Source: a virus
Direction: 5' to 3' (one strand)
DNA length: 64,000 nucleotides
Virus record (IMG/VR): IMGVR_UViG_3300049459_000229
Location: 1-64,000 of that record
Below, one piece after another: positions 1 through 64,000 of the stretch. A model generated the notes under the pieces. That model saw nothing but the letters and a program-made list of their open reading frames with translations, made no database searches and was not told the DNA's origin. How positions within the stretch are numbered: position 1 is the first letter of the stretch; every line of letters starts with the position of its first letter. Both the position numbers and the translations under genes were made by a program.

Positions 1-889
1 AAATCGACTTGATCGAGGTCGAGACCAGCGGCGCGCCGCCTTCCCACAGCTGGCCCACACCCTTGACACCGTTCTGGATGTCGTAGGTGTTCGAGGCTGC
101 CACGGCGCCGGTCAGGCGAGTGGTGGTCAGGGCCTGGCCGGCGCCGCTGACCAGCTGGTCCTTGCCGAGGAAACTGAAGGTCGCGTCGGTCAGCGCCTTC
201 GAGGCGATCTGGGTCGAGAACTTCGACACGTACATGCCGCGGAAGGTCTGGAACTGGTTGATGTCTTGCTGCTGCTTTTCGATGGTGAACGACTGCAGCG
301 TGGTGCCGTTGGACAGGCGCGAGGTTGCGATCGAGCTGCCGGCCACTGCGGTCGACGCCAGCAGCGGCGTGTTCACGTCCAGCGTGACGGTGGTCGTGGT
401 CGGCGCCACCGAAGTGGAATTGCGCACCAGCTTGCCGTCGTTCGGGTCACCCGGCATGTTGATGCGGAACCACTGGCCCGGCTGCAGGGTGGTGAATGCG
501 TTCGCACCAGTCGGCGCGGCGCCAGCGGTGATCACCGAAGCGGTAGTACCGGCCACGCCAGCGGTGACGGAAGCGGAGAAGGTAGTGCCCACGCCGTTGG
601 TGCCGTGAGCGCTCCAGCTCGAGCGCAGCAGGCTGGCCAGGAAGCGGTCGTATTCGGCGTACTGCATGTGCACCTTGATGTCGCCCTTCGCTTCACCGTA
701 GGTCGTGGTCGACGAGGTGAGTTCCGCAGTCGGGTTCATCTCCTTGTCGTTCTCCTTGGTCAGGTCGAACGACAGGGATTCGCCGGTGTTGCGCAGGGCA
801 TACGGATTGCCGGTGGTCGGAATGACACCGAACGAGGCTTCCGGCACGTAGGCAATCTGTTCCCGGCTGGCATTGGCGAAAGTGGGCAT
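1..889 (-). CDS. Major tail tube protein (3' end outside window)
   Basis: Absent from ORF track because open-ended; translated by hand from ATG 889 (SD GGAG): MPTFANASREQIAYVPEASFGVIPTTGNPYALRNTGESLSFDL, a typical tail-tube N-terminus; follows tail terminator gene. Confidence 0.85.
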   Translation of the reverse strand, partial: MPTFANASREQIAYVPEASFGVIPTTGNPYALRNTGESLSFDLTKENDKEMNPTAELTSSTTTYGEAKGDIKVHMQYAEYDRFLASLLRSSWSAHGTNGVGTTFSASVTAGVAGTTASVITAGAAPTGANAFTTLQPGQWFRINMPGDPNDGKLVRNSTSVAPTTTTVTLDVNTPLLASTAVAGSSIATSRLSNGTTLQSFTIEKQQQDINQFQTFRGMYVSKFSTQIASKALTDATFSFLGKDQLVSGAGQALTTTRLTGAVAASNTYDIQNGVKGVGQLWEGGAPLVSTSIKSI

Positions 890-916
890 GTTAGTTCTCC
901 GAAGAAATTTCCCCGG

Positions 917-958
917 AGTCTAGCAGGCAATTATTGCCAAGTGTAAATAGTTTGCCGT
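917..958 (-). promoter_or_regulatory. Putative late promoter of tail tube gene with palindromic operator
   Basis: Minus strand TTTACA...TGcTAGACT; palindrome GGCAATtATTGCC at 926-938; ACGGCAAAC at 950-958. Confidence 0.5.
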
Positions 959-962
959 CTAT

Positions 963-1391
963 TTACTGCTGCCGACTGAAGTAGAAGAAGGGGATGATCA
1001 CCGGCTGGTACCAGAGCCCCTTGAACTCGCGGCCGCGCACCGGGTACGCCGCTTGACACTGCAACGCACCAAACACCTGGGTGCTGAAGTAGGGCATGGC
1101 AAAGTCCAGCAATTGCTTGGCCGCAAGGGTGCCATTGCCGTCCTTGACGACGGCTGTCAACAGGATCTGGCCCCAGCGCTTAACGTTCGGATTCTGGCCA
1201 AGTTCGGCCTGCTCGCCGTCCAGTACCTCGATCGCCACCTGCAGATAGGGATTGACCTGGGTGGCGTGGTCGACTACGTTGCGCCCCTCAGGCTCGACGA
1301 CCAGCGGGTACGCCGCGTGGTCGGCGATGATCTGCTCGATCACGCCCATCACGGCCTGGTGCAGCTGGGCAAGGGTAAAGGATTCGCTCAC
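963..1391 (-). CDS. Tail terminator-like protein
   Basis: 142 aa, directly upstream of tail tube; G-x-G turn and WYQPVIIPF C-terminus typical of the family. Confidence 0.7.
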   Translation of the reverse strand: MSESFTLAQLHQAVMGVIEQIIADHAAYPLVVEPEGRNVVDHATQVNPYLQVAIEVLDGEQAELGQNPNVKRWGQILLTAVVKDGNGTLAAKQLLDFAMPYFSTQVFGALQCQAAYPVRGREFKGLWYQPVIIPFFYFSRQQ

Positions 1392-1939
1392 AGGTCCTCC
1401 GGGTTAAGGGCTTTGGGGATCGCCGCTGCCTGCGCGCGGATGTACGCATCGATGCGCACATGGCCCGGGATGACGTTCTCCGGACGCAGGCGCTCGACGC
1501 CATCCGGACCGATCATCGTCTGGCCGGCGGCGCCGACCTCGAGCTCGGTGGCGTTGATGAGGTGCACGCGGCTGCTCATCGTCACGCCGCGCAGCTGCGC
1601 CGCGCCGCGCGCCAGCGCGGTGCCGACGGCTTCCGGGTCGCCCGCCTGGTGCGGCGTGACACGGTACGCCGCGGTGCCGTCATAGGCGCCATCGCTGCGC
1701 GAGACGTGCGACTCAAATTTGCCCGGCCACGGCTTGTAGACCGGCATGTTGCCGTCGACCGCGATGTTCCAGTTGCTGGCGAAATCACCAGACCATTGCG
1801 GCGAGACGCGCACGCCTTTCTCGAACAGCCAGTAGAGTTTCTGCCGGTAGACGCCGTCGGCGGTATCGGCCACCTTCTTGCGCACACCCTTCAAGCTCTT
1901 GATCGCGGCGGCCAGCTTGGTGGCGTTGACCGCAATCAC
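1388..1939 (-). CDS. Neck/tail completion protein (HK97 gp10-like)
   Basis: SPQWSGDFASNW resembles the PVDTGxLRxSW motif; synteny. Confidence 0.6.
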   Translation of the reverse strand: MIAVNATKLAAAIKSLKGVRKKVADTADGVYRQKLYWLFEKGVRVSPQWSGDFASNWNIAVDGNMPVYKPWPGKFESHVSRSDGAYDGTAAYRVTPHQAGDPEAVGTALARGAAQLRGVTMSSRVHLINATELEVGAAGQTMIGPDGVERLRPENVIPGHVRIDAYIRAQAAAIPKALNPEDL

Positions 1940-2775
1940 ACCGGCCTCACGCGCAGCACACGCGCGTCGAGCTCGATGATCGAGGTCAGCACGCGCCAGG
2001 TCTGGCCCAGCATGGTCAGCTCGGAGCCGGGCTGCGGCGCCGCGCTGGCGGCGGCCACGAACACCACCCGGTCGCCCGGCTGGCTGTCGGCCTCCACTTG
2101 CGTGCGGTAGCGGTAGAACTTCAGCGAGTCGGCCTGGATCACCGGCAAGGTATTGCCGATCGACTCCAGTGTGTCCGTCACAAGGTTCAGCTTGCCGGTC
2201 GTAATGAAGGTCGCCTCCTGCAGTGCATCAGGCTCGAACTCGTCGGCCTCCAGCACCAGCAGGCCGTCAACCTCCATGTACTGGCCGCGCACGCGAAACA
2301 GTGCTGCGCCCTGCCGGAAGAACGCGCCGCGCGCGCCGGCGCCGTCGAGCGGGTTAATGTTGATGCTCCAGAGCGGATCCCAGTCAGAAAAGCTCTTCAC
2401 ATTCTGCATGTCGCGGTAGAGCTCCTTCTGGGTGTAGACCAGCATCCCAGGCGCGCCGGCGCAGGCCTCGGCCGGGGTCAGGCGGCGCATTGCATCGGTG
2501 CCGCGCTTGAGGCCCCAGACGCGGCGCACGGCCTCACCCTGGAAGCTGTCGACGTTGCTGTGGCCAACCAGCCACGGATCGCCCAGCAGCATCACCACGC
2601 CGCGCGCCGGCATGGTGTCGCCGACCTCGGTCGTCATGGTTCGCCGGCGAATCGTAGCGCCGGCCGAGGACTGGTCGTTGTGCGCCTTCGAGTGGCAGTA
2701 GCAAATGAATTCGCTGGTGTACGCGTCGTGCACCGGGTCGTTGTTGAAAAACGACGTGACAGCGGAGAATTCCAT
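1936..2775 (-). CDS. Head-tail joining/closure protein (putative)
   Basis: Start reassigned to MEFSAV (2775), 2 nt after the upstream stop; synteny. Confidence 0.55.
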   Translation of the reverse strand: MEFSAVTSFFNNDPVHDAYTSEFICYCHSKAHNDQSSAGATIRRRTMTTEVGDTMPARGVVMLLGDPWLVGHSNVDSFQGEAVRRVWGLKRGTDAMRRLTPAEACAGAPGMLVYTQKELYRDMQNVKSFSDWDPLWSININPLDGAGARGAFFRQGAALFRVRGQYMEVDGLLVLEADEFEPDALQEATFITTGKLNLVTDTLESIGNTLPVIQADSLKFYRYRTQVEADSQPGDRVVFVAAASAAPQPGSELTMLGQTWRVLTSIIELDARVLRVRPV

Positions 2776-2776
2776 A

Positions 2777-3262
2777 TCAGGTTCCGGTGACCGGGTCGGT
2801 GCCCAGGCCAGTGGTGACAGCGAAGATGCGGTCGACCGCGTTCGGCGCCGGCGCGTCATCATTGATCAGGGCGTAGGCACGCTGCAGACGGGTCTTGAGC
2901 ATCGCCATCACGGCCGGCACATCGATCCGCAGCTGCTTGAAGGGGTCAGCAGTGCGCTGCAGCTGCGCCTTTTCGTCGGCGATCAGCTGCGGCGCGAACA
3001 TCGGCAGGGCGGCCAAGCATTGGTTCGCCACGTGATAGGTGCCGTAGCTGGAGGCAAGTTCGAGGAAGCGCTCCTGGTCGTCCGATGGCTCATCGATCTC
3101 ATTGATGCGCGCGAAGTCGGCCATCATCTGCGTGCTCATGTCGCGCAGATCCTCGCGCAGGCGCACCGAGTAGATGGGGTTGGTCAGGACGCTGTCGGGC
3201 AGCTCCTTGGCCGAGACACCAAGCACAGCACGCACGCCGCTGGTGGGGACGAGATCGATCAT
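2777..3262 (-). CDS. Head-tail adaptor protein (putative)
   Basis: 161 aa, VRAVLGVSAKELPD N-terminus, SD GGAGG, first gene of head-tail block. Confidence 0.55.
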   Translation of the reverse strand: MIDLVPTSGVRAVLGVSAKELPDSVLTNPIYSVRLREDLRDMSTQMMADFARINEIDEPSDDQERFLELASSYGTYHVANQCLAALPMFAPQLIADEKAQLQRTADPFKQLRIDVPAVMAMLKTRLQRAYALINDDAPAPNAVDRIFAVTTGLGTDPVTGT

Positions 3263-3288
3263 GAGTTCCTCCGGAGATGGAGGTATTG

Positions 3289-3304
3289 TGGCACAGAAAT
3301 TGCT
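3289..3304 (+). promoter_or_regulatory. sigma54 -24/-12 consensus site, antiparallel to adaptor-gene promoter
   Basis: TGGCACagaaaTTGCT; the opposite strand reads TGTGC-CACAAT (extended -10-like). Confidence 0.7.
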
Positions 3305-3309
3305 TGAAT

Positions 3310-3342
3310 AAAAGAAAGGCCGCCTCTCGGCGGCCTTTCTTT
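3310..3342. terminator. Bidirectional intrinsic terminator
   Basis: AAAGAAAGGCCGCC-tctc-GGCGGCCTTTCTTT. Confidence 0.85.
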
Positions 3343-3454
3343 AGGCTGTACGACCAACAACTGGGATGGGATGGCCGTTCTTCATATGCCACTCCATGCC
3401 GATCCGGGCGCAGGCCAGGCGGACAAAGAAGACCATCGGCTTGAGCTGGGTCAT
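3341..3454 (-). CDS. Small hypothetical protein (37 aa)
   Basis: MTQLKPMVFFVRLAC...; ATGA overlap with upstream stop; ends at terminator. Confidence 0.45.
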   Translation of the reverse strand: MTQLKPMVFFVRLACARIGMEWHMKNGHPIPVVGRTA

Positions 3455-3732
3455 GCCTGCACCGGCGTGAAGTCGACGTAGAAGGTGTCACCGGCCTTGT
3501 ACTTGCCGAGCAGGTCAGGATTGCTGACGTACATGGACAGGTTGGCCGACGGCGTCCAGCGGGCGAACGAGTTGTTCTCGTCGCTGCCGTCAGCCGGGTA
3601 GCCGTCCGACTTGCAGACCGCACGGAACTCGAGGTTTTCGCCGAGGACCGCACTGTTCGGATCGGACGAGTTCATCAGGCTCTGGCAAACACCCGAAACG
3701 ACCATCTTGGCGCGCATGGACGGGGCGCTCAT
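3451..3732 (-). CDS. Hypothetical phage protein
   Basis: 93 aa, coupled to 3729..4070; FARWTPSANLSMYVSNP...GDTFYVDF resembles a common small phage family. Confidence 0.75.
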   Translation of the reverse strand: MSAPSMRAKMVVSGVCQSLMNSSDPNSAVLGENLEFRAVCKSDGYPADGSDENNSFARWTPSANLSMYVSNPDLLGKYKAGDTFYVDFTPVQA

Positions 3733-4070
3733 GCCGATGCCTTGTCAGCAGCCGGCGCGACACCAGCCTGGGCGACGGCATCTTCCACCGGCAGCTTGCC
3801 GTTGGCGATGCGCTGGGCGTGCTCGGCGGTGCGCTCGCGCTCCTGGCGGGCCAGCTCATCGGCGGCGTTCTGGTCGGCGATCTTCTGCAGGTCTTTCTCG
3901 TTCGGGTCGTCGTCCGGGTTGGCGCAGCGCTTGATGCTCGGCTGGTTCAGGACCCAGCTGGTCAGCTCGGCACGCGTGGCCTTGCCCGGCTCGAAGCGGG
4001 TGCCGGAAATGGGGTCGGGCAGGGGAAAGCTGCCTTCATTGCGCAGCCAGACGCGGGGGGTTTCAGCCAT
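3729..4070 (-). CDS. Hypothetical protein after capsid gene
   Basis: 113 aa, SD AAGGAG, own promoter-like TTGCTC-N17-CACAAT. Confidence 0.75.
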   Translation of the reverse strand: MAETPRVWLRNEGSFPLPDPISGTRFEPGKATRAELTSWVLNQPSIKRCANPDDDPNEKDLQKIADQNAADELARQERERTAEHAQRIANGKLPVEDAVAQAGVAPAADKASA

Positions 4071-4139
4071 GATGGGCTCCTTAGTTGTGGTGAGGATATT
4101 GTGTCACGGAAAATGACACAGAGCAAGTTGTTTGCCGTT

Positions 4140-4170
4140 AAAAGAAAACAGCCCCGAAGGGCCGTTTTCT
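4140..4170 (-). terminator. Intrinsic terminator after major capsid gene
   Basis: AGAAAACGGCCC-ttcg-GGGCTGTTTTCTTTT on minus strand. Confidence 0.8.
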
Positions 4171-4184
4171 GGTGGTGCTGTCGC

Positions 4185-5411
4185 TTACGCGATGACCAGG
4201 CGGGTGAACGGGGTCAGCTCCGCGTCGCCAAAGGTGCGGTACACCTCCTGCGACCAGTGCATCACCATCATCGAGCTGCGGCGCAGGATGAATTCCTCGG
4301 TCGCCTGGTATTCAGCTTCGGTGTTCGACACCGAGGTGATCGCCTTGCGAGCGTCCAGGCCCCAGACTTCGCCGGCCGGCACCGGGCCGCCTTGCGTGGC
4401 CGGGTCGACGATGAAGAAGGTCACGTCCTGGAAGTCCAGGTTGGTGACGCGAGCCTGCGCTTCGATGATCGGCAAGCGGTTGTCGTAAGCCGACAGGCCC
4501 GGACGGCCGGCGCGGTTTTCGATCTTCAGGTAGGTGTCGATGTCGCAGATCGCGTGCGTGATCTTGCGCGACTTGCGCTTGTCGGTCAGCCATTTCACCC
4601 AGGCCTTGTGGGTCATCACGCCGCCGGTCGCGACGGAGTCGTACGAGGTCGAGGTCACGGTCGGCACGGTGCCGATCACCATGTCGTTGTCGCCGACGTA
4701 CAAACTCGAGATGTAGTTGTAGACGCGCTGGTCTTTCTCGATCTCCTGGTAGCGCTTGACGGTCATGGCCAGCAGATCCAGGGTCTGGGTCTTCATGGCC
4801 TGCGCCGACATCTCGATACCGATACCGTAGGTCGGCAGACGACGCACCTTGTCGCTGGTAGTGATCTGCAGGATGGTCGGGACCATCGCCAGCTGCGAGA
4901 CGCGCTGCGCCTTGGCCTTGGTCGGACCTTGCTCGCCCGGGATCGTGTAGTTGATCAGCGGCTGCTCGAAGGTGTCGCCACCGATCGAGGTCTTCTGGGC
5001 CACCATGCTCTCGAACACCTGAGTGTCGGTGGTGCGGTCGACGTCGACGGCAGCTTCGATCGCGGCGATCAGCGCGGCCGGGAACAGGTTGCGCGACTGC
5101 GAGCCGTAGGGATTACCCTTCTGCTGCACGTTGGTCGAGCTGGCGGCGTCGAAGCCACTTTTGCCTTCCAGGATGTCGGCGACGATCGGAGAGCGCAGGC
5201 CGAAAGGGTTGTTGCCCTTCGGCGTGATGATTAGGCCTTCCGAGGCGCACAACTGCGCGAAGACCGAACCCTTCGAGGTGTCGACATCCGCCTGGAACTT
5301 CGAGTTCAGGTATTGCGGAACCGACTTCTGCTCCGCTTTGGCAGCTGCGTACACCGCCGCATCGACCTGGATGTGTTCGGAGTTGCCGTCTTTATTGATG
5401 AAAAATGCCAT
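4185..5411 (-). CDS. Major capsid protein
   Basis: Start reassigned to MAFFINKDG (5411), 408 aa; follows protease, scaffold and decoration genes; followed by a terminator. Confidence 0.85.
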   Translation of the reverse strand: MAFFINKDGNSEHIQVDAAVYAAAKAEQKSVPQYLNSKFQADVDTSKGSVFAQLCASEGLIITPKGNNPFGLRSPIVADILEGKSGFDAASSTNVQQKGNPYGSQSRNLFPAALIAAIEAAVDVDRTTDTQVFESMVAQKTSIGGDTFEQPLINYTIPGEQGPTKAKAQRVSQLAMVPTILQITTSDKVRRLPTYGIGIEMSAQAMKTQTLDLLAMTVKRYQEIEKDQRVYNYISSLYVGDNDMVIGTVPTVTSTSYDSVATGGVMTHKAWVKWLTDKRKSRKITHAICDIDTYLKIENRAGRPGLSAYDNRLPIIEAQARVTNLDFQDVTFFIVDPATQGGPVPAGEVWGLDARKAITSVSNTEAEYQATEEFILRRSSMMVMHWSQEVYRTFGDAELTPFTRLVIA

Positions 5412-5416
5412 TTTGA

Positions 5417-5965
5417 TTAGCTCCCGACGCGGGTGATAACGATGGTGGTGCCGGGAGCCCCGGTACCGACTGGGCCAAGCGATACGACGCGCCAGGCATG
5501 TGCGGACAGCTTCATCTGGGCGGCGGCGGCGGTGAGATCTGCCGGGACAGCGCCCAGTTGTTGAGTGGCCTTTACGACTTTCGGGTAGGCGGTGGACATC
5601 GCCACGCCCTTGGCATCCTGGGTGCCGGCCACGACGTAGTCGCCGACCGCGATGGTGCCGGTGCCTTCGGTCGCCTGCAGGCCGTTGGCGGTCACGTAGA
5701 TTTCCTTGGTTTCGCGGACGCCGCCGATGGTCCAACCATCGGAAGTCGCAGCTTCGACCGAAACGATCTGTGCTTCGATGACGTCGCCGGCGGCGCAGAT
5801 GTCATATTGCGATTCGCCGACCAGCTTGACGAATTTGCTTTCTTCCAGGTAGGTCATGGAACCGCCGGTGCCCGGGACGCCGCCGACCGTGCGGGACGCG
5901 CCCAGACGGACGACCATGACGTCGGGAGTCGGCCCCGTCGGAGTGATGTAGTGTGCTTTGGACAT
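5417..5965 (-). CDS. Head decoration/cement protein
   Basis: 182 aa, G/T/A-rich beta protein between scaffold and capsid. Confidence 0.65.
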   Translation of the reverse strand: MSKAHYITPTGPTPDVMVVRLGASRTVGGVPGTGGSMTYLEESKFVKLVGESQYDICAAGDVIEAQIVSVEAATSDGWTIGGVRETKEIYVTANGLQATEGTGTIAVGDYVVAGTQDAKGVAMSTAYPKVVKATQQLGAVPADLTAAAAQMKLSAHAWRVVSLGPVGTGAPGTTIVITRVGS

Positions 5966-5976
5966 GGTGCGCCCCT

Positions 5977-6603
5977 TTATTTAACGAGAGAGTTTTCCAC
6001 TGCCGCGGCAAACATCGGATTGACGGTGGCCTTGGTGTTGGGTTTTTCTTCCGGCGACGCCACGGCTGCGACGCCGCCGACACGGAACTGCTTCTTGTGG
6101 ATGCCGTCAATGCGCTTGAATTCATCGACGATATTGGCCGAGGTGTATCCGGCTGCGATGTCGGCCGTACCGCCCAGTGCCACCAGCTTCTCACCGACCA
6201 CTGCGCGCAGCGTCTCTGTCAGGCTGTCGGCCAGGCCAGCCTGCGCCTTGAAACCTGCAGCTTCGACTTGCGATGCCAGCAGCTTGGTGGTCAGGTCCGA
6301 GACTTCCGCTTTCAGGTGCGAGACCAGAACGGACGAGCCGGCGTCTTCCGCGGTCACGGTACCAGCAGCAGCGGCAGCGGACGCACCAGCTTCACCTGCC
6401 GGCGGCGTGGTAGCAGTCACTGCGCCGGTAGCGGCGGCGCTCGACGCGGCAACTGCACCGGCGTCAGCAGCGCCGGGCGCGGCGGTCGCGTCAGCGCCCG
6501 GATTGCCCGGCGGATTGGCTTCCGGTGCGGTCGCCAGTGCGGCAACCTGCTCCTGAGTGCCGCCTGAAGCAAGGCAGGCGATCTGTGCGGCGTTAAGTTT
6601 CAT
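5977..6603 (-). CDS. Capsid scaffolding protein
   Basis: Start MKLNAAQ (6603, SD AAGGA); Ala/Pro low-complexity region plus coiled coil; between protease and decoration gene. Confidence 0.65.
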   Translation of the reverse strand: MKLNAAQIACLASGGTQEQVAALATAPEANPPGNPGADATAAPGAADAGAVAASSAAATGAVTATTPPAGEAGASAAAAAGTVTAEDAGSSVLVSHLKAEVSDLTTKLLASQVEAAGFKAQAGLADSLTETLRAVVGEKLVALGGTADIAAGYTSANIVDEFKRIDGIHKKQFRVGGVAAVASPEEKPNTKATVNPMFAAAVENSLVK

Positions 6604-6624
6604 TTCAGCATCCTTTTGAATGAT

Positions 6625-6657
6625 GGCAATTATTGGGCACGGATTTTGCTTTGTCAA
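6625..6657 (-). promoter_or_regulatory. sigma70-type promoter of scaffold-capsid operon with embedded antiparallel sigma54-like site
   Basis: Minus strand TTGACA-N17-AATAAT; plus strand GGGCACggattTTGCT at 6635-6650; GGCAATTATTG half-operator. Confidence 0.7.
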
Positions 6658-7454
6658 CGACTTTTCGCTGCGGCAACAGCCTGATCGAAAGTCTGAACTT
6701 TCTTGACCAGGCCGGCGGTCACCGCGCGCTGGCCAAGGAACGTCCGGCCCTTGCCCATGTGCTCACGCACGTGGCTGGCGGACACGCCCAGCATCTTGCC
6801 GACGTGGTCTTCGAACAGACCAGCGACGTCGTTCACCTGGCTCTGCATCTCAGCCTTGGCGGCTTCCGACAGCGGCTCGTACGGGTTGCCCAGCATCTTG
6901 AATTCGCCTGAACGCACGACAGTCTTGTCAATGCCCTCGGCCTCGAGCTTGCGGTGGGTTGCGGTGTGGATCTGGACGGCGCCGATCGAGCCGGCCACGC
7001 CCATCGGGCTGATCGACAGGTTGTCGGCGGCGCTCATGGCCCAATAAGCGGCAGAAGCGCCGACGGTGCTGATGTGGCCGTCGATCGGCTTGACCGTCTT
7101 GATCTGCGTGATGTAGTCGGCTAGCGGCTGCGCGCCACTGGCGGCGCCGCCGCTGGAGCGGCCATCGAGCAGGATGCGCTTGACGTCGCCGTCCATGGCG
7201 GCTTGGGTCAGCGCAGACTCAATGTCGGCATAGCCCGTCACGCCGAAGAACGACAGCCAGCCGGCATGGCCTTCAATCAGCGAGCCGCTGATCGGGATGA
7301 TGGCCAGGTTGCCCTGCTTCTGCCAGGTCTTGGGCATGTCAGGGCTGTCGCCACCGCGCGCCAGCAGTTCCTGCGCCATGACCTTCACGCTGGCCAAGGC
7401 CTGCAAGTAGACTTCGAAGCTCTCTTCCGAGCCGGCCCAGAAAATCGGGATCAT
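6654..7454 (-). CDS. Prohead protease, S49 (SppA/ClpP-like) family
   Basis: SSGG, GASAAYW, GSIG and RSGEFK motifs of S49 peptidases. Confidence 0.9.
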   Translation of the reverse strand: MIPIFWAGSEESFEVYLQALASVKVMAQELLARGGDSPDMPKTWQKQGNLAIIPISGSLIEGHAGWLSFFGVTGYADIESALTQAAMDGDVKRILLDGRSSGGAASGAQPLADYITQIKTVKPIDGHISTVGASAAYWAMSAADNLSISPMGVAGSIGAVQIHTATHRKLEAEGIDKTVVRSGEFKMLGNPYEPLSEAAKAEMQSQVNDVAGLFEDHVGKMLGVSASHVREHMGKGRTFLGQRAVTAGLVKKVQTFDQAVAAAKSR

Positions 7455-9040
7455 TTTTGCGGTCCTTTCGGTTTGCTCGGGGCGTCAGATTTCTGGCCCT
7501 GCTGGCCGGCGCCCTGTTTGTTGCCCAGAGGCGACGCTTTGCTGTTCGGATTGGTCGGGTCGGCAGACGTGCCGTCGCCAGCAGCACCCGCGGCGCCGCC
7601 TGCGGCCGGCGTGTAGAAGCCGGTACCGGACAGCGGCGTGAAGCCGTCCGGCGTCATCTCGCCAGTCAGCTCGAGCGATGCCTCGTCGTCGGTCAGGAAA
7701 CCCAAGCTCAGGAGCTCGAGGTTGCGAGACTGCTTCATCGATTTGAAGCTCTCGAGCTCCAGGGTCGGGCGCAGGTTGATGTCGTCGTAGAGGAATTCGA
7801 CGGTGACGTCCATGCCGAACAGCCGCACGGCCAGCGTCATCGCCTTGGAGAACATCTCCTGCAGCTTGATGCGGATGATGCCGTTGGCGCTCATCATGAA
7901 GACCATGGTCTCGGTGCTGGCCACATTCTGCGAGCCGGAGCCGTGGCCCAGGATCGACGGCATCACCTTGGCGCCGGTCGAGACCTTTTCGTCGACAATG
8001 CCCTTGACAGTGTCGAAGCTCTCGGCACTGTTGTTGCTCTTCATGTCGACCACGGAGACCGAGAAAAAGTCGAAATGGATGATCGCGTCTTCCGGGTTCA
8101 TCGTGTTGATGACCGACTGGATGTTCGCGAGCGTGCCGTTGATGAATTTATTCAGTTCGATCGTGTCGTGCAGGATCTCCGGCGGGATCCGCAGGCGCAG
8201 CTTTTCTTCGTCGATCTCGACGTCGTAGCGTGGGAACACAGAGCGCTTGCAGATGCGACGCATGTCGTTGGCGAAGTCGGCTGCCGTCAGTACCGGCTGC
8301 ACCGCGGCCTCCATCGGGCTGATCGCGTAAGCGGTCAGCAGGTCCTGGTCGAGCGAGGTGTAGAAGAAGGTCGGGATGTCGAGGTCGATGTACTCGCCGC
8401 CGATCAGCTGCTGGGCCTTGATGCCCTGGCTGTTCTTGTCCTCGACGAAGACCAGCTGGGAGACCGGCACCGGCTGAAACTTGTAGGGCATGCGGTTCTT
8501 GTCCAGCACCAGTTCCAGCGCCATAGCACCTTCGACAAGGATTTCCTTGCCCAGGGCTTCAGCCACCGATCGAAGACTCGAGACTTGGGAAAAACCGGAC
8601 GCGTAATCGGGCATGAAGTCGAACTGGCGCAGGATGCTGTTGGCCAGCGCGGTTGCTTCGCGGTTGAAGCTGCCGTCGATATTGCGCGCCTTGACCCTCC
8701 ACCCTTCCGGAATGCCGACCCGCAGGAATGCGTTGGTGGCCGCCGACAGGTCTGGCGTCAGGCGCGAAAGCGAGCGAATGGCGCCGGGCGTGTTCGCCGC
8801 TGCGCGCGCGGCCGCAGCGATGTCGGTTGTGACGACCCGGCTATCCTGCTTGGTCAACGGCGAGATGACGTAGCTGGTGTTCGGCACGTAGCCGGGCTGA
8901 GTCACCTGCTTGTTCGGCGTCTTCGGCGTCTCTACCAGCGGCATGGCCGGCTGGCTGGTTGTCGGCTGGAGCGTGCCAGTGCCCTTCCCCGCTTTGGGCG
9001 TGGTCAGCTTGGCAAACAGTTGGCGGGCGGCATCGAACAT
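7451..9040 (-). CDS. Portal protein
   Basis: 529 aa between large terminase and protease; low-complexity termini. Confidence 0.85.
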   Translation of the reverse strand: MFDAARQLFAKLTTPKAGKGTGTLQPTTSQPAMPLVETPKTPNKQVTQPGYVPNTSYVISPLTKQDSRVVTTDIAAAARAAANTPGAIRSLSRLTPDLSAATNAFLRVGIPEGWRVKARNIDGSFNREATALANSILRQFDFMPDYASGFSQVSSLRSVAEALGKEILVEGAMALELVLDKNRMPYKFQPVPVSQLVFVEDKNSQGIKAQQLIGGEYIDLDIPTFFYTSLDQDLLTAYAISPMEAAVQPVLTAADFANDMRRICKRSVFPRYDVEIDEEKLRLRIPPEILHDTIELNKFINGTLANIQSVINTMNPEDAIIHFDFFSVSVVDMKSNNSAESFDTVKGIVDEKVSTGAKVMPSILGHGSGSQNVASTETMVFMMSANGIIRIKLQEMFSKAMTLAVRLFGMDVTVEFLYDDINLRPTLELESFKSMKQSRNLELLSLGFLTDDEASLELTGEMTPDGFTPLSGTGFYTPAAGGAAGAAGDGTSADPTNPNSKASPLGNKQGAGQQGQKSDAPSKPKGPQK

Positions 9041-9046
9041 GCCGCG

Positions 9047-9075
9047 AGTATGGCACAGCTCTTGCTAGGCAGCAA
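9047..9075 (-). promoter_or_regulatory. Portal promoter (probably leaderless) with embedded antiparallel sigma54 site
   Basis: Minus strand TTGCTG-N17-CATACT, 6 nt before ATG; plus strand TGGCACagctcTTGCT at 9051-9066. Confidence 0.7.
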
Positions 9076-9089
9076 CCGAGAAATTGCGG

Positions 9090-9120
9090 AAAAGAAAAAG
9101 CCCGCGGATGCGGGCGTTTC
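9090..9120 (-). terminator. Intrinsic terminator after terminase gene
   Basis: GCCCGC-atcc-GCGGGC-TTTTTCTTTT on minus strand. Confidence 0.75.
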
Positions 9121-9209
9121 CTCGGCCGGGAACCCCAGCCCTTACCAGTCGAGAGCGGCCCGGCTGGCTGAATCTGCACCTTACCGATGCGCAGGCAGAC
9201 TCTACCACA

Positions 9210-10907
9210 TCAGTGCTTGACGCGGAAGCTGCCGAACAGCGGGATGCCGACGAAAGCGATGTCGCGCGACGCGGTCGCCATCAGCTGGCTTGCCACGTGC
9301 AGGTAGCCCAAGGTGTGCATGAAGTGGTCGTTGCCTTCCTTGGATTTCGTCCAGGTGTAGTAGAGCTCCTGGTGCTTGTCGAAGGCCTGGGTGCGCTTCA
9401 TGTCGACCATGTGCAGCTTCCACAGCGTGTCGGTGTGGTCGCCCTGCTCGACCCAGCTGATGGCGCCGGCTTTGTACATGTTCATCACCTCGTCGAAATT
9501 GACGTCGCGGTGGATCTTGGCCTGGTTGATCGGCAGCTTGCCTTCAGCCTCGTTCTTGTCGACCATGACAATCTCATAAGTCGCCAGTTTCAGGCTGCTG
9601 TTGTAGACGGCGCCGTACAGGTTTTTGTCCTGGCCCTGCATCCGGTGCACTAGGTTGGTCTCGGGGAAGGCGTCGACCACGGTGATCAGGACGCGCCACT
9701 TCGCGGCCAGCTCGCGCCGGCGAAGCTCAAGTTTGGCAAGTGGTACCTGCTCGCGGTAGCAGACCAGCAGCCGGTTATCCATCGTACGTCGGCCGATCGC
9801 GATGTGGCAGATTTGACCGACGTCAATGCCCATGGCATGCAGGTCGCCGGTGTGCAGGCTGCCGTTGGTATATTTGCACTTCTCGACGTCGGCGTCGGTC
9901 AGCTGGCTGCTGCCGGCGTCGGCCGTCTCGCCCAGCGCCTGGTTGACAAATTCCGCCCAGGTCTTGTACTTCGTGATCTCGAGGATCAGTGAAGGAATCG
10001 TGACGATCTCCGGCACCTCGAAGGGCGTGACGTAATAGCCGATCGCCTCGAACTGGTCCTGCGGGTTCTCGCAGACCCATTCGCGGTGTTCCGGCGCTAG
10101 GCTGGGTTCTTCGTCGCAGGCCGGGCAGTGCAGGCGCGCCTCGCGCCAGCGCAGCTGGTCGATATTGTGCTTGTTGATGTCGCGGAACTCGCCCGCGTAA
10201 TCCGGAATCTTGACGTGCTTGTGGAAGCTCGGGACGAACTGGGTGCCGCAGTGGTTGCAGGTGCAGGCGCGGCGCATGCGACGCGCGGCCGCCATCTCCA
10301 GCGCGATGCCGCGGCCTTCGGTCGTCGGCGTGCCGAAGCGGCGCGTCAGCTTCCATTTGCTGTGCTTGATGCGCGACTGAAACTGGGCAAGGGTGTCCGG
10401 ATCGCTCCGGTCAACCTCGTCGTGGATCAGCATGTCGGCCGGCACCGACAGCGCGGTGGTCGAGCCGGAGCAGCCGCGCATGTACAGGAGGCTGGTGCCG
10501 ATCGACTTGATGCTGGCGTTGTTCAGGTCCTTGTCGATCGACTCGCGCAAGTCGGGTGACTCGTCGATGATGGGGTCGAGGCGGGTCTTGGTGAAGTTGA
10601 CGGCGTCGTTGGCGAACGGCAGCGTCATGATCACCGAGAAATAGGGCATCACGCGGGAGACCGCCAGCGCGTAGCGCGCCATGCACTCGGACATGCCGAC
10701 CTGGGCGCACTTCTGCACGTACACCGTGCGGCTGGTGTCGGAGATGATGTCCTTCTGGAACTCGTGGTCGACGAACGAGAAGCGGTCGCCCTTGAGGAAG
10801 GTCTTCTCCTCGAGGTAGCGTACGACGTCGTTCAGGTCGTAACTGTTGAACAGCGCCTGCTCAAGGCGCTTCAGGTGCTCGACGAGCGCGGGGTCGGCGT
10901 GGCTCAT
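9210..10907 (-). CDS. terL: Terminase large subunit (lambda GpA-like)
   Basis: KCAQVGMSE Walker A variant, LIHDEVD Walker B, GTPT, CxxC..CxxC zinc insert, GIDVG nuclease motif, NDHFMH. Confidence 0.92.
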   Translation of the reverse strand: MSHADPALVEHLKRLEQALFNSYDLNDVVRYLEEKTFLKGDRFSFVDHEFQKDIISDTSRTVYVQKCAQVGMSECMARYALAVSRVMPYFSVIMTLPFANDAVNFTKTRLDPIIDESPDLRESIDKDLNNASIKSIGTSLLYMRGCSGSTTALSVPADMLIHDEVDRSDPDTLAQFQSRIKHSKWKLTRRFGTPTTEGRGIALEMAAARRMRRACTCNHCGTQFVPSFHKHVKIPDYAGEFRDINKHNIDQLRWREARLHCPACDEEPSLAPEHREWVCENPQDQFEAIGYYVTPFEVPEIVTIPSLILEITKYKTWAEFVNQALGETADAGSSQLTDADVEKCKYTNGSLHTGDLHAMGIDVGQICHIAIGRRTMDNRLLVCYREQVPLAKLELRRRELAAKWRVLITVVDAFPETNLVHRMQGQDKNLYGAVYNSSLKLATYEIVMVDKNEAEGKLPINQAKIHRDVNFDEVMNMYKAGAISWVEQGDHTDTLWKLHMVDMKRTQAFDKHQELYYTWTKSKEGNDHFMHTLGYLHVASQLMATASRDIAFVGIPLFGSFRVKH

Positions 10908-11023
10908 GACGTCCAGAGGGCCGCCAGCGGCCAGAAAACGAAGATGGTGGCCATGAAGGCCAAATAGGTGCTGACCAGGATCCGGCGTGTGCGCGCTGGG
11001 TGCTTGTTGGCTTCGATTCTCAT
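10904..11023 (-). CDS. Small membrane protein (39 aa)
   Basis: MRIEANKHPARTRRILVSTYLAFMATIFVFWPLAALWTS; ATGA overlaps at both ends. Confidence 0.6.
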   Translation of the reverse strand: MRIEANKHPARTRRILVSTYLAFMATIFVFWPLAALWTS

Positions 11024-11466
11024 GCTGCCTCCTCGGCTGGCGTTTCGTCCTCAGCCAGGTACTGGCTGTACAGGTCGAGGAAGCGCTTCTTCATCTCGTC
11101 CGTGCCCAGCAGGTCGAGCACCTTGATGAAGGTGGACTCGAAGCGCTTCAGGCGCTCGGCGTCGTACACCACTTTCTGTTGCTTGACGATGTCCTTCAGC
11201 ATGTTGCCGACGGAATTGAACACCTGCGCGCGCTGGTTCGCCGGTACGCCCTTGTCGTCTTGCACGCTGGCGAGCAGGATCTGACCCGAGCGGTACTGCA
11301 TGCCCAGCTCCTCGGCAAGGTTGAGCTCCTTCAGGTCGAGGTTTAGGCGCTTGTCCAGGCGCAGGCGCAGTGCGATCAGTTCCTCGTCGTCCAGGCCCTC
11401 GAGCGGGTCGTCCTTGGCCTTGCCGGCCTTGCCGGCCTTGCTCATCGAGTAGTCTTTGATGGCCAT
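11020..11466 (-). CDS. Terminase small subunit (putative)
   Basis: 148 aa helical protein upstream of terL. Confidence 0.65.
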   Translation of the reverse strand: MAIKDYSMSKAGKAGKAKDDPLEGLDDEELIALRLRLDKRLNLDLKELNLAEELGMQYRSGQILLASVQDDKGVPANQRAQVFNSVGNMLKDIVKQQKVVYDAERLKRFESTFIKVLDLLGTDEMKKRFLDLYSQYLAEDETPAEEAA

Positions 11467-11609
11467 TAGATGGTCCCCAGGAATTTGAAGATGTCGCGGG
11501 CGGCGACCGCCAGATTGGCCAGCACCCAGCTGCAGATCATGACGATGACTGTGCCGACCACGGTGATCGCCACCATGACGCTGGCGTTCGGGCTGCGCTG
11601 GATGCTCAT
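11466..11609 (-). CDS. Small membrane protein (47 aa)
   Basis: MSIQRSPNASVMVAITVVGTVIVMICSWVLANL...; one TM helix; overlaps both neighbours. Confidence 0.6.
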   Translation of the reverse strand: MSIQRSPNASVMVAITVVGTVIVMICSWVLANLAVAARDIFKFLGTI

Positions 11610-11893
11610 AGGCCGGCCTTGATGCGGTAGATGGTGCGCTCGCTGCAGTGGGCAGCTTTGGCGGCTGCCTTCACCGGCATGGTCGCCGCGGCGTTGCGGC
11701 GGAATTCGGCGCGCTGTTCGCGTAGCTCTTTGCTGCTGGGGGCGCGCACGAGATCCTCGCGCTTGACGCCCATGCGCGCGAAGGTGCGGCAAACGTAGGT
11801 TTCATTGGTGCCGAGCAGGCGCGCGACCTCGCGGCCGGTGATTTCCCGGCGGCGCCATCGGTCGATGTAGGGTTTGAGGTCGTCGCGTAGCAT
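11606..11893 (-). CDS. Double helix-turn-helix DNA-binding protein
   Basis: TGREVARLLGTNETYVCR and PVKAAAKAAHCSERTIYR, two HTH signatures. Confidence 0.75.
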   Translation of the reverse strand: MLRDDLKPYIDRWRRREITGREVARLLGTNETYVCRTFARMGVKREDLVRAPSSKELREQRAEFRRNAAATMPVKAAAKAAHCSERTIYRIKAGL

Positions 11894-11929
11894 GCAATAA
11901 GTATGCCACGAAGCAAAGTTTTTGCCTAG

Positions 11930-12075
11930 AAACTGTGGAAAATAGGTAAAAATTTTGAAAAATTTCAGAAAATTACTGAAAAATCAGTAACTTATGTGGA
12001 AAGTTATGTAATTTATTTGAAAAGTTTGAAAATGGATTGGATATTTTTGGGGGCCCAGGAGCCGGCGCCGGCCTG
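11930..12075. other. AT-rich phased A-tract region; candidate packaging (cos/pac) site or genome terminus
   Basis: A4-5 tracts about every 10 bp; inverted repeats TTACTGA/TCAGTAA and TAACTT/AAGTTA; then a GC-rich palindrome; upstream of terminase genes at the strand switch. Confidence 0.5.
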
Positions 12076-12227
12076 CTTGCTACCAGGAAAGTGTACCCGT
12101 CCACACGCATCAAAACGACGCCTGCGCCGCCCTCTTTCCTGACGGCCGCACCGTCGTCCGAAATCCGCGCGTCACCTAGGCTGTTCTGGCGCGTTTAAAC
12201 CACATTGCAGTTAAGCAATATCCGAAG

Positions 12228-12262
12228 TGGTCCAACCAATTACGACAATTGGTCCAACCAAT
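12228..12262 (+). repeat. 13-bp direct repeat TGGTCCAACCAAT x2
   Basis: Copies at 12228-12240 and 12250-12262, 22-bp period. Confidence 0.9.
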
Positions 12263-12269
12263 CACCACA

Positions 12270-12285
12270 TGGCACGATTCTTGCC
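12270..12285 (+). promoter_or_regulatory. sigma54 -24/-12 promoter, sense to first rightward gene
   Basis: TGGCACgattcTTGCC, about 140 nt upstream of ATG 12423. Confidence 0.65.
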
Positions 12286-12422
12286 CATACGCCGGCATAG
12301 CCATCATCTATCAATAACCAGGTTCTGATTAATAAATGCAACTGTCCAGTATCACAGGTAATTGATAATATGGAGTCTCAGTAGTGCCCATTCATCAGCT
12401 GTTCACCCATAGGAGATACACC

Positions 12423-13181
12423 ATGAAAGCCACCCAATCCCGCGCTGTTGCCATGTCCGATGTGTTTCGCGCTGTCGCCGGTTCCGCCGAAGCGCAATTC
12501 GACCTGATCGCCTGCACGGTCTATTCCGCTGCCTACTCCATCATGCAGGCTGGCAACAAAACCCAGTTCAACAAGCTGGCTGCTGACGCCGCCATGTACG
12601 GCGTCGCTACCACGGAATCACGCAAGCTGGTGCGCGGCGTGCTCGGCATCAAGACCATGAACAGCGCCGCCAAGCACTTCGAAAAGGTGTACTTCGCAAT
12701 CCACGCCACGCTGGCCGCGTTCCCTGCGCCGGAACTGATCAAGGACCTGCCGCGTAGCAAGGACGCGCAATTCGCCATTCTTGACCCGCTGGCGTCCGGC
12801 TACGCGGACCAGTTCACAGCCAATTTTACAACGATCATGCTGACTCCGGCGCGTACCGCTGACGAGCAGGCCGAAGCGGATGCCGCGCGCATCGCCAAGA
12901 AAGCCGAGAAAGAGGCCGAAGCGGCGCGCGCCGCCAAGGTTGCCGAGCGTGAGGCCCGCAAGTCGTTGGACGCCACGATCGCGGCACGCGTGGAACAGGC
13001 AGTGGACAAGGCGACCGCACCCGACACCATGGCGCGCACCGTGGCCGATATGCTGGTGGCCGGTTCGCTGTCGGCTGAGCTCGAAGCCATGCTGATCGAA
13101 GCGGCGCGCACCCGCGAAACCGCCGTGCTGCTGGCGCGTGTCGCCAGCACCGCACCCGAAACCGAAACCGAAGCGGCCTGA
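12423..13181 (+). CDS. Hypothetical Ala-rich coiled-coil protein
   Basis: SD AGGAG then MKATQ; strong codon bias; first rightward gene. Confidence 0.85.
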   Translation: MKATQSRAVAMSDVFRAVAGSAEAQFDLIACTVYSAAYSIMQAGNKTQFNKLAADAAMYGVATTESRKLVRGVLGIKTMNSAAKHFEKVYFAIHATLAAFPAPELIKDLPRSKDAQFAILDPLASGYADQFTANFTTIMLTPARTADEQAEADAARIAKKAEKEAEAARAAKVAEREARKSLDATIAARVEQAVDKATAPDTMARTVADMLVAGSLSAELEAMLIEAARTRETAVLLARVASTAPETETEAA

Positions 13182-13184
13182 ATC

Positions 13185-13615
13185 CCGCGCCCCTACAGGG
13201 GCGCTTATCTAAGCCTATCACGGCTTAGATAAGCGTCACTGCGCGCGCCCCTACACAACGCTAGGGACCAGCGCGCGCACCGTCGGATTGCTTGCTTGGA
13301 CAGCGTCTATTCGCGTTCTCGCAGGCGGTATCTTCGGAACCCGGTCTATAACAACGTGCCTACCTGAAACCCGAATCCGTGAATTCGTTTCGGTATTGAT
13401 TCGTCCCGTCTTTTCGGTGCACGTGCCCTTATCGCTTCGCCCTATACCGGAATCGGCAGCAGGACGGCCATGGTAGTAAATAACGGGCTTAGAAAGCCCG
13501 GCAGCGATGAGCTGAGCCGCTTTGGCAAGTGGTGGCGCCTTTCCCGGCGCGAATAGGGAAAGGAAATACCTTGCAGACTGGCTCGGACCGTTGTTACGGT
13601 CCGTTTCGGGTTGCA
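13185..13615 (+). ncRNA. Candidate structured non-coding RNA/leader
   Basis: About 430 nt without a credible ORF; at least 7 stem-loops including a 14-bp perfect stem. Confidence 0.35.
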
Positions 13616-13637
13616 CGGCTATTTCTTGGAGAATCAG

Positions 13638-13820
13638 ATGAAAATGACACCATTGAGAATGGCGGCGTTTCAATTCGCAGCCAGTGCCGGATATACAGGC
13701 TATGAGGTGCGGCTAGCTGAAAGCAAACGTGGCAGCGCTTACGATGTGTTTGTACGCATGCCCGGCGCCGTACGTGGGAAGAAAATAGGCGCAATTCTGC
13801 TGCGCATGGTGTATCCATGA
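13638..13820 (+). CDS. Hypothetical protein
   Basis: SD GGAG, MKMTPLR; coupled to next ORF. Confidence 0.6.
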   Translation: MKMTPLRMAAFQFAASAGYTGYEVRLAESKRGSAYDVFVRMPGAVRGKKIGAILLRMVYP

Positions 13821-14119
13821 GCAGGAAGACAATTTCGGTTCCAATAAAAACGGACCTAAAAATTAAAATGTCAGAATTAATTAAAATTCTGCCAAAACCG
13901 CATCCCTGTATCATCCCTCAGCCAGCGATAGAAACGCGTTCCCGCCTGTTCGATCCTGAGATTATTGAGGTGCCGAAACGCAAAAAGCCTGGCCGTGTCA
14001 GGCAGGTAGAGAAAGGCACGATGAATATCGCGATGCCTGAATTGCGTAAAGGCACGATGAATCGTCCGGATAAGTCGCAGCAAATCACCAAATTAACTTT
14101 CGCCTGGAGTGCAGCATGA
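13817..14119 (+). CDS. Basic hypothetical protein
   Basis: ATGA-coupled; AT-richer; internal duplicated KGTMN (AAAGGCACGATGAAT x2). Confidence 0.55.
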   Translation: MSRKTISVPIKTDLKIKMSELIKILPKPHPCIIPQPAIETRSRLFDPEIIEVPKRKKPGRVRQVEKGTMNIAMPELRKGTMNRPDKSQQITKLTFAWSAA

Positions 14120-14286
14120 ATTACACCGCACGCAAATCGCTTGCCAAAGACCGCACCAGCATGCCCTTCGTGGTCGAGCACGCATCCGGCCGCATCGTCG
14201 CCACCTGCAAGACTTGGGCTGATGCGATCAACGAACGCAACCGCTTCAATGCCATGGAGCTGTTCGCCAAGTTGGCCGAGGCATAA
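14116..14286 (+). CDS. Hypothetical protein (56 aa)
   Basis: MNYTARKSLAKDRTSMPFVVEHASGRIVATC...; SD GGAG; ATGA overlap. Confidence 0.65.
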   Translation: MNYTARKSLAKDRTSMPFVVEHASGRIVATCKTWADAINERNRFNAMELFAKLAEA

Positions 14287-14293
14287 GAATTTC

Positions 14294-15034
14294 TTATACC
14301 CCCTGCCAGACCGAGCCGTCAGGCAAGATCGCATCGACCCGCGAGGTTGAAGCGTTGAAAAGAAACGCCACGGCGCCGGCCAGCACGGCCTTGATGCGCA
14401 CCCGGTAATCATCGGCCACGTGGCAGGCAACCGGGATATGCATCCATGCATCGTTGTACCAGTGCCACTCGCGGCCCGGAATCGCCTTGGGCCGCGCCGG
14501 GCGCACCGGGCGCTCATGCTCCGGACGCGCAGCAGGTACCAGTTCAGGCTTGTACTGCGCCAGCTCGGCAAGGTGTTGCGCGCGCAGCTCGCGCTGTACC
14601 GTCTCCAGCCTGAGGACGTAGGCATAGTCCTTCAGGTAGAAGTCTCGCGCCATGTCTTCCCAGTCCTTGCGGCACAGTCGGCTATTGATGTGCAGCCGCG
14701 TGCTCAGGGGGTGCTTGAGCAGGTTTCCCACCACGGTCTCGCAGTAGCGCAAGCGTTTAATGCGCGCCGGGTAGAGATTATCCTGGGAGAAATCGAAAGG
14801 GTCTTCCGAGAGCTGCACGATGGGAAACTCCGGCCAGTTGCCATAGATCAGGCACCACGCGATCGAGGTGCCGAGGAGCTTCTCAGTCTTGAACAAAGTG
14901 ACAACTTGTTTGCCGTCCCGGCTCTTGAGCAAGGTGGCGCTGCCTGTCGTAAGTTTGCGGTACAGCTTCGAGCCTTCCAGCACGAAATACTTATGCACTT
15001 GTTCCGGGGGCAACAGATTGTTGAGATTCAGCAT
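14294..15034 (-). CDS. Degenerate HNH homing-endonuclease-like protein
   Basis: Start MLNLNN (SD AGGAG); IAWCLIYGNWPEFPIVQLSEDPFDFSQDNL aligns with the phage HNH motif but lacks His/Asn ligands. Confidence 0.6.
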   Translation of the reverse strand: MLNLNNLLPPEQVHKYFVLEGSKLYRKLTTGSATLLKSRDGKQVVTLFKTEKLLGTSIAWCLIYGNWPEFPIVQLSEDPFDFSQDNLYPARIKRLRYCETVVGNLLKHPLSTRLHINSRLCRKDWEDMARDFYLKDYAYVLRLETVQRELRAQHLAELAQYKPELVPAARPEHERPVRPARPKAIPGREWHWYNDAWMHIPVACHVADDYRVRIKAVLAGAVAFLFNASTSRVDAILPDGSVWQGV

Positions 15035-15059
15035 GGCAAGCTCCTGTAGTTGAGCTAGA

Positions 15060-15545
15060 ACTATACCATAGAATTCGTGTGCGCCCAAGGGTCTCTCATA
15101 GTAGGGCCACCTCACCAAAAGTAACTCTATATTTCAGTAAAAATTTTCTGTTCCTGTAGAGGGGGGTGGGGGGTAAATTCGTGTTTTTCAAAAGTACGTT
15201 TCTGTACCCTTATTTCTTCTCCAGCAAAAATCTCAAATTGGGGGGGGGGGGGTCTCTACGGAAAACGGCCCTCTAGATTACAACTTAACCCTAAGGTAAT
15301 TCCAGAAAACACGCAAAATTACCTACCCTCAAATAAGTGAAATGTGAGGTTGTGGTAAGTTACCTGTAAGGTCATCCGCGCATTTAAGTTACAAATTGCA
15401 ACTCTGCTATCACTATAAGTGAAACTGTAAGTTGCTTGGGTGAAACATTCTGAATTACCAGATTCTGCCACTTATTCTGTGCTCTTATTTTCCGAAAATT
15501 CCAGTGCCTCGTCCGATCTTTAATTTTTACAGTTCACTTAAATCT
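15060..15545. other. AT-rich divergent intergenic region with G-tracts and iteron-like repeats; candidate origin/early promoter region
   Basis: G6TG6 at 15161-15173, G13 at 15240-15252, ATAAGTGAAA x2, inverted TTCACTTA. Confidence 0.45.
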
Positions 15546-15716
15546 ATGTTCCCTCTATTCAAGCGCATCACCCTCAAGGACGTTCAAAGACAGGACATCG
15601 CTGAGCTCGAACTCGCCCTGCACAACGCCCAGCTCAGCCTCGAGCGGCAGCAAGCCGACGTCGCCCGCCTCCAGACCTCCCTTGCCCGCCTGAAAGCCGA
15701 ACATGCGAACCCGTGA
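15546..15716 (+). CDS. Small coiled-coil protein
   Basis: MFPLFKR start; first ORF of early array. Confidence 0.7.
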   Translation: MFPLFKRITLKDVQRQDIAELELALHNAQLSLERQQADVARLQTSLARLKAEHANP

Positions 15717-15993
15717 GATCGAAGCCCTCCTCGACGTCGCCCACCACAAAGCAGCCGAGCTTGCCGCCCAGGAGATACGGCACCACTTGCGCCCCTTCAA
15801 CCTCAAGCGCCACCCGCTCGGATACAGCAACATCCCGACGCTGGGCCATGACTCGAACTGCCTGACCTTGGGCGATGTGCCTTACTGGTACTGGACCTAC
15901 GCCCACCCTGCCTGCCAGGCTGTGCGCGAGGCCGGTGAGTACGCCTCCCGCCTGCCGGCCGAAGTCCAACACCGCCTCAAGGAGCACCTATGA
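15703..15993 (+). CDS. Hypothetical protein
   Basis: Coupled co-directional array. Confidence 0.7.
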   Translation: MRTREIEALLDVAHHKAAELAAQEIRHHLRPFNLKRHPLGYSNIPTLGHDSNCLTLGDVPYWYWTYAHPACQAVREAGEYASRLPAEVQHRLKEHL

Positions 15994-16208
15994 GCACCGC
16001 CATGCAGCTCCGCATCCTCAACCACGCCCGCGTCAAGATCGAGGAAGGCCAAACCCTTGCGCAAGCGCTGGACGACATCGCCGCCGCCGACCACCGGCGC
16101 CGCATCCAGACCCTGTGCGCAGGCCTGAAAGCGAAAAGCCCGATCCCCGCCGCAGACAGCCTCAAGCTTGTCGACGCGATCATCAAAGAACTGAAAGGCA
16201 GGCCATGA
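15990..16208 (+). CDS. Hypothetical protein
   Basis: SD AAGGAG; coupled array. Confidence 0.75.
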   Translation: MSTAMQLRILNHARVKIEEGQTLAQALDDIAAADHRRRIQTLCAGLKAKSPIPAADSLKLVDAIIKELKGRP

Positions 16209-16492
16209 ACACCTTCCCCGAACTGCACGCCCATTTCGACAGCCTCGACGCCGACCTGGTCAATGCGTGGCGCCTTACCCTGGCCGGCTTCGACATGACC
16301 CAGACCACCGGCATGCCTGACGCCGTCTTCAACGCGATCGCTTTCGCACACGCCAACGACCTGGCCCAGTTCGTGGGCACGCCGGAATTCACCGAGGCGG
16401 TGACCGAGCAGTTCGGCGAGTTCTTCGCCCAGTTGTGCGGCGCGCCCACCATCAGCACCGCCACCCTCAGCCACACCAGCGTCTGCTGGTAA
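16205..16492 (+). CDS. Hypothetical protein
   Basis: Start MNTFPEL via ATGA overlap. Confidence 0.7.
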   Translation: MNTFPELHAHFDSLDADLVNAWRLTLAGFDMTQTTGMPDAVFNAIAFAHANDLAQFVGTPEFTEAVTEQFGEFFAQLCGAPTISTATLSHTSVCW

Positions 16493-16508
16493 TTGAAAGG
16501 AAAGCAAC

Positions 16509-16985
16509 ATGACCGCCACCGCTTTCGGCGCCCGCCGCATCGCCGAGCTGGAGTCCCGGCTCGCGGCTGCAAACCAACAACTCGCCGTCACCCGCCTGTC
16601 GCTCGCAGCCGCCCAACGCCTTGCAGGCAGTCTGCAAGACCAGATCGATTCCATTGGCCGTCCGCGCGATGCTGTGGCCCTGCCGGCCGACACCGTCGAA
16701 GACATTGCGCTGCGGCTGCGTGCCGACCAGATCGACTATAGCAAGTGCTTCGGCATGACCACCAGCGTGCTGACCGAGCTGACCGAGCGACTCAAGGAGC
16801 CTGACTTCGAGCGCCTGAGCACCTTGCGCATGAGCGAGATAAGCGAGACCGAGCAGGCTGACGCCTTGGAAGGCTGGCTTCGCGCCAACGTGCGCTACTT
16901 CGATCTACCGATCGCCAGATACGGCGCCACCAACCACATCGAATTCCTCCTCCGCCGCATCGACTACCTCCGGAAAGGCAAATGA
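16509..16985 (+). CDS. Hypothetical protein
   Basis: SD AAGGA; N-terminal coiled coil. Confidence 0.75.
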   Translation: MTATAFGARRIAELESRLAAANQQLAVTRLSLAAAQRLAGSLQDQIDSIGRPRDAVALPADTVEDIALRLRADQIDYSKCFGMTTSVLTELTERLKEPDFERLSTLRMSEISETEQADALEGWLRANVRYFDLPIARYGATNHIEFLLRRIDYLRKGK

Positions 16986-17329
16986 TGCTCACCAAACAAC
17001 ATCTCCCCATCCTGCTCAAGGCGCGCGAGCTGGTCGATAACGGCCATGACTACTTCATCTGCCACGCAATCAAGCGCGCTGGATCGCTCCTCGACATGCA
17101 TGTCGCAGCCCGGCAGGCGCACCAATACATCAAGCATGAGGTAGGCCTCGGCACCCTGGCAGGCTGGGTGATGGACGACATGACCACGAGACTCGGTGAG
17201 CGCGCCATCACCAACAAGTTCGGCCACCTTGTCGAGCCCTACCTGGTAACGCTGATCAGCAACGGCAACCAGCTCGCCCGGCTTGCCTGGCTCGACAAGA
17301 TGATCCACGACATCGAGGCCCAGCCATGA
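16982..17329 (+). CDS. Hypothetical protein
   Basis: Coupled; FICHAI and ARLAWLD motifs recur in phage proteins. Confidence 0.75.
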   Translation: MMLTKQHLPILLKARELVDNGHDYFICHAIKRAGSLLDMHVAARQAHQYIKHEVGLGTLAGWVMDDMTTRLGERAITNKFGHLVEPYLVTLISNGNQLARLAWLDKMIHDIEAQP

Positions 17330-17505
17330 CCAGTGAAGACCTCCTGATCGAGCAAGCCCAGGAGCTTGGGTTCGAAATCGTAAAGGACACCGAATCCGAC
17401 TACTACATGTTCAAGGCCTTGTTCTGGGTCGAGGACAGCCCCGCTATTTTCGATACGCCGGCCGAAGCCGCCGCACGTGTCATTTTTCTGTATGGAGAAG
17501 CCTGA
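17326..17505 (+). CDS. Hypothetical protein (59 aa)
   Basis: MTSEDLLIEQAQELGFEIV...; overlaps both neighbours. Confidence 0.65.
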   Translation: MTSEDLLIEQAQELGFEIVKDTESDYYMFKALFWVEDSPAIFDTPAEAAARVIFLYGEA

Positions 17506-18140
17506 TGTTCATCACCCTCACCAACATCAAGAATCCGCGCCGCCCCTTCCCGATGCATTGGCGTGCCAACAGCATCGAGGCTGTCTATTATGACGACCTG
17601 CTGGACGCCACTGTCGTCAAGGTGGCGGGCCAGAACTATAGCGTGGCCCAGACGCCCGACGAAATCCTCGGCCTGATCGGCAGCCGCGGTGAGCCGCGCG
17701 CCGCCGACCGCCACCTGCTCACCCTTGCGGCGGATGCGCTGGTAGCACGGCAGAGCGTAAGCCAGGCTGATCTGATCAAGCAGCTGCGCTCCGCCGCCGA
17801 ACACTGGCGCAGTGCTGGGTCAGACGCTGGGCCGTCCGAGATCTTGACCAACGCACTGGACGAGTGCGACAAGTGGAAGGCCGCCTTCATGGAGTGGTCT
17901 GACAAAACCGACTGGGTGCAGGAGCAGAAAGATAGCTTCCCGTTCCGCACGATCGGGCTGCATCGCGCCGACATCATGAGGAAGGAGATCGACCGGCTGC
18001 GCGCCGAGAAAGAGCTGTGGCGCGCGGCGGCCGGCCTCACCCGCGAGCAGATCTGGAATATTGTGTACGGCTTCATGAAGCACGACGACCAGATCCTGTT
18101 CATGGCCAAGGTCGACGCAGCGCTGGAGGACCGGAAATGA
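17505..18140 (+). CDS. FlbD/SwrD-like N-terminal domain protein
   Basis: MFITLT...IEAVY...TVVKVAGQNYSVAQTPDEILGLI resembles the FlbD family pattern. Confidence 0.55.
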   Translation: MFITLTNIKNPRRPFPMHWRANSIEAVYYDDLLDATVVKVAGQNYSVAQTPDEILGLIGSRGEPRAADRHLLTLAADALVARQSVSQADLIKQLRSAAEHWRSAGSDAGPSEILTNALDECDKWKAAFMEWSDKTDWVQEQKDSFPFRTIGLHRADIMRKEIDRLRAEKELWRAAAGLTREQIWNIVYGFMKHDDQILFMAKVDAALEDRK

Positions 18141-18361
18141 ACGGCCGCGCCGCTCGCCGCATTCGCCGCGCCGCGAAACAGACCAGCCTGGCATCGCGCA
18201 AGGAACAGGGCAAGCATGAGGGCTACAGCGCAGCCCTCAAGCGCCTCAAGCGCGAGTACCGCGCCCGGCCCTACCACCAGCGCACCGGCCTCAGCTATGC
18301 CGTGCTGTCCCACAAAGCCCAGGAGCGCCGCTGGCGCGCCAGTCAACCGAGAACCAAATGA
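18137..18361 (+). CDS. Basic hypothetical protein
   Basis: MNGRAARRIRR; SD GGAGG. Confidence 0.7.
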   Translation: MNGRAARRIRRAAKQTSLASRKEQGKHEGYSAALKRLKREYRARPYHQRTGLSYAVLSHKAQERRWRASQPRTK

Positions 18362-18801
18362 ACGATCACCTCGCCCTCCTCGCCGCCCAGCTGGCCGAAA
18401 AGCACCGCATCCCCGAAACCAGCATCGTGCACCCGGAACTCGCCAACGACCCGATGCTGCCGCAAAAGCAGGCCGACCCGAACTACGTGCCCTATTGCCT
18501 GAAGACCGCGGACTGCGGCCGCGTGCGCCGGCGCCGCTATGGCTTCGAGTGCCCGACCTGCGGCAACAAGATGAATTACGACCTGACGCACTACGACGGC
18601 AACAAGAGCGTCGAGTACGCAGGTGAGCCGGCCAAGCCGGAAGACGCGCTGGCCGGCTTCCCACCGGTGCCAGGTGAGCGCTGGTGGCCCGAGCGCGTGG
18701 CGTCCGCACGACTTGCTCAACGCCGCGCTAAGCACGCTGAGCGCACGGCCTGGAACGATGCCGTCGACGCCAAGAAACGCGCCAAGAAGGGGCGCAAGTG
18801 A
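18358..18801 (+). CDS. Zinc-ribbon-containing protein
   Basis: YCLKTADC...FECPTCG. Confidence 0.7.
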   Translation: MNDHLALLAAQLAEKHRIPETSIVHPELANDPMLPQKQADPNYVPYCLKTADCGRVRRRRYGFECPTCGNKMNYDLTHYDGNKSVEYAGEPAKPEDALAGFPPVPGERWWPERVASARLAQRRAKHAERTAWNDAVDAKKRAKKGRK

Positions 18802-19031
18802 GAATCCACATCACCAGCGGCCCGACCAGGCCGAAACCCAAGGCCGGCGACCGCCGCATCACCAAGAAGCACGGCCTGCGCATCCGCGTGCCCGAGATCC
18901 ACAACGGCATGCACGTCTATAGCGGCAGCCGACCCTGCTATGCGTGGTGCAAGCCGGCCGACCTGCCTCGCTTCTATCAGCGCTACCTGACAACCGACGA
19001 ACTTGCAGCCTACTTTCCAGAGACGCCATGA
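18798..19031 (+). CDS. Hypothetical protein
   Basis: GTGA-coupled. Confidence 0.65.
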   Translation: MRIHITSGPTRPKPKAGDRRITKKHGLRIRVPEIHNGMHVYSGSRPCYAWCKPADLPRFYQRYLTTDELAAYFPETP

Positions 19032-19312
19032 TCACTGATGCCGCCAGCAAGCTGGTCGACGCCATTCTCGCCAAGAAGCGCGAGGCCGAAGGCACCGCCC
19101 AGCAGTACGCCATCTCCTATGCCAAGGACGACAAACCCGAAAACAAGGCCATTTTCCGGCGCTATTACGAAGCGGCAGAAATCTACAGCGCCATGCATAA
19201 CCTGGTGTGTGCCGGCCTGCACCAGGTCGAGGCCGAGATGTCCCGCAAAACCTCCGAGCTGGAACGCCAGCTCAAGGAGGCCGACAACAAGCTGAAAGGA
19301 AAACTTCCATGA
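19028..19312 (+). CDS. Hypothetical protein
   Basis: MITDAAS; coupled. Confidence 0.7.
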   Translation: MITDAASKLVDAILAKKREAEGTAQQYAISYAKDDKPENKAIFRRYYEAAEIYSAMHNLVCAGLHQVEAEMSRKTSELERQLKEADNKLKGKLP

Positions 19313-20850
19313 AAACGAACCCCGAACACCTCAAGGCCCTGGCCATCGCCGCCGGCGGTGGTACCTACAAGGGCGACTGGAAATCCACCGGCGTCGTCAT
19401 CGCAGCGTCTGACGAAGGTGGCATGCACTATCTGTTCCAGCACGTCCATGGCGAGATCGACACGCCGGCTCTGGCTTTCGTCGAGGCTGCCAACCCGAAC
19501 GCCGTTCTCGCCCTGGTCGAGGAGCTGCGCGCCGCCCAACCAGCAGGCGCAGCAGATACCACGGCAAGCGAGAAATCGCTAGATACGTTGGAATTCATGG
19601 CAAACGCTCAGGCATGGGCGCGAGCCTACGCAGCTCACGACATGGCCGAAGAGCGCAGGCAGTGGAGAATCATGGTTGATTGCCTGAATGCCGCCGCTGC
19701 CAAGCCGGTACAGGCTGGAGAAGCGGTAGACGAACGGGGGCTGGTCGAAGCGTGCCAGAATTTGGCAGGAGAGTTGGTTGTCGAGAAGCTACTGAACGAA
19801 AACCTTGCTCGCGAACTCGATGATGCCCGCGCCAGTCCTGCTCCGGTATCCGCCCAGCAGGGCGCAGCGTTGGACACGCCGGAAACTTGGGAGCTAATCC
19901 GAAACTACGCCGCTGCGCTGTTTGCCGTCGATGTTGAGGCAACCGCGAAGGCCAAGACGGCGCTGCTTGCGCATCTTGTCCAGCAGGGCGCAGCCAGTCG
20001 CGAACACTTCGAGAAGATCGCGCAGCAGTGCGGCGTCTATACCTGCAATTTCGCTCGTTACGATGAGGCCCGCGCTGCGCATGCAAACAAAGACCGCAGC
20101 CTTGGTGAGGATGTTGCGCCGGGTGATTATGTGAGCCGGACGCTTCAAAGCTGCTGGAAGGTCTACCAGGCCGCAGCCAAAACACCGGCAGCGCAGGCTG
20201 ACGATCCTCCGAAGCCTGCCGGGTCCGCGTGGGTGGGCGAACCCTGGCCCGAGTGGCCGCCTGTTTCGGATCAGGAGCAAATCGACCGTGACGCTGCCGT
20301 GAAGTTCTATCAGGCCAATCCCGGCGCGGCCCTCTACGATTTTATGGGCCGCGTTGGTCGCGGAACAACGGCACCGGCAGCGCAGGCTGTGGGTGCGCTG
20401 CTGCAGGCGCTTCGACTGGTGGTGGATGAGCCCGCCGATGGTGAGCCGTGGGTGATCGCCAGCGAAGCCCTTGAAGCCTACCGCGCCGCTTCCCCTGCCA
20501 GCACTCCCGAGGCAGCGCAGGCTGATGATCTGCGACTTGCGATTTGCAACATCCCGCTGCCGGTCTACGGCTCCAACTCGTTCCAGCACGGATTTGTGTC
20601 CGCCAAGGAAGCCGTTCTCGACCTGCTCAGCAAGCGCGCCGCCACTACTGCTGGAGCAGCGACGACCAGCGAGGATGCGCTGGAACAGTTGCTGATCGAG
20701 CACCGTATCGGCCTGACGCCCGAGAATGAAGGCGGGTTCCATGCGGAAGTGTATAGCGACCAGGAGATACCGAAGGCCAAAGGCTACGGGCAGACCCCGC
20801 GCGCCGCCATCGACGCTGCCATGCGCGCTACCCAGCAGGAGGGCGAGTAA
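19309..20850 (+). CDS. Ead/Ea22-like mosaic protein
   Basis: FVEAANPNAVLALVEELR Ead/Ea22-type motif; modules joined by repeated Ala/Gln/Pro linkers; C-terminal TPRAAIDAAM. Confidence 0.7.
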   Translation: MKTNPEHLKALAIAAGGGTYKGDWKSTGVVIAASDEGGMHYLFQHVHGEIDTPALAFVEAANPNAVLALVEELRAAQPAGAADTTASEKSLDTLEFMANAQAWARAYAAHDMAEERRQWRIMVDCLNAAAAKPVQAGEAVDERGLVEACQNLAGELVVEKLLNENLARELDDARASPAPVSAQQGAALDTPETWELIRNYAAALFAVDVEATAKAKTALLAHLVQQGAASREHFEKIAQQCGVYTCNFARYDEARAAHANKDRSLGEDVAPGDYVSRTLQSCWKVYQAAAKTPAAQADDPPKPAGSAWVGEPWPEWPPVSDQEQIDRDAAVKFYQANPGAALYDFMGRVGRGTTAPAAQAVGALLQALRLVVDEPADGEPWVIASEALEAYRAASPASTPEAAQADDLRLAICNIPLPVYGSNSFQHGFVSAKEAVLDLLSKRAATTAGAATTSEDALEQLLIEHRIGLTPENEGGFHAEVYSDQEIPKAKGYGQTPRAAIDAAMRATQQEGE

Positions 20851-21078
20851 ATGCCACGCGTCGACACCACTATCGAAATCACCAGCCAGGAACGCGGCGT
20901 CTATCACATCCCCGGCGTGCACAACACGCAGCAGACGTTGTGCGGCTATGTCGATTGTTACGGCGACAAGCGCCATGATGCCGCCGAGCACCCTTGCAAC
21001 TGTCAGCATTGCATCGACGCTCTCAACAAAATCAAGGCGATGCGCTTCCCGAAACACTATTTCGAAGGGGGCAAGTAA
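20851..21078 (+). CDS. Cys/His-rich small protein
   Basis: H...TLCG...CNCQHC putative Zn site. Confidence 0.7.
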   Translation: MPRVDTTIEITSQERGVYHIPGVHNTQQTLCGYVDCYGDKRHDAAEHPCNCQHCIDALNKIKAMRFPKHYFEGGK

Positions 21079-21554
21079 TGTCTAATAACCCGAACCAAGG
21101 CGCGAGCATTGCCGACGACGAAGAATTTGCGATCGCACTGCGCGCCTTCGAGAGCACACCGTTCCAGAGCCGCGTGCCGCTTATCGAAAGCATCATGACG
21201 TGGCACCGCGCCCAACTCGCTGCCCGCCGCACCCCTGCTGACGCTGTAGGTGCGGGAGAGCCGAGCACGCTAGACAGGCTGCGTGAGCGAAACCCCGAGT
21301 TCGTGGCGCACCTGGAGCGCAATGCCGCTGAGGTGGCGACGTGGCCAAGCTGGAAAACTGGCTTGTGGGCATCGGATACACCTGCCGGTGCAGGAGAGCT
21401 GCCACCGCTGCCGAGGAATTACGGCCGATTCAACATCAATGGGCCAGATGAGCACAGGATCCGTGGTTGGACTCAGGAGCAGATGCATGACTACGCCCGT
21501 GCCGCTATCGCCGCCGCTGATCGCGCCCAGCGCAAGGAGAGTCCAAATGACTAA
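21078..21554 (+). CDS. Mosaic hypothetical protein
   Basis: ELPPLP...TQEQMHDYARAAIAAD module common in phage accessory proteins. Confidence 0.7.
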   Translation: MSNNPNQGASIADDEEFAIALRAFESTPFQSRVPLIESIMTWHRAQLAARRTPADAVGAGEPSTLDRLRERNPEFVAHLERNAAEVATWPSWKTGLWASDTPAGAGELPPLPRNYGRFNINGPDEHRIRGWTQEQMHDYARAAIAAADRAQRKESPND

Positions 21555-21828
21555 GTACATCGAAACCATCCTGGCCGCCGCGTTCTTCGGGGCCGCCCTG
21601 TTCGTGTGGCTGTACGGGCGGCCGATTTCGTTCAATTACGATCCGGAGCATTTCATGGTGCTGGAGATTCACCTCGGCGCCATCATCCTGGCCATGCTGG
21701 GCGCGTACTACGCGATCGGCGTGTGGGCCGGTAATCCGGAGATGCGCGGCACGCTGTGCGTGCTGACCGTCCTCGCCCTGCTGCCGACCATCGTCAAAGT
21801 AGCAACCGCTCCTTTTTCTCTCATCTGA
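21547..21828 (+). CDS. Membrane protein (3 TM)
   Basis: SD AAGGAG; three hydrophobic segments. Confidence 0.7.
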   Translation: MTKYIETILAAAFFGAALFVWLYGRPISFNYDPEHFMVLEIHLGAIILAMLGAYYAIGVWAGNPEMRGTLCVLTVLALLPTIVKVATAPFSLI

Positions 21829-21830
21829 CC

Positions 21831-22778
21831 ATGACCCGGCCCACCATCCCCTTCAAGCCGCACGCTCTGCGCTGCCCTACCTGCAACCAGTACCTGCCCG
21901 ACCGCTGCACCTGCAACGGCATGAGTATCGAGCAGGCCCGGCAAACTACCATCACCCTGTTCGCCGACAACCTCTACTCGAAGTGGGGCTTTCACGACGG
22001 CGACATCCTCAACGACGCCTGGTACGCTCTGGGCCTGAGCGGCGACCGGCACGAGGTGCTGTGCCAGCTGGTCGAAGAGCGGCTGCTGCCGATCCTGCCG
22101 CACCCGGTGAAGACTGAACGCATCAGCACCTGCCACAACCCGATTCGCGTCGAGGATGAGCACCTGGAAGACAATAGCCGGCTGTCCAACGAGAACACCA
22201 GCGTGGACATCACCTACCAGGACATCCGCGAGTGTGCGGTGCGGCTGTCTGGCGCCATCGATATCGAATTCAGTAGCGCAGGGTTGCGCGAGCTGGCAGC
22301 GACACTTGTAGGCCGCACGCCTCCCGTGCCCAACCTGCAGCAGCGTAAGACCATTCATCTTCTCAAGTACGCTCCTCGTGATGTCCTCAACTCCCGTGCT
22401 GCGATGATCGCGCCCAACCTGCAGCAGCTGCCGAAGTGGCCACCGAATGAGGAGCTGCGCATCGAGCAGGAGCGCCTGCGCGCCTTCATGGTCGGCATGG
22501 ACTTCGCCGACCTCGAAGACCGGCTGGTGCTTATTGACTACTCACCCGGCCTGCCGACCGTGGTCTGTAGCGTGCCCCGCCGCAAGATCATCCAGCACTA
22601 CGACAGCCCGGCCGGACACCTTGCCGGTCGCGTCGAGGTCTGGGACGGCGACAAGCACATCGTCACGATCAGCCTGTCCGGTAACGCCCGCCAGCGCCGC
22701 CGCACCATTCGCCAGCTGAAGCGCGAGTTCACTGTCCGCCAGACCAATGCTGCCACCGGCGAAACCATCATTCGATAA
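21831..22778 (+). CDS. Mosaic protein carrying a PolA-like motif fragment
   Basis: N-terminal CxxC..CxC; PNLQQLPK...RAFMVGMDFADLEDR. Confidence 0.65.
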   Translation: MTRPTIPFKPHALRCPTCNQYLPDRCTCNGMSIEQARQTTITLFADNLYSKWGFHDGDILNDAWYALGLSGDRHEVLCQLVEERLLPILPHPVKTERISTCHNPIRVEDEHLEDNSRLSNENTSVDITYQDIRECAVRLSGAIDIEFSSAGLRELAATLVGRTPPVPNLQQRKTIHLLKYAPRDVLNSRAAMIAPNLQQLPKWPPNEELRIEQERLRAFMVGMDFADLEDRLVLIDYSPGLPTVVCSVPRRKIIQHYDSPAGHLAGRVEVWDGDKHIVTISLSGNARQRRRTIRQLKREFTVRQTNAATGETIIR

Positions 22779-22815
22779 CTGACGGCGCCGCATGGCGCCG
22801 CCTGGAGCTCACCCC

Positions 22816-23229
22816 ATGAAAATCACCACATCCAACGGCCGCGTCTGCATTCAGGCTGACGAAGCCGACGTCTCCATCCTGATGGAGCCGGGCGAGACCG
22901 AGCAGCAGGCGCTGCTGCGCAGTGCCCGCCTGCTCTACGACTGCGCCGAGTTCAACATCAAGCGCGCCCAGTTCCGCAAGCTGGCAGCCGCCACGCTCGG
23001 GCCGCCGCTGGATATCTGCTGCGAGATGCACAGCGTGCAGATATACGCCGGCCACGAGCACGGCTGGTACTCCGTCATGACCCGCCCCGGCGACTCGCCG
23101 ATCGAGAATCTGCGCCGGCGCGCGGCCGCGCTGCGCGAGGAGATCGCTGAGATGCCCAAGGACCGCCTTTTCGCCGCCTTGCTGTTCGAGCAGGCCGCCC
23201 TTCAACTGGAGAACGACAATGCGAACTGA
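22816..23229 (+). CDS. Hypothetical protein with internal duplication
   Basis: SD GGAG; MEPGETEQQALLR and TRPGDSPIENLRR halves. Confidence 0.7.
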   Translation: MKITTSNGRVCIQADEADVSILMEPGETEQQALLRSARLLYDCAEFNIKRAQFRKLAAATLGPPLDICCEMHSVQIYAGHEHGWYSVMTRPGDSPIENLRRRAAALREEIAEMPKDRLFAALLFEQAALQLENDNAN

Positions 23230-23647
23230 CCGCATCACCCATCTCATCACCGTCCTCGAGCGTGTGTCTGAAAGGCGCTTCAACATCGAGACTTGGCGCA
23301 ACAGCAAGGCCTGCGGCACCGTATGCTGCGCCGGCGGCTGGGCCGCACTCGATCCGGTCTTCAACAAGCAGGGCCTGAGCATACCAGGCACCCGGCCTAA
23401 GTTCGACGGCGAGCACGAGACCCTCCTCGACTTCGAGGCCTTGCAGATGTTCTTCGAGATCAGCGAGGACGAGACGTTCCAGCTGTTCTCGGCGTATCAG
23501 TACCAGAACAAACGGGCCACCCCGGCCGACGTCATCGCCCGCATCCGCAAGCTGCTGGCCGACCAGCAGCTGGAAGACGAGACGCGTGCCCAGGTCGAGG
23601 ACATCGAGCAGGCGCAGATCGACACTGGAGGCGACCATGGGCGATAA
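23219..23647 (+). CDS. Hypothetical phage protein
   Basis: FNIETW..ACGTVCCAGGWA motif recurrent in phages. Confidence 0.75.
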   Translation: MRTDRITHLITVLERVSERRFNIETWRNSKACGTVCCAGGWAALDPVFNKQGLSIPGTRPKFDGEHETLLDFEALQMFFEISEDETFQLFSAYQYQNKRATPADVIARIRKLLADQQLEDETRAQVEDIEQAQIDTGGDHGR

Positions 23648-23876
23648 GAACTGGGTCCTGACTACCGCCGAGAAGGACCCAAGCCTTGCCAAGGTGCCCT
23701 TCATCGTTGAGTACCTCGATGAGAATTTCAATGTCCGGCCGCACAGCGAGGAGTCGTATCCGACCTTCGACTACGCGCTGGCCCGCGCCCGCTGGGCCAA
23801 TGAGAACGGCGGCCACAACGTCCGCGTGGTGCAGGAGTTGGCATTCTGCTTCAATCAGCCCAAGGAGCCCTCATGA
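23637..23876 (+). CDS. Hypothetical protein
   Basis: SD GGAGG, MGDKNW. Confidence 0.7.
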   Translation: MGDKNWVLTTAEKDPSLAKVPFIVEYLDENFNVRPHSEESYPTFDYALARARWANENGGHNVRVVQELAFCFNQPKEPS

Positions 23877-24181
23877 AGCTCGCCTACCTCGACCTCTCCA
23901 ACGGCCACCTGACCGAGGCGACCTTCGCACTGCTGGGCAAGCATTTCCAGTACACCAGCAATCCGATCGAAGTCGGTCTGGACTGGCCGGCTATGACCGT
24001 TGTGACGCACGGCTACGGCGTCTTCATGACCGTGCCCTACGACTACTCACTGCAGCAGGGTGAGGCCGTGCCGGAAGACCTTGCGCGCGTGCTGGCTGCC
24101 GCTCGGCTGCGTGACGCCACCCTGATCCGCTTCGATGTCGACGGCGACGTCGATTCCACCCTCCCTTACTACGAATGGTGA
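23873..24181 (+). CDS. Hypothetical protein
   Basis: LDLSNGHL...PEDL...IRFDVDG..LPYYEW pattern common in mobile elements. Confidence 0.75.
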   Translation: MKLAYLDLSNGHLTEATFALLGKHFQYTSNPIEVGLDWPAMTVVTHGYGVFMTVPYDYSLQQGEAVPEDLARVLAAARLRDATLIRFDVDGDVDSTLPYYEW

Positions 24182-24184
24182 CCC

Positions 24185-24505
24185 ATGCAAGACATCGACA
24201 TCAAATCCCTCAAGCCTGGCGATATCCTCGAATTCGAAGGCGTCTTCCAGGTTTCGCCCTATGGTTGGACCAGTATTAACAGTGGCGCTGGTATCCCCGA
24301 CTACGTGACCATCGCGCCGGTCAAGATCTCCGTCACCGTGCCGGACGGCTTCAACGGCATCACGGCCATGGTGCAGGTGCTGGACGATAAGGCTGAGGCG
24401 GTCCGCAAGGAAGCCGACGGCAAGATCCTGGTGCTCACGAAGCAGAAGAACGACCTGCTGCAGCTGAGCTACGGCGGCCAGGAGATTCTCGATGCGGAGG
24501 CCTGA
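24185..24505 (+). CDS. Hypothetical protein
   Basis: Array member. Confidence 0.7.
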   Translation: MQDIDIKSLKPGDILEFEGVFQVSPYGWTSINSGAGIPDYVTIAPVKISVTVPDGFNGITAMVQVLDDKAEAVRKEADGKILVLTKQKNDLLQLSYGGQEILDAEA

Positions 24506-24506
24506 C

Positions 24507-24695
24507 ATGCAACTCGAAATCAAAACCGTCATCGACTTTGGCGAGGACGGCCCGCCGCCCGGCGACTACAACGACATTCTGCGCTTCGCCGTCGAGCGCC
24601 TGAACGAGCATGTCCTGACGCCACTGTGCAATACCTACGGCGCCCAGGCCTCCACCAACACCGGCTGGACCAGCTCGGGAGACGACGAAGAATGA
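24507..24695 (+). CDS. Hypothetical protein
   Basis: SD GGAGG, MQLEIK. Confidence 0.65.
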   Translation: MQLEIKTVIDFGEDGPPPGDYNDILRFAVERLNEHVLTPLCNTYGAQASTNTGWTSSGDDEE

Positions 24696-24931
24696 ACCGC
24701 GCACACCTCGCCGCCGTCGTCGCGGCTGGCCAAGACCTTGCCAGCGCGGCCGCCGGCCTGCTGCAGGCTCACGCCCACCGCCAGGGCCTCGAATCCTTGC
24801 GCCTGCGGATGATTCCTGAAGCCTGGCCGCCGGTGGGCGAGCAGGCTGACCGCCGCGTGCGCGAAGCGCAGTGGCGCTACGATAACGCGGCCGCCGCGGT
24901 GCGGCGCCTGACAACGAAGGAGGCGGCATGA
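24692..24931 (+). CDS. Hypothetical protein
   Basis: MNRAHL; ATGA-coupled. Confidence 0.65.
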   Translation: MNRAHLAAVVAAGQDLASAAAGLLQAHAHRQGLESLRLRMIPEAWPPVGEQADRRVREAQWRYDNAAAAVRRLTTKEAA

Positions 24932-25134
24932 ATCTCCAGCGCATGTGGATCAATCAGCCTTCCACGCTGCAGCATGGCCACAGCCTGCACGGCCGGCTGG
25001 TGCTGGCGTACCGTGAGGTCGGTGAGACCTGGCGTATCTACTTCCTCACCGGCCCTGTCGTCAGCCAGCAAATCGACGGCGCGGCGCTGTCGCCGGGCTG
25101 GCCCGAACACCTGCAAACCAAGGAGCCCACATGA
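24928..25134 (+). CDS. Hypothetical protein
   Basis: SD AAGGAGG; MWINQPSTLQ motif. Confidence 0.75.
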   Translation: MNLQRMWINQPSTLQHGHSLHGRLVLAYREVGETWRIYFLTGPVVSQQIDGAALSPGWPEHLQTKEPT

Positions 25135-25346
25135 AAGGCATCACCACCCGCGACATCGAGCACTACAACCCGCGCTGCAACGCCCGCGGCACGATCAAGG
25201 CCGGCACCGAGGTGGTCCTGATCAAGAAAGAAGGCTGGTCTGGCTGGGTCGTGAAGCATCGCGGCGACGCCGGCTTCATGTCAAAGTTCGACTGGGACCA
25301 TAGCTACGTTGACGTGCCGGCTGACGCCGTGAAGGGGCTGCTATGA
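25131..25346 (+). CDS. SH3-like small protein
   Basis: IKAGTEVVLIKKEGWSGWVV. Confidence 0.65.
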   Translation: MKGITTRDIEHYNPRCNARGTIKAGTEVVLIKKEGWSGWVVKHRGDAGFMSKFDWDHSYVDVPADAVKGLL

Positions 25347-25432
25347 ATTTCTGGATATGTAAGTGTGGGCACCACAACCCCTGGGCCAATAAGGCTTGTG
25401 GCCGCTGCTATCTCGCGAGGGTGTCGCCATGA
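25343..25432 (+). CDS. 29-aa RanBP2-type zinc-finger microprotein
   Basis: MNFWICKCGHHNPWANKACGRCYLARVSP; ATGA overlaps at both ends. Confidence 0.6.
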   Translation: MNFWICKCGHHNPWANKACGRCYLARVSP

Positions 25433-25642
25433 ACATCGGTGACCGCGTCGACACCCACTCCCACGGCCTGGGCCAGATCGTGAACGAGGAGCGTGCCAAC
25501 GCAGGCTGGCCCGACCGCCCGAACATGGTCCTCACCGGCACGCTACGGCGTGCTGCTGGACGACGCCGACCAGTACCCATGGTTCACCGGCGGCATCGCC
25601 TACTTCCAGCCGCACGAACTCACCCTGAAGGAGTCGAAATGA
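25429..25642 (+). pseudogene. Small gene with apparent 1-nt insertion near 25540
   Basis: Removing one base gives ...VLTG-RYGVLLDDADQYPWFTGGIAYFQPHELTLKESK*, ending in an ATGA overlap with the next gene. Confidence 0.6.
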
Positions 25643-25977
25643 CCTACCAACGCGTCATCCCACGCGACCTCTTCAACGAGGCCAGCCTCCTGAAGTGCTA
25701 CGGCCAGCTGTACCTACAGCTGGAATTCCACAACTTCCCAGGCGTCGAGCTGGTGCACATCCGGAATGCTTTCGACGTGCGTCAGGATCAGCGCAGCGGG
25801 GCGATCTACATCGACAACATCCGGCTGTCCGCCCGCGGCGTGCTGTATGGTTTCTGGCGCCCGCGCAACAGCCGTGCACCGTATCCCCTTTATCTCAACG
25901 CCGGTGATGACGACATTGCCGTCTTCAACGACGACGGCACCTTCACCGCTGAGATGCTCGACTTCCTGCGAGGCTGA
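25639..25977 (+). CDS. Hypothetical phage protein
   Basis: SD AAGGAG; MTYQRVIPRDLFNEASLLKCYGQL. Confidence 0.75.
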   Translation: MTYQRVIPRDLFNEASLLKCYGQLYLQLEFHNFPGVELVHIRNAFDVRQDQRSGAIYIDNIRLSARGVLYGFWRPRNSRAPYPLYLNAGDDDIAVFNDDGTFTAEMLDFLRG

Positions 25978-25978
25978 C

Positions 25979-26068
25979 ATGCGCAAGCTCTGGATCCTTG
26001 CAGCCGTGGCCTTCGTGCTGGCCGTTTACATCACCAACCATGGCCCTTTTGTGGCCGGAATAGGGTAA
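25979..26068 (+). CDS. Small membrane peptide (29 aa)
   Basis: MRKLWILAAVAFVLAVYITNHG...; SD GAGG. Confidence 0.5.
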   Translation: MRKLWILAAVAFVLAVYITNHGPFVAGIG

Positions 26069-26070
26069 TT

Positions 26071-26268
26071 ATGAACTTCACACCGCACGACCCCGACACC
26101 GACCTGATGACGGCCGCTGAATTCCAGGTCAATGTCAAAGCCGGCGGCTTCATCCGCACCGATGGCGATGGCTACTGGGCCACCATCGACGGTCACGACA
26201 TGAACGCCAGCGTCTGGTCCATTCCGCAACCCGCCTGGGCCACCCATGTGGCATGGCTCAATAAGTAG
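26071..26268 (+). CDS. Hypothetical phage protein
   Basis: GFIRTDGDGYWA...WATHVAWLNK. Confidence 0.75.
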   Translation: MNFTPHDPDTDLMTAAEFQVNVKAGGFIRTDGDGYWATIDGHDMNASVWSIPQPAWATHVAWLNK

Positions 26269-26276
26269 GTGCTAAA

Positions 26277-26615
26277 ATGTTGTCTCTTATCAACAACACT
26301 GAAAGCCTCGACATGCACCTCGCCTATGCAGCCCTGAATCCAGCCCAGGACATCAACCAGATCAACGCCTGGAAGCTCGTGCTGTTCCAGTTCAACATGG
26401 CTCTGCCGCCGACCACCGGCCTGTCGCCGATCGACAACGCGCTGATTTTCGCGCAGTCGCACGACATGAACCAGCTGTCGACCACGCCCGAGTTCAACAC
26501 CGCCGCCAACGAGTATTTCGGCGACTACTACGCCGAGCTCAACGGCGTGCCGGCGCCGGACATCGGCCCGTGTATCGACCTGGCCTGGGGCTCGCAAAAC
26601 GGGCGCACCGCATAA
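26277..26615 (+). CDS. Hypothetical protein
   Basis: ORF ending before terminator; start uncertain. Confidence 0.65.
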   Translation: MLSLINNTESLDMHLAYAALNPAQDINQINAWKLVLFQFNMALPPTTGLSPIDNALIFAQSHDMNQLSTTPEFNTAANEYFGDYYAELNGVPAPDIGPCIDLAWGSQNGRTA

Positions 26616-26636
26616 GCCGAGCCTGCTTTAATCTGC

Positions 26637-26666
26637 AACCGCCACCTTGCGTGGCGGTTTTCTTTT
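26637..26666 (+). terminator. Intrinsic terminator
   Basis: AACCGCCAC-cttgc-GTGGCGGTTTTCTTTT. Confidence 0.8.
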
Positions 26667-26702
26667 GGCGGGCACGCCGCCACCTAGCCTGAAAGGATCC
26701 CT

Positions 26703-27068
26703 ATGTACTGCCCCGACTACACCATCAAGTTCGTCATCAAATCCTCCGAAAGCGTCGATACGCTGGTCAGTGCTCTGCAGGCCGTCTACGACAATAACGG
26801 CCCATCCGGCAACTTCACCATCGAAGCTATTAACCTCAAGTCGGACTGGCGCTACTTCACCTTCACCCGCAGCCTGGAACTGGATGCCGAGGACATCGTC
26901 GAGCGCATGGCCAAGTCCTACTTCAACCTCACGGCGCGTGAAGCTGCCTGTCAGCTGCTTAGCGAGGAGCTGTCGAGTGCCGGCGCCGACAGTGCTCTGG
27001 TGAAGGAGCTTGTATCGGAGTTGCGCGCCGCCGGAGTAGCCTTCCCGCAGCCCGAGGAACAGCCATGA
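26703..27068 (+). CDS. Hypothetical protein
   Basis: SD AAGGA. Confidence 0.7.
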   Translation: MYCPDYTIKFVIKSSESVDTLVSALQAVYDNNGPSGNFTIEAINLKSDWRYFTFTRSLELDAEDIVERMAKSYFNLTAREAACQLLSEELSSAGADSALVKELVSELRAAGVAFPQPEEQP

Positions 27069-27334
27069 CCATCCCCGCCAACCTCACCCACGCCGAAGTC
27101 GGCGCCTTCCTCATGGCCGTCGGCCAGCACATGATCGACCACGATGTGTGCGCCGAGGCTGTGGTGCAGCCGGAAGACGTGCGCGACAACCTGCCCTACG
27201 CCGAGAATCTGGCGCACAGCATGATCGACGCCTACATCTACCTGCCGATGCACCCGGGCCGCGCCCTCGAGATCTTGCAAAGCCTCACGCTAGAGGAGGC
27301 GATCGCCTTCGTCCAGTTGCCGAAAGGACTCTGA
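27065..27334 (+). CDS. Hypothetical protein
   Basis: Coupled array. Confidence 0.7.
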   Translation: MTIPANLTHAEVGAFLMAVGQHMIDHDVCAEAVVQPEDVRDNLPYAENLAHSMIDAYIYLPMHPGRALEILQSLTLEEAIAFVQLPKGL

Positions 27335-27546
27335 TGACCACCACCCTCTACTACCTGACCCGCACCGCCAGCAGCCTGGTCGAGCTGCGCCAGCAGCGCT
27401 ACCGCGCGCAACTCGAGGCCGGCCGCGAGCACCCGCACGACGTGTGCGCCGTTGCCCGGAGCAAGACCGAGATGCGCGCCATGCTGGCGCGCTTTCGCTT
27501 CGGCCCGGTCGAATGGGACTCGATCGAGGAAGACTGCCATGCATAA
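27334..27546 (+). CDS. Hypothetical protein
   Basis: MTTTLYY; TGATG overlap. Confidence 0.65.
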   Translation: MTTTLYYLTRTASSLVELRQQRYRAQLEAGREHPHDVCAVARSKTEMRAMLARFRFGPVEWDSIEEDCHA

Positions 27547-27928
27547 TTACGTCCTCACCGTCAAGCACGACCGCGGCATCGTGCATATCCACACCACGGC
27601 CGACAGCGCTGACGGCGCGCGCCAGATCGTCATGGCTGCCGAGCGCTGCCCTGAGCGGGCTATCCGCCGCGTGCGTGCCTACGATGCCGACGGCTTCGAG
27701 CTCGACGCGCGCGGCCAGCGCAAGACCATCGCCGGCGCTACCGTGAACATGCACGAAAGCTTTTCGAAGAATGGCCAGAGCCGGCCTGACAAGGTGCCCA
27801 CGCGCTGGGAGATCCAGCTGCCCGGCGACGTGCGCTGGCGCCGCGTCTACAGCACCCGGCACTCCGGGCTGCGTTACATCACCCTCGACGGCCTGAAGGT
27901 CGTCGTTTCACTTCCGGAGGCACTATGA
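27539..27928 (+). CDS. Hypothetical protein
   Basis: MHNYVLTVKHDRG; KVPTRWEI..RWRRVY module. Confidence 0.7.
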   Translation: MHNYVLTVKHDRGIVHIHTTADSADGARQIVMAAERCPERAIRRVRAYDADGFELDARGQRKTIAGATVNMHESFSKNGQSRPDKVPTRWEIQLPGDVRWRRVYSTRHSGLRYITLDGLKVVVSLPEAL

Positions 27929-28140
27929 ACGAAGCACATCTCGAAGCGGCGCGCGCTGCGGCCGCAGAATTCATCGCAGCCAGCAGAACCCTGCAGCTCT
28001 GGCAGGCCGAGGCCCGGCAGGTCGCGGCCGGCACTTCAGCTGCGCCGTATGACGTGGTACTGGAGCGGATCGCCAGCAACGAGTCGATCGTCGTCGGCAG
28101 GGCCGAGGTCCTGCGACTTGCGCTGGGAGCGCTGGAATGA
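27925..28140 (+). CDS. Hypothetical protein
   Basis: SD GGAGG; coupled. Confidence 0.7.
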   Translation: MNEAHLEAARAAAAEFIAASRTLQLWQAEARQVAAGTSAAPYDVVLERIASNESIVVGRAEVLRLALGALE

Positions 28141-28385
28141 TCACCTATCTGATCGCGCCGGCTCTGACCGACCAGGCCGGCCAGTGCCGCATCGTCGCGC
28201 GCCACCACGGCCCGCACTTCAAGCCCGACCTCGCCAACTATCGGCAGGCGCCCACCGCCTGGTCCGAGGCCGGCATCATGGACAGCCGCGGTAAGCTGGT
28301 CTGCCTGTCCAACTCTGAGCACTTCAAAGACATGCAGGCCTGTGAGCCGCTGGCTGCTGGCACCACCTTCACCTATGAGGACTGA
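28137..28385 (+). CDS. Hypothetical protein
   Basis: Coupled array. Confidence 0.7.
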   Translation: MITYLIAPALTDQAGQCRIVARHHGPHFKPDLANYRQAPTAWSEAGIMDSRGKLVCLSNSEHFKDMQACEPLAAGTTFTYED

Positions 28386-28386
28386 C

Positions 28387-28539
28387 ATGACCAATCAGGA
28401 TCGCAGCGAATTTCAGGACTACCTGCAGGCCTGCACCGATGATCAGGTGTGGGGTGTGTACGAAAAAGAGCGCGCCGCCGGCCGCTACGACTATGCTGAG
28501 CTGGCGCATGCCGAGCTGGTGCGGAGGCGGCTCGAATGA
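28387..28539 (+). CDS. Hypothetical protein (50 aa)
   Basis: SD GAGG, MTNQDR. Confidence 0.65.
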   Translation: MTNQDRSEFQDYLQACTDDQVWGVYEKERAAGRYDYAELAHAELVRRRLE

Positions 28540-28587
28540 GCCGCCTCGCCGGCACTGACGCCATTTTCATTCTGTGAAAGGGCAGCC

Positions 28588-28794
28588 ATGAAACCCATCG
28601 AAGAACGCACCGTCTTCGTCACTGACGACGGTCAGCAGCACGCCACGCGGCAGGCTGCGGAGAGTCACAACTACTACCAGGACCTTGTCGACCGGCTGAG
28701 GCAGGATGTAGACCTTGCCGGCGCCGACTTCACCAGCCACGAGGAGATCGTCCTGTGGTTCACTACTCGCTTTAAATTGGAACCGAAACCATGA
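28588..28794 (+). CDS. Hypothetical protein
   Basis: FVTDDGQQHATRQAAESH motif. Confidence 0.7.
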   Translation: MKPIEERTVFVTDDGQQHATRQAAESHNYYQDLVDRLRQDVDLAGADFTSHEEIVLWFTTRFKLEPKP

Positions 28795-29240
28795 AATCTA
28801 TCACCCCTAGCATGCTGCAGGCTGCTGCCCAAATTAACGACCTCGACGAGGCCCTGCGCAGCGTGATGGATGTTGTCGGCATCGACGACGGCGGCGTGGC
28901 CGCTCTGGTGTTTTCTGGCGATGACTGGAACGCGCGCTGGCCGGACGAGCACCATAATAGTCGAATGGCCATGCTCAGAAAGTGGGCTGACGCTGAAGAG
29001 TCCTACGCTGGCCCGGGCGGCCCAGCCCTGCCACCTGACCCCGACGAACTGAACGACAAGCGTGCTGAATGGGCCGACCGTGCCATCGTCGAATTTCAGG
29101 ATGCCACCGGCACCGACCGCGAAGACGCGCTGGCTGACCTGCTGTGCAATCTGATGCACTGGTGTGACCGCAACGGCTTCGGCTTCGACGAAGAGCTCGA
29201 GCACGGCCGCGGCATGTACCAGGACGAGGTGCGGCCGTGA
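28791..29240 (+). CDS. Hypothetical protein
   Basis: RAEWA...LADLLCNLMHWCD motif. Confidence 0.75.
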   Translation: MKSITPSMLQAAAQINDLDEALRSVMDVVGIDDGGVAALVFSGDDWNARWPDEHHNSRMAMLRKWADAEESYAGPGGPALPPDPDELNDKRAEWADRAIVEFQDATGTDREDALADLLCNLMHWCDRNGFGFDEELEHGRGMYQDEVRP

Positions 29241-29428
29241 ACGGCCGCTACACGATCGAGACCTGGGAACTTGCCAAGTCCCGGTTCTATGGCGTCGTGG
29301 CTCCGCTGCGGGAGCGCCTGCCCAAGCTTCTGGAGGACCCGGACATCGCTGCCGCGGTGTCTGCCATTCGTAACGCCGAGCGCGCAATCGAAGCGCGTGT
29401 GCAGGAACTTCTCAAGGACCCAACATGA
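29237..29428 (+). CDS. Hypothetical protein
   Basis: GTGA-coupled. Confidence 0.65.
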   Translation: MNGRYTIETWELAKSRFYGVVAPLRERLPKLLEDPDIAAAVSAIRNAERAIEARVQELLKDPT

Positions 29429-29820
29429 TCATCTCCCAACCCAACGACGGCCGCGGCCTGCTCTACCACATCGTCAACCTGCTTGGCCAGACCGTGCACG
29501 CCTACCGCGACCTCGATGCGGTGATCCTCTCGCGCGAGGGTGACCAGCGCATCTGCATCCAGATCGAGGCCAGTGGCCGCTGGCTGACCGACGTGCCGGC
29601 GCCGCTCGTGCCAGTCAACGGTGGACCATACCGCGCTGACCTGGCGCGCGCCGACCGCCTGCTCTCCGCCGACGAGCTGCGCGATAAGTACACCACTGCC
29701 AAGGACTGCGGCGAGCACCCGCAGTACCGGCGTTTCGATTGGCGCCACGAGGTAAATTCCGACAGCACCGTGCGCGGCTACTGGGACTGGGTCGCAGCGC
29801 AGCTGGAGGAAGAAGAGTGA
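29425..29820 (+). CDS. Hypothetical protein
   Basis: GEHPQY..DWRHEV..TVRGYWDWV motif. Confidence 0.75.
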   Translation: MIISQPNDGRGLLYHIVNLLGQTVHAYRDLDAVILSREGDQRICIQIEASGRWLTDVPAPLVPVNGGPYRADLARADRLLSADELRDKYTTAKDCGEHPQYRRFDWRHEVNSDSTVRGYWDWVAAQLEEEE

Positions 29821-30104
29821 CCCCACCCATCACCCGCGAGCAGTTCGAGCCGCTGCGCCCGATGCTGGAGAACCTCCACAAGAAGACCCGGCCGCGCATG
29901 CACGACCTGTACGACGTCGTCTGCGCTATCCTGGCGCGCGAACAGCATGGCCTGACCTGGCGCACGCTGCCGGCCGGCTCGCCGCCGTGGCGCACCGTGC
30001 ACGAATATCACGCCCAGTGGACGATGCCCGGCCGCGACGGCGCCGAGCCTGTCATGTCCCATATCTACCGGACGCTGCAAGGCGTCTGGCCGCCCAAGGA
30101 GTAA
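29817..30104 (+). CDS. Stand-alone IS5-family transposase N-terminal (DUF4096-like) domain
   Basis: ITREQFEPLRPML..KTRPR..LYDVVCAIL...GLTWRTLPAGSPPWRTVHEYHAQW; no DDE domain follows. Confidence 0.7.
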   Translation: MTPPITREQFEPLRPMLENLHKKTRPRMHDLYDVVCAILAREQHGLTWRTLPAGSPPWRTVHEYHAQWTMPGRDGAEPVMSHIYRTLQGVWPPKE

Positions 30105-30107
30105 ATC

Positions 30108-30449
30108 ATGCCCTACCAGGAAATGCACGTCGATCCCGACCTGTACATCATGCAAGCCGGTGTTGCGATCTACCACGCCTACAAGGACGACGATTACAGC
30201 GGCGGCCCGCTGAAGTACCACTTCACGACCAACGCCAGCGACGACAGCGCCGAATTTAAGTTCGACGTGCGCGACCTCGACTCGGTGCACCTGCTGGGCC
30301 AGCACCCGCCCTTCATCACCAGCGCCAACAACACGCCGGAGCTGAAAGAGGCCTGGTGCCGCTGGCACGATGTCGAAGAGCCGGATCACATCCGCGCCAT
30401 CATCATGGCGTCGATCGACGCCGGCCTACTCACCAATCCCAAGGACTGA
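30108..30449 (+). CDS. Hypothetical protein
   Basis: SD AAGGAG. Confidence 0.75.
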   Translation: MPYQEMHVDPDLYIMQAGVAIYHAYKDDDYSGGPLKYHFTTNASDDSAEFKFDVRDLDSVHLLGQHPPFITSANNTPELKEAWCRWHDVEEPDHIRAIIMASIDAGLLTNPKD

Positions 30450-30452
30450 CCA

Positions 30453-30875
30453 ATGAAGCCTTCCCTCTACGCCCTCACCGACGCCGAACATGCCACCGTG
30501 CTGGCCGCGCTGCGTGACTATCAGGACTACCTGACGGTCCATGGCGCACCTCGTGCTGACCTGCACGATATCGCCACCAACGGTGGTGCCATTGCGCCGC
30601 TCGATGACGACCAGGTTGACCGGCTGTGCGAAAGCCTGAACCACGAAGGCCTGACGTTTGGCGAGGTCGTCAATCTGCTGGGCGACGACGAGCAAGCCCC
30701 GCACGCAGCTGGCGCGAACAAGCACCGGCTCGTGCAGGAGGGCACGCTTGAAGTAGACCCGGTGACCGTCGTTTCGCGTAGCGCCGACGGCGGCGCTTAT
30801 GTCATGTGCTGGCTGTGGGTTTCCGACGAGCTGGCCGGCGTTGAACCGGAGCCTACTGGTATGCAGGAGGGCTGA
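30453..30875 (+). CDS. Hypothetical protein
   Basis: EHATVLAALRDYQ and GAYVMCWLWV modules. Confidence 0.75.
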   Translation: MKPSLYALTDAEHATVLAALRDYQDYLTVHGAPRADLHDIATNGGAIAPLDDDQVDRLCESLNHEGLTFGEVVNLLGDDEQAPHAAGANKHRLVQEGTLEVDPVTVVSRSADGGAYVMCWLWVSDELAGVEPEPTGMQEG

Positions 30876-30876
30876 C

Positions 30877-31140
30877 ATGCGCTTCAACTCGTCCGAAGAA
30901 GTCCTCGCGTGGGCTGAGAAGGTGGCGCGCGAAGACATCGCCCGCCACCGTGAGCACAACATCGACCTCAACCCGTTCTGCACCCAAGGTGCCCGCAACG
31001 ACTGGCAGCGCGGCTTCGACAACGCCGGGCCGCGCAGCTACGAAGGGCCGCGCGACTTTGACACCATCTACCAGCGCGGCCGCGCCGTGGCGCGCCTGCT
31101 GGAGCAGGAAGCTGCCGCCAACAAGGAGAACGACAAATGA
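30877..31140 (+). CDS. Hypothetical protein
   Basis: SD AGGAGG; NPFC..WQRGF. Confidence 0.7.
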   Translation: MRFNSSEEVLAWAEKVAREDIARHREHNIDLNPFCTQGARNDWQRGFDNAGPRSYEGPRDFDTIYQRGRAVARLLEQEAAANKENDK

Positions 31141-31322
31141 CTCACCGCCTTACCCTGCGCCTGACGCTCGACATCACCTACGACGTCGGCGATGCCGACT
31201 CGCGCGACCTCGAAGACAACCTGCTGGGTCTGGCGACGCGCGGCTGCCGCGAAGGCCTGTTTACCGGCAGCCTGGATGCGACCGTGGTGGTCGCCAACCC
31301 TTCCGTGGAGATTCTCGAATGA
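31137..31322 (+). CDS. Hypothetical protein
   Basis: Coupled array. Confidence 0.7.
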   Translation: MTHRLTLRLTLDITYDVGDADSRDLEDNLLGLATRGCREGLFTGSLDATVVVANPSVEILE

Positions 31323-31780
31323 AGCACCAATTCACCCTCACCGTTGGCACCGACGCCACGCTGCAGCAGGACCAGGTTTGCCAGTTGGTGCAAGACACGC
31401 TGGAAGTTGGGCAGTCCCGTGCTGAGACCTACGCCAAGACTGGCGCAGGCGCCGGCATGGCATTTGCTCAGGCCGACGCCATCCGCAAGATGGAATTCAC
31501 CCTCGTCCCGGTGCCGGCGCCGACCACGCAGCTGGCGGCCGAGGCGCGCCTGTTCGTCATGGCACTGGACGAGATGGGCTTTGGCGCCGACGACCCGATC
31601 AACGGTGGCGACTGCGTCGAATTCATCGACCAGCACCAGGCGCTGCTGCGGCGTCTGCCGGCGCTGGCCGAACTTGCGGGCGCGGTCGATACCTTCCTCG
31701 CGGCCCGCGTGCCGAAAGACGGCAGCTACAGCCAGATCATCGTGCCGCTGATCGCCGCCCACATGAGGGTGAAATCATGA
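31319..31780 (+). CDS. Hypothetical protein
   Basis: MKHQFTL; INGGDCVE motif. Confidence 0.7.
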   Translation: MKHQFTLTVGTDATLQQDQVCQLVQDTLEVGQSRAETYAKTGAGAGMAFAQADAIRKMEFTLVPVPAPTTQLAAEARLFVMALDEMGFGADDPINGGDCVEFIDQHQALLRRLPALAELAGAVDTFLAARVPKDGSYSQIIVPLIAAHMRVKS

Positions 31781-32034
31781 ACTCGCCCAGCAATCGCATG
31801 CTGCAGGCGTTACAGCTCGCCGTGGCTGCGCAGCGCGCGGTCCACGAGACGCTGAACGATCTAGAGGACGCGATCACGTCCAATGGCCTGAACGAGGCCC
31901 AGCAGGAGCTGCTGGCCGAGGAGGTAACCGACCTTGCGCTGGGCGACCCACTGATCGACGGGCTGATCGACCGGCCTGTTAGCAGAGAGGATCTGGAGTC
32001 GATCCTGCGTGCACTCGCAGCGGAGGCGCCGTGA
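31777..32034 (+). CDS. Hypothetical protein
   Basis: Coupled array. Confidence 0.7.
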   Translation: MNSPSNRMLQALQLAVAAQRAVHETLNDLEDAITSNGLNEAQQELLAEEVTDLALGDPLIDGLIDRPVSREDLESILRALAAEAP

Positions 32035-32228
32035 AGGAATCCGACATCGTCTACGAGGTCGACCGTTTCTGGGTGCTTCGTGACCTCAAGCGCCATGGCT
32101 ACACGGTGTTCGAGTCCGGCATCACCCACTCCACCAGCGATAGCACCTACCCGCTTGACGATGCTGGCCTGAGTCTGGCCAAGGCGCGCGTCGACTACCT
32201 CGCTAAACACAGAAAGGAACTGACATGA
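32031..32228 (+). CDS. Hypothetical protein
   Basis: Coupled array. Confidence 0.7.
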   Translation: MKESDIVYEVDRFWVLRDLKRHGYTVFESGITHSTSDSTYPLDDAGLSLAKARVDYLAKHRKELT

Positions 32229-32539
32229 AAGATCAACCCGTATCCGAGCGCATCGCTGCGCTCGACGACACCAGCAAGACACCTGAACGCAAGGCGTACG
32301 AACTGCAGGCGGACTACACGATGCGCGGCCTGCTCGCTGCGCGCCGCGAGCTCCTCGGCCTGATCGTGGGCGCCGAGGAGCGCGGCATCGTCCTGACGAT
32401 CGACCTGCAGTCGCTGCAGCCGCCGGCGATGGGCAGGACGCAGATGATCGGCGACGTGCGCATCTCCCGCGAGCGCCAGCGCGAGCTGGAAGAGCTGCGC
32501 AAGGCGGCCGAGAAGTCGGAGGAGGTGCGCGATGCGTGA
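32225..32539 (+). CDS. Hypothetical protein
   Basis: Coupled array. Confidence 0.7.
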   Translation: MKDQPVSERIAALDDTSKTPERKAYELQADYTMRGLLAARRELLGLIVGAEERGIVLTIDLQSLQPPAMGRTQMIGDVRISRERQRELEELRKAAEKSEEVRDA

Positions 32540-32765
32540 TTTCTATATCGTCGAGGGCGGCGCCGACCATCCGCAGGGTGTCAACTGGAGGCAGGTGAGC
32601 AGTGGTCGCGATGTGATTAACTACGCCATCTACCATCGCACGGATCTGGAGCCTACCGCCGTCCTGGCTGGCATCGTCGGCGCGCTGCTGGAGCGCGCGG
32701 CGGTCAGCAACCGCGACATGATGGACCTGTGCGGCCTGCAGCAGTTTCGGATCGAGGGGTACTGA
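32532..32765 (+). CDS. Hypothetical protein
   Basis: SD GGAGG. Confidence 0.7.
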   Translation: MRDFYIVEGGADHPQGVNWRQVSSGRDVINYAIYHRTDLEPTAVLAGIVGALLERAAVSNRDMMDLCGLQQFRIEGY

Positions 32766-32766
32766 T

Positions 32767-33045
32767 ATGCAAGTTACCGTCTACCGCCGCCCTCATGGGC
32801 GCTACACCGTCATCGACTGCCAGAATGTCTACCCCGAAGACAAGGCCTGGTTCGAAGCCCACAACGTCAAGGTCAGCATGGAGGAGGACGGCATGCCAGG
32901 CAACCCCAACTACATCTTCTATGCCGACATCGGCCGCAAGGACGAGGACGGCGAGCCGGATGAGGTCATCGAGCTCTCGCAGGGCCGCGCCTGCGACGAG
33001 ACCCTTGCCGCGTTGCGGCGCCAGTGTGAGGAGGCGCTGACATGA
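32767..33045 (+). CDS. Hypothetical acidic protein
   Basis: Array member. Confidence 0.7.
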   Translation: MQVTVYRRPHGRYTVIDCQNVYPEDKAWFEAHNVKVSMEEDGMPGNPNYIFYADIGRKDEDGEPDEVIELSQGRACDETLAALRRQCEEALT

Positions 33046-33287
33046 GCCTGACCAACGGCCACGTATGGGCCGGCTACAGCGATCCGGAAACTCGCGTGCC
33101 AGCTTATCCACTGAAGGTCGGCTCGAGTCGCGCCGGCGAGACCGGTACCGCGGTCTGGGATTCAGCTGGTGCCTGGATGGCCACCTTCCGCAACTCCGAA
33201 GACGCCCAGATGTATATCGAGAATGGTGTACGCCGCGCTGCCCAGATTAAGAAATGCCAGCCTAAATTTTTGAAAGGAAAAGCATGA
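33042..33287 (+). CDS. Hypothetical protein
   Basis: Coupled array. Confidence 0.65.
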   Translation: MSLTNGHVWAGYSDPETRVPAYPLKVGSSRAGETGTAVWDSAGAWMATFRNSEDAQMYIENGVRRAAQIKKCQPKFLKGKA

Positions 33288-33802
33288 CCAAGAAATATTA
33301 CAAGACCAGTGCACCGGCGGTGCTGACTGCGCTCGCCGAGCGCAACGAAAAACTGACGGCGCTGCGCCTGCGTGGCGAAGCATTCCAGAAGCACTTCGGC
33401 GCCAAGAATCTGGTCGTCAGCAGCAGCACAGAAGGCTATCGCATCCGCGGCCTGCAGTTCGATCCGCCGAAGGACCGTCGTCTGTGGACGGTACCGGATC
33501 ACGAGCATCTGGACATGCAGCGGCCGCGCCAGTCGATTACGAAGGCGACGCCTGACGAGAAGGCCGAACTGGCGCGCCTGAAGGCGGAATGGAAGGAGCA
33601 CTTCCCGACCGGCGATGTGCCGTTCGAGCCGGTGCTGACAGCGATGGGAACGACCTGGGTCGCTCTGATCTTCGGCGCTGGCTTCCACATGCATGAGCGC
33701 GATGGTGCGGTCTACGTGGCGACAGCAGCCAAGTTGAACGATCTGATGGTCGAGATCCTGGCCAGCGAGTACGAGGCCGCAACAGCGAAGGAGACGGCAT
33801 GA
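33284..33802 (+). CDS. Hypothetical phage protein
   Basis: 172 aa; SD AAGGA; C-terminal EILASEY. Confidence 0.8.
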   Translation: MTKKYYKTSAPAVLTALAERNEKLTALRLRGEAFQKHFGAKNLVVSSSTEGYRIRGLQFDPPKDRRLWTVPDHEHLDMQRPRQSITKATPDEKAELARLKAEWKEHFPTGDVPFEPVLTAMGTTWVALIFGAGFHMHERDGAVYVATAAKLNDLMVEILASEYEAATAKETA

Positions 33803-34113
33803 AAATCACACGCGGCTTTGTCGCCGTCCAGCCGGACGGCCAGTTCCTGTACATCAGCGCGACGCAGACCCATGTCGGTCACCGCGTGCACATCTCGCCG
33901 GTTTCCGATATCGATGACGCCACGGTGCGCATGCACCCCGGGCCGCGCGGCGGCGACCGCAAGGAGGCGGCCGCGCTGGCCGAGCTGAAGGTCACCTGGG
34001 TGCCGGTCGAAGTGCATCGCAATGTGGTCCTGCAGGGCTACGGCGTGGCGGACGAGCGCAAGGTCGGCATGAACCCTGCCCTCGCGGCGCCGTACGGCAG
34101 CAGCCATGAATAA
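33799..34113 (+). CDS. Hypothetical protein
   Basis: Coupled array. Confidence 0.7.
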   Translation: MKITRGFVAVQPDGQFLYISATQTHVGHRVHISPVSDIDDATVRMHPGPRGGDRKEAAALAELKVTWVPVEVHRNVVLQGYGVADERKVGMNPALAAPYGSSHE

Positions 34114-34339
34114 GCCTCGCACCCGCCCGGTCGGCGCCATGGCCATCGCGACTGTCACCGTCGAGATCAGCGGCCTCGGCAGCTGGGGCACCAGCTGCAG
34201 CGTCGAGCAGGTGCACCGGCAGGCCAGCGAGGAAGCTGTCGGCTTCCTGCGTAACCTTGTGGCCGGCAATCGCGGCGAGCACCGGCTGCGCATCATCGGC
34301 CAACCTGAAGTCAAAACTATCACCACGGAGAGAAAATGA
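34106..34339 (+). CDS. Hypothetical protein
   Basis: GSWGTSCSVEQVHRQA motif. Confidence 0.7.
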   Translation: MNKPRTRPVGAMAIATVTVEISGLGSWGTSCSVEQVHRQASEEAVGFLRNLVAGNRGEHRLRIIGQPEVKTITTERK

Positions 34340-34566
34340 CCCTTCCCGAACTGCTCGAGCGCGTGGGCGTCGACAACATTAATTTCCAGCTGCTGAACGC
34401 GTCGATGACGAATATCACGGCAACCAAACGTGACAGCAAAATCACCTTCCTGACCGACGCCCTGACGCCGAACAACGTCGCCACCGGCACCGGCCCGGTC
34501 GGCCTGATCGTCTGGTGCGATCGTGCCGCATGGGAGGCAGCCCTCTCGGAAGGAGATGCATCGTGA
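34336..34566 (+). CDS. Hypothetical phage protein
   Basis: VGVDNINFQLL...ITFLTD. Confidence 0.75.
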   Translation: MTLPELLERVGVDNINFQLLNASMTNITATKRDSKITFLTDALTPNNVATGTGPVGLIVWCDRAAWEAALSEGDAS

Positions 34567-34949
34567 GCACCTACAAGAACGGCCCCGGCAATGTGCCGCG
34601 GCTGCCCGACCGCGTGGTCGACACCCTGATCGACGCCGCTGGTGTGCCTCGCCAGATTTTCAGTGTCAACGGCCACCGAAGCGATAAACTCGACAAGACC
34701 GCCAATGTCGAGCGTCTGGTCCACGACACCTGCGAAGAGCTGCTGGCGCGCCTGCCGGCGCCGGACGAAGACGGCGAACGATTCCGCTTCATGTTGGCTG
34801 CTGCCGGCGACCGGAACAGCCGCGCCGCGCAAGCCATGGACCGCTTCAGCAACGAGCTTGACGACGACGATCCGCGGCCGCACACCGAGCAACTGGTCGA
34901 GATTATTGACAAGGGGCGGGCCTGGGTCGCGGCAGGAGGCCAGGCATGA
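34563..34949 (+). CDS. Hypothetical protein
   Basis: GTG start, SD AAGGAG. Confidence 0.65.
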   Translation: MSTYKNGPGNVPRLPDRVVDTLIDAAGVPRQIFSVNGHRSDKLDKTANVERLVHDTCEELLARLPAPDEDGERFRFMLAAAGDRNSRAAQAMDRFSNELDDDDPRPHTEQLVEIIDKGRAWVAAGGQA

Positions 34950-35170
34950 GCCTCCTGAAAGAACACCTTGCCTACATGGCCAGGGTCCGTGCGCACGGCG
35001 GCCGAATCCTCGCCTATCGACCACCGTGCTGCAACACCGAGACGGAGACGAAGGCGCCAGTCGACGACGACGATGTCTGGGATTCGCTGACCACCTGTCC
35101 GCACTGCGGTGCGCTCGGCATGAAGATCGTGACCCGCAACACTGTCGAAATTCGCTTACTGGAGGCTTGA
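34946..35170 (+). CDS. Zinc-ribbon protein
   Basis: PPCC...TCPHCG. Confidence 0.7.
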   Translation: MSLLKEHLAYMARVRAHGGRILAYRPPCCNTETETKAPVDDDDVWDSLTTCPHCGALGMKIVTRNTVEIRLLEA

Positions 35171-35171
35171 A

Positions 35172-35819
35172 ATGAAAACCCAAACCCACTCCCGCACCAC
35201 CTACACCATCCCCGGCACCGACATCGAGGTCGAGCTGCCGGTCACGCCCGACAGCATCATGGACTTCAAGGCGCCGCTGGTCCGGATCACCGATGACCAG
35301 ATCATCCTCGGCTACCTGGCGCACGACGATGACTGTGAGAATCCGCTGGAAGACGATGAGTACGCCGGCTACATCTACGAGGCGCGCCGCCGCGGCAAGA
35401 CCCTGCGCGACTACGAGCGCGCGCTCGCCCTAGGCGATTTCGAGGACGACGAGCGTGACCCCTACGCCGTGCTGCTGGACGTCTATGAGCATGGCGGCAT
35501 CTCCTATAGCCTGGCCGGCGCCGGTATGCAGTCCCAGTTCGATACGGCGCGCGGCGGCGCCGTCTGGGTGCCGGGTGACCTGCTGCGCAAGGACATCGAG
35601 GCGCATGCCGACCCGATGGCTCGGGCGCGCGAGTGCGCCAAGATCGACGCTGAGCAGTACACCGACTGGTGCAACGGCAACTGCTATTCGATTGTGGTCG
35701 TCACCTATGACAAGAAGGGTCAGCAGATCGACTGGAACACCTGCAGCGGCTATGTTGGCGACGATAACGCCTACGAGGCGCTGCAGGGGGCGATGCCGCG
35801 GGAGGTGGCCCATGGCTAA
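35172..35819 (+). CDS. Acidic hypothetical protein
   Basis: ENPLED..., VYEHGGISYS, YTDWCNGNCY, CSGYVG motifs recurrent in phages/plasmids. Confidence 0.8.
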   Translation: MKTQTHSRTTYTIPGTDIEVELPVTPDSIMDFKAPLVRITDDQIILGYLAHDDDCENPLEDDEYAGYIYEARRRGKTLRDYERALALGDFEDDERDPYAVLLDVYEHGGISYSLAGAGMQSQFDTARGGAVWVPGDLLRKDIEAHADPMARARECAKIDAEQYTDWCNGNCYSIVVVTYDKKGQQIDWNTCSGYVGDDNAYEALQGAMPREVAHG

Positions 35820-36030
35820 GCTGACGAGCGCGATGGTGCGCGAGCTGAACAGTATCAAGCAGGCTGCCGCAGAGGGTCTGCCGGCTCAGTTGAGAGACTT
35901 CGCCTGGCTGGCGGCGGACTCGTTCCTTGCTTGGCGGCCGGTCTATCTGGGCGAATTCACCCGCAAGCAGCTGCAGTCCCACATCGACACCTTGAAATAC
36001 CTAATCACCCTGGGAGTGCATGACCGATGA
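35812..36030 (+). CDS. Hypothetical protein
   Basis: SD GGAGG, MAKLTS. Confidence 0.65.
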   Translation: MAKLTSAMVRELNSIKQAAAEGLPAQLRDFAWLAADSFLAWRPVYLGEFTRKQLQSHIDTLKYLITLGVHDR

Positions 36031-36518
36031 GCACCCGTCGACGCAACGCCCCTGACGGCGACTTCGCCTTTTCCCTGCTCGACGAGATCCGCGCCTCGCC
36101 CGAGCATCCGATGCCGGATGGCGAGCGTCAGGTAAACGTGCAGGCCGCGCGCCAACACCTTGGCCAGCTGGCCTATGGCGCCGCGCCGTCGCGCCTGAAC
36201 TGGAAGGTGCTGTCCACGATCGGTAATTTCTTCCAGACCATGCTGACCCTCGGCATGATCCAGGACGAGGACGGCCTGCTGGACCATGCCAAGGCCGTGC
36301 TCTTCACGGCCAGCAAGCACGCTGTCGAACATGGCACCATGCTGCGCCTGGTCGGCGCCGAGGTGGCCATCATGGAGAACATGCTGGAAGCCTACGACGA
36401 AGTACTTGCGGCGCTGCCGCACCGCGACGCTATTCGAGTGTTTCGTGAGACTGACAAGCGGATGCGTGTGCGACGTCCGGGCGACTACGACGCCAATCCT
36501 GAGAAAGGAAAATCATGA
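36027..36518 (+). CDS. Hypothetical protein
   Basis: 163 aa, coupled. Confidence 0.75.
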   Translation: MSTRRRNAPDGDFAFSLLDEIRASPEHPMPDGERQVNVQAARQHLGQLAYGAAPSRLNWKVLSTIGNFFQTMLTLGMIQDEDGLLDHAKAVLFTASKHAVEHGTMLRLVGAEVAIMENMLEAYDEVLAALPHRDAIRVFRETDKRMRVRRPGDYDANPEKGKS

Positions 36519-36859
36519 CCACCCTCGACGACAAGGTGAAAGCCAAGGTCGCCTTGGGCGACCTGGTTGAACTGTGCAAAGAGGCGCCAGGGCGCCGCTG
36601 GCGTCAGCCGCTTGAGTTCCTGATGGGCTTCATCAAGGATGTGCCGGTGGCGCCGCCGGCACCGGTCTATACGTGCGAAGGCAGGGGTGGTGAGTACGAG
36701 CTGATTGCCCGTGCATTCAGCGCGGGCGAGTTGAAGCGCGCCATGCAGCGAAGTCCGGACACCGCGGTCGACTTGGTGATCTATCGTGACCTGGCCAGCG
36801 GCACGGTCTATGTGCGCGATCGCACCGACTTCGAAGAACGCATGCGCCGCATCCGATGA
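36515..36859 (+). CDS. DUF1653-like protein
   Basis: GGEYELI..A....LVIYRDLASGTVYVRDRTDFEE. Confidence 0.65.
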   Translation: MTTLDDKVKAKVALGDLVELCKEAPGRRWRQPLEFLMGFIKDVPVAPPAPVYTCEGRGGEYELIARAFSAGELKRAMQRSPDTAVDLVIYRDLASGTVYVRDRTDFEERMRRIR

Positions 36860-37209
36860 AGCCGCCGCTCGAGGTGCCGGTGTTCCTGCAGCAGCCAGCG
36901 CCCGAGCTGGAAAAGCCGGACGAATCGGCGATCCCGGCCGCCATCGTCTCCACTCTGAAGACCGACGAGAGCGTGGCCGCCGAGCTGGCGGTCATCGCCC
37001 AACACCTTGCCCATCAGCGCCGGCTACGCCACACGCTCGAGGTCGAGTCGTTCGAGGAGGAGCTGCGGCACATGAACGCGATGCAGGATCTTGCCGTGCG
37101 CGCCCAGCAGATCGAGGACAACATCGAACGGCTGAAGCACCTGCGCAGCGATCTTCGTAACCACCAGCAGCGCCTCAAGCGCACGCTGGAGAAACTCAAG
37201 GAGAAGTGA
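36856..37209 (+). CDS. Coiled-coil protein
   Basis: Heptad-rich C-terminus. Confidence 0.7.
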   Translation: MKPPLEVPVFLQQPAPELEKPDESAIPAAIVSTLKTDESVAAELAVIAQHLAHQRRLRHTLEVESFEEELRHMNAMQDLAVRAQQIEDNIERLKHLRSDLRNHQQRLKRTLEKLKEK

Positions 37210-37526
37210 TGTTCCATCCCTATACCCTCAAGCTCGACGGTGGCAAGTACACCGTCATCAACGACAACGGCCAGATGACCTTCTTGCGCCATGGCGAGCC
37301 GTGGCCGGCGGCCGACGACCTGAAGCATGCCGGTGTGGTGCTGGCCATGGCCCAGCGCATCGAGGAGCTGGAGGTCGCGATCGGTGAGGTGCTGAATGGC
37401 TCATTAGACGAGCAGGGCACGCGTGCTGCCGATGGGATCACTTCGATCCTGAGCGGCGTGATTGCTGTGCGCGGTACTTTCTGCAACTGGGAAGACACCC
37501 TGCGCCGCGCGCTGGAGCAGAAATAA
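37206..37526 (+). CDS. Hypothetical protein
   Basis: GGKYTVI...FLRHGEPW motif. Confidence 0.75.
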   Translation: MMFHPYTLKLDGGKYTVINDNGQMTFLRHGEPWPAADDLKHAGVVLAMAQRIEELEVAIGEVLNGSLDEQGTRAADGITSILSGVIAVRGTFCNWEDTLRRALEQK

Positions 37527-38344
37527 TGCCCACACTCACCCTCACCCGACAGCAGTTCGAAGGTGTGCGCGAGAGGGCCTTCAAGGCCTTTCTCGAGGCG
37601 CGCGGCGCCGAGCTGCTCGAACCCACCAACCAGTGGGAGTTGCTGCGCTTTCGTACCGAGGAAGGCACGTCGATCATCTACACCGACAAGCGCGGCAAGC
37701 TGACCTGGACCAACCAGGCAGCCGAGGCCTATCTTGCCTGCATAGGCAACAAGGCCTGGCGCGCGGTGCCGAAGACGCAGCGCCGCAAGAAGTCCAGCGT
37801 CGTCTGCCAGGCGCTGCGCGAGCGTGACGGCCACGCCTGCTTCTTCTGTCACCTCGATGTGCCGGTCGAGGAAGAGTCGGCCGAGCATCTGGTGCCTGTC
37901 ACGGCCGGCGGCCCGGATCATATCGCCAACATGGCGCTGGCGCATCAGCTCTGCAATCAGCAGGCCGGCCACGCGTCGCTGATGGTGAAGATCGCCATCC
38001 GCGAGTCAAACTGGCGACGGCCGCACACGCCCGGCACGCTGCCACATCTGCTGTTGCCGCCTGACGCGGCTGAAGCTGTCAAGGCGATTGCCGTAGCTGC
38101 GGCCGAGGACGAGGCGATCGATGATCTGTTTGACCGCGGCGAATGGCCGGCGGTGATCATCTCCACGCCAACCATCACTGGCGTTGTGCAGCTGGACCGA
38201 CTTGAGATGCTTGACGCCAAGCTGGGGGACTATGTCTGGCTTGAAGGCCGGTACGGCGATCTGGAAATTCCGAAAACCCGAGGCCAAGTCATCGCAGCGG
38301 ACGAGCAGTCTGTGACAGTGAGCCTCCCACCCTGGAGCGAATAA
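37526..38344 (+). CDS. HNH endonuclease
   Basis: RDGHACFFC...EHLVPVTAGGPDHIANMALAHQLCN. Confidence 0.85.
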   Translation: MPTLTLTRQQFEGVRERAFKAFLEARGAELLEPTNQWELLRFRTEEGTSIIYTDKRGKLTWTNQAAEAYLACIGNKAWRAVPKTQRRKKSSVVCQALRERDGHACFFCHLDVPVEEESAEHLVPVTAGGPDHIANMALAHQLCNQQAGHASLMVKIAIRESNWRRPHTPGTLPHLLLPPDAAEAVKAIAVAAAEDEAIDDLFDRGEWPAVIISTPTITGVVQLDRLEMLDAKLGDYVWLEGRYGDLEIPKTRGQVIAADEQSVTVSLPPWSE

Positions 38345-38604
38345 TGCCCAAACCTACAACCCACGAAGCTCTCGGCCTGATCCGAGAGCACTACGGCCTG
38401 ACGATGGCCGAGGCCCAGAACCTGATGAAAGCGCCGCTGCACCCGCGCACCGTGCGCGACGAGTTTGCTGGCCAGGCTCTGACGGCGGCGCTCATGAATC
38501 GGCAGCTTGCCGAGTTATCTTACGGCGAGCGCGCGGAATTCTGCTACAGGCAGGCCGACGCCATGCTTGGTGCCCGCATACCCAAGGAGCCTGACGATGC
38601 CTGA
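38344..38604 (+). CDS. Hypothetical phage protein
   Basis: TVRDEFAGQAL...YRQADAMLGAR, common phage family. Confidence 0.8.
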   Translation: MPKPTTHEALGLIREHYGLTMAEAQNLMKAPLHPRTVRDEFAGQALTAALMNRQLAELSYGERAEFCYRQADAMLGARIPKEPDDA

Positions 38605-38791
38605 ACAGATTTCCCTCTGGACTGTCGTGATCGTGTTCACCGATGGTCGCTACCAGTCCGATGTCTGGTCGTTCAGTGCCGGCGGCGCCCTGCAGCTAGG
38701 CCTGACCGATGCGCGTGGCATCGAGACCATGCCGATCTTTTCTGGCGAGGTCCGTGAGGTCGCCATTACCTGGAAGGAGGCTCAAAAGTGA
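38597..38791 (+). CDS. Hypothetical protein
   Basis: SD AAGGAG, MPEQIS. Confidence 0.65.
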   Translation: MPEQISLWTVVIVFTDGRYQSDVWSFSAGGALQLGLTDARGIETMPIFSGEVREVAITWKEAQK

Positions 38792-39057
38792 TGACCCTCT
38801 ACGGTATGCGCATCCACGTGTCACCATTGATTGTCGACCCGCCCAGGTTTGAGCTCAGCCCGCGGCTGCAGGAGATCCTCAACTACGGCGCCACGCCCGG
38901 CTACGTCCAAGGCTTCAACGACTGGTCGCGCAAATTCTTTGGCACCAACTATGAGGTCATCAAGGCTGGCGACGACCTCTTCATGTCCGAGGCCGGCTAC
39001 CACGCGCTGCGCCTCAAACTTGAGAAGGAGGGCAAATGGCTCCCGCCATCCACCTGA
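38788..39057 (+). CDS. Hypothetical protein
   Basis: Coupled array. Confidence 0.7.
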   Translation: MMTLYGMRIHVSPLIVDPPRFELSPRLQEILNYGATPGYVQGFNDWSRKFFGTNYEVIKAGDDLFMSEAGYHALRLKLEKEGKWLPPST

Positions 39058-39719
39058 CCCGCGCATCCGCCAACGCCAAAACCGGCCCCATCCCCGTCTC
39101 CACTTCCTCCCGCGCTACCTGTCCCAGCACCTGCTCCTTCAAGGGCGCCGGCTGCTATGCTGAGAACTTCCCGCTGTCTACCCACTGGAATGCCGTCACG
39201 GCTGGCCGCGGCCTGCCCTGGGCGGACTTCGTCGACGAGATCTCGCGGCTGAAGAAGGGCCAGCTGTGGCGCCACAACCAGGCAGGCGATCTTGCCGGCC
39301 AAGACGACGTCATCGACGTGGCAGCGTTGCGCCAGCTGACGCGTGCGAACCGCGGCAAGAAGGGCTTCACCTACACCCACTACCCGCCGACGCCGGCAAA
39401 CCTGAAGGCGATCCGCGCCGCGGTGAAGGGCGGCTTTGCAGTCAACCTGTCGGCCGATTCGCTGCTTGACGCAGACCGGCTGGCTGTCCACGGCCTGCCG
39501 CTCGTGGTCGTGGTGCCGCCGGGCTGGCGGGAAGGGAAGACGCCGGCCGGTCACAAGGTCACGCTGTGCCCGGCCCAAACGATGGAGTACATGACCTGCG
39601 CGGTCTGCAAGTTGTGTGCAAACACCGAACGCCATGCGATCGTGGCGTTCGAAGCGCACGGCGCGCGCCGGCGCACCGTGATTAAAATTATCGAGGAGAA
39701 GGCTACGGCCGAATCTTGA
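39036..39719 (+). CDS. Gp88/DUF7227-like Cys-rich (radical-SAM-like) protein
   Basis: NAKTGPIP..TCPSTC..GCYA, WRHNQAGD, GFTYTH, VNLSAD, CPAQ..TCAVCKLC. Confidence 0.75.
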   Translation: MAPAIHLTRASANAKTGPIPVSTSSRATCPSTCSFKGAGCYAENFPLSTHWNAVTAGRGLPWADFVDEISRLKKGQLWRHNQAGDLAGQDDVIDVAALRQLTRANRGKKGFTYTHYPPTPANLKAIRAAVKGGFAVNLSADSLLDADRLAVHGLPLVVVVPPGWREGKTPAGHKVTLCPAQTMEYMTCAVCKLCANTERHAIVAFEAHGARRRTVIKIIEEKATAES

Positions 39720-39858
39720 TGAAGGCCTGCGGCGCCGCCGGCGGCTTTGCAGCCTCCAGTCGGGCGGCTTCGGCGGCGGCGACGGCGGCAGCTTCGGCGG
39801 CCGCCGTCTCCTCCAGCTTCTGGTTGGTCGCTTCCGCGAGTTTTTGCGCGTCGATCAT
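39703..39858 (-). CDS. Small Ala-rich protein (51 aa), last gene of inverted island
   Basis: MIDAQKLAEATNQKLEETAAAEAAA...; TGATG overlap with upstream gene. Confidence 0.55.
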   Translation of the reverse strand: MIDAQKLAEATNQKLEETAAAEAAAVAAAEAARLEAAKPPAAPQAFIKIRP

Positions 39859-41096
39859 CAGTTGTCCGTTGCGGTGAAGTAGATGGTCCGGAATACCTGC
39901 TCGCCGGTGGCGAACGTCAGCGGCAGGGTACAGGTGTTCGCGCCGGCGATATCGAGGCTGCCCAGCTTGACGATGCCGCTACCACCTTGCGTGATCGGCG
40001 CGGCCAGCGAGGTGACGCCGACCGGTGTCGGCGCCTGGACGGAAGCCAGCGTCGTGCTGCTGTACTCCAGGTCGCTCGAGACATCGATCGCGTAGAAGCG
40101 CTGATCGTCCGGATCCTTGGCGAAACTCCACGACCTGTCATCGGCCAGCGCGAAGTGAATCGTGCGGTCGATCTGCTCGCCGTTGTTGAGCAGGATGCGC
40201 AGTGTGCAGTAGTTGTCGAAGCCGGTGGTCAGGTTCAGGCCGCCGATCTTTACCACGATCAGACCACCCTGTGGCGACGGGCCTTCCAGCAGCGTCACGC
40301 CGTTGGTCAAGGCGGTCACCGATTTGATCGTGGTGCCGCTGTCGGCAAGGTCGCGGGTCACATCGCCGATGTAGTAGAGCTTGTCGGCCGGGACCTTGTT
40401 GATGGTCCACTTCTTGTTCTTCAGGTAGGGACCATTCGGCAGCAGCTTGGGCGAACTCTCGGTCCCGAACAAGACGACGCGCGAGCCGCCGGCGAAGACC
40501 GCGGTGCGGCTGGCCGGCACGACCACGCTGTTCGGGATCGAGCCGCTGGAGGCGGCGCCCGGCGAGAAGGCGCCTGCGCTGACCAGGGTTGCGCCTGGTG
40601 CGTTTGCGTTGACTGGTGCTGCGCCGCCGGTTGCGCCGCCGGCCGTGAATACCGGGCTGCTGGCCAAGGTCGCGCCTGGCGCGCTGGAGGACGCCGATGC
40701 TGCGCCGCGCGTCAACACCGACACGCTGGTCAGGGTCGCACCCGGCGCGCTGCCGGCGGCTGCACCGACTGTCATCACGATCGGTGCTGGCTCCGACAGG
40801 AACAGACCGGCGGCCGGACTGTACTTCTTGACCTGCATGGTCGCGTTGTAGACACCGTCCGGCGCGCCGACAAAGCTGAGCGAGCCGTCCTCATAAACAG
40901 TCATCGTGCCCTGGCTTGGCCAGGCGGTCATCGTGCCGCAGTAGCGCGTGCCGACCGGGTCGCCGGCCTCGACGTCGTTGTTCAGCGAGCCTGCCAGCGG
41001 GAAGCCTGTCGGCAGCTCCGACGCCAGCATGCCGACGTATGGAATGCCGAGGACGACCTGTCCGCTGGCGGTTTTCTGGTTCAGGTTGCGCAGCAT
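39858..41096 (-). CDS. Virion fibre/adaptor-like protein with two tandem adaptor domains
   Basis: KVPADKLYYIGDVTRDL and KDPDDQRFYAIDVSSDL domains, each ending G-E-Q-x-x-R-T-I; three APGATL repeats. Confidence 0.65.
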   Translation of the reverse strand: MLRNLNQKTASGQVVLGIPYVGMLASELPTGFPLAGSLNNDVEAGDPVGTRYCGTMTAWPSQGTMTVYEDGSLSFVGAPDGVYNATMQVKKYSPAAGLFLSEPAPIVMTVGAAAGSAPGATLTSVSVLTRGAASASSSAPGATLASSPVFTAGGATGGAAPVNANAPGATLVSAGAFSPGAASSGSIPNSVVVPASRTAVFAGGSRVVLFGTESSPKLLPNGPYLKNKKWTINKVPADKLYYIGDVTRDLADSGTTIKSVTALTNGVTLLEGPSPQGGLIVVKIGGLNLTTGFDNYCTLRILLNNGEQIDRTIHFALADDRSWSFAKDPDDQRFYAIDVSSDLEYSSTTLASVQAPTPVGVTSLAAPITQGGSGIVKLGSLDIAGANTCTLPLTFATGEQVFRTIYFTATDN

Positions 41097-43126
41097 TATG
41101 CAGACGTCCCAGGTTGGTAGGCGACGATGTCGGAAGCCCAGTCGGCGCCCAGCACGGCAGCGGTGCCGGCGCCAGCTCCCAGTGGGATGTTCGTCAGGTC
41201 GACGGTGCTGTCAGAATTTGCCAGCGAACTGCCAGGTGTGACAGTACCGACCGTCCCGATTCGGCTCTGGCGCCACTCCCACACGATCGTCGTGCCGGCC
41301 GCGACAAGCTGCCCAGCATTGTTGACCAGCGGCCCCATTTTGAAGCTGCCGGTGGCGGCCGTAATCGTCAGCGTGAACGCGTTCGAGTCGACGGTCTGGC
41401 CGGCGGTGTCGGTGGCGCGCACTTTCAGGCCTGACGTCGTCGCTATCGTCGACACGGTGCCGCTGATGACGCCGGTGCCGCTGTTGACGACAAGGCCACT
41501 CGGCCAGGCGACGCCAAGCGGACTTGCGCTGTAGGTCAGGGTGTCGGTGTCGCTGAACTGGCTGGCCACACTCACCGGTGTCAGGGCGACACCACTCTTG
41601 CCACTGATGTTGGCGATCGCACCCGGGAAGGTCGGCGCGGCGTTGCTTGCCGAGATCGTGATCGAGAAACTGTTCGAGTCCGCGGTGGCGCTGTTGGCAT
41701 CCGTCGCCCGGATCACGATGCCAGTTTTTGTTTCGACCGTGGTCGGCGTGCCGCTGATGGCGCCAGTCGAGGTGTTCAGACTCAAGCCGGCCGGCAGCGT
41801 GCCTGCTTGCAGCGAGTAGGTGAACGGCGTGGCCGATCCGGTAAAGAACGTCGAGTTCGTGAAGCTGGCGGCGCTGCCGACGGCACCGGTGCGGTTCGGG
41901 ATGGTGCCGCTGAAGGCGACAGGCGAGGCTGCGGGTGGCAGATACTCGTAGGGGCCGATATCCCAAGCGGCGCCGGCTGGCCGCGCGCGGCCATACGCGT
42001 CGTTTGCCGTGTAGGTCAGCTCTGCGCCGGTCAGAGTCTGGCCGACATCCTTGAGCGGCGAGGCGGCCGTCAGGCGGAAGTCGTGCGTGCCGTCGGACGC
42101 CACCTTGGCGTACACCGTATTGTCGTAAGCGATCGTGGTCCAGCCCGACTGGACACCGTCGGTGTACCCCTTGACGACGACGTGCGACAGCGCGTCCGTA
42201 CTGACGGCCGAGCAGCCCATGACCGCCACGTTCTTGAAGGTGCTGCCCACGTAGGTGCACTGCAGGCCATTGGCCAGCTTCGTGCCGCCGGTGGCGGCGA
42301 ACGTGGTGTTGTAGACTTTTACGGCGCTGTCGATGCGGGCGATGATCGCAGCCGAGTCGCCCTGGCTTGTGTTTTCGACCAGCGAGTTGGTCAGCGTGCC
42401 GCCTGCCATGTAGAGCACACCGCGCAGGCCCGAGTTGTTGCAGGTGCCTTCGAAGATGGCGCGATCCACCGAGTTGTTGGCCACCGAGCCCACCGCGGAC
42501 TTGAACAGCGCGATGCCTGCTGTCGCGGATCCGGAGTATTTCATCTGGATCTTTGAAAAGCGGAAGTAGTCGACTTGGACGTCGATCCCCAGGGTGGCTC
42601 CGCTGGTGATGTCGATGTACGCGTAGCTCGTGTCGAGACGGAGCGGGGTCGCATCAGGGGTGGTGCTGTCGAAGATGGACGCATTAGGCGCCGTGGTCAG
42701 CTCGTAGTAGCACGTCGCACTGGTGGTCTTGCCGCTGATGGTGTTGGTCGTGCTGCGAGGTACTCGCGTCTTCAGCATTTGACCCTGCCAGATCACTTGG
42801 CCGATGTTGACAGCGGCGCCGGATGCCGGGGCGCTGCTGAATGCCGCCGCGCTGCCATTCAGCGATCCGACAGTTGCCGTCTTGGTGGTGGCGTTGTAGG
42901 CGGTGATCAAGCGGGTCTCGCTCCCGATGGTCATCGTGTTGCCGACATAGGCGCCAGTCGTCGCCGAGGCCGTGCTGTCGAGCGGGATGACCGACGTGGT
43001 AGCGCCCGACAGTGCCGTCAGGTTGAGGTTGACGGTACAGTCCTTCGGGCCGGCCGCCGCCCACGCGATGTCGTCGGTGTAGTCGGCGCTGGTCGGGGCG
43101 ATTGTTTTTACGACGGTCGTAACCAT
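41096..43126 (-). CDS. Virion protein with beta-helix-like region and two putative Ig (He_PIG) domains
   Basis: LPAGLSLNTSTGAISGTPT and WPSGLVVNSGTGVISGT; DFRL...D..G..R...WDIGPYEY choice-of-anchor-like motif. Confidence 0.75.
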   Translation of the reverse strand: MVTTVVKTIAPTSADYTDDIAWAAAGPKDCTVNLNLTALSGATTSVIPLDSTASATTGAYVGNTMTIGSETRLITAYNATTKTATVGSLNGSAAAFSSAPASGAAVNIGQVIWQGQMLKTRVPRSTTNTISGKTTSATCYYELTTAPNASIFDSTTPDATPLRLDTSYAYIDITSGATLGIDVQVDYFRFSKIQMKYSGSATAGIALFKSAVGSVANNSVDRAIFEGTCNNSGLRGVLYMAGGTLTNSLVENTSQGDSAAIIARIDSAVKVYNTTFAATGGTKLANGLQCTYVGSTFKNVAVMGCSAVSTDALSHVVVKGYTDGVQSGWTTIAYDNTVYAKVASDGTHDFRLTAASPLKDVGQTLTGAELTYTANDAYGRARPAGAAWDIGPYEYLPPAASPVAFSGTIPNRTGAVGSAASFTNSTFFTGSATPFTYSLQAGTLPAGLSLNTSTGAISGTPTTVETKTGIVIRATDANSATADSNSFSITISASNAAPTFPGAIANISGKSGVALTPVSVASQFSDTDTLTYSASPLGVAWPSGLVVNSGTGVISGTVSTIATTSGLKVRATDTAGQTVDSNAFTLTITAATGSFKMGPLVNNAGQLVAAGTTIVWEWRQSRIGTVGTVTPGSSLANSDSTVDLTNIPLGAGAGTAAVLGADWASDIVAYQPGTSA

Positions 43127-43135
43127 GTCTGGCCT

Positions 43136-44659
43136 TTATGGGAACTGAACCGGAACCCAGGTGTTCGAGTTCGGGATGGTGATTGTTTTCGGGGTCTTGC
43201 TGCCGGTGTAGATTTCGCTGACCGGTGCGACTGTGACCGTGCACGCGGCATCCTGCGGCCGGCGCGTCAAGGTGTACGCGGTGCCAGGCGCCGGCGCCGT
43301 CGAGAACGGCGCATCAACCGTCACCCGCTTGTACGAGCCTGCTGCTGTAGTGGCGCCTGCAGCGGACATGACCGTCTCCGCATCGTAGGTGGTGATAGTG
43401 CGGGTTTCACCGTTGATCGTGAGCGTGCTGCCGACGTAGATACCGTTGATCTCGCTTTCACCCTCTCCGGCGTTTCCGTAGGGGAAGGCGATGACCGTGG
43501 TGGTCGACAGGCCCGTGTAATTTCCTTGCGCGTCCTTCTTGCTGTTCGTGTACCCGACGTAGGTCCACGGCGTGACGCAGGTGACTTCGCACGACCAGCC
43601 GGTAGGCGTCTCCTGCACGTTGCGGAAGGTCAGGTCGATGTTGATGCCGCCCGCCTTGTGGACAGCCGGATCCTGGTCACGGCTGAAATTGCTGAAGCAC
43701 GGCCAGCCAGTGCCGATCCGGAAGGTGCCGAACGGATAGCCGCGCAGGATTTCGACCAGGCGCGCTTCGCCGTGCTGGCCGTCATTCCAGTAATACGCAA
43801 ATGCGCGCCCCGATTGGCGCAGGGCGGCGATCATGGCGTCGCTCTCTGCCATGGTCGCGAAGTTGTCGTTGCGGCCCAGGCACCAGCCGATCCAACGAAC
43901 CTTGTTGGCCTGGTTGGACACATAGGCAATCGCGTTCAGGTAGTCCCACGACGAGCCACCGCCGTCTTCCGGCGCAAGCTGTGGGGCCGTAGCCTGGGTA
44001 AATGTCTGGTCGGTGCCATTCCACATGGCCAGGCCGATAGTCGACTTGCCGCCATTCCAGCGCGGGCGGTCCGGATACAGCGCGGCGAACAAGTCATAGA
44101 GGCGCAGGCCGAACGAAGCCGTGCCCCAACCACCCATCGAGCCACCAGTCAGGCAGACGCCGAGCTTGTCGGCGATCGGCAGCGTATCGAGCGCGTACTT
44201 GTACATCGCTCTGTACCGCCGCTCCTCGAACAGGTGCAGTTTCCCGTCGGGCATGACGAAGCCCATGTGGAAAGCCTCCTTCTTCGCGCTGGCATCGTTG
44301 TACCACTCATCGTTTGGCCGCAAGTTGATGCGGCTGTGGTCGTATGCGATGCAAGCACTAAAGCCGAAGACCTTGCGGTTGTCGTAGTCCCGGCCGCCGA
44401 AGGTCGGCGAGGTGCCGCCCATGGTCATGAAGCCGTCGACCGGTACGCGGAATTGGCGCCCGGTGGTGTAGTTGGGACCACCGGACCCATGCAACTCGAC
44501 GACGAACGGCTTGGTGTTCCATTCGGTCGTGGTTGGGTAGCCGCCGGTGTCCGAAAACACCGTAACCTTGGTCGGATCGAAATAGATCGACGGGCCGGCG
44601 CGCCCCGCATAAATCGGCTGGCCGCTGGCGACCGTATAGCTGTCAACTGGGCGCGTCAT
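43136..44659 (-). CDS. Alpha/beta-hydrolase (esterase-like) protein
   Basis: LHGSGG oxyanion motif, TGGSMGGWG nucleophile elbow, G-R-N-D and WNDGQH completing a putative Ser-Asp-His triad. Confidence 0.75.
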   Translation of the reverse strand: MTRPVDSYTVASGQPIYAGRAGPSIYFDPTKVTVFSDTGGYPTTTEWNTKPFVVELHGSGGPNYTTGRQFRVPVDGFMTMGGTSPTFGGRDYDNRKVFGFSACIAYDHSRINLRPNDEWYNDASAKKEAFHMGFVMPDGKLHLFEERRYRAMYKYALDTLPIADKLGVCLTGGSMGGWGTASFGLRLYDLFAALYPDRPRWNGGKSTIGLAMWNGTDQTFTQATAPQLAPEDGGGSSWDYLNAIAYVSNQANKVRWIGWCLGRNDNFATMAESDAMIAALRQSGRAFAYYWNDGQHGEARLVEILRGYPFGTFRIGTGWPCFSNFSRDQDPAVHKAGGINIDLTFRNVQETPTGWSCEVTCVTPWTYVGYTNSKKDAQGNYTGLSTTTVIAFPYGNAGEGESEINGIYVGSTLTINGETRTITTYDAETVMSAAGATTAAGSYKRVTVDAPFSTAPAPGTAYTLTRRPQDAACTVTVAPVSEIYTGSKTPKTITIPNSNTWVPVQFP

Positions 44660-44662
44660 GCT

Positions 44663-45085
44663 TTATGCCGGCGTCGGGAACGCGATCGAGCTGGCGGCCA
44701 GCGTGAAGGTGCCGGCGGTCGTGCTCACGTTAGAGCCGAAATCGTCGACGGCGATCAGCTCGTCGGTCGAGGACGCGCCGCCGCGCCGTTTGTAGTAGAC
44801 GGCCTGGCGCGCGGTGATCGTGCTGTTCGGCCAGGTGACGGCGCCGAAGTTGATCGTGTTTTTGTGGTTGGTCGTGTCCTTGGCGAGGGTCACGGCGACC
44901 GGGATGCCGCCTGCGGCGTAACCGGTGCCTGATACTTCGCCGGTCACGCTCGAGCGGAAAGCATGGGTGCCTGCGTTCGGCGTGTAGGTGGCGTCGACCA
45001 GCATCACGTAGAAGGTGTCGGTATCGAGGTCGATGTTGCCGCGAAATACCTGATCGAGAAAGCTGTCGTAACCGGTCGAGGCCAT
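44663..45085 (-). CDS. Small virion fibre-type protein
   Basis: Start MASTGY (45085); IDLDTDTFYVMLV..YTP..EVSGTGYAAGG..VTWPNSTITAR..DFG. Confidence 0.75.
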   Translation of the reverse strand: MASTGYDSFLDQVFRGNIDLDTDTFYVMLVDATYTPNAGTHAFRSSVTGEVSGTGYAAGGIPVAVTLAKDTTNHKNTINFGAVTWPNSTITARQAVYYKRRGGASSTDELIAVDDFGSNVSTTAGTFTLAASSIAFPTPA

Positions 45086-45120
45086 GGTAGGTCCTAAAAA
45101 TGAGATGCCAGAATGCAAGA

Positions 45121-45149
45121 ATTCTGGCACGCTTCTTGCTGGATGTAAA
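45121..45149 (-). promoter_or_regulatory. Promoter of inverted island with embedded antiparallel sigma54 site
   Basis: Minus strand TTTACA-N17-CAGAAT; plus strand TGGCACgcttcTTGCT at 45125-45140. Confidence 0.7.
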
Positions 45150-45185
45150 GTAACGACAGGAGGTTGTTGACTAGAGAAAATTGTT

Positions 45186-45214
45186 TTGACACAAGACAGA
45201 AGTTTGCTTACCCT
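45186..45214 (+). promoter_or_regulatory. sigma70-type promoter for rdgC/replication operon
   Basis: TTGACA-N17-TACCCT; spacer resembles the promoter at 53270. Confidence 0.55.
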
Positions 45215-45248
45215 AATAATCCCTTTCCCAAGAGAATTCACCTACCCT

Positions 45249-46103
45249 ATGTGGCTCAAAAACGCAACCATCTTCGGCATCAGCCCGAAGGCGCAATTCC
45301 CTGTCGAGCAGCTTGAGGCTGCTCGTTTCGTTCCCGCTGGCGACCTGCAGCTGACCTCCAGCGGCTTCGTGCCGATTCAGGGCGAGCTGGCCTACAAGCA
45401 GGGCAAGCACACCTTGCTGCGCTTCATGATGGAAAAGAAACACCTGCCGGGCTCGGCCGTGGCGGTGAAGCTGGAGGAGCGCTGCGCCGAGTTGGAAGAT
45501 CAGCAGGGCTTTCGGCCGGGCAAGAAGGCGATGAAGGAGCTCAAGGAGCAGGTCATCGACGAGCTGTTGCCGCGCGCGCTGTCGTCGCGCCGTTCGACCC
45601 TGGTCTGGATCGATCAGGACCAGCACCGCATCGTGATCGATTCGACGTCGAATGCCGTGATCGATGAGGTCCTGCGCGTGCTGCGTAAGACTTATGAAGG
45701 CATCGACCTGGGTATCTGCGATGTCAGCTGGCCGCGCGCCAAGGTGCTGACCGAGTGGGCGATCGACAACGAGCCGGCTGACTTCACGGTCGACGACACG
45801 GCGGTGTTGGCCTACCCAGGTGAACGCGGCAAGGTTGTGAAGTTCGAACGCGCTGATCTGAGCCAGAAGGATGTGCAGCAGCATTTTGCCGCCGGCGCCA
45901 TCGTGCAGTCGGTCGCCATGACCTTCGGCAGCCGCCTCTCGTTCGTCATGACCGACAACAACCAGATTCGCAAGATTAAGCCGCTAGACGTGCTGCAGGA
46001 AGGCCGCGACGCCGAGAAGGACGTCGACCGCTTCGCCGGCGACGTCGAGCTGATGACGCGCGAGCTGGGCGTGCTGTTCGATCGCCTGGTGCGGGAAGCA
46101 TGA
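45249..46103 (+). CDS. rdgC: Recombination-associated protein RdgC
   Basis: MWLKNATIF, F.P...Q..SSGFVP, EKKHLPGS.V, ELLPRA. Confidence 0.92.
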   Translation: MWLKNATIFGISPKAQFPVEQLEAARFVPAGDLQLTSSGFVPIQGELAYKQGKHTLLRFMMEKKHLPGSAVAVKLEERCAELEDQQGFRPGKKAMKELKEQVIDELLPRALSSRRSTLVWIDQDQHRIVIDSTSNAVIDEVLRVLRKTYEGIDLGICDVSWPRAKVLTEWAIDNEPADFTVDDTAVLAYPGERGKVVKFERADLSQKDVQQHFAAGAIVQSVAMTFGSRLSFVMTDNNQIRKIKPLDVLQEGRDAEKDVDRFAGDVELMTRELGVLFDRLVREA

Positions 46104-47215
46104 GCACAGCCTATTACAACGAGTTTGATCCCGGCGCCGCGGCGTGGCTCCGGGAGCTCATCAAAGAAAAACTGATCGCGCCGGGCGTGGTCGACGAAAG
46201 GAGCATCGCAGATGTCACACCCGGAGACCTTGCCGGATTTACCCAGTGCCACTTCTTCGCCGGCATCGGCGGCTGGTCCTACGCTCTCCGACTTGCAGGC
46301 GTCCCTGACAGCCGTCGAGTGTGGACGGGCAGCGCTCCTTGCCAGCCTTTCTCCTCGGCAGGCGAAGGCGCAGGGTTTGATGACGAGCGGCACCTATGGC
46401 CCGCCCTCCACCACCATGCCCGCGTCGGACGTCCTGCAGAAATCCTTGGAGAGCAGGTTGCAAGCAGCCTCGTCGACCCATGGATCGACCTTGTACAAGC
46501 TGACCTGGAAGCCTTGGGTTACGCCGTCGGGTCGGTCGCGTTCCCGTCTGCGGGCATCGGTGCTCCGCACATCCGCGACCGCTGCTACTGGGCAGGCCGG
46601 CTGGGTGACGCCGACCTCCCGCGACTGGAAGGACTCGGGAGCCGATATCAAGCCGCGCTCGGACAATGGCAAGGAGCGGCTGGATCAGCTGCCCAGGCAA
46701 GCGAACTTGTGCGGCTGGCCCACGCCGACGCTTTGCGACAGCGGCCGGGTGCCGGCGCCGGACTTCACCACCAAGAACCTCACGCTGAACCATGGCGCGG
46801 TGCTGACGGGCTGGCCCACGCCGCGCGCGGCGGACGGCTCGAAGGGCGTGGACCCGACAGCGGACACGCTGCGCGGGACGGATCTGCCGACCACGGCCAG
46901 CTGGGCGGCTGGGATCGCCGTGCCGGGCCCGGCCCGACTAACGGCTACTGGGAAGCTGCTGACTGGCTTGCATGCCGAGACAGCCGATGGCGGCCTGTTG
47001 AGCCCGGCACACAGCCGCTGGCTCATGGGCTACCACGCAGCCTGGGATCGTGCGGCGCCGGGGTGGCAGGACTGGCACGCGTGGCAGGCCTTGATGCAGC
47101 AAGCCTTGGTCGAGCAAAGAGCTATCGCGTGACGGCGCTGCGCGGCTATGGCAATGCGATCAACGTCTACGCCGCGAAAGCATTTATTGAAGCGTTTTAC
47201 GGAGTATCTGAATGA
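46100..47215 (+). CDS. C5 DNA cytosine methyltransferase, alpha (catalytic) chain
   Basis: Motif I FFAGIGG, IV GSAPCQPFS, VI EQV, VIII PHIRDR, X YGNAI; motif IX absent in this frame. Confidence 0.9.
   Translation: MSTAYYNEFDPGAAAWLRELIKEKLIAPGVVDERSIADVTPGDLAGFTQCHFFAGIGGWSYALRLAGVPDSRRVWTGSAPCQPFSSAGEGAGFDDERHLWPALHHHARVGRPAEILGEQVASSLVDPWIDLVQADLEALGYAVGSVAFPSAGIGAPHIRDRCYWAGRLGDADLPRLEGLGSRYQAALGQWQGAAGSAAQASELVRLAHADALRQRPGAGAGLHHQEPHAEPWRGADGLAHAARGGRLEGRGPDSGHAARDGSADHGQLGGWDRRAGPGPTNGYWEAADWLACRDSRWRPVEPGTQPLAHGLPRSLGSCGAGVAGLARVAGLDAASLGRAKSYRVTALRGYGNAINVYAAKAFIEAFYGVSE
46212..47132 (+). CDS. Nested alternative-frame methyltransferase beta chain (putative TRD + motif IX); true start uncertain
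   Basis: +1-frame ORF with GWxTP repeats and LSPAHSRWLMGYHAAWD motif IX-like end. Confidence 0.7.
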   Translation: MSHPETLPDLPSATSSPASAAGPTLSDLQASLTAVECGRAALLASLSPRQAKAQGLMTSGTYGPPSTTMPASDVLQKSLESRLQAASSTHGSTLYKLTWKPWVTPSGRSRSRLRASVLRTSATAATGQAGWVTPTSRDWKDSGADIKPRSDNGKERLDQLPRQANLCGWPTPTLCDSGRVPAPDFTTKNLTLNHGAVLTGWPTPRAADGSKGVDPTADTLRGTDLPTTASWAAGIAVPGPARLTATGKLLTGLHAETADGGLLSPAHSRWLMGYHAAWDRAAPGWQDWHAWQALMQQALVEQRAIA

Positions 47216-47547
47216 CCGCTGGAACCCTAGGCCCCTGTGCCAAGCTGGAGGTGCGCTGCACCATCATCACGCCTGACGGCAGCCGCTTCGTCGGCGAGAA
47301 CTGGTGCGCGCACCCTCAGCCGGTCTGCCCGCGCGCGCCCGGCGAAGGGTATGAGAAGTGCCAGACCATCTGCGGTCAGATCGGCCACGCCGAAGAAGTT
47401 GCCGTGATGCTGGCCGGTGATGCCGCGCGCGGCAGCCATGCCTATGTCGAAAACCACACCCATGCCTGCCGCAATTGCCAGGAAGTTCTGTTCGGCCAGG
47501 CAGGGGTCAAAGCGCTGACCATCGGCGCGCCACCGGAGAAAGTATGA
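47212..47547 (+). CDS. Cytidine/dCMP deaminase-family protein
   Basis: GEN..C...HAEE...HACRNC (HxE / CxxC zinc site). Confidence 0.8.
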   Translation: MTAGTLGPCAKLEVRCTIITPDGSRFVGENWCAHPQPVCPRAPGEGYEKCQTICGQIGHAEEVAVMLAGDAARGSHAYVENHTHACRNCQEVLFGQAGVKALTIGAPPEKV

Positions 47548-47720
47548 CGGACAAGACCTATATGGATGACGTGCTCTGCCCAAGGAAGCACCAGTTCCGA
47601 CTTGCTCGTCGCGTCGATACGGCCGGGAGGAGTGTGAGGACGTTCTGCCCTTTTTGTCAGCGGAGCTATCAAATTACCGCCGGCTCTTTGCCGGCTAAAC
47701 GCCTGAAAGGTAACGAATGA
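47544..47720 (+). CDS. Small zinc-ribbon protein
   Basis: CPRKH...CPFC; SD GGAG. Confidence 0.6.
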   Translation: MTDKTYMDDVLCPRKHQFRLARRVDTAGRSVRTFCPFCQRSYQITAGSLPAKRLKGNE

Positions 47721-47923
47721 AAAACTGCACCAAGGACGACCTGCCCTTCGAATACATCAAGCCGGCGCCGCTGAATCAGCGCGTCATCCTGCTCGAGCGC
47801 GACGGCTCGATCGACGTCGGGCCGTGGAAAGGCCCGACGGTCGGCAGCAACGCGCGCTACATCGGCTGGCATCCGGTGCCGGCGCGTGACCTGGACCTCG
47901 AGCGAAAGCTCGAGCTGGCGTGA
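47717..47923 (+). CDS. Hypothetical protein (DUF551-like)
   Basis: AP..RVILL...IGWHPVP. Confidence 0.65.
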   Translation: MKNCTKDDLPFEYIKPAPLNQRVILLERDGSIDVGPWKGPTVGSNARYIGWHPVPARDLDLERKLELA

Positions 47924-48357
47924 TGGTGATGCCTTACCAGCACTATCCGGATCCGGACCTGACCAAGGTCCAGGCGCTGGTCCGGCGCGTCTCCAGCCCG
48001 TTCTGGATGCACCGGCCTGAAGCCTGGATCTGGCAGCGCCCGGACGGCTACCCGCAAGGGTTTGTGGGGCTGATGGACAGCCCCGGGCTGTGCAACTTGC
48101 TGTGGTTGTCGATGGCATTTGATCGGCCGCCGCAGGTCTACGACGCCAACCAGAACGGCCTTTTCCTGCGGCTACTTAGTGGCGCGCGCGATGCGAAGCT
48201 GGGCGGTGAGCCGCTGACCGACTGGGCCGGCCTGCTAACCCTGCAGGAGTTCATCGACCAGCTGCCGCAAGAGGCGGGTCCAGCCGGCACAATCGCGAGC
48301 ACCTACCCGCTGCTGCGGCTACTCGGCGAAAGGAGGCTTGGCCATGCTGACGCTTGA
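47920..48357 (+). CDS. Hypothetical protein
   Basis: Coupled ORF. Confidence 0.7.
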   Translation: MMVMPYQHYPDPDLTKVQALVRRVSSPFWMHRPEAWIWQRPDGYPQGFVGLMDSPGLCNLLWLSMAFDRPPQVYDANQNGLFLRLLSGARDAKLGGEPLTDWAGLLTLQEFIDQLPQEAGPAGTIASTYPLLRLLGERRLGHADA

Positions 48358-49786
48358 GCAGGTGATCGAGCGCTACCCCTTCCCGCATCCGCTGGGAGGG
48401 GTGATGACGCTCGAGCAGATGCAGAAGGAGGACATCGTCAAGGCGGCATTCTGGCGCCGCGCGCTGCTCGATTTGCCGGTCGGCTATGGCAAGACGGTGA
48501 TCGGCACCTGCATCGCCCTGATGCTGCAGCCGCAGCTGACTGTCATCCTGGTGCCGCCGGTCCTGATCGCACAGTGGGTGGCCTGGCTCAACAGCATCCC
48601 CGGCGCCGGGTTGGCGCTGGCGTATGACGCGGCGCCGAAGAAGCGCCGCGCGCTGCCGCTGGAAACCGCCGACTGGCTGATCATGAGCTACCAGGTTTTC
48701 AACAACGACATCGATTTTCTTTCCGATCTGTGCCGCGACGCTGATGTGTTGCTGGAAGTCGACGAGGCGCAGAACCTGAAAGGTCGTGGCGTACTGTTCA
48801 AGAACGTGCGAAACTTCTCGTCCGGCCGCGACCTGATCACGATGTCGGGCACGATCGCCAGCAAGCCTGGCGATTACTACAGCTACATTAAGCTCAACAC
48901 GCCGGACGTCTACACCAGCTACACCGCTTTTGAAAACATCCACGTGCTCGAACGCGACATCTTCAAGCAGCCGAAGGAGTGGCACAACCTCGACCTGCTG
49001 CAGACGAACTTGAACATGCGCCGTATTCACCGCACGAAAGAGGAGGTGCACTCAAAGCTGCCCAAGGCGAACATCATCCCGATCTACTACGACCTGTCGA
49101 AAGAGCACATGGCGCTGTACCGGCGCCTGATGGATGAGCAGCTGCTGCTTCTGGAGGACGGCGGCAAGATCGATGCCACTACCGCCACGAAGCTGTATCA
49201 CGCCGCCCAGCAGATCGTGCTGGATTTCGGCACCTTCGCCGGCGACCCGGAGAAGCGCTCGGCAATCTTCGACCTGGTCGACGGCATCGCCGATGAAATC
49301 AACCTCGGCGGCGAGATTCTGATGGACGGGAAGGTGCAGCCAGCCAGCAAGCTGATCCTCTGGACCACGCACAGGAGCGTGTCGCGGTTGCTTGGTGAGC
49401 ACATGGACGCTCACCTTGCACCGCTCGGCAAGAAGGGTGTAATGGCTTTCTCCGAGGTCGACTCGAAGGCGAATATCCAGCAATTCATGCACGACCCGAA
49501 TACGGTCAATCTGACTGCACAGCCGAGCAGCGCTGGCGCCGGCCTGAACCCGCAGTACATGTGCTGGGAGTGCGCATATATCCAGATACCGACTACCACG
49601 ATTCCCTTCATCCAGTCGTCAGGCCGGATCGATCGCAAGGGTCAGCGCTACAACCCGAACATCCGGCTCCTGATTGCGCGCGGCACGATCCAGGAGCAGC
49701 TGCTGCAGAACCTATTCAAAAATGATGAACTTGTCAATAGAGCAGCAGGTTCGATAAGCTCCATCAGAAATTTGATTTTCCCGTAG
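48344..49786 (+). CDS. SF2 (SNF2-like) helicase
   Basis: PVGYGKT, VDEAQ, MSGT, GAGLN, QSSGRIDRKGQ; SD AGGAGG. Confidence 0.9.
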   Translation: MLTLEQVIERYPFPHPLGGVMTLEQMQKEDIVKAAFWRRALLDLPVGYGKTVIGTCIALMLQPQLTVILVPPVLIAQWVAWLNSIPGAGLALAYDAAPKKRRALPLETADWLIMSYQVFNNDIDFLSDLCRDADVLLEVDEAQNLKGRGVLFKNVRNFSSGRDLITMSGTIASKPGDYYSYIKLNTPDVYTSYTAFENIHVLERDIFKQPKEWHNLDLLQTNLNMRRIHRTKEEVHSKLPKANIIPIYYDLSKEHMALYRRLMDEQLLLLEDGGKIDATTATKLYHAAQQIVLDFGTFAGDPEKRSAIFDLVDGIADEINLGGEILMDGKVQPASKLILWTTHRSVSRLLGEHMDAHLAPLGKKGVMAFSEVDSKANIQQFMHDPNTVNLTAQPSSAGAGLNPQYMCWECAYIQIPTTTIPFIQSSGRIDRKGQRYNPNIRLLIARGTIQEQLLQNLFKNDELVNRAAGSISSIRNLIFP

Positions 49787-49843
49787 GAAATAGCTGTAGA
49801 ATCCGCAGTTCAATAAGCAGTTCAACCGTACAAGGAAGGCAAC

Positions 49844-50323
49844 ATGGCAGACTACCGCCCGCTGAACAGAGCTGAAAGACTCAGCCTGCAGTCGCAGTGG
49901 CTCAATCACCGCATGGCCGACAGCCCCGCCTGGAAGGCGGCAGCGCCGCAGCCGCGGCTCCTCTCCGTGAGCGAGAACAAGGCCTTCGTGGCGTGGCTGC
50001 CTGGGGCCGACGGCCAGCCCCAGGTTATCGACCTGTTGCGCGCGACCGACATCCAGATATCATTCACGACCGGCATCACCGTCACCCTCACCGGCCGTGC
50101 CAGCAGCAACGGCTACCACATCAGTACCCATCCGCGCGAGATCCTGCCGGGCGTCTTTGCCTGGGTCCCGCCGTTCTGCGAAGTGCGCTTCTGCCCTTAT
50201 CAGTTCAGCGACCCGGCCAGCGTGTGGCGCACCACCCTGCCGATCATCGTTCGGATACCTGGTCAGATCGTCTTCTCGACGCTCAAGGAGTTCCGCGACC
50301 AGTGGCCTGGCGTGAACGTGTGA
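49844..50323 (+). CDS. Hypothetical protein
   Basis: SD AAGGA; 159 aa. Confidence 0.7.
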   Translation: MADYRPLNRAERLSLQSQWLNHRMADSPAWKAAAPQPRLLSVSENKAFVAWLPGADGQPQVIDLLRATDIQISFTTGITVTLTGRASSNGYHISTHPREILPGVFAWVPPFCEVRFCPYQFSDPASVWRTTLPIIVRIPGQIVFSTLKEFRDQWPGVNV

Positions 50324-50330
50324 GGGCACC

Positions 50331-53273
50331 ATGAGCGCATTCCACTACTACCAGATCAAGGGTGGCGAGGAGGGTTGGCAGCCAGTGCCGGTATCGCACC
50401 GTGACCAGACCATTGCCGATATCCACCCGATGTTCATGACCGTGCTGGCGGTGTCCAAGCTGGTCGACAACCTCACCTACGAGGAAAAGCTGAAGCTGGC
50501 CTACATGGGGCCGTTCTACTCGGACTTCGACTCGGAAGACGGGACCCTGGTCATCGAGAAGACCAACGAGTACCTCGACAAGCTCGAGGCCCTGGGCGTC
50601 AACCTTGCCATGTGCCGGCTGTTCACCACCGGCGGCCGCGGCTACCACGTCGAGGTGCCAGTCGAGCTTTTCATGGACAAGGTGCCGAAGAATGGCGTGG
50701 TCGGTCTGCCCTCGATCTACCGCGAGATGGCGCTGTCGCTGGCCGTCGATACGCTTGATCTGAAGATATACTCGACCGGGCGCGGCCGCATGTGGCGTCA
50801 GCCCAATGTCGAGCGTGACAACGGCCGCTACAAGGTGCCGATCACGGTTGACGAGATGCGGAGCATGACGCCGGAGGTCGCGGTGGCGCTGTCATCGCAG
50901 CCGCGCGACCCGGTCCCGGTACTGCCGCCAGCGTTCTGTGTCAAGCTCTCGATCGAGTATTCCGCGGCCATGCAGAAGGTCGAGGACCTGCTGAAAAAGC
51001 GCGCCAAGTTCAAGCCGGATCCGCATGTGCGCGAGAAGGCCGGCTGCGCTTCCATCCAGTACATGATGGCAGGCCTCGGCATCAAGCATGGCGTCGGTTT
51101 CCAGGAGATCGCCACCCAGCTGGCGATCGCCGCGGTGGCGGCCGGCCTGTCGGAGGAGCGCTTCGTTGTCGAGTGCTCGGGCCTGATCGAGAATCACCAG
51201 GGCGACGGCAGCCGCTACGGCTCGCCGGCGAAGCGCACCGAAGAGCTGCGCCGCATGCACCGCTACATGGACGGCAACGCCTGCTATGAGTTCTCGGTCG
51301 GTGCCATCAAGACGCTGCTGAACCATCCGGCGCCGGACCTTGACGGCATCACGACCACGAAGGAGGAGGTCAAGGCCGAGATCGAGCTTGCCGCCACCCA
51401 GCTGGACGACCCGGAGCTACAGCAGGATGAATATGCGGACGTGGCCAAGGGCGTCACGCTGTCGCGCTACGGCGTGTATGTCGACGGCGAGTTCGGCAAG
51501 AAGCGGGTCTGCGCGGTGTCGTTCGACGCCGCGGCGATCCTCATGTCAAAAGACAGCGACCAGATCATCGGCTACGACGCCGTGGTGCTGGTCAACGGCA
51601 AATCGGTAGGCGCCATCACGCTGGAGAGCGACATGTTCTCCGGCCTGGTTCCTTTCAACCGGTTCGTGTCGAAATACGGGCACGCCTTTCAGGGCACCGA
51701 TGCCCAGGTAAGGACGGTAATGATGCGATTCGTAGAGCAGGCAAAAAGGAAGGGCAATATCAGCTATGTCGTGGAGCGTGAGGGCCTCGACATGATCACC
51801 ATCCCCCAGCACGAAAACCCACGGCTGCGTGAGCCCTTCATGATCTGGTCCGATGCGCACGGTGTGCGCCTTGAGCCGGAGATCGAGGAGACGGGCTTGA
51901 AGATCAAGTTCGCCGGCTACCCGGATCCGCGTGGCGTGTTCAAGACCGACATCTCGAATGCGCCGGCGCTGGCCAGTTGGCTGGAGGAGCCGAACAACAA
52001 GGAGCTGCTGACCGAGACGCTCGAGCATCTGTTCAAGTGCCAAAAGCCCGAGGTGCTGGGCAAGATGCTGGGCTGGTATGTGGCCTGCTTCTGGAAGCAG
52101 CTGTTTCAGAAGCACTACGGCAAGTTTCCGCTGCTGCATATCAACGGTCCGGCCGGCCTCGGCAAGACCGAGAGTCAGCTTGGCCTGGCGTCGATGTTCT
52201 TCTGGCGCGGCGAGGCGCGGCCGCTCTCGCCCGGCTCGACCAACTTCGCGCTGCTGCAGCACCTGATGGCGTCGTCCTCGATCCCGCTGATCCTTGATGA
52301 ATACAAACCGCACGTGATGCAGAAGACGCGTCTGGACCAGCTCAAGGGTCTGCTGCGCGACGTCTACAACCAACGTGACCAGGCGCGCGGCGGCGGCTCG
52401 CGCGAGAGCGATGATTACCGCGTGCTGCAGTTCTCGCAGATGGCCGCGCCCATGGTGTTTATCGCCGAGGCGGCCGAGGAGGAGGCCGCGGTGATGGAGC
52501 GCGTGGTGCTGGTGACGCTGTCCCGCCCACATCAGAGCGAAGGCCTGCGCCGGCATGCGCACTGGCAAGCCTACTGGCGCAATCGCCACCTGCTGGGAAT
52601 CCTCGGCCAGTACCTTGCGATGACCCTGGTGGAGGGCGGCGCCGGCGAGCGCTTTGTCGAGGAGTTCGACGAGCTGTATGCGGACGCGAAGCGCCAGTTC
52701 ATGTTGTCCGAGGAAGACCTGAAGGGCGGCCTGGAGCCGGAGCAGCTCAAGGAAAAGCAGAACACCAAGGAGCGTCCGGTCTACAACCACACGGTGGCAC
52801 GCTTCGGCATGCGTCAGTTGCGCAACCTGGTGAACGATGCGATTGGCCCGAAGTTCGACGGCATCATGGCCGAGATGGAGCAAGGTGTCTTCGCCCGCCT
52901 GCACGACCTGCATGCGGCAACGACGCCGGAGTATATCAAGGTGCTGTCCGAGATTTCCAGCATGAGCCACCACATCGAGGCCGACCGCCAGGATGCGATC
53001 CGCAAGAACTACGAGTACGCCTTCGTCGAAGCAGGCGGGCGCGCGCTCATCGAGATCGCGATCCGGCCGGCCTATCAGCGCTACCGCATGCACTGCCGGG
53101 CGACCGGGCTGGAGGCGCTGTTTGGCGGCTTCGAGAGCTTCGCGCACTCGGTGCAGGACTGCAGCGCGTTCGTCAAGCGTGGTACTGGCGAGAAGCTGCA
53201 GGCGCCGGGCGTATTCACGTTTGACGCGGATGAACTTGCACGCCTTGGCGTCGACGTATTTAAAAGCAATTGA
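50331..53273 (+). CDS. Primase (AEP-type)-helicase fusion
   Basis: YSDFD and TGGRGYH AEP motifs; C-terminal GPAGLGKT Walker A and LILDE Walker B. Confidence 0.85.
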   Translation: MSAFHYYQIKGGEEGWQPVPVSHRDQTIADIHPMFMTVLAVSKLVDNLTYEEKLKLAYMGPFYSDFDSEDGTLVIEKTNEYLDKLEALGVNLAMCRLFTTGGRGYHVEVPVELFMDKVPKNGVVGLPSIYREMALSLAVDTLDLKIYSTGRGRMWRQPNVERDNGRYKVPITVDEMRSMTPEVAVALSSQPRDPVPVLPPAFCVKLSIEYSAAMQKVEDLLKKRAKFKPDPHVREKAGCASIQYMMAGLGIKHGVGFQEIATQLAIAAVAAGLSEERFVVECSGLIENHQGDGSRYGSPAKRTEELRRMHRYMDGNACYEFSVGAIKTLLNHPAPDLDGITTTKEEVKAEIELAATQLDDPELQQDEYADVAKGVTLSRYGVYVDGEFGKKRVCAVSFDAAAILMSKDSDQIIGYDAVVLVNGKSVGAITLESDMFSGLVPFNRFVSKYGHAFQGTDAQVRTVMMRFVEQAKRKGNISYVVEREGLDMITIPQHENPRLREPFMIWSDAHGVRLEPEIEETGLKIKFAGYPDPRGVFKTDISNAPALASWLEEPNNKELLTETLEHLFKCQKPEVLGKMLGWYVACFWKQLFQKHYGKFPLLHINGPAGLGKTESQLGLASMFFWRGEARPLSPGSTNFALLQHLMASSSIPLILDEYKPHVMQKTRLDQLKGLLRDVYNQRDQARGGGSRESDDYRVLQFSQMAAPMVFIAEAAEEEAAVMERVVLVTLSRPHQSEGLRRHAHWQAYWRNRHLLGILGQYLAMTLVEGGAGERFVEEFDELYADAKRQFMLSEEDLKGGLEPEQLKEKQNTKERPVYNHTVARFGMRQLRNLVNDAIGPKFDGIMAEMEQGVFARLHDLHAATTPEYIKVLSEISSMSHHIEADRQDAIRKNYEYAFVEAGGRALIEIAIRPAYQRYRMHCRATGLEALFGGFESFAHSVQDCSAFVKRGTGEKLQAPGVFTFDADELARLGVDVFKSN

Positions 53274-53298
53274 CACGAGTCAATAAGTTTGCCATACT
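53270..53298 (+). promoter_or_regulatory. sigma70-type promoter
   Basis: TTGACA-N17-CATACT with extended TG. Confidence 0.75.
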
Positions 53299-53366
53299 GA
53301 ATTTTCACCCACATGCCGGGCGTGGGATCCTGACCCGGCAAGACGATAACCTTAAAGGTAACGAAA

Positions 53367-54182
53367 ATGGCACTGACCCCGAAAACCGCAGCAAACACCC
53401 AAACCGCGCAATTCGAAGCTCCGGATGACGGCAACGTCATCGAGAACGGCGCAACCGACACCCGCAGCGCAGCGCAAGCTCGTCTGGCTGAAGCGGCCGC
53501 CCAGCACGCTGCTGCCAAGCCGGCTGAAGAAGCTAAGCCGTCCGAGAGCCGCGCTGTTGCGGCGCCGGCCCAGACTGGCGGCCAGGTGGCCAAGGCCAAG
53601 CCGATGGTCAACCCGCTGGAAACCCTGAAGAACGCGTTCCCGCTCGAGTTCGACACGCTGCGTCAGCTGGTGATCACCAACGGCAACATCACGGACAAGG
53701 CCACCGGCCGCGTGCTGGGCACCAACATGGGCGCCGAGATCCTGACCTTCCAGGACCAGTGGGTGGTCTCGCCGGGCGTCGACGGCGACGAGGGCAAGGA
53801 AGCTGTTCGCTATTCGGATGACGGCATCACCACTACCAAGGGCGAAGACGTTCAGGCTTACCTGAACCAGCTGAAGACCTCCGGCTATCCCAAGGCCAAC
53901 GTTTCCGAGCGCGTGGTGCTGGGCCTGGCGATCGTGGAGCTGAGCGCCAAGGGCAAGAAGGAGATGCCGGATCTCGAAGGTACGCTGGCGCAGGTCAGCC
54001 TGCCGCCGACTTCGAAAGCTACCTTCAAGCGCTATCAGATGGACCAGGCCTTCAAGATCGGCAAGGGCTTCATCGATGCAGAGGGTGCCCAGACCGTGCG
54101 TATCGACTGTGACGTCACCAAGCGCGGCGACATGAGCTGGACGGTCGCTGACTTCAAGCGCTACGAAGGCAACCTCGCGTAA
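53367..54182 (+). CDS. Putative single-stranded DNA-binding/recombination protein
   Basis: Own promoter and terminator, high-expression codon bias, position after primase-helicase. Confidence 0.55.
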   Translation: MALTPKTAANTQTAQFEAPDDGNVIENGATDTRSAAQARLAEAAAQHAAAKPAEEAKPSESRAVAAPAQTGGQVAKAKPMVNPLETLKNAFPLEFDTLRQLVITNGNITDKATGRVLGTNMGAEILTFQDQWVVSPGVDGDEGKEAVRYSDDGITTTKGEDVQAYLNQLKTSGYPKANVSERVVLGLAIVELSAKGKKEMPDLEGTLAQVSLPPTSKATFKRYQMDQAFKIGKGFIDAEGAQTVRIDCDVTKRGDMSWTVADFKRYEGNLA

Positions 54183-54204
54183 CAGCCACTCACCACCACC
54201 CTCA

Positions 54205-54230
54205 AGGGACCTCTTCGGAGGTCCCTTTTC
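54205..54230 (+). terminator. Intrinsic terminator
   Basis: AAGGGACCTC-ttcg-GAGGTCCCTTTTC. Confidence 0.85.
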
Positions 54231-54245
54231 TACAGGAGAAATCCC

Positions 54246-54953
54246 TTGGACATGCAAGAACAAGAGTCGCGCCCGCTCGCCTTCGTCATCGCTGATACCG
54301 AGACCACCGGCTTGACCGGCCCGGCCTGCGAGGTGGCCTTCCGCGAGATCTGCCCGGATACGCTGGAAACGATCCGCGAGATTCAGTCCCTGATCGACCC
54401 GGAATGCGAAATCGAGCCGAAGGCGATGGAAATCCACGGCATCACGCAGGAGATGGTAGCAAGCGCGCCGACGATGGCCGAATTCATTTCGACGCCTGGC
54501 TACCTCGACGGTGCTTTCGATGGCCGCAACATTGTGATCATCGCCCACAACGCCGCGTTCGACGTCAAGCGCCTGCACGCCGTCGGTGACATCGTCTCCT
54601 CTATCTGTACGGTGTTCCACAGCCGCCAGCTGATCGGGACCGAAGTCCCCAACCACCAGCTGCAGACCCTGCGCGAGCACTTCGGCTTCCCGGTCAACGA
54701 GGCGCACCGCGCCATGGCTGACGTGGCGACCACGCACCGCCTGCTGCGCGAGCTGATGGGCCGCGCCGGCCGCCGAACCTTGCGCGATTTCTACGAGACG
54801 CAGGAGACGACCGTGCACCGCTGGCCGTTCGGCAAGCACCGCGGCCAGCTGCTGCTGGAAACGCCCAAGGAATACCTGCTGTGGTTCAAGAAACAGGATT
54901 GCGATGCGAACCTGAAGAAGAGCATCGAGAAGGTGCTGAAGGCGATGAAATGA
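54246..54953 (+). CDS. DEDDh 3'-5' exonuclease (ExoX/DnaQ-like)
   Basis: DTETTG, HGIT, AHNAAFD, HRAMAD; C-terminal WPFGKHRG..P..YL.W domain. Confidence 0.9.
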   Translation: MDMQEQESRPLAFVIADTETTGLTGPACEVAFREICPDTLETIREIQSLIDPECEIEPKAMEIHGITQEMVASAPTMAEFISTPGYLDGAFDGRNIVIIAHNAAFDVKRLHAVGDIVSSICTVFHSRQLIGTEVPNHQLQTLREHFGFPVNEAHRAMADVATTHRLLRELMGRAGRRTLRDFYETQETTVHRWPFGKHRGQLLLETPKEYLLWFKKQDCDANLKKSIEKVLKAMK

Positions 54954-55453
54954 CCCGCAAAATCGTCCCTCTTAAAATGACCTACGCCAGCACCTATGTG
55001 GCGCCGGGTGTGGTCCTGCGCGTGTTCGACACCAATGCCGCTGGCGAGCTGCTGCCGGTCGCGTTCCGCCGCAATCCGATCGACGCTGTCGAGGTCCAGC
55101 CGGTCGACGCGCCTCACGGCCAGCTGTGGGCCGAGATCGCCCTGGATTACTACAAGGGCGCCTATATGACGGACCGCATGGTCGACAAGCAGGTCATGAT
55201 CGACGCGCTGCAGGCGCGCCAGAAGCTCGAGGCGCCGCTGGAGTCGGAGGAGGCCTGCTTTCACCTGGACGCCGCGTCGCAGTTCGGCTTCGAGATGGTC
55301 CAGGACGAGCCTGAGCTCTGGCAATGCACCCGAGACCAACTGGTCACACTTGCTAACGCCTTCGTGGCTGGTGGCCACTTCCAGTACGCGCGCCGCGCCG
55401 GCCATAGCACCGACCAAGCTCTCGAAATTCTCAACCGCCCTCTTCAAAAATAA
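54950..55453 (+). CDS. Hypothetical protein
   Basis: MTRKIVP; ATGA-coupled. Confidence 0.7.
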   Translation: MTRKIVPLKMTYASTYVAPGVVLRVFDTNAAGELLPVAFRRNPIDAVEVQPVDAPHGQLWAEIALDYYKGAYMTDRMVDKQVMIDALQARQKLEAPLESEEACFHLDAASQFGFEMVQDEPELWQCTRDQLVTLANAFVAGGHFQYARRAGHSTDQALEILNRPLQK

Positions 55454-55463
55454 AGGATCCACC

Positions 55464-55916
55464 ATGAGTCAGTTTTCCGAAGCGATCGTCGCTTTCAACA
55501 ACATGTACCGCCTGCCGGTGGCCGACGCCCCCAACATCATTTCGGCACAGCGCCTGCGTGACCTGAAGAAGATCCTGCTGGACGAGGTCAACGAGATCGA
55601 TGAAGTCATCGGTCTGGTCGAGAATGCTGAGCAACTGTACAACTCGTCCGATGCTCGCCTCGACGCCCTGACTGCGCTGGCTGACCTGATGGGCGACTTG
55701 CAGGTGTACTGCGCCAGCGAGATGGCCAAGTGGGGCCTGCCGCTCAACGCTGTTCTCGCCACGATCATGGACTCGAATATGAGCAAGCTTGGTGCCGATG
55801 GCCTGCCGATCTACGACGAGACCGGCAAGGTTCTGAAAGGTCCAGGCTACTGGAAGCCGGAGCCGAAGATCCGCGCACTGCTGGCCGATCTCAGCTTTGG
55901 TGTCGCAGGAACCTGA
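55464..55916 (+). CDS. MazG-fold NTP pyrophosphohydrolase (PRA-PH-like)
   Basis: DEVNE...LADLMGD...SNMSKLGADGLPIYDETGKVLKGPGYWKPE. Confidence 0.88.
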   Translation: MSQFSEAIVAFNNMYRLPVADAPNIISAQRLRDLKKILLDEVNEIDEVIGLVENAEQLYNSSDARLDALTALADLMGDLQVYCASEMAKWGLPLNAVLATIMDSNMSKLGADGLPIYDETGKVLKGPGYWKPEPKIRALLADLSFGVAGT

Positions 55917-55918
55917 CC

Positions 55919-56977
55919 ATGTCGACCCACCTGATCAGCGCTCCGTCGCAGATCCGGTCCCTCTCGAAGGCGGTCTCGGCCGCTTTTCTCGCGTCCCCTC
56001 TCTCCGAAGAGGAGCGCAACCCGGGACGGATCGAACTGACCGACCTGCCGTGGGTGGCGCCGCCGATCGCCTGTCGCGAGACGATCGGGCAGGTGCCGCT
56101 GTCCGACTACCTGAGCGTGCCGATGCCGATTGAGCAGGGGGCGCTGCGTCGCTTCTGGATCAAGACGCTGGACGATCTCTGGAACCGGCCTAGCGCTACG
56201 ATCCGGCGCGGCGCCTTCGCCAACTGTGGCTGGGCCTTCCCCAAGCTCAAGGTCGGCCAGCGCGCCTTCCTGTTTTCCACGCCGCTGGGCTTTCCGTCGC
56301 AGCTGGAGCCGACGACGGGCGTCATGTTCTCGATCGAGGTGGCGGCCGCTGCCGCAGCGTCGCTGCCGGTGCTGGATATCGTCAGCGACGACGACAACTA
56401 CTATGCGGTCATGGCCGACGGCGAGATCTTCGGCGTGAAGAATGGTCGGCCGGCGTGCGAGTCGCCCTGGACCGAGAGCATGGCCGGCATGATCCACGAG
56501 CTGGTCACCGGCAGCCGCGGCGAAGCCGATTACAGCTGCCGCTTCGACCAGCTTGCCATGCTGCGTTCGGTGCTGCATGTGCATCGCCGGCGATTCGAGG
56601 AGTTCCAGGGCCTGGACTACGCCTTGCAGGCGCTGCGCATCCTGTCGCTGGGTGGGCACTGCCCGGACCTGATCTCGCAGCTGCGTCTGCTGCCGCAGGA
56701 CATGGGCCAGCTGCGCCGGCATGAACAGGTGCTGCGCGACTGCATCGACATCATCGACGACATGCAGATGTCGGACCGCAGCAAGCTGGAGATATGGCAC
56801 AACCTGCTGGTGCCGGAGGTTCTCACGCCCGGCAAGTTCCGCCAGCACGTGTTCTCTGGCGGCCAGTTCCCGTTCGCGCTGGCGCAGGCCAAGCTCGAGT
56901 CGATCCGCACCTGGATGGAAGCGCAGTACCGCGCGCTGCCGGCCAGCGTCCAGAAGGAGGGCGTATGCAAAGCGTAA
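55919..56977 (+). CDS. Hypothetical protein (352 aa)
   Basis: Start MSTHLI; no recognisable motif. Confidence 0.75.
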   Translation: MSTHLISAPSQIRSLSKAVSAAFLASPLSEEERNPGRIELTDLPWVAPPIACRETIGQVPLSDYLSVPMPIEQGALRRFWIKTLDDLWNRPSATIRRGAFANCGWAFPKLKVGQRAFLFSTPLGFPSQLEPTTGVMFSIEVAAAAAASLPVLDIVSDDDNYYAVMADGEIFGVKNGRPACESPWTESMAGMIHELVTGSRGEADYSCRFDQLAMLRSVLHVHRRRFEEFQGLDYALQALRILSLGGHCPDLISQLRLLPQDMGQLRRHEQVLRDCIDIIDDMQMSDRSKLEIWHNLLVPEVLTPGKFRQHVFSGGQFPFALAQAKLESIRTWMEAQYRALPASVQKEGVCKA

Positions 56978-57189
56978 GGCAGTCCCTCATCGAGACGGCG
57001 TGCAGCACGGCTTTTGGGTTCGTCCTGAGCCTGCTGTGGCAGCACTATGGCGTCAACCCGCTCTGGCGGCTGCACGCATCGCCATTCGACAGTATCGGAA
57101 TCACCATTTCGTTCACCGTGCTGTCATTGGTGCGACAGTTTTACACTCGCCGGTTCTTCAACTGGCTCCACAACAGGAATAAAAAATGA
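56965..57189 (+). CDS. Small 2-TM membrane protein
   Basis: MQSVRQSLIETACSTAFGF...FTVLSLVRQFYTRRFFN, common phage family. Confidence 0.8.
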   Translation: MQSVRQSLIETACSTAFGFVLSLLWQHYGVNPLWRLHASPFDSIGITISFTVLSLVRQFYTRRFFNWLHNRNKK

Positions 57190-57737
57190 TTTTGATAGGG
57201 ATCACCGGCAAGGCCGGCGCCGGCAAGGATACGATTGCCGATTACCTCGTGCGTGAGCACGGCTTTCTGAAACTGTCGTTCGCCGGCCCGCTCAAGGCGA
57301 TGCTGGCAGCCGCCGGCATGCCGGAGCCGGCCAGCCGCGAAGAGAAGGAGATGCCGGTCCCCGGATTTTCTTTCACCTGGCGCGAAGCCGCCCAGAAGCT
57401 GGGCACCGAGTGGGGCCGCTCGCTGGACCCGGACATCTGGACCAAGGTCGTCGAGCAGCACATTCGCTTCGGCGGTTCGCTTCATACGCCGCACCGTGAA
57501 GCGCGTTTTGTCCTGTCGGATGTCCGCTTCGAGAACGAAGCCGCGATGATCCGCCGCCTGGGCGGCAAGGTGCTGCACGTGACCGGCCGCGCCGCTGAGC
57601 TGGGCGCCAACGCCGGGCATGCGTCGGAAGCCGGTGTCCGGTTCGACGTCGTGAACGACGAGCGGATCGACAACAGCCGCAGCATGGAATCTCTGGCGCT
57701 GCAGATCCAGTACAAGCTGGTCGAGGGCTGGGTATGA
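57186..57737 (+). CDS. Deoxynucleoside monophosphate kinase
   Basis: IGITGKAGAGKDT, SFAGPLK, LGTEWGR, SDVRFENEA, HASE. Confidence 0.92.
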   Translation: MILIGITGKAGAGKDTIADYLVREHGFLKLSFAGPLKAMLAAAGMPEPASREEKEMPVPGFSFTWREAAQKLGTEWGRSLDPDIWTKVVEQHIRFGGSLHTPHREARFVLSDVRFENEAAMIRRLGGKVLHVTGRAAELGANAGHASEAGVRFDVVNDERIDNSRSMESLALQIQYKLVEGWV

Positions 57738-57973
57738 CCGAGCGCACCGCAGACGAACTGGAAGCCGCGGAAGAGATTCGCGAGCAGGGTGTGGTCGACG
57801 GCGTGGCCTGTGCGCGGGCCGAGCTGGTGCAGACTCACAAGGACTTCGACGGCGTGCACTGCATCGGCTGCGGCGAAGAGCTGCCGCTGGTGCGCATCGC
57901 CTACAAGCGCATCCGCTGCACGACTTGCCAATGCGAGATCGAGCGGAAGGAAAAGATGCGGAGGCGGGCATGA
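57734..57973 (+). CDS. TraR/DksA C4 zinc-finger protein
   Basis: ADELEAA N-terminus; CIGCGEELP..R...RCTTCQ. Confidence 0.85.
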   Translation: MTERTADELEAAEEIREQGVVDGVACARAELVQTHKDFDGVHCIGCGEELPLVRIAYKRIRCTTCQCEIERKEKMRRRA

Positions 57974-58146
57974 CGATCATGGGTATGACGATCACGGGCT
58001 TTGGGTACTGCGCGGGCGGTGTAGTCGTCCATGCTTTTTTGTCACTGTGGCATCACGGCGCTGGCCGGTTTGAGAAGTCGGAGAAGCGTGATCTTCGGCT
58101 GACGGTTTGGCTGGCAGCCGCCATCGTTATCGGGAGCCTGCAATGA
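57970..58146 (+). CDS. Small membrane protein
   Basis: Two hydrophobic segments; coupled. Confidence 0.55.
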   Translation: MTIMGMTITGFGYCAGGVVVHAFLSLWHHGAGRFEKSEKRDLRLTVWLAAAIVIGSLQ

Positions 58147-58304
58147 AATGGGTGATCTTCGCAGCCGTGATGGCGGTTGCGGGCTTTCACTTCTGGGCCG
58201 CGCGTCGTGCAGCCAGGCTGCGGGACTGGGAATGGAATCGGCACTTCACGGTGCTTGGCCACATTGTGCTGGTGATGGCCGTGGTCATAGGGAGCTATAA
58301 ATGA
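58143..58304 (+). CDS. Small membrane protein
   Basis: Two hydrophobic segments; coupled. Confidence 0.6.
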   Translation: MKWVIFAAVMAVAGFHFWAARRAARLRDWEWNRHFTVLGHIVLVMAVVIGSYK

Positions 58305-61300
58305 AAAAATACCGCCGTGGCGCCTTCGACATGTCGTCCTTCATGTGGACGATGATGTCGTGGCGTAAGGACAAAGAGAACGGCTACGAAGTCGAGCACG
58401 AAGGCAAGAAGGTCTACATCAACAGCGCCGTGTACGGCTTTGATAATACGCTAGGCCGCATGCTCGACTGCATGAAGGCCTATAAGCTCAACCCGATCGA
58501 CGTGATCCTGGTATTTGAAGGCCAGAACAGCAAGGGCAAGCGTCTGCTGATCGACAACCAGTACAAGGGCGGCGGCGAGAGCAGCCGCCCGCCGCAGGCC
58601 TACGAGGAGTTTCACAAGCTGCGCGAGATGCTCAAGCAGACCTTCCTCGAGTTGGGCGCCCAGGCCATGTGGCAGGACTTCGCCGAGGGTGACGACACGC
58701 TCGCTTGGCTGGCCCAGAACACCGAGGACGACCTGATCGTCTTCACGTTCGACAACGACCTGACGGCGTTGAATATGCACCCGAACGAGCACGGCGCGCG
58801 CGTCTCGACGTGGATTAACGAGATGTTCGAGTACAACAAATATGGCCTGTTCGACTACCACCTGGTCACCACCTACAAGGCGCTGGTCGGCGACAAGTCG
58901 GACAACATCAAGGGTTGTCCGGACTTTGGCGCCGGCAAGCCGGGCAGCGCGTGGGAGCGCCTTGTCGATAAGTACGGTTTCGATGGTGTGCAGCAGATTC
59001 ACGACATGCTGGTCAAAAGCGACCTGTCGCCGCTGGGCGACTTCATCGGGCCGGACGACAAGCTCCTGCAGATGATCCTTGACAACGCACCACAGGTGAT
59101 CCGCTGTTTCGACCTTGCCCGCCTGCGTCCGGAGTGGGTCAACACCATGCGCCAGCCGCTGTGCTGGGAAGCTGGCATGGTGCGCCAGCTGGCGCCTACT
59201 GACCATGACCCGCGCCTGAAGCCCTGGTACGGCCGCACGCGACTCGTCACCGGTGGCACGTTCGAGCAGGCCATTGCCTGGGCCATGCCGCATATCCTCG
59301 CCTCGCGCGAGATCTCGCTCGATATCGAGACTGCGACGCCCGATGAATCGGACGAGTGGCTGGCTGCACTGGGTGACCCGGACGGCGTCGACGTGTTCGG
59401 CTCGTTCCTGGTGGGTCTGGCTCTGACCTTCGGCCCGAACAACCAGTACAGCCTGTATTTCTCGGTGCGCCACGCCGAGACCGGCAACGTCGACAGCGAA
59501 GCCTTGCGCCAGTTCATCGCCTCGATCCCGCAGGACAAAGAGCTGATCATCCAGAACGTCTCGTTCGAGCTGGCGGTGCTCTTCAACGAGTGGGGCGCGC
59601 GCCAGATGGACAACGGCTACCACGGCTTCCTGCCCAATGTGCTGGACACGAAGTTCGAGGCGAACTATGTCAACGAGAACATCCCGGTCGGCCTGAAGGA
59701 GCGCTCGCACGGCACCTTGGGCTACCGTCAGCAGACCTACAAGGAGACGTGCGAGATCACGGCACCAGTGGACCAGCTGTTCCCGGGCGGGCGCCTGGTG
59801 CGCGAGGACTACGTCTACGAGACGATCGGCACCGGCAAATTTGAGCCACTGACCGATGAGGAGGTAGCCGCTGGCGTGGTGCCGGCCGAGATTATGAAGA
59901 CGCAGCTGGTCGAGGTCGACGGCGAGCCGGTCGTGGCGACGCAGACGCGCCGCTACAAGATGAGCGAGCTGCCGGCGGCGCACGTGCTTGGCTATGGCGT
60001 CGACGACACGATCTGCACGATCGCCCTGCACAACTACTACAAGCTGTTCATGCAGCTGGAGCACTCGTACCAGACCTACCTGCAGGTGGAGATTCGCGCA
60101 GCCTATCAGCACGCGAAGAACTTCATCGACGGTACCGAGGTCTCGATCGCGCGCTGCAAGGAGCTCGAGCGCGAGGACGACGCTACCTACGACGCTGCCT
60201 GGGCGACGGTGCGCGAGTATCTGATCGAGCAGGGCTGGGCCGGCACCACGCCGCCGACCTACACGGTCGACATCACGCCGGCGCAGATCAAGGAGGCGTA
60301 CACCATCGTGACCGGCGAGACGCTGGACACGATGATGCGCACGCCTTCGAAGATCGTGACCTTCATCCGTACCGAGACCGAGCACCTGCAGTTTGCCGAG
60401 ATGCTCGATCGCCTAGTGCAGGCGAAAGCCTACGCCGACGGCAACGCGCATACCCTGCCAGCCGGCTCGGTGGTGGCTGAGATCGAGAAGGACTTCACCG
60501 CCTATGTTCGCAGCTACTTCAAGGGTGAGCCGCAGTTTAACAAGGGTTCGCCGATCCAGATGCAGCGCCTGATGTACGAGGTGATGGGCCTGCCGATCAA
60601 GGTGCGCAACATGCCGACCGAGGCCATGAAGAAGGCCGGCATCCGCGAAGGTTCGCCCAAGACCGATCTGCTGGCGGTGGCCTACGGCTTGCAGGACTGC
60701 ACACCGGAGCAGAAGCCAGTGCTCGAAGCCCTGAAGCTGATGGGCATGGTCACCACGCGCCGCTCGCTCTACTACTCGAAGTATCCATACTTCACGCACT
60801 GGAAGGACGGCCGCGTACGTTCGCAGCACAACCAGTGCTCGACCGTGACGCGCCGCGCCAGCGAGTCGAAGCCCAACAAGCAGCAGCTGCCCAAGCACCA
60901 GAAGATCGAGGGGCAGGAGGCCAAGTTCCGCGAGGTCATCGTGCCGCACCGGCCGGGTGCCGTCATCGTCTCCATGGACTTCGACTCGCAGGAGATGGTG
61001 CTGATCGCCTACCAGTCGCAGGATCCGAACGCGCTGTCTTGCTTCCAGGGTGAGAAGCGCAAGTCGCCACACACGATCACCGGCCTGGGTATCATCCGCG
61101 AGGAGGAGGGCCTGGACTGGACGTACGAGGACTTCGAGGCAGCGCTGGCCAGTGGCGACAAGGTGCTGGCCAAGCACGTCAAGGATATTCGCAACCTGGG
61201 CAAGAAGGTGAACTTCACAGCCGAATACGGCGCCATGGCCGAGAAGGTCGCCGCTACCCTGATGATCCCGGTCGAACGCGCGCAGCTGTTCCTCGATGCG

Positions 61301-61858
61301 CGCGAGGCGATGTATCCGGTTGCCCAGCAGTGGAAGGAAGACATCAAGGCCGAGGTCAAAGAGTTCGGCGTGGTGCGTACCCTCGGCGGCGGTGTGCGCC
61401 ACCTGGGCGACCAGCTGCTGAACGGCACCAACTTCGAGAAATCGAAAGCAGAGCGCCAGGCGGTCAACTTCAAGGTGCAGGGTCCGGCCGGCGAGCAGAC
61501 CAAGCTTGCGGAAGGCCGGATGTGGGACGACAACCTGTTCTACGACTTCGACGCGGTTTGCTACGGGCCGATTCACGACGAGGTGGTGGCCTCGGTGATG
61601 ATCGAGGACCTGCCGGCCTTCCTGCCGCGCATGCACCGCTGCATGACGGCGCCGTTCGCCACGATGGATCTGGAAGTGGTGTCGACCATCTCGTTTGGCC
61701 CGAACTTCTACCGCCAGACCGAAATCGGCGCCTACCCGACGCTGGAGGCTATCCGTGACGGGCTGCTGGAGATGCACCTCGGGATGATTGCACGCGGCGA
61801 GACCACGTGGGAGCAGTCGTGGATTGAGAATGAAGTAAAACTTTTGGAGGCAGCATGA
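58301..61858 (+). CDS. polA: Family A DNA polymerase with N-terminal 5'-3' exonuclease and 3'-5' exonuclease
   Basis: EGDD, DND, LVGDKSDNIKG (5' nuclease); DIET, NVSFE, YGVDD (Exo I-III); MDFDSQE, RNLGKKVNFTAEYG, IHDE (motifs A, B, C). Confidence 0.93.
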   Translation: MKKYRRGAFDMSSFMWTMMSWRKDKENGYEVEHEGKKVYINSAVYGFDNTLGRMLDCMKAYKLNPIDVILVFEGQNSKGKRLLIDNQYKGGGESSRPPQAYEEFHKLREMLKQTFLELGAQAMWQDFAEGDDTLAWLAQNTEDDLIVFTFDNDLTALNMHPNEHGARVSTWINEMFEYNKYGLFDYHLVTTYKALVGDKSDNIKGCPDFGAGKPGSAWERLVDKYGFDGVQQIHDMLVKSDLSPLGDFIGPDDKLLQMILDNAPQVIRCFDLARLRPEWVNTMRQPLCWEAGMVRQLAPTDHDPRLKPWYGRTRLVTGGTFEQAIAWAMPHILASREISLDIETATPDESDEWLAALGDPDGVDVFGSFLVGLALTFGPNNQYSLYFSVRHAETGNVDSEALRQFIASIPQDKELIIQNVSFELAVLFNEWGARQMDNGYHGFLPNVLDTKFEANYVNENIPVGLKERSHGTLGYRQQTYKETCEITAPVDQLFPGGRLVREDYVYETIGTGKFEPLTDEEVAAGVVPAEIMKTQLVEVDGEPVVATQTRRYKMSELPAAHVLGYGVDDTICTIALHNYYKLFMQLEHSYQTYLQVEIRAAYQHAKNFIDGTEVSIARCKELEREDDATYDAAWATVREYLIEQGWAGTTPPTYTVDITPAQIKEAYTIVTGETLDTMMRTPSKIVTFIRTETEHLQFAEMLDRLVQAKAYADGNAHTLPAGSVVAEIEKDFTAYVRSYFKGEPQFNKGSPIQMQRLMYEVMGLPIKVRNMPTEAMKKAGIREGSPKTDLLAVAYGLQDCTPEQKPVLEALKLMGMVTTRRSLYYSKYPYFTHWKDGRVRSQHNQCSTVTRRASESKPNKQQLPKHQKIEGQEAKFREVIVPHRPGAVIVSMDFDSQEMVLIAYQSQDPNALSCFQGEKRKSPHTITGLGIIREEEGLDWTYEDFEAALASGDKVLAKHVKDIRNLGKKVNFTAEYGAMAEKVAATLMIPVERAQLFLDAREAMYPVAQQWKEDIKAEVKEFGVVRTLGGGVRHLGDQLLNGTNFEKSKAERQAVNFKVQGPAGEQTKLAEGRMWDDNLFYDFDAVCYGPIHDEVVASVMIEDLPAFLPRMHRCMTAPFATMDLEVVSTISFGPNFYRQTEIGAYPTLEAIRDGLLEMHLGMIARGETTWEQSWIENEVKLLEAA

Positions 61859-62148
61859 GAGTTCAAGTAGCGAAGGAGGAGGTGTTCACCCTGACCATCG
61901 GCGACGTCCAGTTCAAGGACATGCGCATTGAATCCCGCTGGGAAGGTCTGACCAAGCTGGCGAACAGTCGCGGTGATGCGCTGGTCGTGTCGGGTCTGGG
62001 CGATGGCCAGAGTTTCGGCACCGCCTTCGATACGCTGTTCGGTGACATCTTCAGGACCGGAAAGATGACCGATGAGGCAGGCGTGTTGATTGTGATGGGC
62101 ACACCTTGCCTGATAACGCAGATTCTGCCGCTGAGAGGGAAGGTATGA
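61855..62148 (+). CDS. Hypothetical protein
   Basis: SD GGAGG; coupled. Confidence 0.7.
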   Translation: MRVQVAKEEVFTLTIGDVQFKDMRIESRWEGLTKLANSRGDALVVSGLGDGQSFGTAFDTLFGDIFRTGKMTDEAGVLIVMGTPCLITQILPLRGKV

Positions 62149-62498
62149 AGGACACCGTCGCCGCCGCGATCGCCCGCATCCTGGGCGTCTCGTCGAAGCT
62201 GATCTCAGGGTGGTCACTGGAGGCGCGACAGGACGGCCGCCGAGGCACGCCAGGCATGCTGACCACGCATCTGCAAGTCAAGGTCGAGGCTGACCGCGAC
62301 ACCCTGTACCGGCTGCAGACGGGCCAGCACCGCGGCAGCTGGGCGCTGAACAACGTCTATGCTGACTCGGCGCACCTGTTTGACGTCGCAGCACGCCTCG
62401 ATGTGGCCCTTCTCTATGGCAAGGAGACGCAGCACATCTTCAAGGCGTTGGCCCAGATGACGGTCTATCGCAAAAATCAGAAAGGAAAGAGGAAATGA
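62145..62498 (+). CDS. Hypothetical protein
   Basis: MKDTVAA; coupled. Confidence 0.65.
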   Translation: MKDTVAAAIARILGVSSKLISGWSLEARQDGRRGTPGMLTTHLQVKVEADRDTLYRLQTGQHRGSWALNNVYADSAHLFDVAARLDVALLYGKETQHIFKALAQMTVYRKNQKGKRK

Positions 62499-62854
62499 AT
62501 GACGCCCTGAGACAGACCGGCCGCACCACGCGGCTGATCGAGAAGGCAGTGCAGCTGGCGCACGAAGGCCGGGCTGTCTACATCCATACGCCGGAGCGAT
62601 GCGTGCGCCGCACGCAGAAGCAGGTCGATGAGACCTGGGAAAAGCTGTGGCCGGGCCGGCCACACGGCATCAAGGTCGAAGCGCCGCACCCGCACGCGCA
62701 GTTCAATTGGTGGGAGATGCGCGTGCTGGGTGCCCACCCGAACAGCGTCTGGCTGGTCGACCACTACCTTGTCGAGCGCCGGATCCAGCTCCTGCAAGAC
62801 CAGATGGCCGAACTTGCGAAAGAGATCGGCCGCATCTACCCACTTACCGTATAA
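62495..62854 (+). CDS. Hypothetical protein with N-terminal P-loop-like motif
   Basis: LRQTGRTTRL. Confidence 0.7.
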   Translation: MNDALRQTGRTTRLIEKAVQLAHEGRAVYIHTPERCVRRTQKQVDETWEKLWPGRPHGIKVEAPHPHAQFNWWEMRVLGAHPNSVWLVDHYLVERRIQLLQDQMAELAKEIGRIYPLTV

Positions 62855-62898
62855 CCCACCCGCCCGGCGCGCCGGGCACAACCCCCTAGGAGAATGCA

Positions 62899-63309
62899 AT
62901 GTCCATGACTTTTGAAGCACTCAGGCAGGCCAACCTGATGCGCCTGCCACAGTTCAAGAATTCGCGCGGCGAGTATGCGCACAGCGAGATGGACGGCTCC
63001 GACTGGAGCCCTTCGGATTGGTTCGAGGCGATGGCTGGTGAAGTCGGCGAATTCGCAAATTGGCACAAGAAATTCCGTCGGGGCGACATCTCGTTCGAGG
63101 AGTTCCAGCAGCACGCAGCCAAGGAGCTGGCCGATGTCCAGATTTACCTCGACATCCTCGCGCTGCGCTGCCTCGACCTGCCAGGCAGGCCGCACCCGAC
63201 TGGCATCGACCTCGGCCAGGCCACTCGCTTGAAGTTCAACGAGGTGTCTGAGCGCGTTGGCGCCAACGTTTTTATCGATACGCAGGGCCTCGTCTACCAG
63301 GAAATTTAG
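62899..63309 (+). CDS. MazG-like nucleotide pyrophosphohydrolase
   Basis: AGEVGEFANWHKK...KELADVQIYL...KFNE (ExxE/ExxD). Confidence 0.88.
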   Translation: MSMTFEALRQANLMRLPQFKNSRGEYAHSEMDGSDWSPSDWFEAMAGEVGEFANWHKKFRRGDISFEEFQQHAAKELADVQIYLDILALRCLDLPGRPHPTGIDLGQATRLKFNEVSERVGANVFIDTQGLVYQEI

Positions 63310-63359
63310 TCCGCCGCCCGGCTACCCCCCGCCGGGCATCAACCTAGAGAAAGAAGAAA

Positions 63360-63572
63360 ATGAGCAAACCCCAAATTACAGTCACCATCAGCGGGCCGGC
63401 TGGCGCCGGCAAGTCCACGCTGGCCGAGCATATTGCCAGCGACCTAGCCATACGTTATGGCGTCAAGGTGCAACTGATCGATGACGGCTGGAATCAGCTG
63501 TTGCCCACCTCGGCCCGCCACCTGCCTGGCCACTTCGACGCTGACGTCGCTATCCTTGTGGAGCAAAAATAA
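63360..63572 (+). CDS. 70-aa protein with Walker A motif
   Basis: VTISGPAGAGKSTLA. Confidence 0.7.
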   Translation: MSKPQITVTISGPAGAGKSTLAEHIASDLAIRYGVKVQLIDDGWNQLLPTSARHLPGHFDADVAILVEQK

Positions 63573-64000
63573 TGACCACCAAAACCCTCCCCCAACTCGC
63601 GATCGATGTGAAATCCGACTTCGCCGGCATGCGCTTCCCCGTCTGGGGCTTCATCAAGGTTGACGGCGTGCGCGGCTGCCACGTGACCGGCAAATTCACC
63701 GGCCGCTCGCTGGAAGACATGAAGAACACGGCGCTGGCCGAGAAGTTCAGCGGCCCGGAGTACGCCGGCTTCGATGGCGAGCTCACGATTGATGGCTACC
63801 TGACCAACCGCGCGCTGCCGGCCGACTTGCGCCCCGAGGGCAACGAGACGCTGTGCAGCCTGACGACCGGCATCACCAACCGCGCGAAGATTAAGAAGGG
63901 CGAGATGGCGCTGCCGACGAACGTGGTCTGGAACCTGTTCGACTATCTGGCGCCGGACCTCGTGGACCAACCATACGAGATCCGCTACGCCGCTCTGAAA
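63572..64000 (+). CDS. ATP-dependent DNA ligase (3' end outside window)
   Basis: Translated by hand: MTTKTLPQLA...IKVDGVRG (motif I KxDGxR)...GFDGEL (motif III)...NLFD. Confidence 0.88.
   Translation, partial: MTTKTLPQLAIDVKSDFAGMRFPVWGFIKVDGVRGCHVTGKFTGRSLEDMKNTALAEKFSGPEYAGFDGELTIDGYLTNRALPADLRPEGNETLCSLTTGITNRAKIKKGEMALPTNVVWNLFDYLAPDLVDQPYEIRYAALK

Follow-up and report, generated by a model that had tools for sequence, protein, structure and literature searches.

Late genes, boxes and promoters

The window, that is the whole stretch of 64,000 nucleotides analysed here, corresponds to the first 64 kb of the complete 87,830-bp genome of a siphophage, an uncultured soil phage originating from rhizosphere metagenomes. 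All genes between positions 1 and 11893 are on the minus strand. The late genes are organized in units (terminase operon, portal-protease, scaffold-capsid, head-tail, fibre island and lysis cassette), each of which has a sigma-70-type promoter. In this phage as well as in its relatives, a sigma-54-like box is found inside or beside the ordinary promoters of nearly all the blocks of late genes, for virion and lysis alike. The features considered below are the following.

4185-5735, minus strand: gene of the major head protein
6654-7454, minus strand: protease gene
7451-9040, minus strand: portal gene
9210-10907, minus strand: TerL gene
11606-11893, minus strand: gene 15, first gene of the terminase operon, encoding a 95-aa two-HTH protein (candidate phage reader of the boxes)
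3285-3290, minus strand: -10-like CACAAT with TG two bases upstream, in the promoter of gene 2777-3262 (read from the sequence)
3289-3304, plus strand: box S1, TGGCAC-N5-TTGCT, class I, backward to the head-tail genes (motif scan)
3311-3342, symmetric: terminator hairpin of the preceding unit, 7 nt past S1 in the sigma-54 direction
4123-4136, minus strand: weaker forward box, GGCAA-N5-TTGC, whose TTGCTC is the -35 of the promoter of gene 3729-4070
6629-6657, minus strand: sigma-70-type promoter TTGACA-17-AATAAT of gene 5977-6603 (11/12 in a promoter scan)
6635-6650, plus strand: box S2, GGGCAC-N5-TTGCT, backward, taking up the spacer in the promoter of the scaffold/capsid unit
9047-9075, minus strand: portal promoter TTGCTG-17-CATACT (read from the sequence)
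9051-9066, plus strand: box S3, TGGCAC-N5-TTGCT, backward, in the portal promoter
9100-9115, minus strand: terminator after the TerL unit
11894-11907, minus strand: forward box GGCAT-N5-TTGC abutting the gene 15 ATG and containing a -10-like CATACT
11913-11926, minus strand: another weaker forward box, GGCAA-N5-TTGC, covering the -35 region of the promoter of gene 15
12228-12262, plus strand: two exact copies, 22 bp apart, of a 13-bp box, just upstream of S5
12270-12285, plus strand: box S5, TGGCAC-N5-TTGCC, facing gene 12384-13181
45121-45149, minus strand: promoter TTTACA-17-CAGAAT of the fibre-island operon (read from the sequence; conserved in 4 aligned genomes)
45125-45140, plus strand: box S4, TGGCAC-N5-TTGCT, backward, within the fibre-island promoter (operon 44663-45085 and downstream)
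Genome positions 73189-73202, minus strand, outside the window: sixth intergenic site, before the lysis cassette

Boxes S1 to S5 had been quoted in a preliminary description with correct coordinates, letters and strand. As described there, S1, S2 and S3 each point away from the minus-strand unit that they precede, and S5 is sense-oriented towards gene 12384-13181. S4 is indeed backward to the fibre-island operon, but the gap that holds it is divergent, and at a distance of 110 nt the box also faces the RdgC gene, for which a separate conserved promoter exists. The site before the lysis cassette, and likewise the weaker minus-strand boxes at 4123-4136, 11894-11907 and 11913-11926 had been missed.

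Position of the boxes within the promoters

Every box contacts a core promoter, at the spacer and -10, at the -35 or at the start codon. In the class I layout, a backward box fills the spacer and provides the TG of an extended -10. In the class II layout, exemplified by the lysis cassette, a forward box abuts the -35 hexamer. Class I comprises 18 of the 19 backward sites, and class II 5 of the 7 forward ones. The sigma-70-like hexamers named previously are all present: the promoter at S2 scores 11/12, those at S3 and S4, read directly, have 17-bp spacers, and S1 has a TG-extended -10, hexamers and distances being conserved. At S1, an AAGCAA-N5-GTGCCAyAAT block is conserved; the -35 is not, and only the T-run of the terminator is found in that region. 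With regard to the features of activator-dependent late promoters, the register to the -10 is fixed, and the -35 is absent at S1 and consensus at S2. The sites overlap the -35/-10 footprint and all have the GC that places C at -12, as in classes I and II of Schaefer et al. (2015).

The antiparallel orientation had been presented as a rule. It does not hold for the lysis-cassette site, located about 55 nt from the ATG, nor for the scaffold-capsid site of two distant relatives, all of which are co-oriented and abut the -35. Only the lysis site and S5, together with a small number of sites in relatives, are co-oriented with the gene downstream. S1 to S3 face 3′ ends or terminators: 3 nt separate the end of S2 from the protease stop codon, and the hairpin beyond S1 has a 14-bp stem (-25.6 kcal/mol, z = -5.6 on the plus strand), a minus-strand terminator being also predicted here. 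Because they are aimed at terminators or gene ends, the backward sites would be poor promoters. The -10 of the portal promoter ends 6 nt before the ATG, without a ribosome-binding site, and the distance from hexamer to ATG is 6-9 nt across relatives. The portal mRNA is probably leaderless.

Sequence and enrichment of the boxes

The window contains 7 matches to the core GGCAC-N5-TTGC, compared with a mean of 1.32 in 100 shuffled sequences (maximum 6; none of the 100 reaches 7). In the whole 87,830-bp genome, the N5 spacing gives 8 matches, N4 none and N6 one. With two mismatches allowed, the 16-mer is not enriched (26 found, 21.4 expected). The preliminary description had seen no full match in coding DNA. 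This is correct for the 16-mer only, since two core matches, at 8024 (plus) and 55783 (minus), are coding, both with C instead of T preceding GGCAC:

8023-8038, plus strand: CGGCAC core match inside the portal gene, probably outside the system (coding in G001 too; no T before GGCAC)
55782-55797, minus strand: CGGCAC core match in coding DNA, probably due to chance

Nine genomes contain 57 core matches, and the reversed pattern, searched as a control in the eight relatives only, 2. Non-coding DNA, 19% of the total, holds 41 of the 57, orthologues not being independent of one another. The bases around the core differ between the two groups: T precedes GGCAC in 30/41 non-coding versus 5/16 coding matches, a purine follows it in 38/41 versus 6/16, and A or T follows TTGC in 32/41 versus 9/16. 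GG and GC, exactly 10 bp apart, are invariant among aligned orthologous boxes, and the substitutions observed in orthologues (GGCAT, ATGC, TTGCC/G) are variants also found in Table 1 of PMC4591121. Judged by its letters, TGGCAC-N5-TTGCW with consensus flanks, the box fits the -24/-12 consensus of sigma-54, also at bases outside the searched core. It is asymmetric in either orientation, unlike the site of a dimer. The 17-mer of the lysis site of G001 is identical to E. coli OS28 (hypA), the site with the highest PSSM score in that table and the strongest in vivo in E. coli (Bonocora et al., 2015; PMC4591121).

Conservation in related phages

Orthologous late promoters retain both halves of the box with the spacing exactly preserved, even where portal identity is as low as 47%. 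Conservation of the TG/-10 half alone had been named as the observation that would speak against a sigma-54 site; the relatives keep both halves. S1 precedes the orthologous gene in 9/9 clade genomes (with one substitution each in G007 and G008), and is also found in L010. S2 is class I in G000-G006 (7/9 genomes), and forward, abutting the -35, in G007 and G008; the TTGACA-17-AATAAT promoter is identical in 4 aligned relatives. S3 is class I in 5/9 genomes, and a GGCAA-N5-TTGCT variant is shifted onto the -35 in the other four. S4 is strict in G000-G003, variant in G005 and G006, and represented by two boxes in G007. A strict forward box is found in G006 at the position matching 4123-4136. Comparison with 3 alignable relatives leaves the window genome as the sole carrier of S5; the 13-bp boxes beside it are also unique to this genome, and no third exact copy occurs in the window. 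The portal promoter is kept with an N3 box spacing in L010, and with GT replacing GG in L011. Related half-boxes (GGCAAAC, AAGTTTGC) are found again at other promoters.

Gene 15 and the sigma-54 machinery

The gene 15 protein matches Pfam HTH_23 (27.1 bits for a cut-off of 24.6) and, weakly, a PHROG annotated 'late transcriptional activator'. Its AF2 model (pLDDT 92) has six helices, and fold comparison gives only weak rows, to bipartite domains of the Tc3/mariner/SoxS type. No significant sequence or fold match was found with P1 Lpa, T4 MotA, Mu C or MarA/SoxS/Rob. The family contains 85 proteins, and the large contigs carrying it measure 82-94 kb. The recognition helix of the second HTH is invariant in 12 aligned proteins. 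TGGCA(T/C)ACTT(A/T/G)TTGC precedes the gene 15 ATG in 9/9 genomes and in L181, the ATG being one base further away in G004 and G005. Outside the clade, the gene 15 promoter of L010 has the box in the opposite orientation and that of L011 has none. A contig with a 31%-identical homologue contains one core match in 64 kb, none being near the homologue.

No sigma-54 gene is encoded by the phage. In the phage and 5 relatives, no PF00158 match above cut-off points to an enhancer-binding ATPase; there are only sub-threshold Walker-A matches, that of the window genome being in a 70-aa ORF. The aligned promoters of relatives contain no conserved upstream activator site. A Sphingomonadaceae MAG holding a related contig has rpoN (E = 3.5e-65), binning being weak evidence of host. 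Full matches to the box number 4 in the 88 kb of the phage and 11 in 4.2 Mb of this MAG, phage-like contig excluded, so that their density is about 17 times higher in the phage. The same consensus occurs in arrays on unrelated phage contigs of 32-63% GC; the examined stretches of these contigs, which are short loci, contain no gene 15 homologue. In one phage fragment of 31% GC, also unrelated, five genes are each preceded at 45-50 nt by a forward box.

Proposed occlusion by host sigma-54 holoenzyme

From the sequence, enrichment, conservation and geometry observed above, we infer the reader of the boxes and the direction of its effect. Sigma-54 holoenzyme forms a stable closed complex on such sites and needs an enhancer-binding ATPase to fire. 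Zafar and colleagues reportedly described in 2014 a competition between sigma-54 and sigma-70 at overlapping E. coli promoters. Schaefer et al. (2015; PMC4551910) showed, in vivo as well as in vitro, that sigma-54 competes for binding at overlapping sigma-70 promoters and so represses them, C being present at -12 in every case; at argT, chaC, mdfA and patA, a -24/-12 site lies inside the sigma-70 footprint and the silent closed complex represses. The phage sites likewise combine a -24/-12 sequence and C at -12 within the footprint of the sigma-70 polymerase. However, the E. coli sites concern scattered host genes with no common register, whereas here a whole predicted late regulon is involved, with two exact registers conserved in the clade. 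The occlusion mechanism itself is thus already shown in E. coli, not in phages.

We give a probability of roughly 40% to the following model. Host RNA polymerase would read the sigma-70-type promoter of each late unit. A 16-bp asymmetric box with a sigma-54 -24/-12 sequence, built into or against each late promoter, would serve as the operator of the late regulon. Host sigma-54 holoenzyme would park there and compete with the sigma-70 polymerase, excluding it by covering the spacer and -10 (class I) or the -35 (class II), and the late genes would be held down by the parked closed complex. Relief may come from titration of sigma-54 by the multiplying phage DNA, from a phage protein, or from a host activator firing the parked enzyme. 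The variety of the contact points (spacer and -10, -35, start codon), together with the opposite orientation in L010, fits occlusion, and a late promoter as close to consensus as that of S2 would need a brake. What had been proposed of RpoN as a repressor is supported in part, at the level of sequence, by the consensus, the overlap with late promoters and the conserved halves, and it has a precedent in E. coli. In contrast, the proposed link to the nitrogen or motility state of the host is unsupported, and it is unlikely that the site at 3289 makes antisense RNA, the 14-bp hairpin lying directly in its sigma-54 direction.

In a more elaborate version, which we regard as rather unlikely, host sigma-54 would act as a titratable lock on every late promoter, giving a late switch that counts replication without any phage-made repressor. 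With one genome copy, the parked enzymes would keep morphogenesis and lysis genes off; replication, multiplying six to eight sites per genome past the sigma-54 supply of the cell, would open the promoters. Gene 15, with a box on its own promoter, may displace the lock and sharpen the switch. If so, the backward sigma-54 sites of many unrelated phages would represent a single, widespread device.

Several observations count against occlusion. The fixed register of both layouts is expected of a phage factor contacting RNA polymerase, and an occluder needs none. Three of the five bases of GGCAC also serve, in class I, as the TG and the initial base of the extended -10, and the sigma-70 promoter alone thus accounts for part of the match. 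A regulon composed of exactly the late genes is the usual signature of a phage-encoded late regulator, for which gene 15 is a candidate in the clade. Some lineages break the box yet keep the promoter (the portal promoters of L010 and L011). Finally, we know of no precedent in phages for a low-abundance, non-essential host sigma factor acting as sole brake.

Other possible readers and roles

A phage regulator reading the same motif, the fallback of the preliminary description, stays a strong rival, which we consider possible though doubtful. The best candidate would be the gene 15 protein, acting as a monomer and activating (or repressing) the late promoters and its own gene; its two HTH units would suit an asymmetric site in two parts that spans one turn of DNA, and the likeness to sigma-54 would be coincidence or mimicry. 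P1 Lpa, T4 MotA and Mu C are phage activators bound between -35 and -10 or at -42 of late promoters, and MarA/SoxS/Rob are monomeric two-HTH activators with position and orientation classes. The present system resembles these in its late-only element in fixed register with the -10, the lack of a -35 at S1, an asymmetric site whose orientation depends on position, and the presence of a small two-HTH phage protein; to our knowledge, none of their elements resembles the sigma-54 consensus. A regulon limited to late genes, two fixed registers with opposite box orientation and an S1 promoter made of box and -10 would all be accounted for. The two HTH units of gene 15 with their weak rows to bipartite DNA-binding domains, the box abutting its ATG throughout the clade, the confinement of its family to 82-94 kb contigs of this kind and its invariant recognition helix argue in the same direction. 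Yet agreement with sigma-54 at 9 core positions and about 3 flanking ones is unlikely to arise by chance, even given the many phage motifs scanned, and the spacer of a consensus promoter such as S2 is not an activator position. The same arrays occur in unrelated contigs where no gene 15 homologue was found (a weak point, the loci being short), the contig of the 31%-identical homologue is nearly devoid of the core, and gene 15 could equally be a small-terminase DNA-recognition partner.

It appears quite improbable that the boxes function as sigma-54 promoters under the control of enhancer-binding proteins of the host, the forward ones expressing the lysis cassette and a few genes, and the backward ones yielding short antisense or interfering transcripts. 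Forward sites are sensibly distant from ribosome-binding sites (about 55 nt to the ATG for lysis, about 25 nt for G006 69662), and the five forward boxes of the 31%-GC fragment point the same way. Sequence and flank preferences are also those of the enhancer-dependent promoters hypA, glnA and pspA (PMC4591121), one relative having the hypA 17-mer itself. In contrast to these, however, most boxes face away from any gene, the forward ones are fused to a sigma-70 -35, each forward site having its own sigma-70-type promoter, and neither an activator gene (above cut-off, in the phage or 5 relatives) nor a conserved upstream activator site was found, the 13-bp boxes of S5 being unique to the window genome. 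Moreover, S1 would fire into a hairpin 7 nt on, and the gene 15 box would initiate transcription within the ORF. A parallel is offered by Pseudomonas phage YuA, for which Ceyssens and colleagues are said to have described, in 2008, '-24/-12 consensus' promoters in the structural module. According to PMC10914365 and to the annotation of NC_010116, YuA is a siphophage without its own RNA polymerase and with reported sigma-54-type promoters for virion genes, three of which are annotated as active. These differ from the present boxes in that they are forward and active in a promoter trap, and YuA is unrelated to this clade; the first 50 kb of its record, covering all three annotated regions, have no exact core match, and 11 matches with one mismatch where 14.9 are expected.

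Binding of sigma-54 holoenzyme for a purpose other than promoter control, as a head-on roadblock reinforcing the upstream terminator or as a sponge depleting host sigma-54 during phage replication, seems very improbable. S1 and S3 do lie directly after terminators and are aimed at them, S2 is close to the protease stop, and the density of boxes far exceeds that of the bacterial MAG, but this does not account for the bases shared with the -10, the exact -35 register, the forward boxes or the box at the start codon of gene 15. We give hardly any credit to the view that there is no separate reader, the boxes being a by-product of TG-extended -10s starting with CA and of TTGC-type -35s 10 bp apart. 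GTGCC is indeed TG plus two bases in class I, half-boxes occur at other promoters and the 16-mer is not enriched at two mismatches. However, the N5 spacing is exact, AGCAA at -26 to -22 is conserved in 9/9 S1 orthologues though it has no sigma-70 role, and forward boxes retain GGCAC without an adjacent -10.

Implications

The boxes bear on how lytic phages that lack an RNA polymerase and a sigma factor of their own time their late genes. If host sigma-54 is the reader, this would be the first case of a phage regulon relying on the silent closed complex that sigma-54 forms, and a function would be provided for the 'non-productive' sigma-54 sites of bacterial ChIP studies as well as for the backward ones recurring in uncultured phages. 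If a phage protein is the reader, the boxes would offer a compact, orthogonal pair of operator and factor working in two defined promoter geometries.

Genome and relatives

The virus record is complete (87,830 bp, direct terminal repeats, 63% G+C). The stretch under study is present in four rhizosphere metagenome runs, and no RNA run is listed among the public runs that contain it. The genes and sites discussed here are as follows.

1-11893, minus strand: genes all in one direction, including large terminase, portal, prohead protease and major head protein
39.7-45.1 kb, minus strand: fibre/adaptor island
Plus strand: RdgC, helicase, exonuclease and DNA polymerase A
Last 24 kb of the genome: tail genes, a 2363-aa protein and the lysis cassette (holin-like protein, endolysin)
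3289-3304, plus strand: box S1, at the head-tail promoter
6635-6650, plus strand: box S2, at the scaffold-capsid promoter
9051-9066, plus strand: box S3, at the portal promoter
12270-12285, plus strand: box S5
45125-45140, plus strand: box S4, at the fibre-island promoter
11606-11893, minus strand: gene 15, a 95-aa protein with two helix-turn-helix (HTH) units, first gene of the terminase operon

The 2363-aa protein occupies the place of the tape measure in relatives. A search of the phages collection for near-identical DNA gave no match; with the major head protein as tblastn query, the closest annotated phages are Vibrio phage SHOU24 and Pseudomonas phages PMBT3 and Lana, at 26-32% identity. 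In IMG/VR the relatives form a graded series, with portal identities from 95% to 47%, and eight of them (G001-G008) were analysed whole.

Occurrence and conservation of the box

The five boxes quoted in the preliminary description were all recovered at their positions. The core GGCAC-N5-TTGC, which resembles a sigma-54 -24/-12 site, occurs seven times in the window against 1.32 in shuffled sequences, none of 100 shuffles reaching seven. This enrichment disappears when the 16-mer is searched in the window at two mismatches. Over the whole genome, eight matches have the N5 spacing, none N4 and one N6. Intergenic matches number six, one of which lies outside the window, at 73189-73202 (minus strand), ahead of the lysis cassette. 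In the nine genomes (765 kb) the core is matched 57 times, as against two matches for the reversed pattern in the eight relatives, to which this control was applied. Non-coding DNA, 19% of the sequence by crude gene calls (a GC3/RBS script), holds 41 of the 57 (binomial p about 5e-18, which overstates independence, many of the sites being orthologues).

The S1 box is kept in 9/9 genomes and in another lineage (L010), with just two single substitutions that leave GG and GC untouched. S2 is likewise found in all nine, and S4 and the lysis site are kept in most of them, whereas S5 is private to the present genome. The N5 letters differ from site to site. According to the preliminary description, an RpoN reading would be undermined if relatives conserved the TG-extended -10 half alone. 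This is not the case: both halves are kept, except at S5, in PMBT3 and at the portal promoters of two other lineages, where L010 retains -35 and -10 with an N3 spacing and L011 has GT in place of GG. In the first 45 kb of PMBT3, the nearest annotated relative (26% head-protein identity), no exact box was found, and matches at one mismatch number 11 against 20.5 expected; thus, the box system does not extend as far as this phage.

Arrangement with sigma-70-type promoters

The boxes are combined with promoters in two exact layouts. In class I, a backward box reads AGCAA-N5-GTGC-C on the gene strand and occupies the spacer and -10 of a sigma-70-type promoter: its TG doubles as the TG of an extended -10 and its last C is the first base of hexamers such as CACAAT, CATACT and CAGAAT. 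In class II, T(T/G)GAC(A/T), 17 bp and TAnAAT come directly after the TTGC of a forward box. Scripted counts assign class I to 18/19 backward sites, to 2/7 forward sites (with weak hexamers) and to 8/15 with ambiguous gene calls; class II comprises 5/7 forward, 0/19 backward and one ambiguous site. These 15 of the 41 sites count as divergent or convergent partly through miscalled small ORFs. Four genomes have class II at the lysis cassette; G007 and G008 have it at the scaffold-capsid promoter, and G008 also ahead of the tape-measure gene. S3 belongs to class I in 5/9 genomes; in the other four, a GGCAA-N5-TTGCT variant is shifted onto the -35. S2 is offset by two bases, inside the 17-bp spacer of TTGACA/AATAAT, the sole promoter to reach 11/12 in the scan tool.

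The nine genomes all have a forward box ahead of gene 15 that includes a -10-like CATACT and stops at the ATG, as does a contig assigned by binning to a Sphingomonadaceae MAG; in L010 the box of this promoter is in reverse orientation. The start codons of portal and gene 15 (9038-9052 and 11891-11907) lie 6 nt after CATACT, without a ribosome-binding site, and the distance from hexamer to ATG is kept at 6-9 nt in the relatives. Because of this proximity and the lack of a ribosome-binding site, the two mRNAs are probably leaderless. The short conserved spacing supports the reality of the sigma-70-type promoters, and leaderless mRNAs hint at a host where such mRNAs are common.

Further features of the control regions

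At 45107-45129, a perfect 8-bp inverted repeat, GCCAGAAT-N6-ATTCTGGC, overlaps the fibre-island -10 and the GG of S4. It is mostly kept in four aligned genomes, with one base changed in G001, and may serve as a further operator or form a 5′ hairpin. A second promoter family is found on the plus strand at 45186-45216 and 53270-53300, where TTGACA is followed by nine bases, AAGTTTGC and a -10-like hexamer; it precedes RdgC (conserved in eight genomes) and gene 53367. Read backwards, the 53.3-kb copy gives GGCAA-N5-TTGA, one base short of the box.

Three further regions may also be mentioned. At 11930-12055, separating the leftward late operon from the rightward genes, are AT-rich short repeats of the GAAAA/TTTTC type and two sigma-70-like sites on the plus strand (scan tool). 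Similar repeat runs are kept upstream of gene 15 in relatives; an origin, a packaging region or a cluster of early promoters are possible functions. The 934 nt at 13182-14115, free of called genes, contain hairpins and a direct repeat. Finally, 15035-15702 (668 nt without a called gene, the first roughly 540 AT-rich) carries two long G runs, the split run GGGGGGTGGGGGG and one of 13 G, as slippage-prone tracts in a control region.

Which factor reads the box?

The resemblance to sigma-54 sites extends to positions outside the searched core. In the 41 non-coding sites, T precedes GGCAC in 30, a purine follows it in 38 and A/T follows TTGC in 32; in the coding matches the corresponding counts are 5/16, 6/16 and 9/16. 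In G001, the 17-mer at the lysis site coincides base for base with E. coli hypA, the top-scoring intergenic in vivo sigma-54 site in Table 1 of Bonocora et al. (PMC4591121), and the substitutions tolerated among orthologues are variants present in that table. A palindromic site read by a dimer was discarded as an explanation, since the box is asymmetric whichever way it points, its halves differing from each other in one consistent manner at all sites.

By its sequence the box is one of the sigma-54 site family. As promoters of that family, however, the four sites flagged at the outset (S1-S4) fail, both in orientation and for want of an activator. Pfam searches of the phage detected no gene for an enhancer-binding ATPase, sigma-54 or a sigma-70-family factor, and searches of the genome for the sigma-54 DNA-binding domain and sigma-70 region 2 gave no match. 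A search for a T7-type RNA polymerase was uninformative, being negative in this genome and in control genomes alike. A weak Sigma54_activat match at 63348-63440 was rejected as an activator, as it falls inside a 70-aa ORF with only a Walker A motif. This ORF (63360-63572) directly precedes an ATP-dependent DNA ligase gene, and the same Walker A region gives weak matches in 4/5 relatives searched. That the boxes are productive sigma-54 promoters appears improbable, and may apply to forward sites only. In the sigma-54 direction, S1 is followed after 7 nt by a 14-bp symmetric hairpin and S3 after about 35 nt by the terminator hairpin of the large terminase gene (TerL), while 3 nt separate the end of S2 from the stop codon of the protease gene; the RNA folds computed for transcripts in this direction from S2 and S3 were no better than shuffles.

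A phage-encoded reader, the two-HTH product of gene 15, is a tentative alternative ranked above productive promoters. The box regulon corresponds exactly to the late genes, the register between box and promoter is exact, and the S1 promoter has no -35. The model of the protein is confidently folded, with six predicted helices and two HTH units. The fold search gave weak neighbours only, all of them bipartite monomeric DNA-binding domains, and nothing significant emerged from a profile search against PDB sequences or from Foldseek of the model. All 85 members of its family come from contigs of this kind. Homologues occur on three large NCBI/Logan contigs of 82-87 kb, one of which had no match when used for tblastn against the phages collection.

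Arrays of the same consensus in unrelated phage contigs speak for sigma-54 as the reader. An IMG/VR scan with the composite AGCAA-N5-GTGCCAYAAT returned at least 116 stretches, almost all single matches indistinguishable from chance. Among the matches listed, 23/115 scanned loci carry two or more sites, that is 37 extra against about 4 expected (hand estimate), and none of the ten richest, which are short, has a gene 15 homologue. Five loci of 32-38% GC (L145, L138, L173, L110 and L103) share a cluster of three boxes lying within some 70 bp, one of which is on the strand opposite to the other two. In an unrelated phage of 31% G+C (G013), five forward TGGCAC-N5-TTGCT boxes lie within 6 kb (292, 2539, 3240, 4867 and 5942 of L198, G013:C1:1-16000), each 45-50 nt ahead of a gene, at least three of them after a terminator-like hairpin. 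Its 106-kb fragment (estimated 29% complete) contains neither a gene 15 homologue nor an enhancer-binding protein.

Proposed function

The box always touches the core promoter, but the point of contact (spacer, -35 or start codon) and the orientation vary; in this it resembles an operator that works by occlusion, not a promoter. The closed complexes formed by sigma-54 holoenzyme are silent. In E. coli, according to Schaefer et al. (PMC4551910), sigma-54 represses overlapping sigma-70 promoters by binding competition, and by analogy the same mechanism may operate here. Given the operator-like behaviour and this precedent, occlusion of the late promoters by host sigma-54 is ranked first, with a probability of about 0.4. 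Such a lock might be released by titration as the phage genome replicates. For Pseudomonas phage YuA, -24/-12 promoters serving virion genes are reported (GenBank annotation; PMC10914365); they are forward and show no match to the strict core. A literature search outside the subscription journals returned no description of sigma-54 sites lying within phage late promoters, which is not proof of absence. What is particular to these phages is the base-sharing fusion of the box with sigma-70 late promoters over the whole regulon.

Follow-up and report, generated by a model that had tools for sequence, protein, structure and literature searches.

The closest points of reference for the gene described here are C5 methyltransferases that consist of two chains or carry several target modules. 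The α/β C5 methyltransferase M.EcoHK31I is said to have been described by Lee, Kam and Shaw in 1995, and the multispecific C5 methyltransferases of Bacillus phages (SPR, phi3T type) were reportedly treated by Trautner et al. in 1996. Enzymes of the SPR type are phage orphan single chains; their exchangeable target modules lie in tandem between motifs VIII and IX, and experiments have mapped the specificities of these enzymes. M.EcoHK31I, from E. coli HK31 (YGGCCR), has a β chain encoded within another frame of α, requires both chains and has its predicted TRD in α, according to the portions of the two sources available to us (PMC2836561, PMC3404938). M.AquI (CYCGRG) is, in the accessible part of PMC3404938, a two-subunit C5 methyltransferase whose small chain holds motifs IX and X.

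We analysed a stretch of 64,000 nucleotides of viral DNA (the window; positions 1 to 64,000 of IMG/VR record IMGVR_UViG_3300049459_000229), in which two open reading frames share one strand. The α frame spans 46100..47215 on the plus strand (371 aa; PF00145, phrog_363) and comprises a core, then a spacer, then a C-terminal block with motif X. The β frame, also on the plus strand, spans 46212..47132 (306 aa; phrog_1008, E 8e-30); its start is offset from that of α by 112 nt, placing it in the +1 frame, and it is nested completely within α. Both frames lie exactly where a preliminary description of this DNA had put them. We consider it likely, short of certain, that together they encode a two-chain methylase built like M.EcoHK31I. 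The ATG of α overlaps the rdgC stop codon as ATGA, and its TGA overlaps the ATG of the downstream gene in the same way. The α/β gene is an orphan placed in the phage replication module, and the gene caller's record for the window is a shortened, 250-aa β (P0121) that starts at the ATG at 46380.

The α protein is the catalytic core of a C5 cytosine methyltransferase, and each of the motifs attributed to it beforehand (I, IV, VI, VIII and X) could be located on the plus strand. Motif I, FFAGIGG (α 52-58, 46253..46273), has F52, F53, A54, G55 and G57 invariant in alignment A3, and motif IV, PCQ (α 80-82, 46337..46345), which includes the catalytic Cys81 by alignment to M.HhaI, is likewise invariant there. 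Motif VI is GEQV (α 117-120, 46448..46459), aligned to the ENV of M.HhaI that it replaces, and motif VIII is PHIRDR (α 156-161, 46565..46582), with HxRxR replacing QxRxR and aligned to the QKRER of M.HhaI. The motif X block (α 343-365, 47126..47194), with GNAI at α 351-354 (47150-47161), lies mostly beyond the β stop codon. Motifs I and X were assigned solely by sequence pattern and family invariance. An α profile matched residues 71-178 of M.HhaI (E 1.8e-14), pairing PCQ/EQV/RxR with PCQ/ENV/QKRER. The reading EQV in place of ENV, noticed at the outset, is typical of the family, with E118, Q119 and V120 unchanged in 93/93 rows of A3; throughout the family, the N-to-Q change in motif VI and the Q-to-H change in motif VIII vary little or not at all. 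Among profile libraries, phrog_363 matched α at E 2.9e-74 and Pfam PF00145 at 40.1 bits (cut-off 22), the latter confined to residues 76-171; NCBIfam TIGR00675 scored 26.4 bits, under its cut-off of 100.65. A structure search with the α model returned 112 matches at E<=1e-3, to the C5 methyltransferase catalytic domain; M.HhaI, M.HaeIII, DNMT1 and 8yf3 aligned over ~190 columns (E 4e-8 to 1e-6). The best match, 8yf3, is a C5-carboxymethyltransferase, and because its E-value is within ~20-fold of that of M.HhaI we do not infer from it which group α transfers.

Neither alignment nor model revealed a conserved or structured TRD-like segment in α between motifs VIII and X. This interval is largely occupied by a spacer (α 171-275, 46610..46924, plus strand) that is free of stop codons, not conserved as protein and predicted to be disordered; in the model of α alone, pLDDT is ~90 for residues 1-170 and falls below 50 for 173-281. 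The TRD and motif IX that a single-chain enzyme has between VIII and X are therefore not provided by α 171-275. The earlier impression that the region between VIII and X reads like off-frame text was apt, as the spacer is not conserved as α and follows the codon phase of β. Past the spacer lies a conserved α block (α 276-312, 46925..47035, plus strand; hairpin 288-300) that overlies the C-terminal block of β, both frames being conserved. It is followed by a lineage-specific insertion (α 313-342, 47036..47125, plus strand), which overlaps the β tail and is common to P0006, P0008, P0014, P0020 and P0022.

The architecture of β, all of it on the plus strand, alternates between conserved and variable parts. 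A conserved N-terminal block (β 41-125, 46332..46586) lies over α motifs IV-VIII and has a hairpin around TWKPWVTP; β 71-120 reaches a pLDDT of 75-85 in the model. Three cassettes follow, and the three GW(P/V)TP repeats that first drew attention to this frame are found at β 130-134 (GWVTP), 168-172 (GWPTP) and 200-204 (GWPTP). Cassette 1 (β 131-168, 46602..46715, starting WVTP) is of a type present in 9/88 betas, at positions 1, 2 or 3. Cassette 2 (β 169-200, 46716..46811, starting WPTP) is of a type present in 4/88, at positions 2 or 3, and is missing from the close relatives P0122, P0124 and P0127. Cassette 3 (β 201-239, 46812..46928, starting WPTP) is a singleton among the 88 betas and was also found in P0122, P0123, P0124 and P0127. 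A conserved C-terminal block (β 240-283, 46929..47060) contains the motif IX-like LSPAHSRWLMGYHAAWD (β 263-279, 46998-47048), a likeness judged by eye only, and a tail (β 284-306, 47061-47129) common to P0122, P0124 and P0126 completes the chain. The preliminary description had the frame ending in the motif IX-like segment; the segment is present, but β does not strictly end in it, because 27 more residues come after. The pattern L-x-P-x4-W-L-M-G is strongly conserved and touches α beside motifs VIII and X in the complex model described below. In the G-[LYF]-P pattern, the β of the window has His where at least 121/125 relatives have Pro; one relative, P0122, also has His.

The family to which β belongs is large: a threshold of E<=1e-3 yields 19,798 cluster representatives, and the stricter E<=1e-30 still yields 8,074. 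The 88 betas hold 213 cassettes, 0-4 each, of which 199 fall in one similarity cluster. An initial clustering lumped nearly all of them together and was redone at 45, 55 and 65% identity, yielding 89 types at 55%. One type can occupy different positions and combinations, and close relatives differ by entire cassettes, the relative P0123 having five where the β of the window has three. BLASTP of β against itself gave the identity alignment only.

Evidence that both frames matter comes from relatives. We assembled 162 sequences (161 loci and the window) and left out 10 without the exact anchor motif, giving 152; these loci are related by descent, so cross-locus counts are not independent events. 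A stop-free +1 run of at least 239 codons is present in 152/152 loci (mean 317, against a mean α of 353 aa), so the frame is conserved, and the prospect of a non-conserved +1 frame, on which the preliminary description would have fallen, is removed. The +2 frame, by comparison, averages 62 codons, with a maximum of 138, and reaches 150 in 0/152; in GC content the genes span 0.536 to 0.672. The α frame stays open to the motif X pattern in 150/152 loci, and the remaining two have variant motifs. Across the catalytic part, β is open in 94/96 loci against 25.4/96 expected from synonymous shuffles, with a stop in the upstream part of β in the other 2/96. Across the spacer, shuffles predict α to be open in 15.0/96; our count of 96/96 is biased, because the loci were chosen by a downstream α motif, and the 150/152 reaching motif X is the unbiased figure. 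The third frame is open in 0/96 loci in both the catalytic part and the spacer.

Two further measures concern how the overlap evolves. With 136/152 sequences retained at <85% identity, conserved α columns that lie outside the overlap (n=31) have a third-position entropy of 1.20 bits. The value drops to 0.67 bits at codons 76-165 (n=46; p=8e-5) and further, to 0.45 bits, at codons 276-312 (n=19, p=5e-6); at codons 40-75 it is 1.14 bits, not significantly different from outside the overlap. For codons 346-360, α third-position entropy is back up to 1.27 bits. By this measure, the wobble positions of α are frozen where β is conserved. In the spacer, blastn matching of 97 loci without regard to frame gave 749 ungapped pairs; all were in phase (749/749), and their differences fall by β codon position at 0.418 for position 3, 0.132 for position 1 and 0.076 for position 2. 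They replace a first codon-position count that leaned towards β because its clusters rested on β protein similarity. Spacer substitutions, on these DNA matches, track the codon phase of β rather than that of α, and the alignments as a whole demonstrate selection on both frames.

A start signal for β is written into α. The Shine-Dalgarno sequence AAAGGAG (46197..46203, plus strand) lies within α codons E33-R34-S35, 8 nt upstream of the ATG at 46212. We placed the β start across relatives by the α motif D-x-R-S, located in 138/152 loci; the ATG is at the conserved position in 121/138 and absent there in 17/138. The D38 codon is GAT in 127/138 loci; Arg is encoded by AGG at 64 loci and by CGG at 40 (104/138 together), and Ser by AGC or AGT at 115/138. 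The GGAG arises because these Arg and Ser codons, unusual for α, combine. The codon usage of these loci thus establishes a conserved start signal for β. The first ~35 codons of β are without extra constraint, and the real start could therefore be further downstream.

Searches did not connect β to methyltransferases. The β of the window had no match in Pfam or NCBIfam, and PF00145 was found in 0/96 β members at E<=1; by sequence, PDB gave 0 matches both with the single protein and with the profile, the latter at E<=10. Foldseek with the low-confidence β model gave 0 matches in PDB at E<=1e-3, and the best hit of a wide VIA-align search (Z 3.8, rmsd 4.1) covered 52 residues, all within β 64-126. 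Empty searches do not prove that β is unrelated to methyltransferases; equally, its motif IX assignment is a visual resemblance without profile or fold support.

Modelled alone, β is poor (pLDDT 62.9, pTM 0.31), as would be expected of a subunit in need of its partner. The preliminary description had suggested modelling a heterodimer, and the outcome is favourable: the α-β complex scored 0.89 in three runs, against 0.06 for the best of 3 controls. This mark was attained by 58/80 solved complexes and 2/110 mismatched pairs, counts that are only rough because our own alignments were used. Partner pLDDT was at least 65 and the runs agreed in at least 74% of contacts; the interface is reproducible and very large, at 565-598 contacts. 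The lowest-error contacts join the C-terminal block of β to α Y350 and α 155-157; the conserved N-terminal block of β also contacts α, and α 339 and 342, in the lineage-specific insertion, meet β 287-291 in the tail. The predicted complex supports binding of α to β. Both of its alignments derive from the same DNA, and the score may partly mirror likeness to solved single-chain methyltransferases.

Other readings of the locus have to be weighed against a two-chain enzyme. The +1 ORF might be a mere by-product of high GC and the amino-acid composition of α, with α the only gene. The window has a GC content of 58-67% and many long spurious ORFs, and +1 open runs of at least 318 codons appear in 2.4% of 5000 synonymous-codon shuffles of α (p = 0.024); judged from this GC-rich window alone, an open +1 frame is surprising only to a slight degree. 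Against this stand a +1 frame open at every locus compared, even at 54% GC, the conservation of β across its large family, its conserved start signal and a spacer whose phase is that of β. A chance ORF is refuted as far as sequence alone can do so, and we give this reading practically no credence. Alternatively, a single polypeptide could arise by two programmed frameshifts, reading frame 0 past motif VIII, shifting to +1 through the cassettes and the IX-like segment, and returning by −1 for motif X. Such a path would restore the textbook order of I-VIII, TRD, IX and X, and P0205 (333 aa, one contig) does read α then β in a single frame; P0205 resembles an assembly error, however, as its frame change precedes motif VIII, which is missing. 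No conserved slippery site was found for a programmed frameshift: a −1 slippery heptamer in the β phase, between the IX-like block and the β stop, occurs in 1/124 loci, and homopolymer runs after motif VIII in 0/113. Frameshifting requires neither an open frame 0 in the spacer nor a conserved +1 frame over motifs IV-VIII, yet both are observed; it leaves the conserved Shine-Dalgarno sequence and ATG of β unexplained, and α 276-312, which would go untranslated, is conserved in frame 0. We consider this path very unlikely.

It could also be that β is real but is no methylase subunit, being instead an overprinted gene for DNA binding, regulation or counter-defence, with α working alone or with a host factor. 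The absence of any profile or fold tie between β and methyltransferases is consistent with this, as is the conserved C-terminal block that α retains for itself and whose role is unknown. On the other side, α has no conserved or structured segment where the TRD should sit, the modelled interface is large and reproducible and scores far above its controls, the lineage-specific α insertion and the β tail co-occur and touch in the model, and the M.EcoHK31I precedent favours a subunit role. We regard a β outside the methylase as improbable, without dismissing it.

The two-chain enzyme that we favour was first inferred from the resemblance to the nested second chain of M.EcoHK31I, and open frames, Shine-Dalgarno sequence and ATG, frozen wobble positions, spacer phase and complex model all agree with it. 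In this proposal, frame 0 would yield α, with an AdoMet-binding and catalytic large domain (motifs I, IV, VI and VIII), a spacer of ~105 disordered residues and, beyond it, the conserved hairpin block and motif X helix. Frame +1 would yield β from its own GGAG and ATG within α codons 33-39, as a weakly constrained N-terminus, a block that wraps α, three divergent homologous W-x-T-P cassettes and the motif IX-like C-terminal block. The chains would join as one enzyme, in which β probably completes the methylase core of α by providing the content expected between VIII and X, that is, the small domain together with the portion that reads DNA; the product may then be an orphan methylase that modifies phage DNA to counter restriction. 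Geometry would resolve the conflict of dual coding, since the stretches conserved in β coincide with stretches conserved in α, and the variable cassettes overlie a spacer whose sole need is to lack stop codons. No protein, proteomic, ribosome-profiling, methylation or specificity data stand behind this model; β translation, the need for both chains, a 5-methylcytosine product, specificity set by cassettes and an anti-restriction role are all inferred.

More tentative still, and on balance doubtful, is the idea that the W-x-T-P cassettes are independent target-recognition modules of a multispecific cytosine methylase, arrayed in one frame over a blank spacer. The modular shuffling of cassettes among relatives fits multispecificity, but their function has not been shown. 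If the idea holds, the array could acquire, shed or exchange cassettes in phase without damage to α, and the overlap itself would be a device for rapid change of anti-restriction specificity.

Parts of the arrangement are already on record. In K1ind1 (NC_041897.1, ORF29/ORF28) and PhiXhv-18 (PV764600.1), both nested CDS are annotated 'DNA methyltransferase', with +1-frame offsets of 88 and 82 nt; such annotations of the pair are automatic or unexplained. PHROGs holds the family as phrog_363 for α and phrog_1008 and phrog_31772 for β, and N15 (gp58) and BcepC6B (g33) annotate α only. Our literature searches found no paper presenting the phage family as dual-coding. The ShiLan papers (PMC11855218, PMC9957025) deal, in the text available, with actinophage methylases; two further papers (PMC3711429, PMC3483164) were set aside, their accessible portions not being about the α/β gene.

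Thousands of phages and prophages carry the dual-coding gene, and the usual annotation retains just one of its two proteins, either α only or a shortened β, which is a caution for gene finders and dN/dS studies. To our knowledge, bacteria and their phages very rarely have same-strand overlaps of ~0.9 kb in which both products are conserved. This one offers a natural setting in which to study how a single sequence can serve two proteins, with conserved over conserved and variable over spacer. If the cassettes set specificity, the gene would be a compact and evolvable device against restriction and would supply naturally split methylases, a kind used as engineering scaffolds according to the part of PMC2836561 available.

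Set beside the known systems, so far as the accessible portions of their sources describe them, the phage gene shares with M.EcoHK31I a second chain nested wholly in another frame of the first and a large chain with motifs I-VIII and X. The small chain of M.EcoHK31I has a motif IX-type element, which the phage β only resembles by eye, and the M.EcoHK31I chains must associate for activity, whereas association of the phage chains is only modelled. M.EcoHK31I has its TRD in α and only motif IX in β; the phage α fails to show a TRD there, its spacer is unconstrained and predicted to be disordered, and the variable modules under selection lie in β. The phage β is also near the length of α (306 versus 371 aa) and overlaps motifs I-VIII too, unlike that of M.EcoHK31I, which moreover is part of a restriction-modification pair, whereas the phage gene is an orphan. 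As in M.AquI, a C5 methyltransferase appears split in its variable region into two polypeptides, but the M.AquI chains are, in the available text, successive parts of a protein and the phage chains are nested frames. Unlike the modules of the SPR type, the phage cassettes lie in a separate, overlapping chain and are without known specificity. What sets the phage gene apart from M.EcoHK31I is that its GWPTP cassettes, variable and shuffled among relatives and candidates for reading the target, are located in β.

The gene at 46100-47215 is a genuine dual-coding gene, and it most likely specifies a two-chain phage cytosine methylase, although translation of the second chain, enzyme activity and specificity have not been shown. 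Its main frame, alpha (46100-47215, plus strand, 371 aa), carries the C5 cytosine methyltransferase core, and the preliminary description had placed a 306-codon ORF, beta, in the +1 frame wholly within it; we confirm this at 46212-47132 (plus strand, 306 aa). The central proposal of that description, a C5 methyltransferase made of two chains with the second encoded in a nested frame, is supported by comparative data and a model of the complex.

From this window alone, the second frame cannot be shown to exceed chance. The methylase region is 67% GC, the window holds many long spurious ORFs, and an equally long open +1 frame appeared in 2.4% of 5,000 synonymous shuffles of the window alpha. Long open frames by themselves mean little here, as many long antisense ORFs illustrate, among them a 785-codon ORF (42575-44932, plus strand) opposite a 507-aa gene (43136-44659, minus strand). 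We therefore compared 160 homologous loci, half of them (80) taken from viral contigs and the other 80 from genomes that span many Proteobacteria as well as others, with one phage record added; of 162 sequences, ten without the exact anchor motif were excluded, leaving 152 for analysis. Conservation of the +1 frame, a check on the two-chain proposal, held throughout: it is stop-free over 239 codons or more in 152/152 sequences (mean 317; the mean alpha is 353 aa long). In the +2 frame the mean is 62 codons, and no sequence attains 150 (0/152). Under synonymous shuffling, about 25 of 96 loci would be expected to keep beta open across the catalytic part; 94 do. For alpha across the spacer (residues 171-275), the expectation is about 15 of 96; the observed 96/96 is biased by locus selection, and the fair figure is the 150/152 sequences in which alpha reaches motif X, the remaining two having variant motifs. 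A chance origin of the +1 ORF, left undecided by the window itself, is thus excluded by the comparative data.

Substitution patterns indicate where each frame is under selection. Entropy at the third codon position of conserved alpha columns, calculated from the 136 of 152 sequences kept at less than 85% identity, is 1.20 bits outside the overlap (n=31, the reference) and falls to 0.67 bits at codons 76-165 (n=46, p 8e-5) and 0.45 bits at codons 276-312 (n=19, p 5e-6), two stretches over which beta is likewise highly conserved. No significant drop is seen at codons 40-75 (1.14 bits, n=20), so the first ~35 residues of beta are only weakly constrained. Within the spacer, frame-blind DNA matches (749 ungapped pairs from 97 loci) were in phase in all 749 cases, with differences of 0.418 at beta position 3, which is alpha position 1, 0.132 at beta position 1 and 0.076 at beta position 2. 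Purifying selection in the spacer therefore acts on beta, with alpha merely kept free of stops. The disorder-level confidence that AlphaFold assigns to the alpha spacer agrees with beta being the selected protein there.

Signals for starting beta also recur. An ATG occupies the position of 46212 in 121/138 loci, within the conserved alpha segment D-E-R-S-I-x-D-V, and the codon for alpha Asp38 is GAT in 127/138 despite the GC-rich genes. Arg34 is encoded by AGG or CGG in 104/138 and Ser35 by AGC or AGT in 115/138, choices that yield GGAG about 8 nt before the beta ATG; the window copy reads AAAGGAG (46197-46203). Counting against this start, the ATG is missing in 17/138 loci, and the gene caller took the ATG at 46380 for beta in the window genome (protein P0121).

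Alpha contains motif I, PCQ, EQV, HIRDR and GNAI. Aligned through its family profile, alpha residues 71-174 correspond to M.HhaI 71-178, with EQV on ENV and HIRDR on QKRER; the Pfam match of alpha is restricted to residues 76-171. The EQV noted earlier in place of ENV in motif VI is real, and being invariant (93/93 family members) it characterises the whole family and does not mark this copy as defective. The remark that the main frame reads oddly between motifs VIII and X also held up: from motif VIII up to the conserved C-terminal block, which begins at residue 276, alpha lacks conservation at the protein level, and AlphaFold gives pLDDT of ~90 for residues 1-170, below 50 for 173-281, and confidence again in the C-terminal helix. 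Among PDB structures, the alpha model matches 8yf3 best, a DNA cytosine C5-carboxymethyltransferase, with M.HhaI just behind; together with the family-wide N to Q in motif VI, this may make the transferred group worth experiment.

Beta has 3,688 relatives at E<=1e-3 in a word-based search and 19,798 cluster representatives in a full HMM search (8,074 at E<=1e-30), nearly all without a name; it matches phrog_1008 and phrog_31772, both labelled DNA methyltransferase. A conserved block with one helix and one hairpin (beta 41-125) precedes a series of W-x-T-P cassettes, variable but homologous to one another, and a conserved C-terminal block containing L-S-P-A-H-S-R-W-L-M-G. That block holds the stretch previously described as motif IX-like, but the likeness itself is only by eye; Pfam, PDB-sequence, Foldseek and VIA-align searches linked beta to no known fold. 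Residue 275 (47034-47036), directly after L-M-G, is His here and in the close relative P0122 only, and Pro in at least 121/125 relatives. Boundary patterns could be applied to 88 of the 152 betas, which hold 213 cassettes in total: 35 betas have two, 28 have three, 13 have four and 7 have a single one, while 5 have none. One similarity cluster takes in 199/213, so the cassettes repeat a single module; clustering at 55% identity separates them into 89 types, 54 of them singletons. Nine betas contain the type of window cassette 1, placed anywhere from position 1 to 3, and four contain that of cassette 2, in position 2 or 3. Between the window beta and its close relatives, entire cassettes vary: P0123 carries the window's three among a total of five, and P0122, P0124 and P0127 have another type in place of cassette 2. 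Such a pattern would be expected of exchangeable specificity modules, for which no specificity data exist.

The AlphaFold heterodimer proposed as a check supports alpha-beta binding without showing it. Each of three runs scored 0.89, against 0.06 for the best of 3 controls, with contact agreement of at least 74% and partner pLDDT of at least 65. That mark was reached by 58/80 solved complexes and 2/110 mismatched pairs, a calibration that holds only roughly because we supplied our own alignments; likeness to solved single-chain methyltransferases may also have helped. The lowest-error contacts join beta 268-274 to alpha Y350 and alpha 155-157, beside motifs X and VIII; as they do not fall at the shared-nucleotide offset (37-38 residues), they are not an artefact of shared DNA. 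Also in contact in the model are a lineage-specific alpha insertion (313-342, also in alpha relatives P0006, P0008, P0014, P0020 and P0022) and a lineage-specific beta tail (also in P0122, P0124 and P0126). This ~30-residue insertion and the tail overlap on the DNA (47036-47129) and could represent an extension that evolves jointly in the two frames, but it is unconfirmed that the same relatives carry both.

Two other readings of beta remain to be weighed. A single chain made through two frameshifts would need neither frame open where it is unread, yet both are, and it would have no need of a beta start signal; it also lacks slippery sites to support it (1/124 and 0/113 loci). One fused protein does exist in the database (P0205, 333 aa, from one 3-kb contig), following alpha to about residue 130 and then the beta frame, but it changes frame ahead of motif VIII and is probably an indel in metagenome assembly. 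That beta has an unrelated function cannot be excluded, but this sits poorly with both the missing target-recognition domain of alpha and the modelled interface.

The window belongs to a phage genome and encodes a large terminase subunit, a portal protein, a primase and a DNA polymerase; the methylase gene adjoins rdgC (45186-46103) and lies near an SNF2-type helicase (48338-49786). ATGA start/stop overlaps at 46100-46103 and 47212-47215 tie alpha to rdgC and to the next ORF (47212-47547, 111 aa), which suggests, from sequence, one translationally coupled operon. That ORF weakly matches the dCMP/cytidine deaminase zinc-binding family (PF00383, E 0.0049, 17.2 bits, under the cut-off of 25); a deaminase beside a cytosine methylase could bear on nucleotide or base modification.

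Both nested frames are annotated 'DNA methyltransferase' in K1ind1 (NC_041897.1) and PhiXhv-18 (PV764600.1), and alpha only in N15 and BcepC6B; our literature search found no paper on this phage methylase family. The same design is known from M.EcoHK31I, whose beta chain is encoded in an alternative frame within the alpha gene (PMC2836561, PMC3404938). In that enzyme the target-recognition domain is assigned to alpha, and beta is credited with motif IX alone, whereas in the window gene the variable region belongs to beta, which spans almost the entire length of alpha. The dual-coding methylase gene is a variant, not previously known, of an architecture that has precedent but is very rare.
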